Below are positions 1-64,000 of a DNA stretch of 64,000 bases, one piece after another (the stretch's first letter is position 1; the number at the start of each line of letters is the position of its first letter). The notes beneath the pieces are model-generated. The model saw only the letters and a list, made by a program, of their open reading frames with translations, did not search any database and had not been told where the DNA came from. Made by a program: the position numbers and the translations under genes. The stretch comes from Eledone cirrhosa (lineage: Eukaryota): positions 237,770,001 to 237,834,000 of the forward strand of contig OZ024740.1 of the NCBI GenBank assembly GCA_964016885.1, read 5' to 3'.

Positions 1-1953
1 CATGCTGTCTTTACATCTGTTGAGAATATCACAGGGGTATATTTCTCTCTGTGATACTATTTATCCTGTCATTAAACCCCTTGTCCCTTCTGCTCAAGAA
101 ATGTGAAGGATACATCATTGGCTCACAGGAGGAAAGAAATATGAACCTAATCCAAAATTTCTTTGTGGATGATCTGAAACTCTATGCCAAGAACATAGAT
201 GGGATGAAGAAAAATCTTGACCTGGTTACAACGTTCTCAAAGGATATAGGAATGGAGTTTAGCAAAGATAAATGTTTATATATAACAGTAAAGTGGGGTA
301 AAATAACAACCCAATCTAGCAACATTGTCATCAATGGTCTAACTGTTTCACTGATATCTGACGAGGGCTGCTACAGATACCTGGGGATAGATGAGAACAT
401 ATCCTATAATGGTATCTGTATTAAGGAACGTGTAAGCAGGGAATATTACACCCAATTAAGAAAAATATTGGAACTCTCTGCACACAATAAAACAGTGGCT
501 CACAATGGGTTTGCTGTGTCTGTCCTAACACCAACGTTTGGAATACTCAATTGGACGATAGACAAAATCTGAGCAATTGATATTAGGACTCGAAAAATAC
601 TAAACAACACCAGAAACTTCCACATCAACAGTGACATAGCCGGCCTTTACTTGAAACATAAGCAGGGAGGCAGAGGCCTAACATCAGTCCAGACAACATT
701 TGAATGTTGCATCATATCCCTCCGACAACATCTACGAACCTCGAAGTGTAGGAGCCCGTCTTTCGAGCAAGTCTATCTGCATGAAACAGATAAGATCATG
801 AGAGTTGGAAAGGAACTCCTTAAAAGATATTCCTTGTGTGATAATCAAAATCTCACATCCAGCAATATCGCAGTGAATCCATGGATGAAAATCTGCATGC
901 TTATCAGTAAAAAGTCATGCATGGATATGTTGCCAGGAAGTTCCAGAGTGAGAGTAATATAGATAAGCAATCTATAGTCTATCTTGGACCAACAACTGCT
1001 ATATTGGCTCCCACTTTGAAGGATACACTTTTGCAATCCAAGAACAGGAAATCAACACGAAATACCTGATTCACAAAAGAGATAGGGATGCAAGCAAAAC
1101 ACCTAGATGTGACAACAAGTGCAGCCTCTGCAGAATTAACATCGAAGATGTCACCCATGTCATCAGCAGCTGTCGAAAGATGTCATCGTGGTACTATCTA
1201 CTTATGAGGGATGATCTACAATTCAATCCATAGAAAAGATAGCCCCAATAATAAACACATTAAAAGCTACAGCAATGTGGAAGACATACATATACATAAT
1301 ATGAAAGAGTACTGTTGGAATGTTCCAGTAGAAACTCCTATAAAATGCAGGCATAACAGACCAGATATTATGATATGGGACAGGGAAAAGAAGGTATGCA
1401 CGGTAGTGGAAGTTAGCTGCCCAGCAGATGCCAATATACTATTAAAGATTAACGAAAAGGAGAATATTTATGCAGAACTAATGAGAAATCTACAGATACT
1501 CCACCCAGACTATACTTCAGATTTATACCTGCGATTATTGGGGCACTGGGATATGTTAGTAACTGCCTCAATACAAATCTTGAGAAGCTGGGCTTCACAG
1601 AAACAGAAAGAACACAACTAGTTAGGAAATTATAAGTACAATCCATTAATGGAACAGTAAAAATATGTAAAACATTCCAAATATTTTGCATCTAATAACT
1701 ACATATACACTTGTACAGATACAAAGCATATACACATGCACACATATAACTCAAAACATCCACATCCACACATATAATAACATCCATACCTCCACACACA
1801 TACATGCATTTACACAACATCAACTAGGTAGATACGTATATATCTACCTAGTTGATGTTGTGTAAATTCCAATGAGAGAGTCTTGTGTCTATGTTAGAAA
1901 CCGACTCTCTCTCTCTCTATTGGCAAATATTTGTGAGATTATAAAACCAAAAG
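1..1953 (+). mobile_element. R4/Dong-like (restriction-like endonuclease) non-LTR retrotransposon, 3' portion, frameshifted
   Basis: RT motif FFVDDLKLYAKN (ORF 51-572); GGRGL motif; CCHC knuckle CSLC..EDVTHVISSC at ~1120-1173; REL motif RHNRPDIMIWD..VVEVSCP (ORF 1211-1621); 3' UTR ends in ACAT repeats at ~1955-1970. Confidence 0.85.
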
Positions 1954-3349
1954 AACATACATACATACATTCACACACACATACACTATGAAGGCTGACC
2001 TCTACTTATTGAAGCTATCATCTACTTTATGGTGCTGACCTCTACTCAACAGAACTGACCTCTTCCATGTAGAAGGAATGTGTACTCAATAGAATTTGCT
2101 GAATTTCAATATAATTAAAAGCAATAGAACAAGATAGATTACCCATAACAAGAAGAGAAGCAATAAAACTTGTTCCATAAATATCAAGGAACTTGTTGGA
2201 AGACACTGAAGCAATGACCAACCTAATTGGTTTTACAGATGAAGAAATCGAAGTTTCTAGCAACACTAGCAGGTAAATCAACAGGAGAAGCGTTTATGGA
2301 AGAGAGGAGGAGAGGGAAAGAAAGTGAGGAAGATATAGAGAGGGAGAGAGAGGGAGAGAGAGAGAAAGAGAGAAAGAACAGATGGAAATTTTTAATTAAA
2401 GACTGTTTATGGAAGCTCCTGTCAAAATATATACAGTTTGCATCTGTGCACCATCAACAACAGAATCACTACATCCAAACATCAGGTATAAACCAGATAC
2501 CATAAAGAGCAATTAATAGAGAATCTGAATAGCTATTTCAAGCAAGATTATTTAAATAGAAGGTTGTTCTCAATGGGAAAAATTGGAAATCTTTATGTTG
2601 GTGTTTAGTATGTATAGTGGGCAAGCGAAAAATCCAATGTTATTATTGTTAAAATTTAAAATAATAGCAAAAGATTGATTAATTTAGAAGTTTAGAAAAA
2701 GAAAAGAAAAAACTGAAAAAAACTGACAATTTAATCAGAAAATCAGTTCAGTCTATTTTTAATTTTTAATTGATTTGGCAACAAGAGTGAGTAGAAGTGA
2801 GTAATTGGATGATATAGAATGTTGTGGACATAACCCACTATAAGAATTTGTAATGATAGTATAGACACAGCTCCATAATCCTATGTGCCTCTCACTGCCT
2901 CCCTCTATTACCCCTTAGTAGTTACTCCCCATTATCACAGCACCCACTAGCCCTTTCATGTCCCTCCCCAACAAACTGCCACCTCTATAGTTAATATTCT
3001 CATTGTACATCCCCAAGATTCACCTCCACTCCTCTTAACTGCAAATACTTATACTCTTTCCAGGGTCACCACCTGCCCCCCCCCCCCCCCACACTCTACT
3101 CTAGATCCCCCCACCCCCATTCTCTAAAGCTGTGTCACACCAGTCACAGATCTTTGTAATTATTAAAACCACAATACCTTCCACACTGATGGAGGTCCTC
3201 CCTCTCCATTCATCATCCTCCACCCTTGTCCACACACACATAAACATACATCCCACCCCTATCCATATGAGGGCCCTTCAGTTGTATCAATGACCAACAG
3301 CTTCTCTAGGGCCAGTGTCATGAAAATGTACCCAGTACACCTTGTAATG

Positions 3350-5480
3350 TAGTCAAGAAGACCTTTTAGTTGTCAACCTTTTTCCTCTCATGAAAATGTC
3401 TGGTTCCACATCCCTGACTGGTAGCGTGTACAACTTCAAGTCCTCTACTGTGTGAACCACAACAACTGCATCATCAGTATACAGGAATTCTCTGACAAGA
3501 GTGCCAAATGATTTGGTGTTAAAACATCTTAGATTAAAAACATTATCCAAGGTTCTAAATCGCAGGTATACTCTGATTTCGAAGTATTGGAAGGCATATG
3601 TCAGCAGCATGGTGAAGTAGCTGAAGAACAGAGTAGGTGCAGGTATGTCACCCTGCTTGACACTGTTTTTCATTGGAATTAGCTCTGAAAGTGTCCCATT
3701 GAAGTTCACTTTTGCCTTCATATTTTTATATAGCGTTTGAATATTCCAACAAATTTAGGAGGGCATCCAAGATTCCCTAATATGACCCACAATGTTCTAT
3801 GATTAACAGTATCGAAGGTTTTAATAAAATCCACAAATACTTGGTACAGTGGCACTTGCTGCTCAACACACTTCTCCATAAGCTGGTAGACTATAGTACC
3901 CCATCCAGCTCTGAATCCACACAGGGTCTCAGGGATGGCACCAGCAGGGTAGATCTATTCTATTAGACAATTCAGCAGGACCTTGAATAAAACTTTTCCT
4001 ACTAACTTGAGCAGACGTATACCACAATATTCATCGCATTCAGACTTGGAGACTTTGTCCTTGTAAATTGACAGCAAAATTGTGCCTACCCATTTATGCA
4101 GGGCAGGTTCACCATGTCATACAAATAAAATTAACTCATGAATGGCCATAACAACATTGTCTCCTCCAAAGTGAATCAGCTCAACGGGTATTCCATTCAA
4201 ACCTAGAGCTTTCCCTATGTTTATCTCTTTGATAGTAGACCTTATCTCATCAATGGTTGGATCATTCATCATCTCTGTCAAAGTTTCCTTTTGAAGCAAT
4301 CCATTAATAATTTCCTCATCAATTACAGATGGGTTATCAAACAGATCTTTTAAATGTTCAGTCCACCAATTCACGATTCCTGCTGGATCTTTCATGAGGA
4401 TGTTCCCATCTTTTGACTTCAATGGTTCCCCTTTTGAGGGCTGTGGGCCAAAGACATCCCTTATTGTGCTGTATAATGTATTCAGATTGTTGCAGTTTTA
4501 AGCTCTTTGCATTTCTGATGAAACTTCAGACTACCATTTATTCTTCATCTTTTGAGTTTTACATTGCAGTTTTGACTTTGCTTCTTTGAAGACCTTCTAA
4601 AAAAGTGGTCCCTACTGGACCCTCTGCAGCAAGGCACTTCTCATACAGCTTCTTCTTTTCAATGAATATGGTGATTGCAGCATCATTATCATCAAACCAG
4701 TTTTGGTATTCATTCTTCTTAAGACGAAGTACATCAACCCCAGCACTGTAAACCTGTGTTTTAAACTGTACCCAAGTTCAATCAAATACAACATTGTCAA
4801 GTGGATTAAGAAGAGCATCTCACATTTCTTAACTTTACAAGGGAAGGTCTATACATTTTACCACTTTTATCCCTGCTGTCCTCACTTTTCCTCTGATCTA
4901 CACTTTCATCATAACACATACAAGTTTTTGGTGTGTACCACATTCTGCACCATGCATTACTCCTACAGAGCAGATGTCCTGGTGGTCTCTCTTTCTGGTG
5001 AAGATAAAATCCAAGATCTGTCCATGTTTGGATCTCGAGTGTATCCATGTTGCCTTGTGGATCTCCTTTTGCTGAAAAAACGTATTGCACATGACCAGCT
5101 CAAATCCGTGCATAAATGCAAAAAGAAAAGACCATTGGCATTCATCTTCCCATGCTCTGACTTCCTAAAACACTACAGATAGGGTCATCTTTTCCCACAC
5201 ATGCATTGAAACTCCAAGAAGCAAGATCTTGCCCAAATGTGGAATGATGTTATATACCCTCATAAATATTGTTAAAAATCCATAATTAATTCCAGACTAT
5301 TATCCAGGGTTGGAGCATACACTGAAATGACAGTCATGAAATGTCCCCTTGAAAGGGGAACTCTTAGATGCATGATACAATTACCAATGACTTGTGGTTG
5401 CTCCAGCTACTTTCTGACATCTGTCCAGACAGCGACACCTTCTTTTCCATTCCTTTTCTCTCCATTTGGTTTCCCTTTCC
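3350..5480 (-). mobile_element. Degenerate RTE-clade (BovB-like) LINE with APE endonuclease and RT remnants
   Basis: Minus-strand fragments NTFFQQKEIHKATWIHSRSKHGQILDFIFTR (APE), GKALGLNGIPVEL, VKQGDIPAPTLF...FLYTDD (RT); many stops and frameshifts. Confidence 0.8.
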
Positions 5481-5669
5481 AGAAGAATATATAGCCAGCA
5501 CTCCTCTCTCATAAATGACCTTCACCACTAAGACAGGCTTTAAAGAGTGCAACTATCAATATTATACCTGCTCAATTCTCTGCCAACAATATCAGTTCTG
5601 CATTCTGGATTTGAGGATGATTCCTTCTCAAGAAGTGTTATAACATTCCAGGTTATAACATGTTTCTAT

Positions 5670-5836
5670 CATACCTACCTACCTACCTACAAACCTACAT
5701 ACATACATACATACAAACATACAAACATATGTACATATATATATACATACATACATACATACATACATACATACATACATACATACATACATACATACAT
5801 ACATACATACATACATACATACATACATACATACAT
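5670..5836. repeat. (ACAT)n microsatellite
   Basis: Directly visible tandem ACAT/TACC repeats. Confidence 0.95.
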
Positions 5837-8800
5837 AATCAATGCAACTGGTCGCACATATTGACATGGGAGACTATTCATTAAATTTAAGATGAATACT
5901 ATCTCCAATAGTAATGTCACAACTACCAGTCGTGTTGAATAACGGTATTCTTCTAACTATACCCTATTCGAATTGGTAGAGATATCTGACTAAATACTAA
6001 ATTCATTTTACAAGGATTTGCTACAAACAGCATGACTGAACACAACAACAGCATCAACAACATTAATTTACCAAAGAAAAACAACGAAAAAGGTAAACAA
6101 AATTTCTTTAATTGCAGTTACTGAAAGAACCGAAATTATAAATTGCATTCCTCTTGGAGTTACAAACTTAATAATGATTTATTTAATTATTATAAAATGG
6201 CAAAAAAAACAACTCCTCCATTGGATATATGAATAGCATGAAGCTATACTGGGATGAAATACATCCAGAGCTAAATCACGTTACAGCCAAATAATTATGC
6301 CAACAAGCAACGTTTGTTGAATATAAAAATAAGTCCCCCAGATCGAACATGCAATCAACACCACATGCCACAGGCCGCCATGTTACTAGACTTTCTAGGG
6401 GCCAGGCTAAACATTAACAAACAACAGCAATAGACAAAGAGTCCCTTGAAACGTCTTTGTAGATAAGAAATTTGATACCACATGTATCAACTGATTCTAC
6501 CTCAACTGTTGTGGAAAACATTGTTAATAATAATACATCTACCATTAGCTTGGAAAATCAAGAGTATAAGCAATTGACATTTACCTTTAGCGAAACCTTC
6601 CAAAGAGAAATTAATTCATGTATAAACATTTCTCGGGGAAAAATAATAAAACAAAAGTACTGAACAAAAGGAAACCAAATAATGAAATCTTACTTGGTAT
6701 TGATGAAATTGAGGGTGAATATTTATGACGAATTAAAACCCCCACATTTTGGCAAATCAACGTCTGTTTATATGCCCGGGCAACGACAGTGAAACATTAT
6801 CTTGATGATAACAGAGATGTTAATAAGAGCAAAACACCGTAAAAATTGTCATCATATATTACTAAAATAGAAAAAAATACTACACTCGTCACCAACAAAG
6901 TGAAAAATAAAATAGAAACGATGTTTGTAGGCAGTACAATCAGAAAGACATTCATTATGGAGAAAAATATGGGGTGAAAAGAAGAATTTCAACCAAGATG
7001 CAGTGTGGCTAAAAGAAATCCAAAATAACTATTGCTCCTACACGACAACAAAAACATACAATATAAATGATGATACCCTTGAGACTGTGATAGGAAAACT
7101 CCAAGATAAGAAAACACCAGGAAGAGACATGATTGTCGGCTACTGGTACAAAAAAATGACATCCTATTGGATGTATCTTATCAACCTCTATCAACAAGCT
7201 CTCAAGGGAGATGCACATATACCATGGTGGTTGACATTAACACAAACAATATTGGTGCCCAAGAATAAAGACACTTACTTGGCAAAAAACTACCAATCCA
7301 TTGCATGCCAGAACCTAATGTATGAAATGTATACAGCCTGCCTGAACCTATTTCTCCAAGATCACTGCAACAGTAATAACAACATCACAGAGGAGCAAGC
7401 AGTTTGGAAGGAAGGTGTTAGGGGGTGTGCTGAACAGCTTCTAATTAACAAAACCAGGATGTCAGAGGTGTGACAACGTAGGAGGAATGTGGTTAAAGTC
7501 TGACTGGTCTACAGGAAAGCATTTGATTCTGTTCCCCAATCTTGGACGATAGAGGCCCTCCGACCTGCTAAAGTCCCAGATACTATTATCAGAGCCATAA
7601 AGAACCTATCTTCTTAGGCTACTATCCTAAAGTTAAAAGCAGAGAAGGAGGACTCTATTTTTACTAATAAAATAGAATATCACAGGGGTATATTTCAAGG
7701 AGACAGTTTCTCTGTGCTACTATTTACAAAGAAAAATATTGACCTGGTTATGACATTCTCAAAGGATATAGGAATGGAGTTTGGCCAAGATAAATGTTCA
7801 TATATGATTGTAAAGTGTGGAAAAATAACAACCCAATCTAGCAACATTGTCATCAATGGCCTAACTGTTTCACTGATATCTGACGAGAATATATCCTATG
7901 ATGGTATCTGTAATAAGGAACACGTAACCAGGGAATATTACATCTGATTAAGAAAAATATGGTCATCTGAAATCTCTGCGTATAATAAAACAGTGGCTCA
8001 CAATGTGTTTGCTGTGCATTACTATCACCAACGTTTGGAATACTCGATTAGACAATAGACAAAACACAAGCAATGATGTTAAAACCTCCAAAATCCTAAA
8101 CAACACCGGAAACTTCCACATCAACAATGACATAAACTACCTCTACTTGAAATGTAAGCAGAGGCCTAACATCAATCCAGACAACATTTGAGTGTCACAT
8201 CATATCCCTCCGACAACATCTATGAACCTCCAAGCATACGAGCCCATCTATTGAACAAGTCTGTCTGCATGAGACAGATAAGATCATGAGGGTTGGGAGG
8301 AACTCTTTGAAAGATACTCCATGCATGATAATGAAAAACTCACATTCAGGGAAATAGTCCAGCAATACTTCAGTTAATCCGTGGATGAAAAACTGCATGT
8401 TTATCAGCAAAAATTATGCAAGGCTATGATGCCAGGAAGCTCCAAAGTGAGAGTAATATAGATAAACAAAGTAGTCTATCTTGGACCAACAACTGCTATA
8501 TTGGCTCCCACTTTGAAGGATATGCTTTTGCAATCCAAGAACAGGAAATCAACACAAAATACTTGATAATGATTCACACATGAGATAGCGATGCAGGAAA
8601 AACACCTAGATGTGACAACAAGTGCAGACTCTGCAGAATTAACATTGGAGATGTCACCCAAGTCATAAGCAGCTGTCCAAAGATGTCATCACGGTACTAT
8701 CTACCTATGAAGCATGATGTAGAAAAGATAGCCCTGACAATAAACATATTAAAGTTACAGCAATGTGGGAGACATACACATAATTAATATGAAAGAGTAC

Positions 8801-9421
8801 TGGTGGAATGTTCCAGTAAAAACCCCAATAAAATGCAGGCATAACAGACCAGATATAATGATATGGGACAGGGAGAAGAAAGCATGCACAGTAGTGGAAG
8901 TTAGCTGCCCACCAGATGCCAATATAATATCAAAGATTAACAAAAAGGAGGATGCCTATGCAGAACTGATGAGAAATCTGCATATACTCCACCCAGACTA
9001 TACCTTCAGATTTACGCCTGTAATTATTGGGGCACTGAGATATGTTAGTAACTGCCTCAGTACAAATCTTGAGAAGCTGGGCTTCACAAGAACAGAAAGA
9101 ACACAACTAGTTAGGAAATTATAAGTATAATCCATTAACGGAACAGTAAAAATATGTAAAGCATTCCAAACACTCTGCATCTAATAACTACATGTACACA
9201 TGTGCAGATACAAAGCATATGCAAATGCACACAGATAACTCAAAACATACACATCCACACATACAATAACATCCATACCTGTACACACACATGCATGCAG
9301 ACATACATACATATCTACCTAGTTGATGTTTAAATTCCCATGAAAGAGTTTTGTGTCTATGTTAGAAACAGACTCTCTCTCTCTATTGGTAAAAATGTAT
9401 AAAATTATAAAACCAGAAGAA
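5837..9421 (+). mobile_element. Second R4/Dong-like element, long but internally deleted and decayed, flanked by (ACAT)n on both sides
   Basis: RT N-terminal part KTPGRD..WYKK..LVPK..NYQSIACQNLMY (7003-7473), KAFDSVP at ~7515, RGIFQGDS at ~7684, REL motif RHNRPDIMIWD (8765-9124); 7730-9420 is collinear with 205-1955. Confidence 0.85.
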
Positions 9422-9541
9422 CATACATACATACATACATACATACATACATACATACATAATTCACAGTTTGTATAATTGTATTACAAATATGTCAATC
9501 AAATTTCAACGCAGTTGGATTTTCACATTTTAATTTGTATT

Positions 9542-9584
9542 TTCACAAGTACTTTCATGTTGTCTGGAATACTCTTCAGGGGAA
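9542..9584 (-). ncRNA. Minimal type I hammerhead ribozyme motif (slightly decayed)
   Basis: Minus strand: ttccc-CTGAAGA-gtattccagacaacat-GAA-AGTACT(palindromic stem III)-T-gtgaa; stems I and II imperfect. Confidence 0.55.
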
Positions 9585-9723
9585 TGTTGAGATGGCAACA
9601 TTATTTTGGCGATTATTAATGAGTGACTATATCTAGGTGGTGTTGGTGTAGATAAAGGGAGATAATCTATTTAGTATTTTCATATTTTACGTTTCATAAT
9701 TGGGTCATTATTTTTATATTGTA

Positions 9724-9820
9724 CGTTAACTTTCCCTTTCATCCTTATGGGGTCGATAAAATAAAGTACCAGTAATGTACTGGGTAATTGTTGGCCTTGT
9801 GCCAATAGTAGAAACAATTA
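9724..9820 (+). mobile_element. SINE family A fragment (3' part)
   Basis: gttaacttttccctttcatccttatggggtcgataaaataaagtaccagtaatgtactggg...gtagaaacaatta matches copies at 28577-28760 and 31622-31805. Confidence 0.8.
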
Positions 9821-10492
9821 TTTTTATATTGTACGTATGTCAAAAGGAGATAATCTACAAAATAGTTTCAGTTAATTAGAATTTCAGAATACATAAATTT
9901 AATCTAGATTAAATTAAACTAAATCAAATCGAATCAATATTATTGTCCATTTAGAACTGAGTTCAACTTTTCAATAAAAGTCTTTTCTTTTACCTTTTTT
10001 TAACTTCACTTGAGTCATGAAATTTATAAACTGGAGAGCAAGGGTTATGTTGGGGAAGTGGCTTTGAAGTAAGCGACATCTAGCATTGAGGGATACATTT
10101 TTGCGTATATATATATATATGATGGCTCTCCCTTCTTCTCAGTTCATTTTTCTACAGTTATGCCTTAAATGGCACTTTAGTCTAGCTGCTGATTTATACA
10201 TCAAGCCACATTTACTGCAGATGACATCCACTGGGTTTGTGGAAAACTTTTGCACCAATTCTTTGTTATCAACATTATGTCGGAATTATCCCAGTTTCCT
10301 GAGTTGCCTTCTCCTAGAAGAATGCCCTGACAAAGGCTAGGGGTCCTTCACACCTAGTGGTTTAAGCGAGCAATCACGTATCCAGCCCGATTATTTCTAT
10401 GTCCCTGCGTATATGCATACATGTATATACATATATACATATATATACACACATACGCATGCATACATGTATATACATATTTACACATTTTT

Positions 10493-10680
10493 GGATGACC
10501 GTTGACTCTTATGAGTTCTTCCACCCTTTGTCAGGTCTTGTTTTTTGTCCTGCAGGGTGTCCAAAATCACCCTCCTCACCAAATAAACTTGGTGGGGTTG
10601 CCAGTTAAGTCACCGCCAACCCAACCATGTGACAGGTTGTACTGGGTTACATGTTACCAGTAGCACTCAAGAGTGACCCA
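10493..10680. repeat. Dispersed ~150-190 bp repeat, copy 1 (copy 2 at 11439-11593)
   Basis: ggatgaccgttgactcttatgagttctt...caggttgtactgg.ttacatgttac occurs twice, each copy next to TA-rich repeats. Confidence 0.75.
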
Positions 10681-10754
10681 ACATTTATATATATATATAT
10701 TATATATATTAACCCAACCACACAGTAAAGTGGATGTGTAAAAGACACGGCAGA

Positions 10755-10945
10755 AAGCACCCAGCACACACAGTCAATATGGTTGGCATTAGGAAGGGCA
10801 TCCAGCCATAGAAAACCAGCCAGAAATACCCCTATATGAGCGAGACACGGTCACCCGACCCAACTTGCCTCTAAATGGGATCTCTCTAACCCATGCTAGC
10901 ATGGAAGATAGACGTTAATCGATGATAACGATGATGATGATGATA
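10755..10945 (+). mobile_element. RTE-type 3' tail fragment (SINE/LINE end)
   Basis: ggttggcattaggaagggcatccagcc...aacccatgctagcatggaagatagacgttaa followed by a (GAT)n tail; matches RTE 3' UTRs at 32045-32200. Confidence 0.7.
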
Positions 10946-11040
10946 TCAAGTAAAGCAAAAGATTAAAGGACTTGCATTTATCCCTGTACTTCAATGAGCT
11001 TAAAGGAAAAAATTAATACGTATATATATATATATATACA

Positions 11041-11415
11041 TGTGAAGACTGGACCCGGTGGAGTGAGGGAAGGAGGACAACATCGTCCCAACAGTCACGA
11101 AGATGGCGACAGCAAGCGGTGTGGAGTGCTAGGGCACGGCAAGGCACTACAGACGTCATGGCCATCCACTGCAGCCAAGGAAGTCCCTGGTCGTGACGGT
11201 CCTCCGTACCACCGGATTCTGGCTTCTACGGCCAAGTGAGCGGGACCGTCACTGTGCACTGGCCCTGCCACTATAAACCTTTCCCGCACTGGTTTCTTCT
11301 TTAGCGTGCACTCCCAAAGCCCTGCGGCAATGATTGGCTTCCACAGCCACCTTCGTGCCCATGGCAGACGGGAGCTAAAATAAAGATGTTATCATCGTTC
11401 ATGATGGACAACCAA
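11041..11415 (+). mobile_element. Possible LTR-like fragment inserted in (TA)n
   Basis: GC-rich island starting TGTGAAG right after TA repeats, with TATAAA at ~11272 and AATAAA at ~11379; no clear CA terminus or TSD. Confidence 0.3.
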
Positions 11416-11637
11416 GATATATATATATATATATATATGGATGACCGTTGACTCTTATGAGTTCTTCGGTCCTTTGTCAGGTTTTGTTTTTTGTCCTGCA
11501 GGGTGTCCAAAAGTAAACATGGTGGGGTTGCCAGTTTAATCGACGACGACCTGACCATGCGACAGGTTGTACTGGTTTACATGTTACAAGAAGCATATAT
11601 ATATATGTTATATTTCATTTTATTCATTTTCATTTCA

Positions 11638-11958
11638 TTTTACGTCCACTTTTCCCTGCTTGCAAGGGTGGGACGGGAACTGATTCTGGCTTGATTTCTA
11701 CAGCTGGATACCCTTCCTAACACCAACCTCATTTACAGTGTGGGCTGGGTGCTTTTTTGCCGTGACACCTCCACGACCACTTTGCAGTGGAATGATAGGG
11801 ACCCCAGTCCTATCATCTCATTTCTACAGCTGAGTAAACTGGAGCAATGTGAAATAAAGTGTCTTGCTCAAGGAAACAACACATCACCCGGTCTGAGAAT
11901 TGAACTCACAACCTTTCAATTGCAAGACCAATGCTCTAACCACTAAGCCATCTGCCGC
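11638..11958 (-). mobile_element. tRNA-derived SINE family B, full length, with RTE-derived 3' tail
   Basis: Minus-strand head ggcagatggcttagtggttagagc (A box)...gtgagttcaattc (B box), central ccttgagcaagacacttta, tail cccgtcccacccttgcaagcagggaaaagtggacgtaaa nearly identical to the RTE family B 3' end. Confidence 0.8.
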
Positions 11959-11972
11959 CATATATATATATA

Positions 11973-12612
11973 TCATCATCATCATCATCATTTTACGTCC
12001 GCTTTTCCCTGCTTGCAAGGGTGGGACGGGTCCTATTCAGCACAGCATCTCTCCACTTGTCACGGTTCTTCGCCATCTCCTCCATGAGTTTCAGTGATCT
12101 GAAGTCTGCTCTCACCACCTCCACCCATGTTTTTTGTGGTCTTCCTCTACTGTGTATTCCTTCTACTAGCATTTCTTGGCACTTCTTTACCCAGCAGTCA
12201 TCCTCCATGCGCATCACATGTCCATACCATCTCAGTCTTCTCTCCTGCACACCACAACTTATCCTTCTTATATCCCGTTTCTTTCTCAACTCGTCTATGC
12301 TTGGTCATTCATGCACATTGACATTGCACATCCAACGGAGCATGCTTGTTTCATTTCTCTCCAGCCGTCGCATATCCTCTGCAGTTGCTGCCCATGTCTC
12401 ACTACCATGCAGCACCGCGCATCTCACACAGGCATCATATAACCGTCCTTTTGTACGCAGGGAGAAACCCTTCTTTGTCAACAGAGGAAGCAGCTCCCTA
12501 AACTTCTTCCAACCCGTCCTTATTCTAGATATATGGCCTCGGAACACCCCCTTCCCATGCTAATCTGATCACCTAGGTACCGGAAGCTATCAACCACTTC
12601 TATAGAACCCAC
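11973..12612 (-). mobile_element. RTE LINE family B, 5'-truncated 3' fragment
   Basis: RIRTGWKKFRELLPLL...LHGSETW...[14 protein letters not shown]...RGRPQKTW; (GAT)n tail. Confidence 0.9.
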
Positions 12613-12859
12613 CTGCATAGGTATAATAGTAATAAAAAGCATGATTTATGTAGGTATATATTTGTATACATATATGTGTGTGTTTGCATTCCTGCAAATA
12701 CTGACATATAAATACCTTCTATTTTTTACAGATATAAAAATGTAGACATCATAACTTCAGTGTACAGCATTAACAACAGAAGCAACACTTCAGATGATGA
12801 AGCAAGTCAATCTTCATAGATTGCCCAACCAGGCAGCTATAAACTCTACTGTATAATTC

Positions 12860-13870
12860 TGACATACAGAGATTATTGATCTGTATTGAAACAGATATAT
12901 CTCTTCCTAATAAACCTTAGAGTTCAGATATCCAGATATTATTGATCTAAATTAAAACTGATATCTCTTCTCAATAAAGCTTATAGTTTCAACATCCAGA
13001 AATTATTCATTTGATTCAAAATGGATGTATATCTCTTTGTAATGTGGGTGTTATGGTTCTCCATCAGTTTCAACGATGTGTGTTCCAGATGCTTGCTCAA
13101 TGGAACAGCCTGCTCATGAAATTAACAATCAAGTGGCTGAGCATTCCACAGATAAGTGTAGCCTTAATTCAATTCTCAGGGCATGACAAAGTGTGTAACA
13201 AGACTGGCACTTCGAATTAACCCCTTTTTTTTATCATATTTCTAATATTTCTGTGCATGTGTATATGTGTATGAAATAATATTTTAAATAATAAAAAAAT
13301 TTGGAGAAATTTAGTAATATAACTTTCATTTTTAAGTTGATGATAGTAACATGGCTTAATAAAGATGTTTACATAAAATTATGTTGGAAGGTTCTAATAA
13401 AAGTATAAACACTTTAAAACAGTTTTGTATCATAAAACCAGGGGGTTTGGTATGAAAAGGGTTAAAAGTAAAACTCATTTTTTCCAGCTGCGTGGACTGG
13501 AACAATGTTAAATAAAGTGTCTGATTCAAGGACACTATGTGCCACTGGAAATCAAACTCACAACATTATGATCATGAGCCAAACTTCCTAACCACTAAGC
13601 CACATTTCTTCCAATTATACCCTATATTTCAGTCATTCAGAGAGTATTGATCTGAAATAAAATAGATCTATCTATTTCTAATAACCTTATAGTTCAGATA
13701 TCTAGTGATAGTCAATATGAATTGAAACAAGATATCACTCTTCTTAATAAGCAAGCATCCAGAGATTGTTGATCTGAACTGAAATAGATATCTCTCTTCT
13801 TAATAACCTTGTAGCTTAGATATCCAGAGATTGTTGGTCTGAATTGAAACAGATATTTCTTCCTAATAAT
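12860..13870. repeat. Degenerate ~60-66 bp tandem repeat (~7 copies) interrupted by SINE remnants
   Basis: Unit like atatccagagattattgatctgaattgaaacagatatctctcttcctaataa at ~12865, 12928, 12993, 13637, 13698, 13755, 13820; SINE B head remnant at ~13485-13605. Confidence 0.65.
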
Positions 13871-13940
13871 CTCACTGCCTAATATAATTCATTTCAATAC
13901 CAAACCTACGATATTAACTTCAGTTAATAACATTTTAAGC

Positions 13941-14046
13941 TCTTCTTCTTCTTCTTCTTCTTCTTCTTCTTCTTCTTCTTCTTCTTCTTCTTCTTCTTCT
14001 TCTTCTTCTTCTTCTTCTTCTTCTTCTTCTTCTTCTTCTTCTTCTT
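13941..14046. repeat. (TTC)n microsatellite
   Basis: About 35 perfect TTC units. Confidence 0.97.
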
Positions 14047-14564
14047 GTGGTGGTGGTGCTGGTAGTGATAGTATTAAGTTCAAATCAAATAACTCTCCAT
14101 TTTGTCACTACAGTTTAATTACCAATAGTAACTTATGTTATTTACATTTAATCAATGAACATTTTAGTTAAATTACTAAGCCTGTTAAACAGTATCACTG
14201 ATTAACTTCTTGTCTTAAATTAATGACACAAATTCTACTATTCATGTACAAGGATATCAAATGGAAAACCAGGAGATATTACATGAACCTAGCAACATTC
14301 AAGTAGTAAAACTAGAATCCAAAGATATTAGTTATGTTCTGTGTCAGATAATAGTAAACCAAAGATTTAAAAAAGTGAATTAAATTTTGTACTGTGAATA
14401 AGATGAGAGATCCAATGTTCTGGAAGTAAAGCTCTTTGACATAGAGAGACGAGTTGTTTCCTTGTGTTGTTGGACTCGCTTCTTCAAAGTATAACATTTA
14501 TTCCACTGTTTCAATATTTAAATAGACTACTAACATCACTCCTCCTTCTCCTCCCCCTCCTCAC

Positions 14565-14842
14565 CATCATCATCATCATCATCATCATCGTCATCATCAT
14601 CATCATCATCATCGTCATCATCCTCCTCACCATCATCATCATCATCATCGTCATCATCATCCTCACCATCATCATCATCATCATCATCATCATCACCGTC
14701 ATCCTCACCATCACCGTCATCCTCACCATCACCGTCATCCTCACCATCATCATCATCATCATCATCATCATCACCGTCATCCTCACCATCACCGTCATCC
14801 TCACCATCATCATCATCCTCATCATCATCATCATCATCATCA
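14565..14842. repeat. Compound (CAT)n microsatellite, expanded tail of a minus-strand RTE-tailed element
   Basis: CAT/CAC/CGT/CCT triplets followed by tttacgtctgtattccatg, the reverse complement of an RTE/SINE 3' end. Confidence 0.85.
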
Positions 14843-15014
14843 TTTTACGTCTGTATTCCATGTTTCCAGGGGTTACATGTATTGTCATGTACTGACACTA
14901 GACCGTCAGGTCACATGACTGTCTTGTTCATATATTTCATTTTGGAAAACTCTCTACAGTTGGATGCCCTCCTACTGCATGTACCAGCTTCATTTTTGTG
15001 TGGCACCATCGGAA

Positions 15015-18000
15015 AAGAGTGGACTGGGTGCTTTTTTTTCATGGCACCAGCACTACCATTTTACAGAGTGGACTGGGTGCATTTTTTTTCATGGCACCAG
15101 CACTACCATTTTACAGAGTGGACTGGGTGCTTTTTTTTCATGGCACCAGCACTACCATTTTACAGAGTGGACTGGGTGCTTTTTTTTCATGGCACCAGCA
15201 CTACCATTTTACAGAGTGGACTGGGTGCTTTTTTTTTCATGGCACTAGCACTACCATTTTACAGAGTGGACTGAGTGCATTTTTTTCATGGCACCAGCAC
15301 TACCATTTTACAGAGTGGACTGGGTGCTTTTTTTTCATGGCACCAGCACTACCATTTTACAGAGTGGACTGGGTGCTTTTTTTTTCATGGCACCAGCACT
15401 ACCATTTTACAGAGTGGACTGGGTGCTTTTTTTTTCATGGCACCAGCACTACCATTTTACAGAGTGGACTGGGTGCTTTTTTTTCATGGCACCAGCACTA
15501 CCATTTTACAGAGTGGACTGGGTGCTTTTTTTTTCATGGCACCAGCACTACCATTTTACAGAGTGGACTGGGTGCTTTTTTTTCATGGCACCAGCACTAC
15601 CATTTTACAGAGTGGACTGGGTGCTTTTTTATCATGGCACCAGCACTACCATTTTACAGAGTGGACTGGGTGCTTTTTTATCATGGCACCAGCACTACCA
15701 TTTTACAGAGTGGACTGGGTGCTTTTTTATCATGGCACCAGCACTACCATTTTACAGAGTGGACTGGGTGCTTTTTTATCATGGCACCAGCACTACCATT
15801 TTACAGAGTGGACTGGGTGCTTTTTTATCATGGCACCAGCACTACCATTTTACAGAGTGGACTGAGTGCATTTTTTTTCATGGCACCAGCACTACCATTT
15901 TACAGAGTGGACTGGGTGCTTTTTTATCATGGCACCAGCACTACCATTTTACAGAGTGGACTGGGTGCTTTTTTATCATGGCACCAGCACTACCATTTTA
16001 CAGAGTGGACTGGGTGCTTTTTTATCATGGCACCAGCACTACCATTTTACAGAGTGGACTGAGTGCATTTTTTTTCATGGCACCAGCACTACCATTTTAC
16101 AGAGTGGACTGGGTGCTTTTTTATCATGGCACCAGCACTACCATTTTACAGAGTGGATTGGGTGCATTTTTTTTCATGGCACTAGCACTACCATTTTACA
16201 GAGTGGACTGGGTGCTTTTTTATCATGGCACCAGCACTACCATTTTACAGAGTGGACTGGGTGCATTTATTTTCATGGCACCAGCACTACCATTTTACAG
16301 AGTGGACTGGGTGCTTTTTTATCATGGCACCAGCACTACCATTTTACAGAGTGGACTGGGTGCTTTTTTTATCATGGCACCAGCACTACCATTTTACAGA
16401 GTGGACTGAGTGCATTTATTTTCATGGCACCAGCACTACCATTTTACAGAGTGGACTGGGTGCATTTTATCATGGCACCAGCACTACCATTTTACAGAGT
16501 GGACTGGGTGCTTTTTTATCATGGCACCAGCACTACCATTTTACAGAGTGGACTGGGTGCTTTTTTTTCATGGCACCAGCACTACCATTTTACAGAGTGG
16601 ACTGGGTGCATTTGATCATGGCACCAGCACTACCATTTTACAGAGTGGACTGGGTGCTTTTTTTTCATGGCACCAGCACTACCATTTTACAGAGTGGACT
16701 GGGTGCATTTTTTTTCATGGCACCAGCACTACCATTTTACAGAGTGGACTAGGTGCTTTTTTTTCATGGCACCAGCACTACCATTTTACAGAGTGGACTG
16801 GGTGCATTTGATCATGGCACCAGCACTACCATTTTACAGAGTGGACTGGGTGCATTTTTTTTCATGGCACCAGCACTACCATTTTACAGAGTGGACAGAG
16901 TGCATTTATTTTCATGGCACCAGCACTACCATTTTACAGAGTGGACTGGGTGCTTTTTTATCATGGCACCAGCACTACCATTTTACAGAGTGGACTGGGT
17001 GCATTTATTTTCATGGCACCAGCACTACCATTTTACAGAGTGGACTGGGTGCTTTTTTATCATGGTACCAGCACTACCATTTTACAGAGTGGACTGGGTG
17101 CATTTGATCATGGCACCAGCACTACCATTTTACAGAGTGGACTGGGTGCTTTTTTATCATGGCACCAGCACTACCATTTTACAGAGTGGATTGGGTGCAT
17201 TTTTTTTCATGGCACTAGCACTACCATTTTACAGAGTGGACTGGGTGCTTTTTTATCATGGCACCAGCACTACCATTTTACAGAGTGGACTGGGTGCATT
17301 TATTTTCATGGCACCAGCACTACCATTTTACAGAGTGGACTGGGTGCTTTTTTATCATGGCACCAGCACTACCATTTTACAGAGTGGACTGGGTGCTTTT
17401 TTTATCATGGCACCAGCACTACCATTTTACAGAGTGGACTGAGTGCATTTATTTTCATGGCACCAGCACTACCATTTTACAGAGTGGACTGGGTGCATTT
17501 TATCATGGCACCAGCACTACCATTTTACAGAGTGGACTGGGTGCTTTTTTATCATGGCACCAGCACTACCATTTTACAGAGTGGACTGGGTGCTTTTTTT
17601 ATCATGGCACCAGCACTACCATTTTACAGAGTGGACTGAGTGCATTTATTTTCATGGCACCAGCACTACCATTTTACAGAGTGGACTGGGTGCATTTTTT
17701 TTCATGGCACCAGCACTATCATTTTACAGAGTGGACTGGGTGCTTTTTTTTCATGGCACCAGCACTACCATTTTACAGAGTGGACTGGGTGCATTTTTTT
17801 TCATGGCACTAGCACTACCATTTTACAGAGTGGACTGGGTGCTTTTTTTTCATGGCACCAGCACTACCATTTTACAGAGTGGACTGGGTGCATTTTTTTT
17901 CATGGCACTAGCACTACCATTTTACAGAGTGGACTGAGTGCATTTTTTTTCATGGCACTAGCACTACCATTTTACAGAGTGGACTGAGTGCATTTTTTTT

Positions 18001-20112
18001 CATGGCACCAGCACTACCATTTTACAGAGTGGACTGGGTGCATTTTTTTTCATGGCACTGACACTACCATTTTACAGAGTGGACTGGGTGCATTTTTTTT
18101 CATGGCACCAGCACTACCATTTTACAGAGTGGACTGAGTGCATTTTATCATGGCACCAGCACTACCACTTTACAGAGTAGATTGGGTGCATTTTATCATG
18201 GCACTAGCACTACCACTTTACAGAGTAGATTGGGTGCATTTTATCATGGCACCAGCACTACCACTTTACAGAGTGGGTTGGGTGCATTTTATCATGGCAT
18301 CACCACTACCACTTTACAGAGTAGATTGGGTGCATTTTATCATGGCACCAGCACTACCATTTTACAGAGTAAATTGGGTGCATTTTATCATGGCACTAGC
18401 ACTACCACTTTACAGAGTGGACTGAGTGCATTTTTTCATGGCACCAGCACTACCGTTTTACAGAGTGGGTTGGGTGCATTTTATCATGGCACCAGCACTA
18501 CCACTTTACAGAGTAGATTGGGTGCATTTTATCATGGCACTAGCACTACCACTTTACAGAGTAGATTGGGTGCATTTTATCATGGCATCACCACTACCAC
18601 TTTACAGAGTGGGTTGGGTGCATTTTATCATGGCACCAGCACTACCACTTTACAGAGTGGGTTATATGCATTTTATCATGGCACCAGCACTACCATTTTA
18701 CAGAGTGGGTTGGGTGCATTTTATCATGGCATAAGCACTACCACTTTACAGAGTGGATTGGGTGCATTTTATCATGGCACTAGCACTACCACTTTACAAA
18801 GTAGATTGGGTGCATTTTATCATAGCACCAGCACTACCACTTTACAGAGTGGGTTGGGTGCATTTTATCATGGCATCACCACTACCACTTTACAGAGTAG
18901 ATTGGGTGCATTTTATCATGGCACCAGCACTACCATTTTACAGAGTGGGCTGGGTGCATTTTATCATGGCACCAGCACTACCACTTTACAGAGTAGATTG
19001 GGTGCATTTAATCATGGCACCAGCACTACCACTTTACAGAGTGGGTTGGGTGCATTTTATCATGGCGCTAGCACTACCACTTTACAGAGTGGGTTGGGTG
19101 CATTTTATCATGGCATCACCACTACCATTTTACAGAGTAAATTGGGTGCATTTTATCGTGGCACTAGCACTACCACTTTACAGAGTGGACTGAGTGCATT
19201 TTATCATGGCACCAGCACTACCATTTTACAGAGTGGGTTGGGTGCATTTTACCATGGCACTAGCACTACCACTTTACAGAGTGGACTGAGTGCATTTTAT
19301 CATGGCACCAGCACTACCATCTTACAGAGTGGGTTGGGTGCATTTTATCATGGCACCAGCACTACCACTTTACAGAGTAGATTGGGTGCATTTTATCATG
19401 GCGCTAGCACTACCACTTTACAGAGTGGACTGAGTGCATTTTATCATGGCACCAGCACTACCATTTTACAGAGTGGGTTGGGTGCATTTTATCATGGCAC
19501 CAGCACTACCACTTTACAGAGTGGGTTGGGTGCATTTTATCATGGCATCACCACTACCATTTTACAGAGTAGATTGGGTGCATTTTATCATGGCACTAGC
19601 ACTACCACTTTACAGAGTGGGTTGGGTGCATTTGATCATGGCACTAGCACTACGATTTTACAGAGTGGATTGGGTGCATTTTATCATGGCACTAGCACTA
19701 CCACTTTACAGAGTAGATTGGGTGCATTTTATCATGGCACTAGCACTACCATTTTACAGAGTGGACTGGGTGCATTTTATCATGGCACCAGCACTACCAT
19801 TTTACAGAGTGGATTGGGTGCATTTTATCATTGCACTAGCACTACCACTTTACAGAGTGGATTGGGTGCATGTTATCATGGCACCAGCACTACCACTTTA
19901 CAGAGTGGATTGGGTGCATTTTATCATGGCACTAGAACTACCATTTTACAGAGTGAATTGGGTGCATTTTATCATGGCACCAGCACTACCACTTTACAGA
20001 GTGGATTGGGTGCATTTTATCATGGCACTAGCACTACCACTTTACAGAGTAGATTGGGTGCATTTTATCATGGCACTAGTACTACCACTTTACAGAGTGG
20101 GTTGGGTGCATT
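15015..20112. repeat. 48-51 bp tandem satellite, roughly 100 copies
   Basis: Consensus atggcaccagcactaccattttacagagtggactgggtgc(a/t)ttttt(t/a)tc repeated head-to-tail. Confidence 0.97.
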
Positions 20113-21552
20113 ATATTGCATCACAAGTTTTTCCATTTTCCAGTATGAGCTGAGCACATTATATTGTGAAATCAATAGATAATTTCAGAATCTCACTATA
20201 AATTAGTATTAATATGATATTTAGTGACACAGTAGTTTAGTTTTTAGGCTTAATAGTAAAGAGGTTCACTTCACCATTATGGGTTCTTGGTTCAGTTTCA
20301 CTGCATAGTCTTTTACCAAAGCCTTCTTCTTTTTCTTCTTCTTGAGTCATCCCTTTTTGAAAGAGGGATGACTAGCCATTAGAAAAAGCATTCATTTTTG
20401 CTTTTTCTAATGGCTAGAATATATGTCGCTCGCCACACCTGCAATTCATTTCTACATCTGAGTAAACTGTAGCATTTCTACATCTGAGTAAAGTGTCTTG
20501 CTCAAGGACACAATGCATCACCCACTAAGCCATGTGCCTTCACATAATTTTAGGTCAACCCAAACCTCGTGAGTGAACTTTGGTATACAAAATCTGTTTG
20601 GAAGCTCATCAGATTGAATGTACCTATAATTCAAAGGTCCAGCTATGCCATACACTGTGTCACACTGAATCTTCCAGAGAATTACATGAAGTATATGTTA
20701 AAGCAATGTGTATCCAGTTTAGAATAGGTACATCATAGCCATGCATGTTGTAACAAGGAACTAAAAGGGTTGGTGACAGGAAGGGCATTCAGCCATAAAA
20801 CATTAACTTAAAACGTCCCATCCAACCATACCAATGTGGAAAAGTCAATGTAAAAACGATGCTGATGATGATGATACATGTGTCAATGGAATACTCATTC
20901 ACATAGATGTTAGTTTCATGTGTAAACCATTCTGTTGCTGAACAACTGGAATACTCATCATCAAAACTGATGTGTTCCATTTATCTTTTAACTATTTTAG
21001 TTTTGAATTGCCAATATTATTTGATGTGGTAATGGACAGCCTAAATATACAAAGGTAGATTGCCTCCATATTGTATTTGACAATGGTAGCATCATTATAT
21101 TGACAGCTTCTTGGGAAGTCTGTTTATGTATCAATTTGTTTCAGCCTTCTGGTACTGACATTTAGATTTACTCCAGGAAAGATGCATGCAGTAAGTGCTT
21201 TATGTTTAGAAAGTGTTGGGAAGCTGCAAGTATGGTGAAGTATTTTTACATTACAACAAAACCTGATGCTACTGAATAGTAAGGTGTAAAACTAAAATCG
21301 TGTTTAAGACGTAAATATGAGTAAAAATAAAACTTGAGAAAGAATGAACAAAATGTCAGTATTGCTTTGTGTAAAAACAGAAATCTACTTACTGATACAT
21401 ACACGAGCATTTGGATGCTTTTGTTGAAGGTTTTCCAAAAAAATAATAAAACTTTATAAAGAACAAAATATCTAACAACTTCTGCTGCAAGATTTAAACA
21501 TGCAAAGAAAATGTGAGAAAACATTTGCAAACAATATATTATATATAACATT

Positions 21553-22052
21553 AAAATAAATGTTGTGGTGTTTACCATTGCAGTTAATGAAAGAATGTAC
21601 AACAATAACATGCAAACATTGAAGATAAGAATATTGGTGCTATCTAAAATTCTTGCATGATCGAATATAGCAGAAAGCCTAGGAAATAAATTCAGTAAGT
21701 TGACACAAGAAAAACATTTAAATAAAACAGCTATCTGAGCTGACATCTTATGCCATGATAAAATACACCCTGTATATTTTGTAAAATGGTTGACAATCAA
21801 ATGAAGAAACAACAGGGTAGAGAAAATCCTTCAATCTGTCTAATCACATTACAACCTCTTTCGTAATGGGATCATGATAAAATGCAACTTGTACACTCTG
21901 TAAAATGGTTGGTATTAGAAAGTACATTCTGCCATAGAAACCATGCCACCAAAATATGAAACATATGAGTAAAACATGATTGGATAACCATGTTTTATCT
22001 CAGACAGTGATGATCTGTCCAACCCATGCCAGTATGGAAAATAAGCATAAAA

Positions 22053-22088
<36 letters not shown>

Positions 22089-22216
22089 GAAAAAAAGATG
22101 AAATCGAAAATGCAACTGGAGTCTTATTTTTTTAAAAATATATATATATACCAAATAAATATATATATTTAAAAAAAAATAAGACTCCAGTTGCATTTTC
22201 GATTTCATCTTTTTTT

Positions 22217-22255
<39 letters not shown>

Positions 22256-22752
22256 TTTTATGCTTATTTTCCATACTGGCATGGGTTGGACAGATCATCA
22301 CGGTCTGAGATAAAACATGGTTATCCAATCATGTTTTACTCATATGTTTCATATTTTGGCATGGTTTCTATGACAGAATGTACTTTCTAATACCAACCAC
22401 TTTACAGAGTGTACAAGGTGTATTTTATCATGATCCCATTACGAAAGAGGTTGTAATGTGATTAGACAGATTGAAGGATTTTCTCTACCCTGTTGTTTCT
22501 TCATTTGATTGTCAACCATTTTACAGAATGTACAGGGTGTATTTTATCATGGCATAAGATGTCAGCTCAGATAGCTGTTTTATTTAAATGTTTTTCTTGT
22601 GTCAACTTACTGAATTTATTTCCTAGGCTTTCTGCTATATTCGATCATGCAAGAATTTTAGATAGCACCAATATTCTTATCTTCAATGTTTACATGTTAT
22701 TGCTGTACATTCTTTCATTAACTGCAATGGTAAACACCACAACATTTATTTT
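21553..22752. repeat. ~1.2 kb near-perfect palindrome (arms ~600 bp, centre ~22153)
   Basis: aaaataaatgttgtggtgtttacc... mirrored by ...ggtaaacaccacaacatttatttt; ORFs 21246-21812(-) and 22493-22804(+) are near-identical over ~85 aa. Confidence 0.95.
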
Positions 22753-22794
22753 TCTCGCAGATGTGAGAAAAACCACAGACCCTCCATCTCAACT

Positions 22795-22836
22795 CTACTT
22801 TTGAAAAGCAGAAGAACTGCGAAACTGGTAAAGGAA
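22795..22836 (+). ncRNA. Minimal type I hammerhead ribozyme with U3-A8 core variant
   Basis: ctactt-TTGAAAA-gcag aagaa ctgc-GAA-ACTGGT-A-aaggaa, followed by AATAAA; stem II perfect, stem I short. Confidence 0.55.
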
Positions 22837-23032
22837 CCAAATAAATATATATATTTTTTAAAAAATAAGACTCCAGTTGCATTTTCGATTTCATCTTTTT
22901 TTCTTTATACTTTCACTCGTGTAGGACACCTCGGTTATTTTTCATTTTGTAAAAAAAAACCTCACTTTCTAATATATATATATAAATATATACGATATTA
23001 ATAAATGGAAACTATATTTATAAAACCATATT

Positions 23033-23096
23033 TATTTCATTATACATATTTCAGGGATACCACATTAAATTATGGTATGCCTTCATCAGACAAAAT
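23033..23096 (-). ncRNA. Type I hammerhead ribozyme
   Basis: Minus strand: tattttgt-CTGATGA-aggcataccata/atttaa/tgtggtatccct-GAA-ATATGTAT-A-atgaaata, running into AATAAA. Confidence 0.75.
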
Positions 23097-23479
23097 ACAA
23101 TATATAACAGTTTTACAAATAGGTTTGACGTACCCTTTAAAATACAACCATTACTTTTGGAGGCTGTCTGGATAGTGATTTGTTTATATAATAAGTCATA
23201 GTGTTAAGCACAATTAGAAAAAGACGGAGAGAAAGAAAAAAGACGGAGAGAGAGAAAAGAACAAAGATATATATATATATATATATATGTGTATATATAT
23301 GCGTGTGTGTGTATATGTGTGCGTTGCAGAAGATAAGGAGCTTATACATGGTTGTTATACTGCAACTTCACGAAGATAAGCCAGTTCAAGCGATTGAAAA
23401 GCACTTCACGGCATTAGTTTATCCCAGATAAAAGTTGGTGATTAGGAGTGATGGAGTATTCATTTAGTACTAGCAACAA

Positions 23480-23790
23480 AGTATACTCCTCTATAGGTGC
23501 CACTGCAACAACATTTAAGGAGCATTGATACAATCAATGCCATTTGTTCAAGAGACGGGATAAAAATAAGAGCACGGCCCTCTGGGAACTTATCTGGAGA
23601 CTGAAAACAAACAACACCAAGTATTCACTCTCTTGGTCCAACATTCGATCTGCACCCCCCTATGGAGGATGGTCTGATGCATGTCACCTGTGTTCCTCTG
23701 AGATCATGGAGATACTAAGAACGTTGCCATTAGTGATCAATTAGAGACTGGACCTATTTGGCAACTGCCCCCATACACATGCCAAAAACT
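23480..23790 (+). mobile_element. Penelope-like element relic, C-terminal GIY-YIG endonuclease region
   Basis: IGATATTFKEH*YNQCHLFKRRDKNKSTALWELIWRLKTNNTKYSLSWSNIRSAPPY...CHLCSSEIMEIL resembles the PLE endonuclease pattern YIG.T..TFK.R..NH..SF...ST.LS.YIW.LK....W.I...A.PY.....C.LC..E. Confidence 0.7.
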
Positions 23791-24134
23791 TCATGAGAAC
23801 ACACCACCAATAGATACTACTCCAAAGCTGGACTCACAGAGGTAGACAACACCATCTATATATCGCACATAACTCCTAGTACCCTAATCAAACCCTAGTA
23901 ATACCTCAACCAGCTCTAGCTTTCAACCACATTCATGGTATTTCTATATAGGTAATGTACCTTACCCAAACTGTCACAGCAGCATCACTGTAAATTCTTC
24001 AGACACAAAACACTAAACTCTCTACTGGATTCCAGGCTGTTCCTACTTCTGTTTACTACCATATATTTGTATTATTATGCTGTATTGGTAGACCTAAGTT
24101 CATTTGCTTATGTTTATACTACCCATATGTGTAT

Positions 24135-27100
24135 CATCATCATCATTATCATCATCATTTAACGTCTATCTTCCATACTGGCATGCGTTTAGACGGGAAT
24201 TGCCCCACTTGAGGCAAGATTGGTCGTCTCGCTTGTATGCGACTGTCTGGCAGGTTTTTACCGTGTTAGCTACACTGCCACATTACAGCGTGGACTGTGT
24301 GTTTTTTTGTCGTGACACCTACACGACCTCATTTGTTTAGGACTGGATGTTGTGGTACCAACATAACTTTACAGAGAAAGGGGTGGTGTTGAAAGGGGTG
24401 GTGTTGATGGGGGTGGAGGAGTTGGGATAGTGGGAGGGGGTGTATATTTGATTAAGAGGTGCCTACTGACTAGGTTTCACTTTGCACTTAGGCAAGGCGA
24501 GTTTTCTGTATTACTGCATGGCGCCAAAGATCTCGGTCTAGTGACATTGTCTTAGAGAGGCGTAAGTGTATAAGGTCAGAATTTATCAAATCATCCCAGG
24601 TTCTTCTGGGTCTGTCTACTCAGTAACTTCCGTCAATTTTGATCGCCCTGCACTTTTTTATACAGCTGTCGTCTTTCATGCGCATCACATGGCCATACCA
24701 ACGTAGTCTTCTCTCGAGTAAACAACATCTGATCCCTCTTATACCTAATTTCTCATTTAGTTCATTTATGCTTTGCTGTTCACAAATATTACTATTACAT
24801 ATCCAGCGGAGCATGCAAGCTTCGTTCCTCTCCAGTCTGTGCAGGTCCTCTGCACACGATGCCCATGTCTCACTGCCATGTAACATAGCTGTTTGTATGC
24901 AGGCATCATACAGTCTGCCTTTCATTTTTAGAGAGAAACCTTTAGTGGCCAACAGTGGTATAAGCTCTCTGAACTGTTTCCATCCTGTTCTGACTCTAGC
25001 TACTGTACTTTCAGAGCACCCTCCCCCACTGCTGATTTTGTCACCCAGGTAACGGAAGGTGTCCACTATTTCTATAGAGCCATCTGGGCAATAGAAGGAG
25101 CTAGTATCCTGTGGGCGCTTGTTACTTATTGCACCTGAGCACAGCCCACATGTAAAATCTACGTTCTTAGATAGCTTACCTGTGATCCCACTACATCTTT
25201 TATGCACCCATACTTTGCATTTGGGACATAAAATGGAATTTCTGCCTACTCCTTTCCTACACACTGAGCATGGCCATTTCCCAGAGGGGACCTGTGCCTA
25301 TTTTCCCTCCTACATCCTAGAACTTTAGTCTTAGACAAGTTAACTTTAAGGCCTTTTGATTCTAGGCCATGCTTCCATGTTTGGAATTTCTTCTCTAGTT
25401 CAGCCATCAATTCAACTATGAGTGTTAGATCGTCTGCATAGAGAAGTTCCCGTGGGCAGCCGGTCTTGAACTCCTCATTTATGGTCTGAGGGGCAATAAT
25501 AAATAGGAGGGGGTTAAGGAGAGAGCTCTGATGGACACCAACTTTTATGCTAAATTCTTCACTATATTCGTTGTTAATTCTGACCTTGCTGACTGTTTCT
25601 TTATACATGGCTTGTATAGCTCTCACAAGCCATTCATCTACACCTAGTTTTCTAAGAGCCCACCAGATAATGGAGTGGGGGACTCTGTCAAAGGCTTTCT
25701 CCAAGTCAACAAAAGCTAAGTAGAGGGCTTTACCTTTAGCTAGGTACTTCTCCTGTAGTTGTCGTACAAAGAAAAGGGCGTCTGTGGTACTTTTACCTGA
25801 CACAAATCCAAACTGCATTTCGTCTAGATCAATTTTCTCTCTTATTAGTTGCGCTATAACTTTTTGTGTGACCTTCATGACCTGGTCAATTAATTTAATG
25901 CCTCTATAGTTTCCTCTATCTAGTGCATCTACTTTACCCTTGTAGCAGTTAATGATGATGCTGCTATGCCAGTCATTTGGTATGACCCCGTTCTGTATGA
26001 CTTGGTTTACTATCCGTGTGACCATAGTGTGTCCCACCGCTCCAGATGCTTTCAGCATTTCAGCAACTATCTCATCTCCGAAGGCCCAGCTGCCTTGTCT
26101 GTCTTCATATCTTTGATTGCCTTACTTATTATACTACCTTCAACTTGCACTGCTGGTCCCTCTATTGGATCGATGTGGGGCAGACTATCTTTGTCCCATT
26201 TATGCTCCTCATTTAGTGGCCTCTCGTAGTGACACTTCCAAGCTACCTTCTTATCAGCATCAGTGATGGCAAGTACACCATCATCATTACGGACACACTT
26301 CTCCCCGACAATATCACGGTTTTCCTTGACACATTGCCTAGCAATCCTGAACACCTCACATTTTTGGTCCTCGCATTGTAGAACATGTTTGAACTTTCTT
26401 CCCTCTGCTTCCCTTCTTGCAAAGTACACTTGTCTCCTAGCTTCCCTCCTGGCCACTTGATAGTCTTCTCTACTTCCCCATCTCACCATACTTTCCAAGC
26501 CTGCTTTTTGGCCTTGATTGACTCCTCCACCTTACTGTTCCACCACCAAGTTACTCTCCTCCTGCCTATAGGTCTGCTCCAGCCACAGATTTCATCTATC
26601 GCCTTCAGCAGGTTATTCTTCTCCTTGGGTAGTCTTCCTCTGTTGTCGAGTACGTCTCGTCCTGACTATGAGGTCGCTAACTATGAGGCTATGTTGGCAG
26701 GTGCATTCTTCATGGGGGATGGATTTAGTGTTTGCAACAGACACTCTGTCACGTCTTCTGGTAAGGATATAATCTATCTGACTGGCGTGTTCCCCTGATC
26801 TATAAGTGATCAAGTGATTGTCTCGTTTTTAGAAGTTTGTGTTACAGATAGTTAGGTTATTTGCATCACAGAATTCCAGGATTCTGGAGCCTAACTCATT
26901 TCTAGTACCAAACACATAGCCTCCATGGATTCCGTCATAGCTGTCACAATATTGTCCAATATGACCATTTAGGTCGCCAGCAATAATTATGTAGTCACTG
27001 TCAGTTATTTGGGAGGTAGTGAACATTAGCGACTCATAGAATCTGTCTTTTATAACGCCAGGCAGTCTGGATTGGGGTGCATATGCGGATATTATTGTCA

Positions 27101-27240
27101 CAGTAGTTCTATTTAAGAAAGTCTTATTTTAATTATTCTGTCGTTCACTCTAATTATGTCTATTATCTTATCTACCCATTTTTCTGCTAGCATGATTCTT
27201 ACCCACCCAGCCCATTGTCATTTCCCACCCAGAAATTTTA
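24135..27240 (-). mobile_element. RTE LINE family A, long decayed copy (APE, RT, PHD-like finger, 3' UTR)
   Basis: ORFs 26829-27101, 26067-26498, 25246-26058 (AFVDLEKAFD, YADD) and 24620-25264; collinear with the 33560-36529 ORF, with frameshifts and an internal deletion near 26610. Confidence 0.93.
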
Positions 27241-27374
27241 TAGCTAGATTCATTGTTGGTAAAAATGATGTGTATGTATTGATATATGTCTATATATATA
27301 TAGGTACATATGATATTGTATGAATATGTGTATGTATATAAATGACTGTGTGTGTACGTCTATGCATATACTTG

Positions 27375-27745
27375 GCGAGGCAATAAAGTCTTTAGAATAA
27401 CCCTTTAAATGAAAATGCAGAACATAATGAAACTAAAATTTGTTTATTCTACAAAACATAATCTCCATTGAATGCAATAAAATCTTTATAGTGCTTATGC
27501 AAATCATCTAACACTTTCTGGAACCGTTCCTTTTGTAATTGTCAAAACCAGCACAACGATTCATCTATCACCTCTTCTAATGAAGCAAAAACAAATTTTC
27601 AAAGATGTTGCTTTAATAACCTGAACACCCAACAATCACACAAATTTAACTCGGGACTATAAGGTGATTGTTTGATCATTGCCACTCTTCTCCTCTGGAA
27701 AAAATCTTTTGTGGATTGAGCTGTTCAAGAATGAAAACAAAATAA
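27375..27745 (-). mobile_element. Tc1/mariner transposase relic (C-terminal)
   Basis: Minus-strand translation near 27620-27670 gives SPYSPELNLCDCWVF, similar to the mariner YSPDLAP.D motif. Confidence 0.6.
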
Positions 27746-27787
27746 TTATGCATAGGCCTGTGACAAAATACAGCATTCATACATAAT

Positions 27788-27958
27788 TGTTTCTACTTTA
27801 GGCACAAGGCCAGCAAGTGCATTACTGGTACTTTATTTTATCGACCCCGTAAGGATGAAAGGCAAAGTCAACCTCGGCGGGATTTGAACTCAGATCGTAA
27901 AGGGACGTAACTATGCTGGAAAGCATGGCGTCCGACCCTCTACCGATACTGCCAATCC
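27788..27958 (-). mobile_element. SINE family A, full-length copy with 18-bp TSD
   Basis: tggcagtatcggtagag (A box-like), gagttcaaatccc (B box), ctttgcctttcatccttacggggtcgataaaataaagtacc core; flanked by acagcattcatacataat at 27770-27787 and 27959-27976. Confidence 0.88.
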
Positions 27959-28292
27959 ACAGCATTCATACATAATATTACATAATATTAACAAAATTCA
28001 TAATATTAACAAAATTCAAATTCCACCTAATATTAACTACATGTGCTGCTATAAAGACTTTATTGCCATGCCAAGTATATATGTCTGTGATAGGTGCACA
28101 TATCTGTGTACATTTTTACATGCATGTACCTTTGATCAGCAGAGGCTGCCTTGCTCTATATTAATACTTTCTTGTCATCTTAATATTTACACTATCAACA
28201 TCATTATCATCATTATCATTTTTATTTTTATTTTATTTCTATATTTACAATCACTATTACTAGTATTGCTATTATCTTTACTACTACATTTA

Positions 28293-28948
28293 GGGCGGTG
28301 AATGGGCAGTATCGTTAGAGCATTAAACACCTTGCTTTGCAGCATAGAGTTATGACCCTTTACATTCTGAGTTCAAATCCTGCGAGGTTAGCTTTGCTTT
28401 TCATCCTTACAGGGTTGATAAAATAAATCACCAGTAACACACTGGGGTCGATTTCGTCAACTTTCCCCTCCCACCTAAATTGCTGGCCTTGTGCCTATAG
28501 TAGAATCATAAAATAAAGTACCAGTAATGCACTGGGTAATTGCTGGCCTTGTGCCTAACGTAGAAACAATTATTACTTGGCAGTATCGGTAGAGGGTCGG
28601 ACGCCATGCTTTTGCAGCATAGAGTTATGGGCCTTTACGATCTGAGTTCAAATCCCGCCGAGGTTAACTTTGCCTTTCATCCTTACGGGGTTGATTAAAT
28701 AAAGTACCAGTAATGCACTGGGATAATTGCTGGCCTTGTGCCAAAAGTAGAAACAGTTATTACTACTACCATCAATGTTATAGTTTTATTTTCCTCTCAT
28801 TATGGTCATCACTAATGTTATCATTGTCATCTCTTTATCGTTGTCGTTTTTCTGAGTTAAAATCCCGCTGAGGGGTTGATAAAATAAAGTACCAGTAATG
28901 CATTGGGGTAATTGCTGGCCTTGTGCCAAAAGTAGAAACAATTATTAC
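28293..28948 (+). mobile_element. Cluster of three SINE family A copies (28293-28572, 28577-28760, 28852-28948)
   Basis: Repeated gagttcaaatcc...ctttcatccttacgggg...aagtaccagtaatgcactggg...gtagaaaca. Confidence 0.85.
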
Positions 28949-29062
28949 TATACATTTCTGCATTATCCCATAGATTGTTGATTCTACTCCTACCATACTA
29001 TGAGTATTAATTATTATTAACTTTTCTTTCATAATTTTCCATATATATTCTAATGTTAATTC

Positions 29063-29551
29063 TTGACAAAGAAGGGTTTCTCCCTGCGTATGAAAGGACA
29101 GTTATATGATGCCTGTGTGAGATGCACGATGTTGCATGGTAGTGAGACATGGGCAGCAATTGCAGAAGATATGCGACGACTGGAGAGAAATGAAGCAAGT
29201 ATGCTCCGTTGGATGTTCAATGTCAATGTGCGCAAACGACCAAGCATAGACGAGTTGAGAAAGAAACTGGGTATAAGAGGGATAAGTTGTGGTGTGCAGA
29301 AGAGAAGGCTGAGATGGTACAGACATGTGATGCGCATGGAGGATGACCAATGGGTGAAAAAGTGCCAGGAAGTCCCAGTGGAGGGAAGACACAGTAGAGG
29401 TAGACCACGAAAAACATGGGCGGAGGTGATGAGAGCAGACTTCAGATCGCTGAAACTCACGGAGGAGATGACGAAGGACCGTGACGGGTGGAGAGATGCT
29501 GTGCTGAATAAGACCCATTCCACCCTTGCAAGCAGGGAAAATCGGACGTAA

Positions 29552-29585
<34 letters not shown>
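29063..29585 (+). mobile_element. RTE LINE family B, 3' fragment
   Basis: ORF 29063-29551 LHGSETW...RRLRWY...RGRPRKTW; (GAT)n tail. Confidence 0.9.
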
Positions 29586-29587
<2 letters not shown>

Positions 29588-30174
29588 ACAACGCTCAACA
29601 ATTCAATTTCTTTTAAAATCGCAACCATATAACTGCTTAATATTTTAATTCTTTATCTTTTAGCCTTATTCCGTTGTACCAAAGTGAACTCAATACAACT
29701 TATTGATCCTTAGTTCTAACTTAGCCTATTGTTAGCTAACATAGCATGATTTGAATACTTATAACCCCCCACCTCCACCCCCATAACATTATTGGTCTGA
29801 TCCGTGCTTTCTCATTCATCTTTTACTACAACCTCTACTGCACACTTACACATTCCCTCCTCTCGCTATATCTATAGTCTATTAAACTTCTAGACAGCAG
29901 AGTTGCAGTAGCTGATTGAATTAAGCAATAGAAGTCTGATTGAGAAGACTTAGTATTTGTTTCTTTATTTTTCTTCCAGTTTAGATATCCTCAGTCTACT
30001 TTACACCTCCTTTATGGTTTACTAACTAACCTATTTATTTATTTATCCATTTATTTACTTACTCTTCTCCCTCTTTTATATTTCATATTATTACTAATGT
30101 ATATGTATATCTGAATGCGTGTGTGTATGTGCATATACATATGTGTGTATGTGTATATATATATATAAATATTT

Positions 30175-30640
30175 TTATTTTCTATTCTAGGGTGGGTAAA
30201 ATTCCCAAGATCCATGGACGAGTTCTCTCCAGCGGTCTCTGTCCCTCATTATCGCTGCCATGTCCTGTGTCTCCAACAGTCCAATATCTGTCCTTATAGG
30301 GCATCAACATACGTTAACTTTGGTCTTCCTCTTCCAGTGTGTCCATGTAGGGGCTCCCACAGGAGCACTGAGTGCAATGTCAACTCTGGTTGTCGGTGAG
30401 CATGTCCAGCTAACCTCAGTCTCCTCTGTGTCACTTTTGAGCTGACTTTTGGGAGGCTCCCATACAGCTCTGAGTTTTTCATCCTCAGTGTATACTGATT
30501 AATGTTCAGAGCCATCCTCAGTATTCTCGTGTAGCACCCATTCACCATCTGAGTGAGTTTCTTGGTCAGTGTCCAAGTCTCAGACCTGTACAGCAGCACA
30601 GACTCCACTACAGCAATGAAGAGGCGGATTTTCAGGTCTT
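30175..30640 (-). mobile_element. RTE-like LINE, third family, 3' fragment
   Basis: ORF 30294-30608 ESVLLYRSETWTLT...RILRMALNI...RRLRLAGH...GRGRPKLTY. Confidence 0.8.
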
Positions 30641-30910
30641 TAAATAATTACAACAGTGACATAAACAGATATTTAAGTTTTGTTGTGATCTTAGTCACTA
30701 CCTTAAAATTCATAGCAAATGGCCTTCAAAATTATTTTAAATAAACATACAGTATATTATTAAATATACAATACGTACATTCATATATACATCGCTATTT
30801 CAGAGACCCAATACTAATCTCTAATTTATACTGGGCTGGCAACTGTTCTGTATGTTAATGAGTTTAAACAGCTCATAAACATAACTGGACTTCTATAAGA
30901 ATCCAGCTTC

Positions 30911-31017
30911 TATAACTCTCGGCAAAAAGCGAAGAGGTATGTAGTCTTGACAACCACTTACAAGTGAGAAACGGTGACCGTTGATTACTCCCCTTTGCTT
31001 TTGCCGGGACTAGTTAT
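30911..31017 (+). ncRNA. Type I hammerhead ribozyme with U3-A8 compensatory core and long extended stem I
   Basis: gtagtc(30941)-TTGACAA-c cact taca agtg a-GAA-Acgg tga ccgT-T-gattac(30988); stem I extends via ctcggcaaaaagcgaagagg / ccctttgcttttgccggg. Confidence 0.75.
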
Positions 31018-31304
31018 GTGATGTTAGTTACTACCTTAAAATTCATAGCGAATAACCTTCAAAATGTTTTAAAATAAACATACAGTATATTATTAAATAT
31101 ACAATATATACATACATGTGTGTGTGTGTTTGTGTATGTATACTTTATATATCTTTTATTTTTAGTTCATATTTTATTTTATTCTATTCTTTATAATTTA
31201 TTCTCGTTTTAACCTTTAACCTGTTAATGTCCATTATATTTCCATGTTCCACCATTCACTTCATGATCTATCTATACTGTATCATCATTACCTGTATGAT
31301 TCCC

Positions 31305-31805
31305 TTTATGATCTGAGTTCAAATCCCGCCGAGGTTAACTTTGCCTTTCATCCTTACGGGGTCGATAAAATAAAGTACCAGTAATGCACTGGGATAATTG
31401 CTGGCTTTGTGCCTAAAGTAGAAATAATTATTATTGATACTACTATTATTGTCAATGTTTTTCTAATTATTGGAATAATCATTATCATTGTTTACATCTA
31501 TAGTTTACCATGAGTAGTAATACATTTGATATATCATATATAGATACTTAATGTTTGGTATATAATATAAGTAACATTAGTATTGTTTTTAACATCACCA
31601 TCAACGTCTTCATTATTTGGATTGGCAGTATCGATAGAGAGTCAGACACAATGCTTTGAAGCATAGAGTTACGTCCCTTTATGATCTGAGTTCAAATCCC
31701 GCCGAGGTCAACTTTGCCTTTCATCCTTACGGGGTCGATAAAATAAAGTACCAGTAATGTACTGGGTAATTGCTGGCCTTGTGCCAAAAGTAGAAACAAT
31801 TATTA
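31305..31805 (+). mobile_element. Two SINE family A copies (31305-31435, 31622-31805)
   Basis: Same B box and core as other family A copies. Confidence 0.85.
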
Positions 31806-32010
31806 TAAATGGTGTTGTTATTGTTGATGTTGTTGCCATGGTAGTTGTTGTTGGCGAGCCAAAATATTCCCATGATTGCATAAGTACACTCCATGATTGA
31901 ATGAACTTCTGATGAAGTCACATGCATAACATTGTAATAGAAATATATATCATGCAATAAAGCAATCATTGTGAAGTAACCCCTTTAACTACTCTTAATA
32001 TGATATATAA

Positions 32011-32041
<31 letters not shown>

Positions 32042-32044
32042 TAT

Positions 32045-32911
32045 CATCATCATCACCTTCGTTTAACGTCCATTTTCCACTCTAGCATGGGTTAGACGGG
32101 AGTTGTCCCACTTGAGGCAAGGTTGGTCGGGTGACCGTGTCTCGCTCATATAGGACTATCTGGCAGGTTTTCTACGGCTGGATGCCCTTCTAACACCAAC
32201 CACATTTATAGTGTGCAACTGGAAACTTTTTACCGTGTTACCTACACGGGCACATTACAGCGTGGACTGTGTGTTTTTTTTATCATGACACCTACACGAT
32301 ATCGATCTCATTATCTCATTTATTTGGACTGGATGTTGTGGTACCAACTTTACAGAGAGAGGGTGGTGTTGGTGGGAGTGGGAGGATAGGGTAGGAGTAG
32401 TAGATTGGGGTGTATATTTTGTTAAGAGGTGCCTACTGACTGTAGGTTTCGCTTTGTACTTAGGCAAGGCAGGTCTTCTGTATTACTGTGTAGCGCCAAA
32501 GATCTCGGTCCAGTGACATTGTCTTGGAGAGGTGTAAGTGTGTAAGGTTGGAATTTATCAGATCGTCCCAGGTTTTTCTGGGTCTATCTACTCCGTAACT
32601 ACCATCAATTTTGATCGCCCTGCACTTTTTTATACAGCTGTCTTCTTTCATGCGCATCACGTGGCCATACCAACGTAGTCTTCTCTCGAGTAAACAGCAT
32701 CTGATCCCTCTTATTCCTAATTTCTCACTTAGTTCATTTATGCTTTGCCGTTCACGTATATTACTATTACACATCCAACGGAGCATGCAAGCTTCGTTCC
32801 TCTCCAGTCTGCGTAGATCCTCTGCACACAATGCCCATGTCTCACTGCCATGTAGCATTGCTGTTCGTATATAAGCATCATACAATCTGCCTTTCATTTT
32901 TAGAGAGAAAC

Positions 32912-32915
<4 letters not shown>
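32045..32915 (-). mobile_element. RTE LINE family A, 3' fragment between (TA)n tracts
   Basis: [14 protein letters not shown]...[13 protein letters not shown]...RPRKTW plus ~400-nt 3' UTR and (GAT)n tail. Confidence 0.92.
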
Positions 32916-32949
<34 letters not shown>

Positions 32950-32972
32950 TATACACATACATATATATATAT

Positions 32973-33055
<83 letters not shown>

Positions 33056-33095
33056 CATACATATATATATACATACATATATATATATACATACA

Positions 33096-33150
<55 letters not shown>

Positions 33151-33160
33151 ACATACATAC

Positions 33161-36100
33161 ATCATCATCATCATCATCATCAACGTTTAACGTCCGTGTT
33201 CCACGCTTGCATGGGTTTGGACGGGGGTAGTCCCACTTGAGGCAAGAGTGATTGTCTTGCTCGCATAGGACTGTCTGGCAGGTTTTCTACAGTTGGATGC
33301 CCTTCCTAACACCAACCACATTTACAGTGTGGGTCTGGGAGGTTTTTACCGTGTTGCCTACACGGCCACATTACAGCGTGGACTGTGTGTTTTTTTGTCG
33401 TGACACCTACACGATCTCATTTGTTTCGGCCTGGATGGTGTGGCACCAACACAACTTTACATAGAACGGGGTGGCGTGGATGGGGTGGGGGTGGTGGGAC
33501 GGGGGGAGGGGGTATTTTGTTAGAGATGCCTACTGGTTGTAGTAGGTTTTACTATGTATTTAGGTAAGGCGGGTCTTCTCTGTTACTGAGTACCGCCAAA
33601 GGTCTCGGTCCAGTGACATTGTCTTGGAGAGGTGTAAGTGTGTGAGGTCAGAGTTTATCAGCTCGTCCCAGGTTTTTCTAGGTCTGCCTATTCCATGGCT
33701 ACCGTCTATCTTTATTGCCCTGCACTTTGTTATACAGCTATCAAATTTCATGCGCATCACGTGTCCATACCAACGTAGCCTTCTCTCGAGTAAACAACAT
33801 CTGATCCCTCTTATTTCTAATTTTTTCCTTAGTTCGTTTATGCTTTGCCGTTCACGTATATTACTGTTACACATCCAGCGGAGCATGCAAGCTTCGTTCC
33901 TCTCTAGTCTGCGTATATCCTCTGCGCACAATGCCCAGGTCTCACTGCCATGCAACATTGCTGTTCGTATGCAGGCATCGTACAACCTGCCTTTCATTTT
34001 TAGGGAGAACCCTTTAGCGGCTAATAGTGGTATAAGCTCTCTGAACTTTTTCCAACCAGTTCTGACTCTAGCTACTGTACTTTCAGAGCACCCTCCCCCA
34101 CTGCTGATTTTATCACCCAGGTAACAGAAGCTGTCCACTATTTCTATAGAACCCTCTGCGCAATTGAAAGAGCTAGTATTTTGTGGGCACTTGCTGCTAC
34201 TTATTGCACCAGAGCACCGGCCACATGTAAAATCTATGTTCTTAGTTAGCTTACCTGTGATCCCACTACATCTTTTATGCACCCATACTTTGCATTTAGG
34301 ACATAAAATGGAGTTTCTACCTACGCCTTTCCTACACACCGAGCACGACCATTTCCTTGAAGGGACCGCCGCCTTATTTTCTTTCCTACAAACTAGAACT
34401 TTAGTCTTAGCCAGGTTAATTTTAAGGCCTTTTGATTCTAGGTCGTGCTTCCATGTTTGGAATTTCTTCTCTAGCTCGGCCATTGATTCCGCTATGAGTG
34501 TCAGGTCGTCTGCGTATAGGAGTTCCCATGGGCAGCCGGTCTTGAACTCCTCCGTTATAGCCTGAAGGGCAATAATAAATAGTAGGGGGCTGAGAACAGA
34601 GCCCTGATGGACACCAACTTTTACGCTAAACTCTTCACTATATTCGTTGTTAATTCTAACCTTGCTGACTGTTTCTTTATACATGGCTTGTATAGCTCTC
34701 ACAAGCCATTCGTCAACGCCTAGTTTTCTAAGAGCCCACCAGATAATGGAGCAGGGGACTCTGTCGAAGGCTTTCTCCAAGTTGACAAAAGCTAAGTAGA
34801 GGGGTTTACCTTTAGCTAGGTACTTCTCCTGTAGTTGTCGTACAATGAAAAGAGTTTCTGTGGTACTTTTGCCTGACACAAACCCGAACTGCATTTCATC
34901 TAGGTCAATTCTCTCTCTGATTAGTTGTGCTATTACTTTTTCCGTGACCTTCATGACCCGGTCGATTAATTTAATGCCTCTATAGTTACTCCTATCTAGG
35001 GCGTCTCCTTTACCCTTATAACAGTTAACGATGATGCTGCTATGCCAGTCCTTCGGAACAACCCCATTCTGTACGACTTGGTTAACTATGCGGGTGACCA
35101 TGGTGTGTCCCACCGTGCCAGATGCCTTCAGCATCTCAGCAACTATTTCCGAAGGCCCAGCCGCCTTACCCGTCTTCATATCCTTGATTGCCTTACTTAT
35201 CATACTCCCCTCGACTAACACTGCTGGTCCCTCTATTGGGTCGATATGGGGGAGACTGTCTTTCTCCCATTTATTCTCCTCATTTAGTAGCCTTTCATAG
35301 TGACACTTCCAAGCTACCTTCTTATCAGCGTCGGTGATGGCAAGTGTGCCATCGTCGTTTAGTACACACTTCTCCCCGACAATATCACGGTTTTCTTTGA
35401 CGCATTGCCTAGCAATCCTGAACACCTCACGTTTTTGGTCATCGCATTGTAGAACATGCTTGAACTTTCTTTCCTCAGCTTCCCTTCTTGCTAAGTACAC
35501 TTGTCTCCTAGCTTCCCTCCTGGCCACTTGATAGTCTTCTCTACTTCCCCCATCCCGCCATACTTTCCAAGCCTGCTTTTTGGCCTTAATTGACCCCTCC
35601 ACCTTACTGTTCCACCACCATGTTACTCTCCTCCTGCCTACAGGCCTGCTCCAGCCACAGACTTCGTCTGTCGCCAACAGCAGGTTTGCTTTCAGAAATT
35701 CCCACTCTCCCTCTATATTGTCCGACTCTAAAAGTTCTTCCTTACTGTCGAAAGCATCAAGTAATATGCTTTGAAATTTATTCCTGGCTGTGGGGTCCTT
35801 TAGCTTCCATATTTTTCTCCTGAGGATAGTCCTCTTCTGTTGTCGAGTACGTCTCGTCCTGACTATGAGGTCGCTAATTATCAGTCTATGTTGGGAGGTG
35901 CATTCTTCATGGGGGAGGGATTTAGTGTTTACAACAGACACTCTGTCACGTCTTCTGGTAAGGATATAATCTACCTGGCTTGTGTGTTCCCCGGATCTAT
36001 AGGTGATCAGGTGATTGTCACGTTTTTTGAAGTTAGTGTTACAGATAGTTAGGTTATTTGCATCACAGAATTCCAGGATTCTGGAGCCTTCCTCATTTCT

Positions 36101-36529
36101 AGTACCAAACCCATAGCCTCCATGGATTTCGTCGTAGCCGTCACAATGTTGTCTAACGTGACCATTTAGGTCGCCTGCAATAATTATATAGTCACTGTCG
36201 GATATTTGGTAGGTAGTTAGCATCAGTGTCTCATAGAATCTGTCTTTTATAGTGCCGGGCAGTCCGGATTGGGGTGCGTACGCAGATATTACTGTCACCG
36301 TAGTTCTATTGAGGACAAGTCGTATTTTAATTATTCTGTCGTTCACTCTATTTACGTCTATTATCTTATCTGCCCACTTTTCTGCTACCATGATTCCTAC
36401 TCCACCCAGCCCATCGTCGTTTCCCACCCAGAAAAGCTTATAACATCGTTTTTTTTTACCCTCAATGAATCTAGCAGACCCACCCCTCCACCTGGTCTCT
36501 TGAATACAACAAACATCGACCTCCTTCAT

Positions 36530-36531
<2 letters not shown>
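33161..36531 (-). mobile_element. RTE LINE family A, near full-length young copy, slightly 5'-truncated
   Basis: Uninterrupted ORF plus 3' UTR (33180-33559) and (GAT)n tail; 5' end abuts (TA)n. Confidence 0.95.
33560..36529 (-). CDS. RTE ORF: APE endonuclease, reverse transcriptase, PHD-like C4HC3 finger, C-terminal RTE domain (989 aa from the first element-derived Met)
   Basis: CIQETRW, ISAYAPQ, GDLNGHV, SQVDYIL, SQHR (APE); YRGIKL, QFGF, AFVNLEKAFD, GVHQGSVLSPLLF, YADD (RT); first 39 aa of the 1028-aa ORF come from microsatellite and flank. Confidence 0.93.
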   Translation of the reverse strand: MKEVDVCCIQETRWRGGSARFIEGKKKRCYKLFWVGNDDGLGGVGIMVAEKWADKIIDVNRVNDRIIKIRLVLNRTTVTVISAYAPQSGLPGTIKDRFYETLMLTTYQISDSDYIIIAGDLNGHVRQHCDGYDEIHGGYGFGTRNEEGSRILEFCDANNLTICNTNFKKRDNHLITYRSGEHTSQVDYILTRRRDRVSVVNTKSLPHEECTSQHRLIISDLIVRTRRTRQQKRTILRRKIWKLKDPTARNKFQSILLDAFDSKEELLESDNIEGEWEFLKANLLLATDEVCGWSRPVGRRRVTWWWNSKVEGSIKAKKQAWKVWRDGGSREDYQVARREARRQVYLARREAEERKFKHVLQCDDQKREVFRIARQCVKENRDIVGEKCVLNDDGTLAITDADKKVAWKCHYERLLNEENKWEKDSLPHIDPIEGPAVLVEGSMISKAIKDMKTGKAAGPSEIVAEMLKASGTVGHTMVTRIVNQVVQNGVVPKDWHSSIIVNCYKGKGDALDRSNYRGIKLIDRVMKVTEKVIAQLIRERIDLDEMQFGFVSGKSTTETLFIVRQLQEKYLAKGKPLYLAFVNLEKAFDRVPCSIIWWALRKLGVDEWLVRAIQAMYKETVSKVRINNEYSEEFSVKVGVHQGSVLSPLLFIIALQAITEEFKTGCPWELLYADDLTLIAESMAELEKKFQTWKHDLESKGLKINLAKTKVLVCRKENKAAVPSRKWSCSVCRKGVGRNSILCPKCKVWVHKRCSGITGKLTKNIDFTCGRCSGAISSSKCPQNTSSFNCAEGSIEIVDSFCYLGDKISSGGGCSESTVARVRTGWKKFRELIPLLAAKGFSLKMKGRLYDACIRTAMLHGSETWALCAEDIRRLERNEACMLRWMCNSNIRERQSINELRKKLEIRGIRCCLLERRLRWYGHVMRMKFDSCITKCRAIKIDGSHGIGRPRKTWDELINSDLTHLHLSKTMSLDRDLWRYSVTEKTRLT

Positions 36532-36616
<85 letters not shown>

Positions 36617-36622
<6 letters not shown>

Positions 36623-36840
36623 AAATTGAGGTTGGTAATAGCACATGGAATATATAAGAGACAGAATACTTTTTTGTGAAAAAACATATAATTTTATAAG
36701 GTAAGGAAATAATAAAGGGTATAAAACATTTTTTATACCCTTTATTATTTCCTTACCTTATAAAATTATATGTTTTTTCACAAAAAAGTATTCTGTCTCT
36801 TATATATTCCATGTGCCATTACCAACCTCAATTTTCTCTA
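36617..36840. repeat. ~220 bp near-perfect palindrome (centre ~36728)
   Basis: gagaaaattgaggttggtaat...gggtataaaa / cat / ttttataccc...attaccaacctcaattttctc. Confidence 0.93.
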
Positions 36841-36870
36841 TAACCTTCGTTTTGTGTAGTAAATTACACT

Positions 36871-36938
<68 letters not shown>

Positions 36939-36997
36939 TGAAACAAAATGAAAACGAAATTTCATTTCTCACTCTTAGTATGGCACTTACTTAAATG

Positions 36998-37585
36998 TAA
37001 GTATGCATGTATACGTACATACATATATGTATACAGACGTACAGTAGCATGCACATATATATATATATATACATATATATATACATATATATATACATAT
37101 GCATACAGGTACACATACATATATGCACGTATCAGTTTAGCGGCACTTATTATAACGTCGCTTTGTTCGTTTGTAAACAAACTGAACAGCCTGAATTTAT
37201 GCCATACGGTGTTAAGGCAATATGCAAATTAGGCTGCTCAGCCGTTAATTTTCATAAGGAAAGTATATACTTTCGAACGTTCAACTATCTGGCAGATGGG
37301 TAAACGGTGCTGATGATAGCTAACAAGCTTGAAACTAGTACATCGTTCCTGTGTCAGTGTTGAACAAAAAGGTGACGTGGTTGCCTTAACACCGTATGGC
37401 ATAAATTCAGGCTATTCAGTTTGTTTACAAACGAACAAAGCGACGTTATAATAAGCGCCGCTAAACTGATACGTGCATATATGTATGTGTACCTGTATGC
37501 ATATGTATATATATATGTATATATATATATATGTGCATGCTACTGTACGTCTGTATACATATATGTATGTACGTATACATGCATA

Positions 37586-37589
<4 letters not shown>
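36998..37589. repeat. Inverted repeat (arms 36998-37220 and 37381-37589) with a 160-bp spacer
   Basis: Arms are reverse complements; ORFs 36962-37180(-) and 37421-37645(+) share an N-terminus. Confidence 0.93.
37303..37347 (+). ncRNA. Minimal type I hammerhead ribozyme in inverted-repeat spacer
   Basis: aacggtg-CTGATGA-t agct aaca agct t-GAA-ACTAGT-A-catcgtt; 7-bp stem I, palindromic stem III. Confidence 0.8.
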
Positions 37590-37639
<50 letters not shown>

Positions 37640-37807
37640 TTTTGAGTTTATGTTGGTTGTATACCAATACCTCAGTATGCAGGCTGGAGCACTCGACTCC
37701 AGTTCCCCAGTGAATTAACAACCCAGCAAGGAACTGGGCATATCAGAGTATTGACAATATCATACACCTAAACAACATATGTACTTGTCTATACCATACT
37801 AATTCAA

Positions 37808-37862
37808 ACTGCCTGAAGAGGTCACAGCCAAAGATGGCTGTCACTGAAATATATATAGCAGT
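37808..37862 (+). ncRNA. Type I hammerhead ribozyme
   Basis: actgc-CTGAAGA-ggtcacagcca aaga tggctgtcact-GAA-ATATATAT-A-gcagt, then AATAAA. Confidence 0.85.
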
Positions 37863-37906
37863 AATAAACGAAGCTAAATTTTAATCATTTGACTTTTATT
37901 TAACTT

Positions 37907-37945
<39 letters not shown>

Positions 37946-38181
37946 TTTCAACAATGTCAGTATTCCGTGTGTCATAATTCTTGATTATCATTGGTTCATA
38001 GGTTTCAAACGACTCCGCCTACCTCAACGACGCCAAACTTAAATTAATATACATAATGCCAATGAGGGAGTGAGAGGGGAGAGTAAGAAACAGAGAGGCA
38101 AAGTGAACGCTGTAACTATTACCATGTGTGCGTGTGTATGTACGTGCGCGTATGTTTATGTGTGTGTGCGTGCAGCGGTAA

Positions 38182-38361
38182 CGGCGTGAAGCCAGGAATG
38201 AAGAAAAACGGGTCGAACAGCGCCATCGGAACGCCGAACTTCAAAGGCGGAGACGTGCCGCCATGAATGAAGAGGAGCTGGCTGAACAACGCCAACGAAA
38301 CACTGGAGCCAAACAGCGACGGCGTGCTGCGATGGTTGAAGACGAACTGGCTGAGCATCAT
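38182..38361 (+). pseudogene. Fragment encoding 23-aa charged helical repeats (STPR-like, typical of Helitron N-termini)
   Basis: Frame gives RREARNEEKRVEQRHRNAELQR/RRRAAMNEEELAEQRQRNTGAKQ/RRRAAMVEDELAEH. Confidence 0.55.
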
Positions 38362-38376
38362 CTTTTATATTAATTA

Positions 38377-38713
38377 TCTATATCTATATATAATATAAAA
38401 GATTGAAACTTCCATCATCCTTTTGAGAAACGTGGAACAACGTTTTACAGTCAGGCAGAAGATGAAGTATCTCCTAGAGGTCACTATTCTAGGTGGGAGC
38501 ACCTAGAATTGTTCATATACTATGCACAAACGGTACAACCAAGAATCTGGTATATCTGGAAGATTTTTTTTTTCTGTTTTTTTTTTGTATCACACAGACA
38601 CCACGGAGTCGCCACATACTGTAACCAGACAAACATCCAATACAGTCATTTTCTCTTTTACCTGTCTTCTCTTATCATCTGTTTACCGGGGCGAAGCTGG
38701 GTACGTCAGCTAG
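38377..38713 (+). mobile_element. Short non-autonomous Helitron
   Basis: 5' tctatatctatatataatataaaag; 3' GC hairpin ccggggcgaagctggg followed by CTAG|T. Confidence 0.65.
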
Positions 38714-38726
38714 TATATCATCATTA

Positions 38727-38832
38727 TCCTGCCGAGGTTGACTTTGCCTTTCATCCTTACGGGGTCGATAAAATAAAGTACCAGTAATGCACTGGTTAAT
38801 TGCTGGCCTTGTGCCTAAAGTAGAAACAATTA
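38727..38832 (+). mobile_element. SINE family A 3' fragment
   Basis: cctgccgaggttgactttgcctttcatccttacggggtcgataaaataaagtacc...gtagaaacaatta. Confidence 0.8.
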
Positions 38833-41572
38833 TCTATAAAAGGCAGATTGTTGTTGCTGTGTGTGTGTGTGCATGTTCCATGTTTATACATTTGCACAAT
38901 TTCAAACCGATTCGACTCAACGTCTGTAAGAATGTTGTAAATGGCCTAACTTAGGTCAACGACTATTTATTTCATTCAAACTCACCCACACTTACGAAAA
39001 TAATCGATAAAACTAAATACATGACGCTTTAACCCTCTAATAGAATCTGATTATCTCTCTCTACTCCCCTTAAAATTCAATAAAACTACATACATGCTTA
39101 CAAACTTCCTTTCGGAACGCCGAAGAGAGAGAGAGGACAGAGAGAGAACGTTTGTTTTTGAGTGTGGAACGGCCAAACATTTATTTACTTCAATGACAAA
39201 GAGAACTTTTACATTTCATACGAAACAACAATTATTCAAAAGCAACAGATAAATTTATTCAACAACAAAAAACATAGCGATAAATCTTTTTTAAAACCTC
39301 TCAACGAACGTGGAAGAAAGAAGTATCAGTTTATTTACTATACACAATAATATACTCTATGAGGTCACTAAACCTGCTAGAAATAGCAGCTAACTCTCCC
39401 CCATATCACACCACTCCATACTGTCTTAAATTTAGAAAACACATATCCTCTATGAGGTCACTAAACCTGCTAGAAACAGCATCTAACTCTCCCCCATATC
39501 ACACCACTCCCTACTGTCTTAAATTTAGAAAACATATCCTCTATGAGGTTACTAAACCTGCTAGAAATAGCAGCTAACTCTCCCCCATATCACACCACTC
39601 CCTACTGTCTTAAATTTAGAAAACACATATCCTCTATGAGGTCACTCTGCTAGAAACAGCAGCTAACTCTCCCCCATACCACACCCCTCCCTACTGTCTT
39701 AAATTTAGAAAACACACATTAGAAAACCATGCAGAACAACTCCATCGCAGCTCTGTTGTTCGGCTGGCATTGTCTACGCGTGTGTTGCGCAAGTACTGTG
39801 AAACAATAAATTTCAACACTTCTTTGCACAGAGATAATATCCATAGGCGAAACTACAATTGTCACTGCTGGCGCAGCTCCTGCTTCGGCAGTCCGGGTCT
39901 GCAATTCATTCACCCAGTGCCTGGCAGACAAAAAAGTGCTGCCATAAAATGGGTGGTGCAACCTAACTTTGGTAACTTACTGACCCCGAGCAACGCCGGG
40001 CTTTAATGCTAGTTATCTATAAAATGCAGATTGTTGTTGTTGTGTGTGTGGGTGCATGTTCCATGTTTATACATTTGCACAATTTCAAACCGATTCGACT
40101 CAACGTCTGTAAGAATGTTGTAAATGGTCTAACTTAGGTCAACGACTATTTATTTCATTCAAACTCATCCACACTTACGGAAATAATCGATAAAACTAAA
40201 TACATGACGCTTTAACCCTCTAATAGAATCTGATTATCTCTCTCTACTCCCCTTAAAATTCAATAAAACTACATACATGCTTACAAACTTCCTTTAGGAA
40301 CGCCGAAGAGAGAGAGAGGACAGAGAGAGAACGTTTTTTTTTAGTGTGGAACGGCCAAACATTTATTTACTTCAATGACAAAGAGAACTTTTACATTTCA
40401 TACGAAACAACAATTATTCAAAAGCAACAGATAAATTTATTCAACAACAAAAAAAATAGCGATAAATCTTTTTTAAAACCTCTCAACGAACGTGGAAGAA
40501 AGAAGTATCAGTTTATTTACTATACACAATAATATACTCTATGAGGTCACTAAACCTGCTAGAAACAGCAGCTAACCCTCCTCCCTATCACACCACTCCC
40601 TACTGTCTTAACTTTAGAAAACATATCCTCTATGAGGTTACTAAACCTGCTAGAAATAGCAGCTAACTCTCCCCCATATCACACCACTCCATACTGTCTT
40701 AAATTTAGAAAACATATCCTCTATGAGGTTACTAAACCTGCTAGAAATAGCAGCTAACTCTCCCCCATATCACACCACTCCCTACTGTCTTAAATTTAGA
40801 AAACATATCCTCTATGAGGTTACTAAACCTGCTAGAAATAGCAGCTAACTCTCCCCCATATCACACCACTCCCTACTGTCTTAAATTTAGAAAACACATA
40901 TCCTCTATGAGGTCACTCTGCTAGAAACAGCAGCTAACTCTCCCCCATACCACACCCCTCCCTACTGTCTTAAATTTAGAAAACACACATTAGAAAACCA
41001 TGCAGAACAACTCCATCGCAGCTCTGTTGTTCGGCTGGCATTGTCTACGCGTGTGTTGCGCAAGTACTGTGAAACAATAAATTTCAACACTTCTTTGCAC
41101 AGAGATAATATCCATAGGCGAAACTACAATCGTCACTGCTGGCGCAGCTCCTGCTTCGGCAGTCCGGGTCTGCAATTCATTCACCCAGTGCCTGGCAGAC
41201 AAAAAAGTGCTGCCATAAAATGGGTGGTGCAACCTAACTTTGGTAACTTACTGACCCCGAGCAACGCCGGGCTTTAATGCTAGTTATCTATAAAATGCAG
41301 ATTGTTGTTGTTGTGTGTGTGTGCATGTTCCATGTTTATACATTTGCACAATTTCAAACCGATTCGACTCAACCTCTGCAAGAATGTTGTAAATGGTCTA
41401 ACTTAGGTCAACGACTATTTATTTCATTCAAACTCACCCACAATTATGGAAATAATCGATAAAACTAAATACATGACGCTTTACTCCTCTAATAGAATCT
41501 GATTACCTCTCTCTACTCCCCTTCAAATTCGATAAAACTACATACATGCTTACAAACTTCCTTTCGGAACGC

Positions 41573-41637
<65 letters not shown>

Positions 41638-42323
41638 TTTGTTTTTGAGTGTGGAACGGTCAAACATTTATTTACTTCAATGACAAAGAGAACTTATTAC
41701 ATTTCATACGAAACAACAATTATTCAAAAGCAACAGATAAATTTATTCAACAACAACAAAAAAAAATAGCAATAAATCTTTTTAAAAACATCTATCAACG
41801 AACGTGGAAGAAAGAAGTATCAGTTCATTTACTATACACAATAATATCCTCTATGAGGTCACTAAACCTGCTAAAAACAGCAGCTAACTCTCCCCCATAT
41901 CACACCACTCCCTACTGTCTTAAATTTAGAAAACACATATCCTCTATGAGGTCACTAAACCTGCTAGAAACAGCAGCTAACTCTCCCCCATATCACACCC
42001 CTCCCTACTGTCTTAAATTTAGAAAACACACATTAGACAACCATGCAGAACAACTCCATCGTAGCTCTGTTCGGCTGGCATTGTCTACGCGCGTGTTGCG
42101 CAAATACTGTGAAACAATAAATGTCAACACTTCTTTGCACTGAGATAATATCCATAGGCGAAACTACAATTGTCACTGCTGGCGCAGCTCCTGCTTCGGC
42201 AGTCCAAGTCTGCAATTCATTCACCCAGTGCCTGGCAGACAAAAAAGTGCTGCCATAAAATGAGTGGTGCAACCTAACTTTGGTAACTTACTGACCCCGA
42301 GCAACGCCGGGCTTTAATGCTAG
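38833..42323 (+). mobile_element. Three head-to-tail non-autonomous Helitron-like units (~38833-40012, 40013-41283, 41284-42323), each with an internal ~91-93 bp minisatellite
   Basis: Each unit begins tctataaaa.gcagattgttgttg and ends ccccgagcaacgccggg-ctttaatg-CTAG; minisatellite copies 4, 5 and 2. Confidence 0.85.
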
Positions 42324-43179
42324 AATATAAATAAAAGTCAAATGGGGTCCGCCCGTGTGTCAATCCACTCGTGTGATAAATGAGTTAAAACGAAGGAAGG
42401 GGGTGTGTGTGAAAATTCTACATTAAAAAATCAAACAGCGTTTCAACGTTTGCACAAAGCTCTATGTGAGTATATGTGTGTGTAAGAGGGAGGAAGGGCG
42501 AGGTGAAAAAACTACGGCAAAAACAGCCAACAAACTTCCAAACTTTTCCACACTCTGCATGAGTGTATGTGTGTTTGTGTGAATGTATATGTGTGTGTTT
42601 GTGTGAGTGTATGCGTGTGTGTTTGCGTGAGTTCATCGGTATTTGTGGGTTTATATTTATACACACAAATATATATAACAACAATATTAATTCAATTGTA
42701 AATACATGTGCATATAACGATTCGAATGTAAATAATATATTCTATATGTTTGTATATATAAGAATATGTAATTATATATATAAACTCATTCTCCCAGCGA
42801 AGAGTTTGTTTATATACATAGGCAAACATGTATACACACGCACATACACACATTTTATGTGTATAGAAATCTATATATTTGCATATATCTGTTTATTTAT
42901 ATGCCAATGAGTGAATGAGAGGGGGAGAAAGAGAGAGAAAGTGTCTGTTTACTTCTCCTCCATCCCCTCCTTTTTCATTACAACTTCACCGTCTCTTTGA
43001 AGCATTTTGATAGAGAGAGAAATGTAAATAGTAGGAAAGAGCGTATAAGTGAGTGTGTGAGTGAGTTAGAAATAGAGAGTGAAAGAAACATACAGAGACT
43101 TAAATAGAGGGAGAGTTACAGAGGGTGAGAGAGAATGTGTGTGCGCGTGTGAGAGAGAAACACAGAATGAGAACGAGAC

Positions 43180-43252
<73 letters not shown>

Positions 43253-43495
43253 AAGTGTGAGAGAGACAACGCTTTGCTATTGTAGCAGTAATCATGGAAG
43301 TGAGGGAGGAGAGGAGAGTAAGTAATGGCAGAAAAAGAGAAAGAGAGCTACTTCTCTCTCTCTCATGAAAAGTTACTTCATAATTTCAAAACAAACGAAC
43401 ACAAATTTATACTTCTAAATGTTTGACGAAGGGTCGTTGCATTTGCTTATGTGTGCATGTATGTATGTGTGTGTATATGTGTGGGATTGTGTGAT

Positions 43496-43552
<57 letters not shown>

Positions 43553-43899
43553 GTGATACTTTGGCGTTCCACAATCGCGATTGATATATATGATGTCCCT
43601 GGTGAAGATATTCATGTAACTTTCATTCATTTTTCATTTAATCCCAATTTCAACAACTGCACGCAGGGCCAGTAAGTGTCAACAGGCAAGGGAAAAACAG
43701 TCAGAACAATTATGTCAACAAAATACAACCCACAGCAGCCAAGAATCAAAAGAGGAAAGAGAAAAATGTTTAAAGGATGTAAGACAAAGACAAGCTGCCA
43801 GAGTTGCCAATGAGACAATAGGTCAGCGAGATATTAGTCAAAGAAAAAAACCAGGAGCAAACAGTTGCTGCAGGACTTCACCAATCCTCAGAGGAGAGA

Positions 43900-46800
43900 C
43901 GTATGTGTTTTGATCAAGATAGGCTAAATACGTTTGACAAAAGTGGACTTGGAAAAGATCAGCTTTCAACTATGATCCGAAACATGATTATTCTACAGAG
44001 AAATTGATTGGTACTGGAGCAATGTCAAAAGAGTGCAATTTTTGTAAAGGAAAGGAATGGGAAAGAGAAACCCTCATTATATGTTGGTGGAGGAGGAACG
44101 GTTGTTCTATCGATGTTTCTTGCACACACACCTCCCCACCCCCCAGATACTTTGAAGACATTGCTTTGGGGAGCATGCTCTTCTTGAAAAACATTAGAAG
44201 TTACAATTCTACTTTCCAAATGAGATCTTTTGGTAGCAATATTATAAGAGAAGGGAACATGAAGCCAGCCTTTAAGGTTTGAGGTCAACTATACCATCAT
44301 ATTGGATCTTTGTTGCCAACTGAAGGTAAAATCCACAGTTTTTGCAGTTATATTTTGTGTCAAATTTCAAGGACCAAGCTTTGCAACGGCCATTGGACCT
44401 TCCAAATCTGAAAGAAGAGTTAATCTTTGATCTGCAAGATATGTTGCATGTAAACAATAGCTACACCAGAAAATTCTAATATGCATTGGAATCTGCGCCA
44501 CTAAAATGTAGTCACTGAAACAGACAAAAAGCCTGTTGGTGAACACAGAGACTGCTACAATGTCCCTGCTGCAAATGAAGTAGCAGCAATTATTACTGGC
44601 GATGAGTATGGGAGGAGGGATATTTTTATTCAAGGAAGAGGAAATAAGATGTTGCAGATAAATACAGCCCACCAATCATATGATGCACTCTAGTATCCAT
44701 TAATCTGTGTATTTGGCCAAGATGGATATCAGTTTGGTATTGTGGCAGTTGCCTCCCTTGTTGTGACTCACAACCCCAATAGATTAACAACATCTAGACG
44801 GGAAGTGGAACCCTTTCTGTAACTTCCGGTCAGAACCCTATAAAACTAACAACTTTAAGTTCTCACTCTCTCATTTGCCCTTCCGGCGCCTGGCCTTCGC
44901 CAGGCGTCTTCTGCCAGCCTGCGTTTGCATGGCAATCAAAACGGTAACTACTAACTTTGCTTCATTGTTTCATCTATTTCTTTGACATGTCAACTATACT
45001 GTTAAATTGTTGATTAAATATTATACACACAAACCATGTCTCCTTGTTACATTCATACAACCCAGTATCTTCGCTATAGTATCAAACAAACAGATCTTTA
45101 AACACCTGCTCCTGCACTGACAAAAACAGTAAGCTACGTGGAATTCTATGCTTACCCTTTCATATTAATAGAGCAAGACTTTAATATTCTTCATCATTCA
45201 CGTGAGCTCTTCCAGCAATTTGCAGTTGATATGTATGCATAAATTGAAGGAGAAAGGCTCTTTATATTAGAACACATCAGAAAGATCTCTGTGCATCAGA
45301 TTGCATTCACCTGAAAGATGCAATCAGTAATGAAGGTGCATTGCTGTTGATATCATTGGACAGTTTTGTGTCAGTCTTCCATCAAGCTTTACAGGAAATC
45401 CACGGTATATGCATGAGTGTACCTAACATGCACATGCATATGTCAGACACTATGGTCGTCCAAACCTCTTCATTACATTCACATGTAACCCAACATGGCA
45501 TGAAATAAAGAGTGAGCTTTATCATCATCAAGAACACAAAGATCGCCATGATATTATAGCTAGGGTGTTCAGACTGAAAGTCATAAAGCTAATGGTTCTT
45601 CTAAAAAAAGGTGAATTTTTTGGACCAGTCAAATGTGACACATATCCAACTGAATGGCAAAAACGAGGATTGCCACATTCCCACATTTTGATTTGGTTAC
45701 ATGAAAAACTTCGGCCAAATGATGTTGATTTATTTATCTCAGCTGAACTGTCTGATCCACAGCAAGATCCTTTGTTGCATGACATTGTCAAGTCACAGAT
45801 GATTCATGGGCCCTGTGGTTAAATTAATCCATCCTCCCCATGTATGAGGGATAAAAAGTGTACCAAAAAACTACCCCCGCCCCCCTATACAATAAACCAA
45901 AACTGAATAAGATGGCTATTTCATTTACAGGAGAAGAAAACCTGAGCAGGGTGGATTCACTTCGAAAAAAAAAAAAATGGGCAAGAATTTATCATTGACA
46001 ATTGGTGGATTGTACCCTACTGTTATCTTCTTACAAAAACTTTCAAAGCCCATATCAATGTTGAATTCTGCAACTCTGTTAAGTCTATTAAGTATGTTTG
46101 CAAATATATAAACAAAGGTTTAGATGCTGCAGCATACAATCTTTTGCAGAATGGCAGTCAGCAGATAAATAAAAATGACAAAGTTATACAGTATGAGAGC
46201 AGGTTACACCAGTAGCAATGAGGCTTTTTGGCGAATTTTCCCATTCATGAAAGGCGCCCAGCCATCATTCAACTGATCATTTTGCATGAAGTACGTTGTT
46301 CCAAATCATTCCAAGATTTGAGGAGAGTCAATGCGTGAAACATATAGGGTAGCATGCTATCAAAAGGTTTGTTAGAAAATGATTATCATTGGGACCTTGC
46401 ATTAACTGAAGCATCAGTGTCATATTTTCCAAGGAAATTCCGTAACCTTTTTGCCATTACACTGAACATGTGTCAACTTGGCAGTCCTCGACAACTTTGG
46501 ATGAAACATCAAGAGGATATGGCTGGGGACTTAAAGTATGCAGCTCAATATGCAAACCCAAGCACAAGCATTGACATTCAGTTCTGTGAAGAAATTTTCA
46601 ATCAAACATTGAATGAAATTGAGGATCAATTTTGGTCATGGGAGGCAGGAATTTGCAAGAGTCTGGTTCTGAACTGTCAAAATCAAAGTGATTTAACTTC
46701 AAGAGAGACAAAGTTAGTGGCATTTGTGAATGAACATGAGCCTAAACATCTTCCAGAACAACTCTGGGCATATTATGAAATCATTTCGTCAGTCAAGAGG

Positions 46801-47690
46801 AATTTCCTTTCTTGTTGCTCCAGGTAGCAGAAGTAAAGTATTTATAACAACATTGCTTCCCTCCAAGGTAAGGTGGTAAAAAAGAATTGCAATTGCTGTC
46901 GCATTGTCTGGTATTGCTGCGACCCTTCTCCCAGGAGGACAAAGAGCCTATTCTGCTTTTAAATTACTGCTAAATTTGGTCACAAATGACAGTTCAATTT
47001 GTAATATAAGCAAAGGCTCAGATTTAGCAGAAATGTTGTGCCATGTCATCTGATCCTTTGAGATGAATGTACCATGTGACATAGAGGAGCAATGGCAGCT
47101 CTTGATAAGACCTTACAGGACATAAGAGACAACAATACATCTATGGGAGGAGTTACATAAGTTTTATCAGGAGACTTCAGACAGAAATTATCAGTCATTC
47201 GGGAACAAGAGCTGATGAAATAAAGTACGGAATTTCTCCTTCAATACTAACATGCAAGCTTTATTACACTGGGACCAATGTACAGAACATTTCTCAACTT
47301 GACACCTTCAAATAGGAAATGGGGCAGTACCGATTCATGGGTATGGTTATATCAACTAGGCTCATATTGCTATCATGGCAGATTCGCCAGCTGAATTGAA
47401 GAACAGGATATTTCCAGACTTGAGTAATCATTATAATTTACACAAATGGTTGTGTGAAAGGGCAATTCTTGCTAAAAAAGATGAAACAGTAGCAAGGATT
47501 AACTATGAGCTAATGAATAAGATTCCAACAGTAATTAAGGAGAACAAATCAGAATTGATTTCCTCATGTACCTCAATTGAAGAATAAATGGAATTTAGAA
47601 TAACAAATTTCTATCAACATGTTTTCTTTTCTTCTGCTAATATATAAGGAACACTTTCATTCCTGAGCAATGCCAAGTGCATCTTTTAGA
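43900..47690 (+). mobile_element. Decayed autonomous Helitron Rep/helicase
   Basis: YGRPNLFITFTCNP (~45451), EWQKRGLPHSHILIW (HUH motif, ORF 45565), MIHGPCG, HINVEFCNSVKSIKYVCKYINKG (~46051), PIF1-like SGIAATLLPGG (~46908), GDFRQ (~47169); putative 3' end cctgagcaatgccaag...ttag at ~47662-47689. Confidence 0.9.
44741..45078 (+). mobile_element. Solo LTR (Gypsy-like 4-bp TSD) nested in the Helitron
   Basis: TGTGGC...GCTATA termini, GTAT duplicated at 44737-44740 and 45079-45082, internal TATAAAA and ATTAAA; removal restores Helitron frame GQDGYQFGIKQTD. Confidence 0.75.
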
Positions 47691-48120
47691 AGGCCTATGG
47701 CCTTTATCGATTTGTCTGTGTGCCTGTCTGTCGTACATGGTGCAAAAAGCTTTGTTGTGGTAACCTGTCTTGCTAGAAATGACAGTGAAATAAAACCTTG
47801 CCCATATCTTATTACTTGATAAGAAAACACTTTACATACGTATATGCCTACATATGTTCATATGTATATATGCATGCATACATTTGTGCATATATATAAG
47901 TAGAAATCATACTAAATATGGAACATATCAACATGATGAAGTCATTCCGACTCATCTGCTTTCTGACCATAAACACCAGTCCAATCCATGCAAGCGTGGA
48001 AAGCAAACAAAAGACAATGATGATGATGACATATATATATATGTATATATATATAATAGTAGAACACTGGTGGGTTATATCCGTAGTAGTAGAGCACTCA
48101 GTCCATGGGACCAGTTTGGT

Positions 48121-48275
48121 AGAAGTAGTTCCACAACAGTTAGTTCACCATTACCGAGAACAGAACAATTGTTTCACCCTATTTGGATCATCCGCTCGCT
48201 TTAAACCGAATAATGGTCCGAATAAGGTGAAACAATTGTTCTCAGTAATGGTGAACTAACTGCTGTGGAACTCCT
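48121..48275. repeat. Inverted repeat (~65-70 bp arms) overlapping a degenerate hammerhead motif
   Basis: agttccacaacagttagttcaccattac...aacaattgtttcacc / ggtgaaacaattgtt...gtaatggtgaactaactgctgtggaact. Confidence 0.85.
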
Positions 48276-48914
48276 TATATATATATATATATATATATAT
48301 ACAAGTGGAAGCTTAGTAAAATCGAAGCTTTGGCTGTGGCCAAGCTAACGACCTAGGAATGAGCAGCAAAGCACTCAATAAGGTAGGCGCTTAGAGTAAT
48401 AACATACGTTTAGATAGCTTAACAAATTGAAAATTGCGGCAGGCAGACCTAGCCACACAATACCAAAAACAACGAAAAAACTAATCAAGTTAGACAACTG
48501 ACCTGGACATATTGAACGATATTTGGCAATACGTCCGATAGGTTTCTATGAAATCCGAAATCATCCATCCAGCTTACGTAATGATCGAACAGAGGATTCA
48601 CATCATCAACAGGAAATTTTGTTCTATGCCTCAAGCCGGTGTGAAATGTAACACTGAACTCCCATCGTTGGCAGCCCTCAGTGTTTTACTATCACGTGTT
48701 ATTTCCAACAAGGGAAGTAACCCCCGGTTTTTGGCGGGTAAATTCAAAGTGTGAACAAAGGAAATCAAGTCCGTTCCACATTCCGAATGAAAAGCTCTCG
48801 ACTAGACGTTATTAAACAAACATAAATAATTAACCAATCAATGGAATTGTCTAATTAAATTAATTAGTTAATCATTAAGCCTAGGAGATAATAATACAAG
48901 TGGAAGCTTATATA

Positions 48915-50085
48915 TATAGTTTAACCCTAATTCCATTTTGATGTCAGCACTAAATATATATGCCATATCAACAAGAGAACCAAGTTGAGATTCATTCTTA
49001 CTATAAAGCTTGAGGTCGTCCATGAATAATAAGTGGTTAATTTTTTTGATAGTGATCTTTGAATTCACACACAGCTTTAGATTTTCTCAAAACCATTGTC
49101 AGTGGTATCATGCACAGTACAAATATCAGTTGGCATATACCTCTCTTGAATTTCTACTTTTCTTAAATTTCTTCCATATGCTGTCAGTTCAGTCTTCCAT
49201 ACTTTCATACTTTTCCTTAAGAATCATTAAACATTTGATGCAATACCAAATAAGTTAACATATTCCATAATTCAAGAGTGTGGAATCATGTCATATGTTT
49301 GCGGTAATCGATTCCCGCCATGATTAATTTGGTATCCTTATATATCTATCAAAGCTGGTCCTTGGTACATCTGCACTTATACTTGCACCCTTTCTGCTCA
49401 TCTGGTAGAACTCCATTTACTTCAAGATGCCCGTATATTGATTCTGCGATTATTCCAGTCAATAATTTCCACATAGATGGGAAGTATGTTATCAGTCTGT
49501 AGTTGTCTACTGCATCCCCTTTAGTAATATCTTTTAAGCACAAAACTATCCTGTCCTTTGTCAACCACTTCAGTATCAATTGATCAGCATTTATCAATGT
49601 ATTGAGTTGTTCAGTTATTCATTCATGGCATTGACTACATGCTTTGATCCAGTAGCCTTGAACTCCATCGTGTCCCGGAGACTGCCAGCTGCTCATCTTT
49701 TTTCTGGCTTCCTTCATGTCCCTAGCTGAAATGACTAGTTCTGCCTGTTATGGGCAAACTGTTGTTTGAAGTTCTTCCAACTATTCAATGCCCTTCTTGC
49801 GCTCCTCTTTACTCCAAATGTCACTCCAAAACTTTTGACTTTCAATGTTATCCGCGTGGAAGATGGGCGTTAAATTAAACGAAGATGATGATGATGATGA
49901 TGATGAATCACTTCGTCTGTACACTCTCCATTTATTTCTTGGTAAAATCTCTTTTGGTCAACTCTGAATAGTTTATCATATCTAACTAGCTTTGCTTTTT
50001 TTGCTGAGACGTTGCTTAGGTTCCTTCATTACTACTTTTAGGTCTTTTCTTTCAATGCCATAGTTTCTTTCCAGTGCTCTGTATT
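48915..50085 (-). mobile_element. R4-like non-LTR fragment (RT region)
   Basis: NHLLFMDDLKLYSKNESQL; KDITKGDAVDNYRLIT...PDEQKGC...TKDQL. Confidence 0.8.
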
Positions 50086-51170
50086 CCCGCCCTCCTCCTT
50101 TAGCCGGGAAGGGCAGGCAGGTTTTATCTGTCTGGTGGCCATGGCAAAAGAGATAGTATGGTGGACACGTTTGAAAGGGCTGAAGACGGTCACTTACCTC
50201 TTCGGTGATACCCTGATTGACTTTTTCAAATTTCATTTGAAAAGGAAAATCAGAGTAGAGAGGGAAGTGCTCTCTTCCCAGCATGTTGTTGAAAGATGGG
50301 TGAGAGAAGCAAGTATGGCCCGAGTGAATGGGCCTACTCTGAGTATGTATCTGTAAATTAAAGGTGGAAAACTGGGAGAGGGCACTTGCCTTGGTGGTCA
50401 GGGTCACTGTGGCCTTTTACTGGGCTTTCTCCACAAATGTCCCTCCGAAGTCTGGGGAATTTTTCATTGTTATTTTTTGTTACATCCTCTGTTTTTGTTT
50501 TTTACACGCAGAAATACCCATTTGTACCGTCCTGTATTGTCCTGCACTGTCCTTAATGTCTACTTTATGTAAACCCTTGTGGTTAATAAAGAAATCATTA
50601 TTATTATTATTATTATTATTGTTGGAAGTTATCCATAGGCCTGGCAGTGCTATCGGGGAGCGCTGCCGGTTCGAGATAAGCTCTACAGGCACGGAAGTGC
50701 CGTCAGCCGAGCCTGTCCGAGATGCGCGCATAGCGACGAAACCGTTGTGCACGCATTCGTTCAGTGCCCTAGCATTGCTGACTTGTGGAGCTATGTCGAA
50801 CAGTTGCTGTCGCGTGTGGGACTGATCCGGTTGTCGACTGAGTCCATTGTGCAGATGGTCTCGCCATCTTCCTTCGAGGAGGAAGGGCAGGCGGTTTTCA
50901 TCTGCCTGGTGGCCATGGCGAAAGAGATTGTGTGGTGGACAAGGTTAAAAGGATTAAAGACAAACACTTTCCTCTTCGGCGAATCCCTAATTAACTTTTT
51001 CAAGTTTCACTTGAAGAGGAAAATCAGGGTGGAGAGGCAAGTGCTGCTTTCTAGCAAGTTTGTTTAAAGGTGGGTGAATGTAGCGAGAATGGTCCGAGTG
51101 AACGGGACCACTCTGAATATACGTCTGTAGTTTGAGAGATGGAAAAATTGAGAGAGGACAATAGACCAGG
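50086..51170 (+). mobile_element. Two L1/Tx1-like 3' fragments (50086-50620, 50621-51170)
   Basis: zf-RVT-like C..C...DETVVHAFVQC, AKEIVWWTRLKGL...FFKFHLKRKIRVER; first copy ends AATAAA plus (ATT)n. Confidence 0.75.
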
Positions 51171-51630
51171 GGATGTCCAAGGAGGAAATAACAACAAGGA
51201 GAAAGAGCAGCCTTCATGAAAAATCCCTTCATAGTACTTTCTTTGAGGAAACTGAATTCAGAGATCCACAGACATGGAACTGGTTGAAAAGAGGAGACCT
51301 TAAAAAGGCTACAGAAGGAATGTTAATGGCTGCGCAAGAGCAGGCCCTCAAAACGAAGTGGTTGAAACACCATATTTACAAGGAGGAGGCTAGCCCACTG
51401 TGCAGGATCTGTGGAGAGAGAGAGGAGACTGTGGCTCACATTGTATCCGAGTGTAAACACCTAGCCCAGACTCACTATAAGGGCTGGAGACATGATGTGA
51501 TGGGCAGGGTGATCCACTGGCACCTATGCAAAGTAAACAATTTACCACAGTCTGAGAAGTGGTATGAGCATAAGCCAGAGTCGGTGATAGAAAACGATCA
51601 GGTGAAGGTGCTGTGGGATTTTAGGATACC
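51171..51630 (+). mobile_element. R4-like C-terminal fragment
   Basis: WLKRGDLKKATEGMLMAAQEQAL...CRICGEREETVAHIVSEC...RHD...VLWDF. Confidence 0.85.
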
Positions 51631-52870
51631 AATTCTTTTGATGGGGCAGGTCAAAATGCTTACACATTATCCAATGTATGTATTGTGCAGCTCTGTTATG
51701 CCTGTTTAGGTATTCGGTTGGAGCTATAGAACTGCACATTGAAATTATATGATCAATGGTCTCTGGTTGTTTTTTACATACACGGCATAATGGGTCGCAT
51801 CCATTTTTTATTATGTTGGCTTGGTAATTTTTTGTTGGCAGACACTGATCTTTTGCTGATATAATCAGTCGTTCAGTCTCCTATTTCAGTCCAGAGGATG
51901 CCAACCACTGATGGGTTAAAGTTTTGTCAACATCAGGATTGTTAGTTCTTTCTGGGTATTTTCCATACGAAGGCCTTTCTTGCCATTTCCTAGCCAGTTT
52001 CTGTACCAGTTCTTTCTTTGCAGTTACTTTTACCTGCTTTGCTTTTTCTGTGTTTTCCATTTCAGCAGTAAATGGGTCTTCTGACATTTGTAATCCATTA
52101 CTGTATCTTTGTGCATCTTTTGTAATGGAGTATGATCTTTTGATGCTTTCGTGTTTCAAAACGAGTTTGATCATCCAAACATGTGATTCCCTTAGATATG
52201 TAGATACTCCAAATTGTTGCAGTTTTCAACGCAATATGTAACTGGATTAACCCACGTCCTCCTTCTTTCCTAGGGAGACATATTTTATCTGTATCTGCCT
52301 TAGGGTGATGTATTCTGTGCATGCTTAAGAATTTTCTAATTTTTGTATCGAGCCTACGGATCTCTGTGCTTGACCAATTGATGACATTGTAACTGTAGGT
52401 TACTACTGGTATGGCAAGTGTGTTTATGGCATCGATCATATTCTTTGCATTCAATTCCGTTCTTAAGATTGATCTTACTCTGCGGTAACATTCCTTCCTT
52501 ATCCTTTACTTCATTGTTGAGTGCTTGATTCCGTCTCCTTCACAAACACCTCGATATTTGTAAGTTTCCTCTTGATCAAGTTCTCTTATCACATTCCCCC
52601 GATCAAGATTAATGTCTGAACTTCTCAGCAAGTTTCCTCTGGTGAACGTTGCTTTGGCGCATTTATCTAGTCCAAACTCCATTTTAATGTGATCACTGAA
52701 CTGCTCCACAGTGGATAATAGCCCTTGCAATTGTTCATCATTTTTTGCAAATAGTTTCAGGTCATCCATGTAAAAAAAGTGATTAATGGTTTTGTCATAG
52801 ACTTTATATCCATGTTTTGTTTCATTGAGCATTTTACTTAATGGTATAAGTGCGATGCAGTATAAAAGCG
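51631..52870 (-). mobile_element. R4-like fragment on the opposite strand (RT to zinc knuckle)
   Basis: NHFFYMDDLKLFAKN, FGLDKC, RKEGGRGL, THQWLASSGLK, RHNRAAQYIHW. Confidence 0.85.
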
Positions 52871-52944
52871 GTAGCGATGATGGAGTGGTGATGGTGGTGA
52901 TGGGGGTAGTAGTACTGTAGATTATTATTATTATTATTATTATT

Positions 52945-54146
52945 CCATCTGCTGCCAGCACCCTCTAAGCGGAGGGTTGGGCATGCCGTGGCTAATGATG
53001 CGCAGATATACTCTGAGGCAGCAACATCTCCAGATATTCTGCCTAAACGGTGAACAGGTGTGGTCGCCGTTTATCAGATGGGCCTTTCCGCAGCTCGTTT
53101 CTTTGACTGAGCTGCAGTCCTGGGTCAAGAATAGACCAAGACTGGGGTGACTGGCACCTGGAATGTTTCCAGGCACTCACTGCCCTCTACCAAGCGGGCA
53201 ATGCGATCAGTGGAACTTCCACTCTCCAGTTCTATAGAGGATTAGTGGTGGGCAAGTGCGATGACGCACTCGGAGAAGCTTTAAGCCTCGGCGAAGTCGA
53301 ACTGACCAGTCTGTACCGGAGGAATTTAGAGCCGGGGATGATGGACAATTTCCAGAAATCCCTTGCTTGGCAGTGCTACCGGGGGGCACTGCCGGTTCGG
53401 GATAAACTCTACAGGCACGGAAGTGCTGTCAGACGGACCTGCTCAAGATGCGCACAGAACGACGAAACCGTTCTGCACGCACTTGTCCAATGTCCGTGCA
53501 TTACTGACTTGTGGAGTTATGTCGAACAGCTACTGTCGCGTGTAGAACGGATCCGGCTATCGGCCGAGTCCATAGTGAAGATCGACCCGCCGCCATCCTT
53601 TGGTCAGGAAGAGCAACCAATTTTCCTCTGTCTGGTGGCCGTTGCAAAAGAGGTTATATGGTGGACCAGATTGAAAGGACTGAAGACAGACACTTTTCTC
53701 TTCGGCCAATCCCTCATCAACTTCTTCAAGTTTCACCTGGAAAGGAAGGTGAGGGTGGAGAAAGAAGTGCTGCCCCCCCCCCCCCAGTTCATTTGCTAAA
53801 AGGTGGATGAATGTGGCGAGAATGGCCCATGTGAATGGGCCTACTCTGACCATGCGCCTATAGGCTAGCTAACTTGAGGAGAGGGGTGCTCTCCCTGGGT
53901 GCCCTAGAAGCACAGGGTGGTTCAGGATTGGTGGGGTACCTGAGTCACCCCTGGGTCGTCCACCCCCTATATGGGAATTTATTTTGTTATATTTATGCAT
54001 AGTTTATTTTATATTTTTATATCTTCATTGTTAAATTAGTTTTGCCATTGTGCACTTTTACTCGACCTTATTGTAAACCCCCACTGTCCCTGTCTTTGTA
54101 TTGTCAGCCCTTGTGGCCAATAAATGAAATCATTATTATTATTATT
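52945..54146 (+). mobile_element. L1/Tx1-like 3' fragment flanked by (ATT)n on both sides
   Basis: LAWQCYRGALPVRDKL...CSRC...ETVLHALVQC; 3' AATAAA plus (ATT)n at 54119-54146; (ATT)n at 52921-52944. Confidence 0.8.
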
Positions 54147-55400
54147 GTACATGCCATATAGCTTTGTCTCTATCATAAAAATTGAGTTCCCTTTAGGCTC
54201 TACTGATACTATAGAGTGTATACACAAAGAGATGATTATTCTCACAGAACCTTACTTAATTCTTCCTCTTAACTTCAACCACCTTGGTAATTCCTAACTA
54301 TTTCTATTGCTTTCTATAATCTGAATTTTCATAAATTTGAGGTGGCATCAACGACATTAATTTTACTTAGCAGACTCTATACCACAATGAAGAAGTATCG
54401 GGAAAAAACAACACTTATTAAGAAAACAAAATAATTTAAAATTCTTCAATCTAGGAAAAAATGTTTACCAGGGAAACCTTTCTATAAAATTTCCCAAATT
54501 TTAAAAGCTTTATTTTGATTGATTCATTCGAATCTATTTGGAGAAGAAAAAATATGAAATGTTGGTTGTTCTGCCACTCATAATAGAGGGAAAGAGAGAA
54601 GAAGAGAAAGGAGGAGAAAAGGGGAGAGAGAGAGAAACTAAAAATGTTTAAACAGAAACAAATTTTCTGTAAACTTCTGGATACATAAATTCATAACACA
54701 ATGGGTCTCTCTAGTTCTCTTTTGCCCACACTCTCTCCATATCTCTCTCTCTCTCTCCCCTCTCTCTCTCGAATTATTTGCTATTCAATTATTATGTAAG
54801 GGTTTCTCTTGTAGAAATTGTATATATGTTATATATATATTGAAACAGGAGTAGTTTCTCTCTCTTTCTCTCTTTCTTTCTCTCTCTCTCTCTGTCTCTT
54901 CTCTCTTTCGCTTTCTCTCTCTTCTCTCTGTCGCCTTTTTTCTCTCTTCTCTCTCTCTCTATTCTGTCTCCCATCTCTGCCACCCCTCCTCCCACCTACC
55001 CATCATCTCTCTCCAAACTGAACTGAAACCTGAAACACAACTTTCAAAAAAAAAAAAGATAGGAAAAGAAAGTATATCTAAGGTTTATATACCATGCTAA
55101 TGACCAACGAGACAGAAATACACCTATGGTGTCCTCGGCCCTAGGGCTACCTCCCTACTCACCACCATAGGCGCTGAGCTGGCCAGCTGCAGGTGAGAAA
55201 CCCGTGAGTTGGAGTGGCTTTTCCAGCACGTCCCCCTTGCCGTCCCCTGGGGAAACGCCTCCTCCTTCCTGTCAGCCGGGGATGTGGGGGGTGGGGGGCA
55301 TCGCGTAACATTCCATATTTAAGTAAGTAAAAGTAAATATGTATGTCTGTTAAAATCTTGTGAATTTCTTTAGTGTTTTCATCACTAAAACATTGTTCAT

Positions 55401-56469
55401 AGTATAAATATGGTTTTAGTGAAATGACAGTATAAATATGGTTCTAGTGAACTGGCAGTATAAATATGGTTATAATGAAGTGACAGTATAAATATGGTTC
55501 TAGTGAAATGGCAGTATAAATATGGTTTTAGTGAAATGACAGTATAAATATGGTTCTAGTGAACTGGCAGTATAAATATGGTTATAATGAAGTGACAGTA
55601 TAAATATGGTTCTAGTGAAATGGCAGTATAAATATGGTTTTAGTGAAATGACAGTATAAATATGGTTCTAGTGAAATGGCAGTATAAATATGGTTTTAGT
55701 GAAATGGCAGTATAAATATGGTTCTAGTGAAATGGCAGTATAAATATGGTTCTAGTGAAATGACAGTATAAATATGGTTTTAGTGAAATGACAGTATAAA
55801 TATGGTTCTAGTGAAATGACAGTATAAATATGGTTCTAGTGAAGTGACAGTATAAATATGGTTCTAGTGAAATGGCAGTCTAAATATGGTTCTAGTGAAA
55901 TGACAGTATAAATATGGTTCTAGTGAAGTGACAGTATAAATATGGTTCTAGTGAAATGGCAGTCTAAATATGGTTATAATTAGGTGACAGTATAAATATG
56001 GTTCTAGTGAAATGGCAGTATAAATATGGTTCTAGTGATATGACAGTATAAATATGATTCTAGTGAAATGACAGTATAAATATGGTTCTAGTGAAATGAC
56101 AGTCTAAATATGGTTCTAATGAAGTGACAGTATAAATATGGTTCTAGTGAAATGACAGTATAAATATGGTTCTAGTGAAATGGCAGTATAAATATGGTTC
56201 TAGTGAAATGACAGTATAAATATGGTTCTAGTGAAATGGCAGTATAAATATGGTTTTAGTGAAATGACAGTATAAATATGGTTTTAGTGAAATGACAGTA
56301 TAAATATGGTTCTAGTGAAATGGCAGTCTAAATATGGTTCTAATGAAGTGACAGTATAAATATGGTTCTAGTGAAATGGCAGTCTAAATATGGTTCTAGT
56401 GAAATGACAGTATAAATATGGTTCTAGTGAAGTGACAGTATAAATATGGTTCTAGTGAAATGACAGTAT
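55401..56469. repeat. 28-bp minisatellite, ~38 copies
   Basis: Unit agtataaatatggttctagtgaaatgac. Confidence 0.97.
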
Positions 56470-56583
56470 TTATGACTTAACTACGTAGTTCGCTTTTTTT
56501 TTTTTACATTCTTCATAAAGTGGATTCAAATGGACCAATCAAAATAGAGCTTTTTGAAGTAATGAATCTTCACCATTATAAAT

Positions 56584-57868
56584 GACATACAGGAAAGGCT
56601 TGCTTGTTTCTTTACTGGTTACTGAATGTTGTGTATAAGGAGGTTCCAATATAGTTCAACCTCAATATGACTAAGTCATGATAGGATTTTCTGAGTTTCA
56701 TAAGCTGTTATCATATAGTTTTGTATCATTTTTTATTATATGAGCCAGACTTAAATATGGTGAGACTCAGAGCTACAAAATACTTTAGGAGCCTTGCCTG
56801 GCAATTTTTCAATTAGAAGCAATGTCTACTAAGATGTAAGAAAGGAAAAATAATATGTTGTGTTCTCCTATAGGTATACACACACTGAAAAATATGGTCC
56901 TAACTGAAACAAAGGGACAAAAACTTAATAACCTGTAATACCCTGTAATGATTTAGCTAAAAATATCTAAAAATAAGTTTGTTAATTTAAATGTTTGTAG
57001 TATCTTTACAAGAGGAAATTGTGAAAATTGGCAATAAACAAAAGTAAAGACTAATTTGATATTTTTAAGTTGCTGTCGTAGTGCTGTTTTCTACTTTTCA
57101 AACATACTAATTGGTTTTACATGTGGTACAGAGTATTAAGAGTTAAACAAAGACAATTTTTTTGTAAACAGATCTGCCAACTTCTAAAAACCCAAACAGG
57201 TAGTACCATGAAAAAAAGTACCCCAAAATGGGGAGAAATGAGGCAAAAATAGGGAGATTTTACATAATTGTTTCTACTTTAGGCACAAGGCAAGCAATAA
57301 TCCAGTGCATTACTGGTACTTTATTTTATCGACCCCGTAAGGATGAAAGGCAAAGTTAACCTCGGCGGGATTTGAACTCAGACTGTAAAGGGACGTAACT
57401 ATGCTAGAAAGCATGGCGTCCGACTCTCTACCGATACTGCCAATTCCCCGCATGAAAGCTATACCCATTTTCACAAGAGAAGACATCTCTCACCCACCCC
57501 AAAGACTATTGCAAATCTCCCCATTGGACAGGGAAGGTTGACAGGTCTGTTCTAATAAATGGACACAAATTTTCCATTAACTTCTGGATTCATAAATTCA
57601 TAAGTTTAGATTGTCACTATGTGACATACAGGGAAGGCTTGCTTGTTTCTTTACTGGTTACTGAATGTTGTTTATAAGAAGGATCCAATATAGTTCAACC
57701 TCAATGTGACTAAGTCATGATAAGATTTTCTGTGTTTCATCAGCTGTTATCATACAGTTTTGTATCATTTTTGATTATATGAAAAATATGTATGATGATG
57801 CTCAGAGCCAGACTTAAATATAGTGAGACTCAGAGCTATGAAATCCTTTAGGAACCTTGCCTGGCAAC
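56584..57868. repeat. Direct duplication of a ~220-245 bp segment (56584-56805 and 57623-57868)
   Basis: gacatacagg.aaggcttgcttgtttctttactggttactgaatgttg...ccttgcctggcaa present twice. Confidence 0.85.
57265..57445 (-). mobile_element. SINE family A copy (diverged relative at ~58905-59105)
   Basis: Reverse complement of family A head, B box and core. Confidence 0.85.
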
Positions 57869-59661
57869 TTTTAGCAGAGAATAAAGCTATGTAACAACTG
57901 AACTTGGCAAGATAGCCATTGGGAAGCATAAAACATTTATGTTGTCTGAAGGCGGTGTATGATCCAAGGAAATCCAGGTCTATCTTCTGATGGTACAATC
58001 CTCATATACACAGACAAGGCTGAATAACTCTCTTGATGAAAGGAGCACTTTGAAAAGTTACCTTTTAAAATTGCCTTTAATCCAATTTCAAGCATTTATC
58101 ATCCATTTTCCTTGTAAGGGTTGGTCGGTTGATTTAGTGATAATGTTAATTTTCGTTAATTAGGTTTATTAGATGAAATCATTATTAAATATATGAAGCC
58201 TTTTCAGACAAAGAAGTTATAAACTGTAGCTTGTTGAACTTATGCTTAAATCTGAGCCAGATGATGTTGTTTAATGTCATCACTGAAGAGGTTTACTGTG
58301 AGCTGTATTGGCCAAGGTAAATGACATAGGTAAATAGAAATATTTGTTACAAAACTAAACTTAGTTTCTCTCTATATAGTAATGTTGACATTTCACTGTT
58401 TCACCACTTGCACCACTTCAAAGTTCTAATGGCAACATGTAACAAACAAATCAGATTTAAAGATTTCTTCTTTCATCTCTGCTGTTTTCTTCATCAATTT
58501 GTCACTAGTTCATTGGGTGAGGGTTGGATAGGATTTACACAGTTCAGTAAGTTAAAAAAAGAACTCACAGCTGAATTTTATCACAGTTTACATGATAGTT
58601 AGAACTTTTAAACTCATTCTCTCTTATAAACACATATATACACCAGGTCTAAACACAAGAGAACCAAACTCCTACTGTCACTGCCTCCATCTCTCCTCAT
58701 CTCTCACTATTGTGAACAAATGGGGGCCCATGCATTAGCTGTCCCGCAGCCCCGGTGTACAGAATAGAGAAGGCATTTCCCTGGAGCTTGGTGAGGGAGA
58801 CACGCTAGAAGAGCCATTCCAGCTCATGTACTGAAGTCAGTATAATTGATTCCCCTTCCCTCAAAATTCAGTTAGAACTAAAATTCCATTTTTGATGGTT
58901 TCTAATATAGGCACAAGGCCAGAAATTTTGAGAGAAATGGAAATCAATTATATTGACTTCAGTACATATCTAGTGTTTTATTTTATTGACCCAAGAAGGA
59001 TAAAAGACAAAGTTGATCTCACCAGTATATGAACTCAGAATATAAAGAATTGGAACAAATGCTGCTAAACATATGTCTGACTCTCACCACTCTGCCAGTG
59101 TCACCACCCTTCTAATGTTAATAATGAGATCTCTACTTTTTTCTTAAGGTCATCACTGTTAGTGACATTCATTTGCTGTGATGATTTAACATGCTGAGCC
59201 ACACATATACAATAGTTTCGTTAACTTTTCCCCTCACCTTCTCTTCCTATATTCTGTATGTGAGTGAGTGAAGGAGGGAGGGAGAAAATGTGTGTGTGCA
59301 AATGAGTTTATGTGTGTATGTGTGTGTGTCGTGAGTAGAGAATGAGCGTCTGTCTGTGTGTGAAGAGAATGAGTGTGTATGTGCCTGTGGACTGTAGACC
59401 TTTAAAACCATACCATTGAAGTGATCACTTCTCTCTCCATTCTACATCCTTTATTACCACTGTCATCAACATGAATCAGAAGAAAGTTGAATATATTTTG
59501 AACGAAATTTGGGTGCTGTTTCTAGCAAATCAAACGACCATGTACACATTCCCTTATTAACTCTATATGACATATATGTGTAAGTACAATTGCTACCGCA
59601 AAAAAACATTGCATGCATGCAAGCATCGATGTAAAATGTGACACACACATATTTGGATATA

Positions 59662-59972
59662 TCATCATCATCATCATCATCATCATTTTACATCCGCTTT
59701 TCCCTGCTTGCAAGGGTGGGACGGGAACTGATTCTGGCTTGATTTCTACAGCTGGATGCCCTTCCTAACACCAACCTCATTTACAGTGAGTGCTGGGTGG
59801 TTTTTTGCCGTGGCACCTCCACGACCACTTTGCAGTGGAGTGATATGGACCCCAGTCCTATCATCTCATTTCTACAGCTGAGTAAACTGGAGCAATGTGA
59901 AATAAAGTGTCTTGCTCAAGGAAACAACACATCACCCGGTCTGAGAATTGAACTCACAACCTTTTGATTGCA
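59662..59972 (-). mobile_element. SINE family B copy, head partly truncated
   Basis: Closely matches 11638-11925; (GAT)n tail. Confidence 0.85.
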
Positions 59973-59996
59973 ATATATATATATACTATATATATA

Positions 59997-60055
<59 letters not shown>

Positions 60056-60058
<3 letters not shown>

Positions 60059-60380
60059 TCATCATCATCATCATTTTATGTCCGCTTTTCCCTGCTTGCA
60101 AGGGTGGGACGGGTCTTATTCAATACAACATCTCTCCACTTGTCAAGGTCCTTCGTCATCTCCACTGTGAGCTTCAGCGATCTGACGTCTGCTCTCACCA
60201 CCTCTGCCCATGTTTTTCGTGGTCTTCCTCTACTACGTCTTCCTTCAACTGGCATGTCTTGGCACTTCTTCACCCATCGGTCATCCTCCATGCACCTCAC
60301 ATGTCCATACCATCGCAGTCTCCTCTCTCGCACACTACAATTTATCCCTCTCAGACACAGTTTCTCTCTCAACACATCCA
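60056..60380 (-). mobile_element. RTE LINE family B, short 3' fragment
   Basis: [12 protein letters not shown]...RGRPRKTW...PTLASREKRT; (GAT)n tail. Confidence 0.88.
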
Positions 60381-60871
60381 TATATATATATAGTGTATTG
60401 GTGTGTAATGTTTAGTTACTGATGGTTCATACGACATCCGATACCTGAACTGAAGGTCTGCTGTGTGAAGGGTTCAGCATGGCCAACTGGCCAGTCCATC
60501 CTCATAGCAGTGCCATCCAGTCCCAGGCTCCTAAAATGGTGTTTCGTATTGAGAAGTGTTCATCACATGGAGAGTGCCTGGCTCCGAAATTGGAGTGCCA
60601 CTGTGCGAAGGGTTCGGCGCAGCCAACTGGCCTTTCCCTCCACATAGTGGTGCCACCCAGTGCCAGGTTCCCACACTGTGGTTCCACACCTGTCCTTCCT
60701 CATAGTGGTGTCATCCAGTACAAGGCCACAAAACTATGGCTACTCTGTGAGATGGGTTAGGCTCCTCATATCAGTGATGTCCAGTACCAGCCTCCAACTG
60801 GTCCCTCCATATAGTGATGCCATCCAACGCCAGGCTTCCAAATTATGGTTCCCCACCTCAGAAATGTTTGT

Positions 60872-61232
60872 TGCTCCTACAAGACAATGCAAGACCACAT
60901 ATTATCCAAATTACACAGAACAAAATTTTTACATTTAATATGGATTTGCCTCATCTTCCGTATTCATATGAGCTTTCTCTATCAGATTATCATCTTTTCA
61001 GAGCATTGCAGCATATTCTAAATGGAAAATAGTTTACCAATCGAGAAGAGGTAAAAATGGACAATCTGAAGACTCTTATGCTAGAGGGATCAACAACTTG
61101 CCAGTCAGATGGGATTATGTTATTAAAAATGAGGGAAAAGATTATCTTGATTGAATATATCTATCATGACCAAATAAAAGTTTTTTTCCTTTCCTTGTCT
61201 AAAATGTGACAGGACTTTGATTCCAACCTAAT
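60872..61232 (+). mobile_element. Mariner transposase relic with probable right TIR
   Basis: LLQDNARPH...PHLPYSYELSLSDYHLFRALQ; ends ggactttgattccaacctaata followed by TA. Confidence 0.8.
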
Positions 61233-61367
61233 ATATATATGTGTGTGTGTGTGTATATATATATCAAAGTTAGAACTATATTAAGTCATATCTCATTCGA
61301 AATGTTTGTAAGGGAATAAATACAGTTTTTTTTTTATGAAAGAAGATTAATTTTCCATTAATACCTT

Positions 61368-61395
<28 letters not shown>

Positions 61396-61402
<7 letters not shown>

Positions 61403-61835
61403 ACTAGAAATTGATTGACATATATATATTTAAAATAAACACATGAAACAATCACAGGGGATAATTTGTAAAGTGTGTAATCACACACAGCTAGGTAGGT
61501 AACTAATTGAAGTTTAGAATTGCAGCACATGTGACGGGTCACTCGTAGATTTGTATTTGATGCGTAAACACAGACAATTATTTCTTCCTCCTTGCTGATG
61601 ATCTAAGATTTAACTACTGTGACTTTATGGATTTTTAGTGAAATATATTTCTTTAATGAAATATATACAAGGAGGATTAATCATTTTTTAAAAGGTAATA
61701 TTTGAAGATCTAGTTAAACTTTAATTAGTTACCTACCTAGCTGTGATTACACACTTTACAAATTATCCCCTGTGATTGTTTCATGTGTTTATTTTAAATA
61801 TATATATATATGTCAATCAATTTCTAGTTGATATA
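61396..61835. repeat. Inverted repeat (arms 61396-61516 and 61715-61835) with a ~200-bp spacer
   Basis: tatatcaactagaaattgattgac...taggtaggtaactaatt mirrored by aattagttacctaccta...gtcaatcaatttctagttgatata. Confidence 0.92.
61586..61676 (+). ncRNA. Type I hammerhead ribozyme, monomer-competent, in inverted-repeat spacer
   Basis: tcctccttg-CTGATGA-tctaagattt...ggatttttagt-GAA-ATATATTTC tttaat GAAATATAT-A-caaggagga; 9-bp stem I and 9-bp stem III. Confidence 0.85.
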
Positions 61836-61892
61836 AAATGCTCGGATCTATTTATTGGAATCTTTGAGCTTATTCTACAGTGAATATGGCGC

Positions 61893-64000
61893 ATGTGGTG
61901 GAACAGTAAATGGAGGAGTCAATTAAGGCCAAAAAGCAGGCTTGGAAAGTATGGCGGGATGGGGGAAGTAGAGAAGACTATCAAGTGGCCAGGAGGGAAG
62001 CTAGGAGACAAGTGTACTTCGCAAGAAGGGAAGCAGAGGAAAGAAAGTTCAAGCATGTTCTACAACGCGAGGACCAAAAACGTGAGGTGTTCAGGATTGC
62101 TAGGCAATGTGTCAAGAAAAACCGTGATATTGTCAGGGAGAAGTGTGTCCTTAATGATGATGGTGTACTTGCCATCACTGACGCTGATAAGAAGGTAGCT
62201 TGGAAGTGTCACTATGAAAGGCTACTAAATGAGGAGAATAAATGGGAGAAAGACAGTCTCCCCCACATCGATCCAATAGAGGGACCAGCAGTGTTAGTCG
62301 AAGGAAGTATAATAAGTAAGGCAATCAAAGATATGAAGATGGGTAAGGCGGCTGGGCCTTCGGAAATAGTTGCTGAAATGCTGAAAGCTTCTGGAATGGT
62401 GGGACTCACCATGGTCACCCGGATAGTAAACCAAGTCATACAGAATGGGGTTGTTCCGAAGGACTGGCATAGCAGCATCATCATTAACTGCTACAAGGGT
62501 AAAGAAGATGCCCTAGATAAGGGTAACTATAGAGGCATTAAATTAATCGACCAGGTCATGAAGGTCACAGAAAAAGTAATAGCGCAACTAATCAGAGAGT
62601 GAATTGATCTAGATGAAATCGGAAAAAGCCTTTGACAGAGTCCCCCATTCCATTATCTGGTGGGCTCTTAGAAAACTAGGTGTTGATGAATAGCTTGTGA
62701 AAGCTATACAAGCCATTTATAAAGAAACAGTCAGCAAGGTTAGAATTAACAACGAATATAGTGAAGAGTTTAGCATAAAAGTTGGTGTTCATCAGGGCTC
62801 CGTTCTTAGCCCCCTACTATTTATTATTGCCCTTCAGGCTATAACAGTGGAGTTCAAGACCGGCTGCCCATGGGAACTCCTATACGCAGATGATCTAACG
62901 CTCATAGCTGAATCAATGGCTGAACTAGAGAAGAAATTCCAAACATGGAAGCATGGCCTAGAATCAAAAGGCCTTAAAATTAACCTGTCTAAGACTAAAG
63001 TTCTAGTTTGTAGGAAGGAAAATAGGGCACCGGTCCCATCCGGGAAATGGCCATGCTCAGTGTGTAGGAAAGGAGTAGGTAGAAACTCCATTTTATGTCC
63101 CAAATGCAAAGTATGGGTGCATAAAAGATGTAGTGGGGTCACAGGTAAGCTAACTAAGAATATAGATTTTATATGTGGCCGGTACTCTGGTGCAATAAGT
63201 AGCAGCAAGTGCCCACAGAATACTAGCTTATTCCTTTGCTCAGATGGTTCTATAGAAATAGTGGACACCTTCCGTTACTTGGGTGACAAAATCAGCAGTG
63301 GTGGAGGGTGCTCTGAAAGTACAGTAGCTAGAGTCAGAACTGGATGGAAAAAGTTCAGAGAGCTTATACCACTATTAGCCGCTAAAGGGTTCTCTCTAAA
63401 AATGAAAGCAGGCTGCATATGAAAGCATGCCTGCATACGAACAGCAATGTTACATGGCAGTGAGACCTGGGCATTGTGTGCAGAGGATATACGCAGACTG
63501 GAGAGGAACGAAGCTTGCATGCTCTGCTGGATGTGTAATAGTAATATACGTGAATGGCAAAGCATAAACGAACTAAGGGAAAAATTAGAAATAAGAGGGA
63601 TCAGATGTTGTTTACTCGAGAGAAGACTACATTGGTATGGTCACGCGATGCGCATGAAAGACGACAGCTGTATAAAAAAGTGCAGGGCAATAAAAATAGA
63701 CGGTAGCCATGGAGTAGGCAGACCCAGAAAAACCTGGGACGACTTGATAAATTCCGACCTCACACACTTACACCTCTCCAAGACAATGTCACTGGACCGA
63801 GATCTTTGGCGCTACACAGTAATACAGAAGACCCGCCTTACCTAAGTACAAAGTGAAAGCTACTACAGTCACTAGGCACTTCTAACAAAAATACACCCCC
63901 GTCCCACCACCCCCATCCCATCCACACCACCCTTTTCAATGTAAAGTTATGTTGGTACCACAACATCCAGTCCGAAACAAATGAGGTCGTGTAGGTGTCA
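61893..64000 (+). mobile_element. RTE LINE family A, 5'-truncated copy with internal deletion (runs off window)
   Basis: ORFs 61910-62602, 62697-63422 (YADD, PHD-like finger) and 63447-63845; RT segment from QFGF to AFVDL missing at ~62620. Confidence 0.93.

Follow-up and report, generated by a model that had tools for sequence, protein, structure and literature searches.

Animal genomes harbour non-LTR retrozymes, which are described as low-G+C tandem repeats of 150–450 bp that carry type I hammerheads and yield RNA circles in coral, mussel and axolotl (PMC7229834). The unit lengths given by Cervera and de la Pena in 2020 are 220–245 bp in coral, 350–390 bp in mussel and 330/350 bp in axolotl (PMC7229834). 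These elements have been argued to derive from the pseudo-LTRs of Penelope-like elements (PLEs; bioRxiv 2026.07.22.740005), and a PLE protein as the mover of animal retrozymes is so far a proposal (bioRxiv 2026.07.22.740005, PMC7229834). PLEs can end in an optional tail of 30–40 bp (bioRxiv 2021.04.23.441226). For example, in the anole element PAc (Poseidon, Anolis; Frangieh et al. 2024), the tail is the gap between two internal start sites of the reverse transcriptase downstream of the hammerhead. PAc targets are AT-rich, and hammerhead mutants are reported to insert in vitro unimpaired (PMC11167929). Because these mutants inserted, and because 8 of 9 tested Xenopus retrozyme dimers failed to cleave (bioRxiv 2026.07.22.740005), ribozyme activity should not be assumed for the family described here.

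Hammerheads with a U3-A8 pair in the core have also been reported. Several scattered natural examples are active in vitro (Perreault et al. 2011, PMC3088659), and the substitution occurs in about 1,300 minimal, PLE-type hammerheads of Schistosoma (Cervera and de la Pena 2014, PMC4209133). The original prediction, which called U3-A8 a known rare substitution, was right that it is known and overlooked the Schistosoma cases. The 10.1–11.1 pair has been termed the second most conserved (PMC3088659), and U·U at this position occurs in active natural hammerheads (PMC7229834, PMC3088659). Natural U3-A8 hammerheads and animal retrozymes have thus each been published, separately. A search of the open-licence literature found no publication uniting U3-A8 with a canonical-size retrozyme hammerhead, nor any that treats U3-A8 retrozymes or retrozymes of cephalopods; supplements or other papers may list variants. 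The cephalopod repeat papers examined contain neither 'hammerhead' nor 'ribozyme' in their text; a giant squid paper gives 235 Rfam hammerhead-1 loci.

A 333-bp unit with one hammerhead

The window, which is the whole 64-kb stretch of DNA that was analysed, contains a hammerhead motif bracketed by a direct repeat of 101 bp (30684–30784 and 31017–31117; 11 mismatches, 89% identity). The repeat period is 333 bp, and the locus comprises 1.30 units with one ribozyme. The original prediction had recognised the bracketing repeat; its dimensions (a repeat of ~85 bp, a unit of ~335 bp and ~1.25 monomers) are corrected by these values. The features of the locus are as follows.

30309..30635, minus strand: decayed 3′ fragment of an RTE-like LINE, an unrelated upstream neighbour (tblastn 28% over 111 aa, E 4.5e-4, against the window's RTE-like ORF)
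30684..30784, plus strand: 5′-truncated partial copy of the unit, a pseudo-LTR-like redundancy without hammerhead (89% identical to 31017–31117 at a spacing of 333)
30785..31117, plus strand: complete 333-bp non-coding unit, 34% G+C (from repeat spacing and family coverage)
30785..30818, plus strand: segment of about 30–34 bp between two putative termini, candidate PLE-type 'tail' (from loose ends; absent from the 3′ end of the window copy)
30885..30906, plus strand: small predicted hairpin upstream of the ribozyme, within a segment common to a far more abundant repeat
30911..31018, plus strand: extended helix I around the hammerhead (predicted fold; commoner family letters improve the pairing)
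30941..30988, plus strand: type I hammerhead with helix II above a C·A mismatch (helices I/II/III of 6/4/4 bp)
30947..30953, plus strand: hammerhead core box UUGACAA with U3 and A8 (UUGAUAA in diverged relatives)
30982..30982, plus strand: H17, with predicted cleavage 3′ of the base (U in the window copy, C in most family copies)
31017..31117, plus strand: 3′ copy of the terminal repeat and end of the element, with the tail segment absent (from the repeat comparison)
31118..31142, no strand: (GT)/(AT) microsatellite flank, without target-site duplication

The size and composition of the unit (333 bp, 34% G+C) lie within the range that defines retrozymes (150–450 bp, G+C below 45–50%, type I hammerhead), and no ORF of at least 85 aa was found across it. 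The locus also bears the signature of a PLE insertion: a partial tandem, a 5′-truncated upstream copy and no fixed target-site duplication. No such duplication was detected here, the longest word common to both 45-bp flanks being 5 bases. The unit is single-copy within the 64-kb window and multi-copy in public runs. The locus would be unable to release a monomer or a circle itself because it holds only one hammerhead.

The type I hammerhead fold occupies 30941–30988 on the plus strand, with the core box at 30947–30953, GAAA at 30968–30971 and U30982 as H17. Helix I (30941–46/30983–88) has 6 bp including one G-U, helix II (30955–58/30963–66) has 4 bp, and helix III (30971–74/30978–81) has 4 bp of near-palindromic sequence; pair probabilities across the helices are 0.74–0.97. 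The three helices meet in a core that is open at helix I, as in type I hammerheads. This core has a Watson-Crick 3-8 pair, U4 G5 A6, A9, G12 A13 A14, an A15.1-U16.1 pair and an H17 that is not G (U17 in the window copy). At the base of helix II, a C30954·A30967 mismatch occupies the usual G10.1-C11.1 position. Type I hammerheads are expected to be paired at 10.1–11.1, which C·A is not, although pairing is not strictly required there; the sequence can also be parsed differently, by adding a base on either side. The mismatch may lower activity. The original statement that stems I–III all pair thus captured the helices of 6, 4 and 4 bp and left out this position.

Beyond an internal loop, helix I continues with 19 predicted pairs over 30917–30937/30990–31009, in agreement with the ~20-bp extension first proposed, and then on to 30911/31018, for a total of about 25 further predicted pairs. 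A 121-nt stretch folds with a z of −5.4 (0 of 200 shuffles equally stable). All three helices persist when the 333-bp unit is folded as a circle (z = −5.5, 0 of 100 shuffles). A descriptor accepting CUGANGA or UUGANAA, with thresholds set to fit the 30941–30988 motif itself, matched once in the 64-kb window and in 0 of 200 block-wise dinucleotide shuffles. The UUGACAA core with its U3-A8 pair is therefore present as predicted, and the hammerhead motif in the window exceeds chance. A looser scan returned three other weak matches in the window, with helix II/III of 2–3 bp or an unpaired helix II base, and all of them fail the stricter descriptor.

In its non-coding 333-bp unit, its G+C of 34% and its canonical-size type I hammerhead, the family resembles the metazoan non-LTR retrozymes described in PMC7229834, and like them it is multi-copy and closes head-to-tail. 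Axolotl HHR_Amex2 is likewise mismatched (U·U) at the helix II base (PMC7229834). Unlike the elements of that paper, the family has a U3-A8 core and, at the base of helix II, a C·A mismatch, and the window locus consists of 1.3 units with a single ribozyme, not of a dimer or an array, and is without target-site duplication. The same 3-8 covariation is seen in the Cercyon PLE hammerheads of Schistosoma mansoni (PMC4209133; supplement examples UUGAUAAA and UUGAAAAA). Those motifs are described as minimal, without a stable helix III, and mostly single or in the pseudo-LTRs of coding PLEs, whereas the window hammerhead has a 4-bp helix III and a long helix I and lies in an ORF-less 333-bp unit. 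The 3-8 pair also covaries in the examples of Perreault et al., but these are not presented as a retrozyme family (PMC3088659).

Searches of Rfam with a 6-kb region or with the isolated 141 nt did not match any hammerhead family, up to an E value of 10, as had been anticipated for standard searches; the matches were to microsatellites and hairpins alone, all below gathering scores. Two other identities were considered and rejected. An autonomous PLE, which would encode a telomerase-like reverse transcriptase and a GIY-YIG endonuclease, does not fit a unit devoid of an ORF, and no PLE endonuclease (GIY-YIG) was found in the 80 of 141 window reading frames scanned. A schistosome-type hammerhead SINE does not fit either, as no RNA polymerase III A or B box was found with exact consensus patterns on both strands, strict patterns that a decayed box could escape. 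The family motifs were absent from the metagenome contigs, prokaryote genomes and viral contigs searched. When the U3-A8 pattern was relaxed, 40 viral matches appeared, and in none of them do helix I and helix II both reach 4 bp. One viral match, L029:601-634, combines a UUGA-AA core with a helix III and 4 bp of helix II, yet has only 2 bp of helix I; it may be a variant hammerhead or may be due to chance.

Copies of the family in public runs

Four public runs were compared with one period of the unit (30776–31108) at 80% likeness. Runs X1 and X2 are contigs from one sample of organism A, X4 consists of contigs from organism B, and X5 holds raw reduced-representation reads from another sample of organism A. 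Matching records numbered 2190 (X1), 2105 (X2), 525 (X4) and 1072 (X5), and the rows listed are 40 of 262 variants, 15 of 94 joints, 24 of 645 loose ends and 24 of 5112 pieces. The unit is multi-copy, with single variant letters within it common to 38–46 X1 contigs, and it is found in organisms A and B. Every 12-bp bin of the unit is covered in all four runs.

Among the 24 of 645 loose ends listed, four have a consensus that extends into the core, two of them in X1 (behind 30924 with 28 contigs, and behind 30928 with 13) and two in X2 (behind 30924 with 28, and behind 30926 with 18). All four read UUGAUAA, at an agreement of only 0.57–0.73, and none reads CUGANGA. They sit behind three different helix I strands and represent three distinct sequences. 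Between the window copy and these consensuses, position 7 of the core varies and positions 3 and 8 do not, as is typical of a working core. The 40 of 262 variants listed include none at 30947 or 30952, and minor variants are possible there. Since all four listed consensuses agree behind three helix I strands, U3/A8 appears to be a trait of the family and decay an unlikely explanation for the pair. This bears out the original proposal that the two changes are compensatory. That proposal had named two sequence-level outcomes as contrary to it: a family with CUGANGA and independent mutations, which is absent among the listed core-reaching consensuses, and a single-copy unit, which the multi-copy, head-to-tail family contradicts.

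At the predicted cleavage site, a T>C change at 30982 is present in 41, 45 and 16 contigs, at an X1 depth of 660/791, and in 34 of 40 X5 reads. The predicted cleavage triplet is GUC in most family copies versus GUU in the window copy. In the extended helix I, the letters that are more common in the family at 30935 and 31007 mend a mismatch and a wobble of the window copy, and a listed change at 30979 leaves helix III paired as G-U. Divergence of the helix I strands while the core is kept points to selection on the RNA. At several of the positions where the two repeat copies of the window disagree, namely 31029, 31054, 31055 and 31071, the upstream copy has the family letter. By these sequence differences, the window copy reads as old and drifting. 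The single window locus is an aged copy without sign of host function.

Further evidence concerns the integrity of the unit. The 30818/30819 junction is bridged in both organisms by contigs that are 10–19% different from the window (X1 record 1, X2 record 9 and X4 records 17–21). In organism B, two divergent contigs span 30784–31080 and 30789–31106 and each cover some 300 bp of the unit. The joint that links its end to its start, from 31106 to 30776, occurs in all four runs (3, 4 and 7 contigs; 22 reads from 10 starts), a joint that 1.3-unit copies such as the window copy would equally produce. Because divergent contigs bridge both junctions in two organisms, the family unit appears to close head-to-tail. 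Among the 24 of 5112 pieces listed, none runs across the whole unit and none has two ribozymes.

The ends of the family copies appear to lie at two places. Loose ends of 46 and 41 contigs and of 131 reads pass into (AT)n behind 30818, as do those of 152 reads behind 30812. Behind 31106 (64, 55 and 29 contigs), they run through about 15 unit-like letters and then into (AT)n; the X5 consensus behind 31106 instead runs into the tail segment 30785–30818. From these loose ends, one family terminus at 30812–30818 appears clear. A second probably lies about 30 bp earlier, at ~30784–30789, and is also suggested by the window copy's own end at 31117. This shorter terminus is the weaker of the two: it lies in an (AT) run, and such an internal run could make contigs break off. 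Two ends about 30–34 bp apart would match the optional PLE tail of 30–40 bp. As in PAc (PMC11167929), a hammerhead is followed by about 100 or more nt and then by what appear to be two ends 30–40 nt apart, and partial tandems, 5′ truncation and AT-rich targets are also held in common. Unlike in PAc, no ORF for a reverse transcriptase-endonuclease follows the putative tail, and the likeness is one of layout.

Read depth is uneven along the unit. The hairpin segment at 30884–30919 is about 50–100 times deeper in public runs than the adjoining ribozyme; in X1, the summed depth is 6–10 × 10^4 over this segment versus about 10^3 over the ribozyme. The terminal segments and the hairpin reach a summed depth of about 10^5, and the ribozyme about 10^3, figures that do not represent a copy number. 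We read the excess only as an indication that some far commoner relative shares the terminal segments and the hairpin.

Origin and mobility

We consider it probable that the locus is an old 1.3-unit copy of a multi-copy 333-bp family with a U3-A8 type I hammerhead, likely a non-autonomous retrozyme mobilised by PLEs. Membership among the retrozymes is, on its sequence features, probable. The retrozyme-like reading given originally gains from the family-wide U3/A8, the multiple copies and the head-to-tail closure; it had not taken in the PLE-like termini and the decayed U17.

The proposed mechanism has two stages: (i) a locus of at least two units would act as the source and be transcribed, and the U3-A8 hammerheads of intact copies would cut after GUC, setting free monomers of 333 nt that a host ligase may close into circles; (ii) a PLE reverse transcriptase/endonuclease would nick AT-rich DNA and begin cDNA synthesis within the RNA, from either of two positions that lie some 135 and 170 nt downstream of the cut. 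Synthesis would pass more than one unit and then stop, leaving a full unit behind a 5′-truncated partial copy, and the window copy would have decayed after insertion. The 1.3-unit layout results equally from a circle and from a linear template in partial tandem, as in PLEs, and we regard a circle and a linear multimer as about equally probable templates. A retrozyme-sized unit with ends that fit the PLE two-start-site rule offers a direct test with purified PLE protein.

A broader claim is decidedly more tentative, and we would sooner expect it to fail than to hold. It envisages an abundant superfamily with U3-A8, C·A and full-size helices, present in at least two related animal species, that cleaves, forms ~333-nt circles, is invisible to Rfam and CUGANGA searches and bears a PLE tail. 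If true, the structure of a retrozyme with a PLE tail would testify directly to the mobilisation of animal retrozymes by the reverse transcriptases of PLEs. Family-wide U3-A8 with full helices would be a natural test of the tolerance of the hammerhead core to change, and it suggests that CUGANGA-based surveys undercount retrozymes.

The locus could alternatively be debris of autonomous PLEs, that is, two adjoining 5′-truncated PLE ends (one with the tail and one without) or the relic of an internal deletion. The depth profile fits this, as the terminal segments and hairpin belong to something some 100-fold more abundant (about 10^5 versus 10^3), as would be expected of the pseudo-LTR of a prolific PLE, and most PLE hammerheads are reported as single motifs from truncated elements (PMC4209133). 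However, several divergent contigs, from both organisms, bridge the 30818/30819 junction, which this account takes to be accidental, and helices of 6, 4 and 4 bp are of the canonical retrozyme type and not the minimal PLE type described in PMC4209133. Moreover, the listed loose ends behind 30818–30827 are (AT)n or unit-like, with no different common continuation. We therefore consider PLE debris unlikely.

Somewhat less likely again is spread at the DNA level, by satellite-like tandem duplication or unequal crossover, with the terminal repeat as a local duplication and the hammerhead as a passenger. Local tandem amplification of PLE terminal sequence has been invoked by Li et al. (bioRxiv 2026.07.22.740005), and the two repeat copies of the window share letters unlike the family majority (for example, at 31035, 31056 and 31094). 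A single event of reverse transcription predicts such shared letters equally well, however, and the copy is dispersed, being the only one in 64 kb. Family copies end at fixed points in microsatellites, and the kept core between diverged helix I strands points to selection on the RNA.

The last account, that UUGACAA is a decayed CUGACGA (C-to-U plus CpG loss) in a dead copy with coincidental compensation, draws on two common transitions, an old copy (repeats 89% alike) whose C17 has decayed to U, and minor variants at 30947 and 30952 that may exist beyond the 40 of 262 listed, but it is largely refuted and very improbable, given that all four listed core-reaching consensuses read UUGAUAA, with no CpG at positions 7–8 and none with CUGANGA.

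Surroundings of the element

The DNA of the window is animal-like, with many LINEs, SINE-like repeats and microsatellites. At 33563–36646 (minus strand) lies an RTE-like LINE ORF that runs uninterrupted for 1028 aa and has endonuclease and reverse transcriptase domains followed by a PHD-finger match; similar PHD-bearing ORFs (about 50% identity) occur in public collections. Broken RTE-like copies with protein identities of 84–92% lie at 24491–27234 (minus), 61910–63842 (plus) and 32463–32915 (minus). SINE-like repeat copies of about 190 bp, 62–96% alike where matched, are found at 28299–28954, 31303–31440 and 31618–31813, and may resemble octopus SINEs. A Helitron helicase N-terminal fragment is present at 45427–45819 (plus strand; E 2.5e-29). 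Tandem repeats include a 48-bp minisatellite of about 104 copies at 15016–20116, which gives rise to long spurious ORFs and to a Pfam match to mitochondrial carriers that is likewise spurious, three short arrays of a 91–93 bp unit (39350–39716, 40532–40985 and 41844–42030), and a 28-bp minisatellite of 38 copies at 55401–56469.

Follow-up and report, generated by a model that had tools for sequence, protein, structure and literature searches.

5′ truncation together with an inverted, truncated second copy is the documented norm for insertions of Penelope-like elements (PLEs) (PMC8557442 Fig. 2; PMC3846280), and head-to-head is the most frequent form of the inverted copies (PMC3846280). PLEs have two start sites, and both strands are cut and extended (PMC11167929); the mechanism by which they make inverted ends is still undefined (PMC8557442, PMC11167929). 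In the Hydra clade, Penelope-13_HM is annotated with a 5′-truncated inverted copy carrying the ribozyme (PMC8557442 Files S1, S2). The window analyzed here, a 64-kb stretch of Eledone cirrhosa DNA taken as a whole, contains two inverted repeats with an intact type I hammerhead in the spacer (cages 1 and 2); both were confirmed, with exactly the ribozyme coordinates of the original prediction. In each, a longer copy with ribozyme and 3′ end is joined head to head to a shorter one, which is inverted and covers the same 3′ end. In our judgment the cages quite likely represent heavily 5′-truncated insertions from several families of Penelope-like retrotransposons that probably belong to the Hydra clade or lie close to it. 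The loci are probably ordinary PLE leftovers rather than a new kind of element, and the families themselves are likely new within the known PLE kind.

The closest match is to EN+ PLE insertions with inverted pLTRs (PMC8557442 Fig. 2; PMC3846280; PMC8969392), with which the loci share 5′ truncation, the head-to-head inverted truncated copy, an extension at one end, a type I hammerhead near the 3′ end, and (TA)n targets. The published tail is 30–40 bp, whereas four of the five extensions here, all putative tails, are 59–64 nt. EN+ (endonuclease-bearing) PLEs have a single ORF with a PLE-type RT and GIY-YIG endonuclease, in the copy or in a longer family member; the copies here carry no reading frame and are linked to no autonomous partner. 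Cages 1 and 2 share with Hydra-clade PLEs the canonical hammerhead with a basal U.U pair in stem II (PMC8557442 Files S1, S2, S7), and the loci also share the position of the ribozyme close to the 3′ end and a preference for (TA)n (PMC8557442 Files S1, S2). Assignment to this clade is based on the phylogeny of RT and EN and on a linker motif, and the loci here contain neither RT nor EN; ribozyme 2 also has a 9-bp stem III that exceeds those given for the Hydra clade in PMC8557442 File S2. By eye, a GCTC-hairpin-GAGC arrangement in the cage 2 extension resembles some Hydra consensus ends, a weak likeness given seven occurrences in the window against 5.4 expected. None of five short motifs from the window was found in the PMC8557442 supplement, where line breaks can hide matches. 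The dispersed PLE hammerheads of animals, thousands of single motifs ascribed to truncated PLEs (PMC4209133), offer further parallels in opposite-strand pairs 100–700 bp apart, the U3-A8 variant, and a palindromic stem III that needs a dimer; that paper notes pairs in which both inverted copies keep the ribozyme, whereas here it is found only in the longer one. Animal non-LTR retrozymes (PMC7229834; bioRxiv 10.64898/2026.07.22.740005) are likewise short, non-coding, equipped with a type I hammerhead, and likely PLE-derived. They are, however, head-to-tail tandem repeats with at least two ribozymes, whereas the loci here are single and inverted; expression as linear and circular RNA monomers is a further hallmark of retrozymes. 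The retrozyme label of the original prediction was therefore dropped, as each ribozyme-bearing segment occurs once in the window.

The left arm of cage 1 (36998–37220, minus strand) is the inverted, more truncated copy of the element 3′ end by repeat alignment. The 160-nt spacer (37221–37380, plus strand), single-copy in the window, is the unduplicated part of the longer copy, and the right arm (37381–37589, plus strand) is its 3′ end, running into (TA)n at 37588–37637. The arms align over 209 positions with 207 matches, two substitutions, and one 14-nt indel. The ribozyme (37303–37347, plus strand) has an intact core, a 7-bp stem I, a U.U plus a 4-bp stem II, and a short palindromic stem III of the dimer type; taken alone, it does not fold far better than its shuffles (z −1.6, 11 of 200). 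The arm starts 34 nt past the ribozyme. On the inverted copy only, a 62-nt extension (36936–36997, minus strand) lies between (TA)n at 36875–36935 and the arm, and is likely PLE tail rather than host DNA. The statement that the cages abut (TA)n thus holds for one side of each; on the other, 59–64 extra bases intervene. Two further structures flank cage 1. Between two (TA)n tracts is an uncaged hammerhead element (37638–37911, plus strand) with a complete ribozyme at 37808–37862 (plus strand), and between microsatellite tracts is a ribozyme-free palindrome (36620–36874, without assigned strand), the palindrome proper (36620–36840) having arms of ~108 nt with one substitution and a 3-nt center, followed by a one-sided extension of ~35 nt.

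In cage 2, the inverted truncated copy (left arm, 61396–61516, minus strand) adjoins (TA)n at 61372–61400, and the longer copy supplies a 198-nt unduplicated spacer (61517–61714, plus strand) and a 3′ end (right arm, 61715–61835, plus strand). Of 117 aligned arm positions, 116 match and one is substituted, with two 4-nt indels. A one-sided 59-nt extension (61836–61894, plus strand) reaches a LINE fragment starting at 61895, which leaves its outer end undefined. The type I ribozyme (61586–61676, plus strand; intact core) has a 9-bp stem I, a long stem II, and a 9-bp stem III, and the arm starts 39 nt past it. It folds far better than its shuffles (z −5.9, 0 of 200), shows one compensatory change in stem II among family copies, and could, from its predicted structure, fold as a monomer.

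Cage 3 is an older inverted pair with a broken hammerhead. The repeat announced at 48121–48275 as a decayed case is real (48120–48279 by arm alignment; 53 matches, five substitutions, one 5-nt indel), but its ribozyme remnant, a minus-strand sequence, has lost the first three bases of the core and lies half within the arms around a spacer of only ~24 nt; the plus-strand arm starts inside ribozyme stem II. A 64-nt extension (48056–48119, minus strand) is confined to the longer copy and adjoins (TA)n at 48044–48055. Near the 1.2-kb palindrome (21553–22752), the hammerhead expected at 22795 corresponds to a motif at 22798–22833 (plus strand), which is weak: its stem I is only 3 bp long, its core is of the U3-A8 type also described in PLEs (PMC4209133), and a hit like it arises in 5 of 200 shuffles. 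The 3′ end of this element (22836–22909) continues into a 62-nt extension and then (TA)n (22836–22971, plus strand). At the center of the palindrome, two copies of the same 3′ end form a head-to-head pair with neither extension nor ribozyme (22084–22222, without assigned strand). Within this one family, the 3′ end at 22971 bears the 62-nt extension and those at 22084 and 22222 do not, as expected from two start sites (PMC11167929). The 3′ end also recurs as a direct repeat at 22150 and 22836, 686 nt apart (partial tandem 22150–22909). In EN+ PLEs a partial tandem forms direct pseudo-LTRs; cages 1–3 show none. A complete uncaged type I hammerhead (23033–23097, minus strand) lies ~45 nt from (TA)n. 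The truncated-PLE account offers no simple explanation for the 500-bp outer arms of the 1.2-kb palindrome.

Across the window there are four complete type I hammerheads, whereas none of 40 block-wise dinucleotide shuffles contained any. Under a stricter rule for stem II the count was two, which 0 of 200 shuffles reached. A relaxed scan allowing two core mismatches failed to recover two complete motifs owing to its own stem II rule, and its one additional hit (30941–30988) was unconvincing and was set aside. No hammerhead family appeared among 62 Rfam matches up to E = 1, and the microRNA matches were microsatellite noise. Each of the six ribozyme motifs, not all of them independent, has a (TA)6+ tract no more than 200 nt away, which is true of 15% of random positions, and the distance from ribozyme to 3′ end is 45–240 nt. 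In all three cages, as in the pair at 22084–22222, the duplicated part is the 3′ side of the ribozyme and the 5′ ends face inward. Four of five (TA)n-associated inverted pairs examined have a one-sided extension; the extensions are 35–64 nt long and fold no better than shuffles (z 0.3 to −1.7). Target-site duplications are unreadable at these loci because the target is itself (TA)n. Two of the four complete hammerheads (37808–37862, plus; 23033–23097, minus) are uncaged and two related palindromes (36620–36840, 22084–22222) are ribozyme-free; the earlier reading had overlooked all four.

Evidence for dispersed multiple copies comes from the cage 2 family, which is high-copy: 1,838 of 12.5 million raw reads and 1,553 contigs aligned on 493 bases, with 61784–61894 skipped in the read alignment. 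Inverted junctions of this family differ elsewhere, with one contig each for 61480>61747, 61487>61754, and 61506>61640 (run X1) and for 61429>61513 (run X4). The 3′ half of the ribozyme and the arm are co-linear in other copies (pieces 61638–61742, runs X1 and X5, the latter a small-share run of another organism with 13 aligned pieces). Both arms of cage 2 share a letter at 61430, 61442, and 61481, where 59–78% of raw reads differ, pointing to one source for both arms; variants at 61412 and 61507 lie in AATT sites and were left out of this count. At 61509, nearly all reads agree with the right arm and not with the left, which fits mutation after insertion. Summed arm depth relative to depth on the 3′ half of the ribozyme was ~0.5–1.1 for raw reads and 1–2 for contigs, two data sets that thus give differing pictures of the share of two-armed copies. 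Several candidate signals were rejected. The depth step at 61638 was considered as a truncation hotspot, but its loose ends resemble stem II, and it is at least partly subfamily divergence. RAD-run read ends at 61463, 61466, 61508, 61518, and 61726 all fall on AATT and are likely restriction ends rather than element boundaries. Four "opposite strand" joints between arm and right part were not counted, as ordinary co-linear copies split over the two arms would give them.

Under the truncated-PLE account, a PLE endonuclease would nick both strands of a (TA)n target, and each nicked strand would prime reverse transcription on the element 3′ end at one of two start sites. Both products would stop early, at different points, and then be joined. 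The two start sites would account for the one-sided tail. Where the longer copy extends past the ribozyme and the shorter one does not, the ribozyme would land in the spacer; its position would be set by the truncation points, and the cage would therefore be a by-product and not a design. A possible alternative, which we hold with distinctly less confidence, is that these are dedicated non-autonomous PLE derivatives that a PLE enzyme mobilizes in trans and that likewise acquire their inverted arm at insertion. The two readings overlap, sharing the same mechanism of cage formation. Non-autonomous pLTR-bearing elements exist (PMC8557442; bioRxiv 10.64898/2026.07.22.740005), the 3′ part here is at very high copy number, and the 686-nt partial tandem at 22150–22909 resembles host DNA carried between two element ends (compare PMC3846280). 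None of these families could be connected to a PLE reverse transcriptase or GIY-YIG sequence. The short frames preceding ribozymes 1 and 2 (28 and 26 codons) had no Pfam match, and the cage 1 frame had none in 5.8 billion clustered proteins longer than the query or in 1.84 billion representatives, both weak tests at 28–40 residues. These frames were discarded as candidate endonuclease C-termini, frames so short being common by chance. Such missing protein matches say little, because the 70–80 nt upstream of a Hydra-type ribozyme would not be translated in any case (consensus sequences). The truncated copies here (250–650 bp) have no room for an ORF. Tandem ribozyme units are absent from the window, and 5′-truncated copies of coding PLEs would give the same picture. 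Pattern scans for these families returned nothing from metagenome contigs or viral contigs.

The remaining explanations treat the inverted repeat itself as the unit or as an error. The original prediction saw a recurring caged architecture, and its strongest version, a mobile or selected hairpin RNA whose self-cleaving loop feeds ADAR or Dicer, draws on the finding that two of the four complete ribozymes sit in inverted-repeat spacers although local inverted repeats cover <5% of the window, and on predicted folds of cage 2 in which stems I and III of ribozyme 2 are kept within the loop. Caging is nevertheless optional in both directions, with uncaged ribozymes and empty palindromes; in cage 3 an arm starts inside the ribozyme, the junction varies between copies, and an inverted truncated copy is the PLE norm. 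The 5′ part of spacer 2 is also ~30-fold (raw reads) to >100-fold (contigs) shallower than its 3′ part, although stem II divergence between subfamilies accounts for some of that difference. We therefore consider a whole-cage unit very unlikely, and a recurring design was abandoned in favor of the PLE connection, which the same prediction had proposed. Its view that integration creates the inverted duplication is supported by polarity, variable truncation, (TA)n targets, and the one-sided extension. Insertion of MITE or foldback DNA transposons at TA, with the ribozyme carried by chance, would suit long terminal inverted repeats beside TA, but such elements have fixed symmetric termini and move whole, whereas the ends here are asymmetric and extended on one side, junctions vary, and the ribozyme 3′ side is duplicated in all the unrelated families. 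The same sequence also occurs one-armed (22836–22971) and two-armed (22084–22222), and ribozyme and arm are co-linear elsewhere, which makes this origin highly improbable. An artefactual origin of the inverted arms, through assembly or through fold-back in the library, is still more improbable. No aligned read or contig bridges cage 2 end to end, and the best-matching runs may be the assembly's own sample; against this, the two arms have in every case diverged by substitutions and indels, the 61509 pattern sets the two arms apart, and spacers of 160–198 nt are unique.

In truncated PLE insertions of this kind, a read-through transcript is predicted to fold into a long hairpin, probably incidentally; the dsRNA stem with a self-cleaving loop is a folding prediction. 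A bolder reading, which we think unlikely, would have very many ultra-short PLE-mobilized units, some never linked to a frame, with a conserved start-site spacing of ~60 nt, cage 1 recording two-strand priming by a PLE dimer, and caged copies forming a genome-wide hairpin-RNA class that feeds editing or silencing. If it were true, the tail on the shorter copy of cage 1 would be incompatible with fold-back of the longer copy. By title or abstract opening, subscription papers being outside the scope, no paper was found that treats lone ribozymes between inverted PLE ends as a class. The immediate result is one of annotation: these are unnamed PLE-like families, and where a (TA)n-rich animal genome contains a short palindrome with a ribozyme inside, an insertion remnant is the likely explanation. 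Young, high-copy insertions of this kind show the junction and the tail within <700 bp, and cataloguing them could tell fold-back and two-strand priming apart. Should the caged copies be transcribed, cleaved, and either edited or diced, they would constitute a new and large source of endogenous dsRNA.

The original prediction described two inverted repeats, each caging a type I hammerhead ribozyme in its spacer, and both were recovered at exactly those positions by alignment and a purpose-made descriptor. In cage 1 (36998–37589), arms at 36998–37220 and 37381–37589 (207 matches, 2 substitutions, and one 14-nt indel) flank ribozyme 1 (37303–37347); in cage 2 (61396–61835), arms at 61396–61516 and 61715–61835 (116 matches, 1 substitution, and two 4-nt indels) flank ribozyme 2 (61586–61676). 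The descriptor also detected two complete type I hammerheads that had been overlooked, at 37808–37862 (+) and 23033–23097 (−), each uncaged and 45–50 nt from (TA)n, and it found no complete type I hammerhead in 40 block-wise dinucleotide shuffles of the window. A hammerhead was absent among the 62 Rfam matches listed for the window, so the calls rest on the descriptor, folds of the two caged ribozymes, and, for ribozyme 2 only, a single compensatory change (61604 T>C with 61637 A>G) seen in copies of its family. Both caged ribozymes have a U.U pair at the base of stem II, which is not damage because it is the commonest form among rows for the Hydra clade of Penelope-like elements (PLEs) in File S2 of PMC8557442. 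The hammerhead predicted beside a 1.2-kb palindrome is less secure: the motif at 22798–22833 has the U3-A8 core described from PLEs in PMC4209133, but its stem I is just 3 bp and 5 of 200 shuffles gave a match. Each of the six ribozyme motifs has a (TA)6+ tract within 200 nt, compared with 15% of random positions; the window holds 49 TA tracts of at least 10 bp.

Reads and contigs from four of the 13 sequencing runs listed were aligned to 61402–61894 (61784–61894 skipped). Matches comprised 1553 contigs in X1, 54 in X4, 13 in X5, and 1838 of 12.5 million raw reads in X11; the cage 2 family therefore has at least hundreds of copies, roughly 400 per gigabase when estimated from the read share of this reduced-representation library. 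In other copies, the 3' half of the ribozyme is co-linear with the arm. The cage 2 arms agree at 61430, 61442, and 61481, where a differing letter occurs in 59–78% of raw reads and 39–77% of X1 depth; these shared letters point to one source for both arms. No piece spanning all of cage 2 was found among the matches from the four runs, and low depth on the 5' spacer partly reflects subfamily divergence. Listed read ends were rejected as element boundaries, as they are probably restriction sites. The X5 run carries another organism label, and its 13 contig pieces match the family on 61402–61742; a relative may therefore carry this family as well.

Caging is optional, and the proposal of a shared caged design was not borne out. 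Two of the four complete ribozymes in the window lack an inverted arm, palindromes of like build at 36620–36840 and 22084–22222 are ribozyme-free, and in the cage 2 family four contigs have the arm joined to the element at other positions (61480>61747, 61487>61754, 61506>61640, and 61429>61513; one contig each). The 22084–22222 palindrome consists of the sequence found at 22836–22909, directly 3' of the U3-A8 motif; thus, one sequence occurs both two-armed and one-armed. The predicted third cage (48120–48279) is a genuine but older inverted repeat, and its ribozyme is a broken minus-strand remnant without three core bases, half within the arms. Two of four complete ribozymes occupying spacers is an excess over expectation, with less than 5% of the window covered by local inverted repeats; shared origin explains it without need for design. 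At 27783–28945 and 58826–58967, a short dispersed repeat occurs as clusters of copies in opposite orientations, which create more local inverted pairs, without ribozymes.

The surrounding DNA is eukaryote-like and repeat-rich (GC 32–46%), and the long open frames examined belong to LINE-type and Helitron elements. A 1065-codon LINE frame at 33560–36757 (−) encodes an endonuclease and a reverse transcriptase, the latter followed by a PHD-like finger, with related fragments at 24.5–26.5, 32.4–32.9, and 61.9–63.9 kb; Helitron helicase-like fragments lie at 45427–46827 (Pfam Helitron_like_N, E 2.5e-29 at 45427–45819). A (TA)n array at 36532–37942, with a nearly full LINE frame starting at its left end, carries three consecutive, mutually unrelated inserts: first a palindrome that lacks a ribozyme but has an extension on one side, then cage 1, then a hammerhead element with no cage. 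A ~5-kb tandem array of 48–50-bp units with long open frames occupies 14900–20150, and a weak tRNA-like match lies at 11893–11950 (E 0.19).

With the ribozyme strand as sense, all arms copy sequence from the 3' side of the ribozyme, with 5' ends facing inwards. The cages were predicted to abut (TA)n; this holds at a single end of each, but the opposite end bears an extension beyond one arm only, of 62 nt in cage 1, 59 nt in cage 2 (up to a LINE fragment), 64 nt in cage 3, and ~35 nt in the 36620 palindrome. Comparison within the window found no extension on the 22084–22222 pair, and the 22836 family has two kinds of 3' end, one bearing a 62-nt extension and one lacking it. The cage 1 extension sits on the shorter copy, where it could not derive from the longer copy folding back. 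If a true tail, it favors two priming events; it may instead be host DNA. The cage 2 extension includes a GCTC-hairpin-GAGC motif (61840–61869) that by eye resembles hairpins close to the termini of some Hydra-clade consensus sequences; taken by itself, this motif occurs in the window no more often than expected by chance. At 21553–22971, which holds the 1.2-kb palindrome (outer arms 491/500 matches), the palindrome center starts 5 nt past the predicted cleavage site of the adjacent U3-A8 ribozyme family. Two direct copies of the family's 3' end are separated by about 500 bp of mixed sequence resembling host DNA captured between pseudo-LTRs, a kind of capture reported in PMC3846280; short pieces resembling the 14900–20150 unit also occur within the palindrome arms. 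The outer 500-bp arms are just partly explained. Folding computation predicts that read-through transcripts form a long stem (−398 and −216 kcal/mol).

The enzymes of PLEs nick both strands of AT-rich DNA and initiate at two sites. The cages probably arose where each strand of a (TA)n target primed a copy of the same element 3' end, both copies halted early, and the two were joined; the ribozyme would be caged where the longer copy alone extended as far as it. In PMC11167929, a PLE protein in vitro cuts and extends both strands and initiates at two sites, the interval between them being the tail; insertion does not need ribozyme cleavage in vitro, and that PLE's ribozyme cleaves only with protein. 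PMC3846280 describes head-to-head as the most frequent PLE form and proposes self-priming, PMC8969392 treats inverted pseudo-LTRs as routine in curation, and PMC4209133 reports single PLE ribozymes in thousands, ascribed to truncated copies, as well as opposite-strand pairs, and finds low activity. The retrozyme-like label proposed originally was abandoned: retrozymes are tandem by definition (PMC7229834; bioRxiv 10.64898/2026.07.22.740005), whereas the window loci are not. A MITE is ruled against by the asymmetric and variable ends. The loci, with their observed geometry, polarity, and variable junctions and, for one family, high copy number, probably behave like truncated PLE insertions. Searches of short upstream frames against protein and Pfam databases, and of metagenome and viral contigs, linked no reverse transcriptase–GIY-YIG endonuclease frame to the window families, so formal PLE membership is not proven; truncated coding elements and non-autonomous derivatives are both compatible with the evidence. 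Two details stand out: the longer extensions, ~60 nt in each of four unrelated families, and where the extension sits in cage 1. The cage architecture is a known footprint of PLE integration, and the families are likely new, of a known kind.
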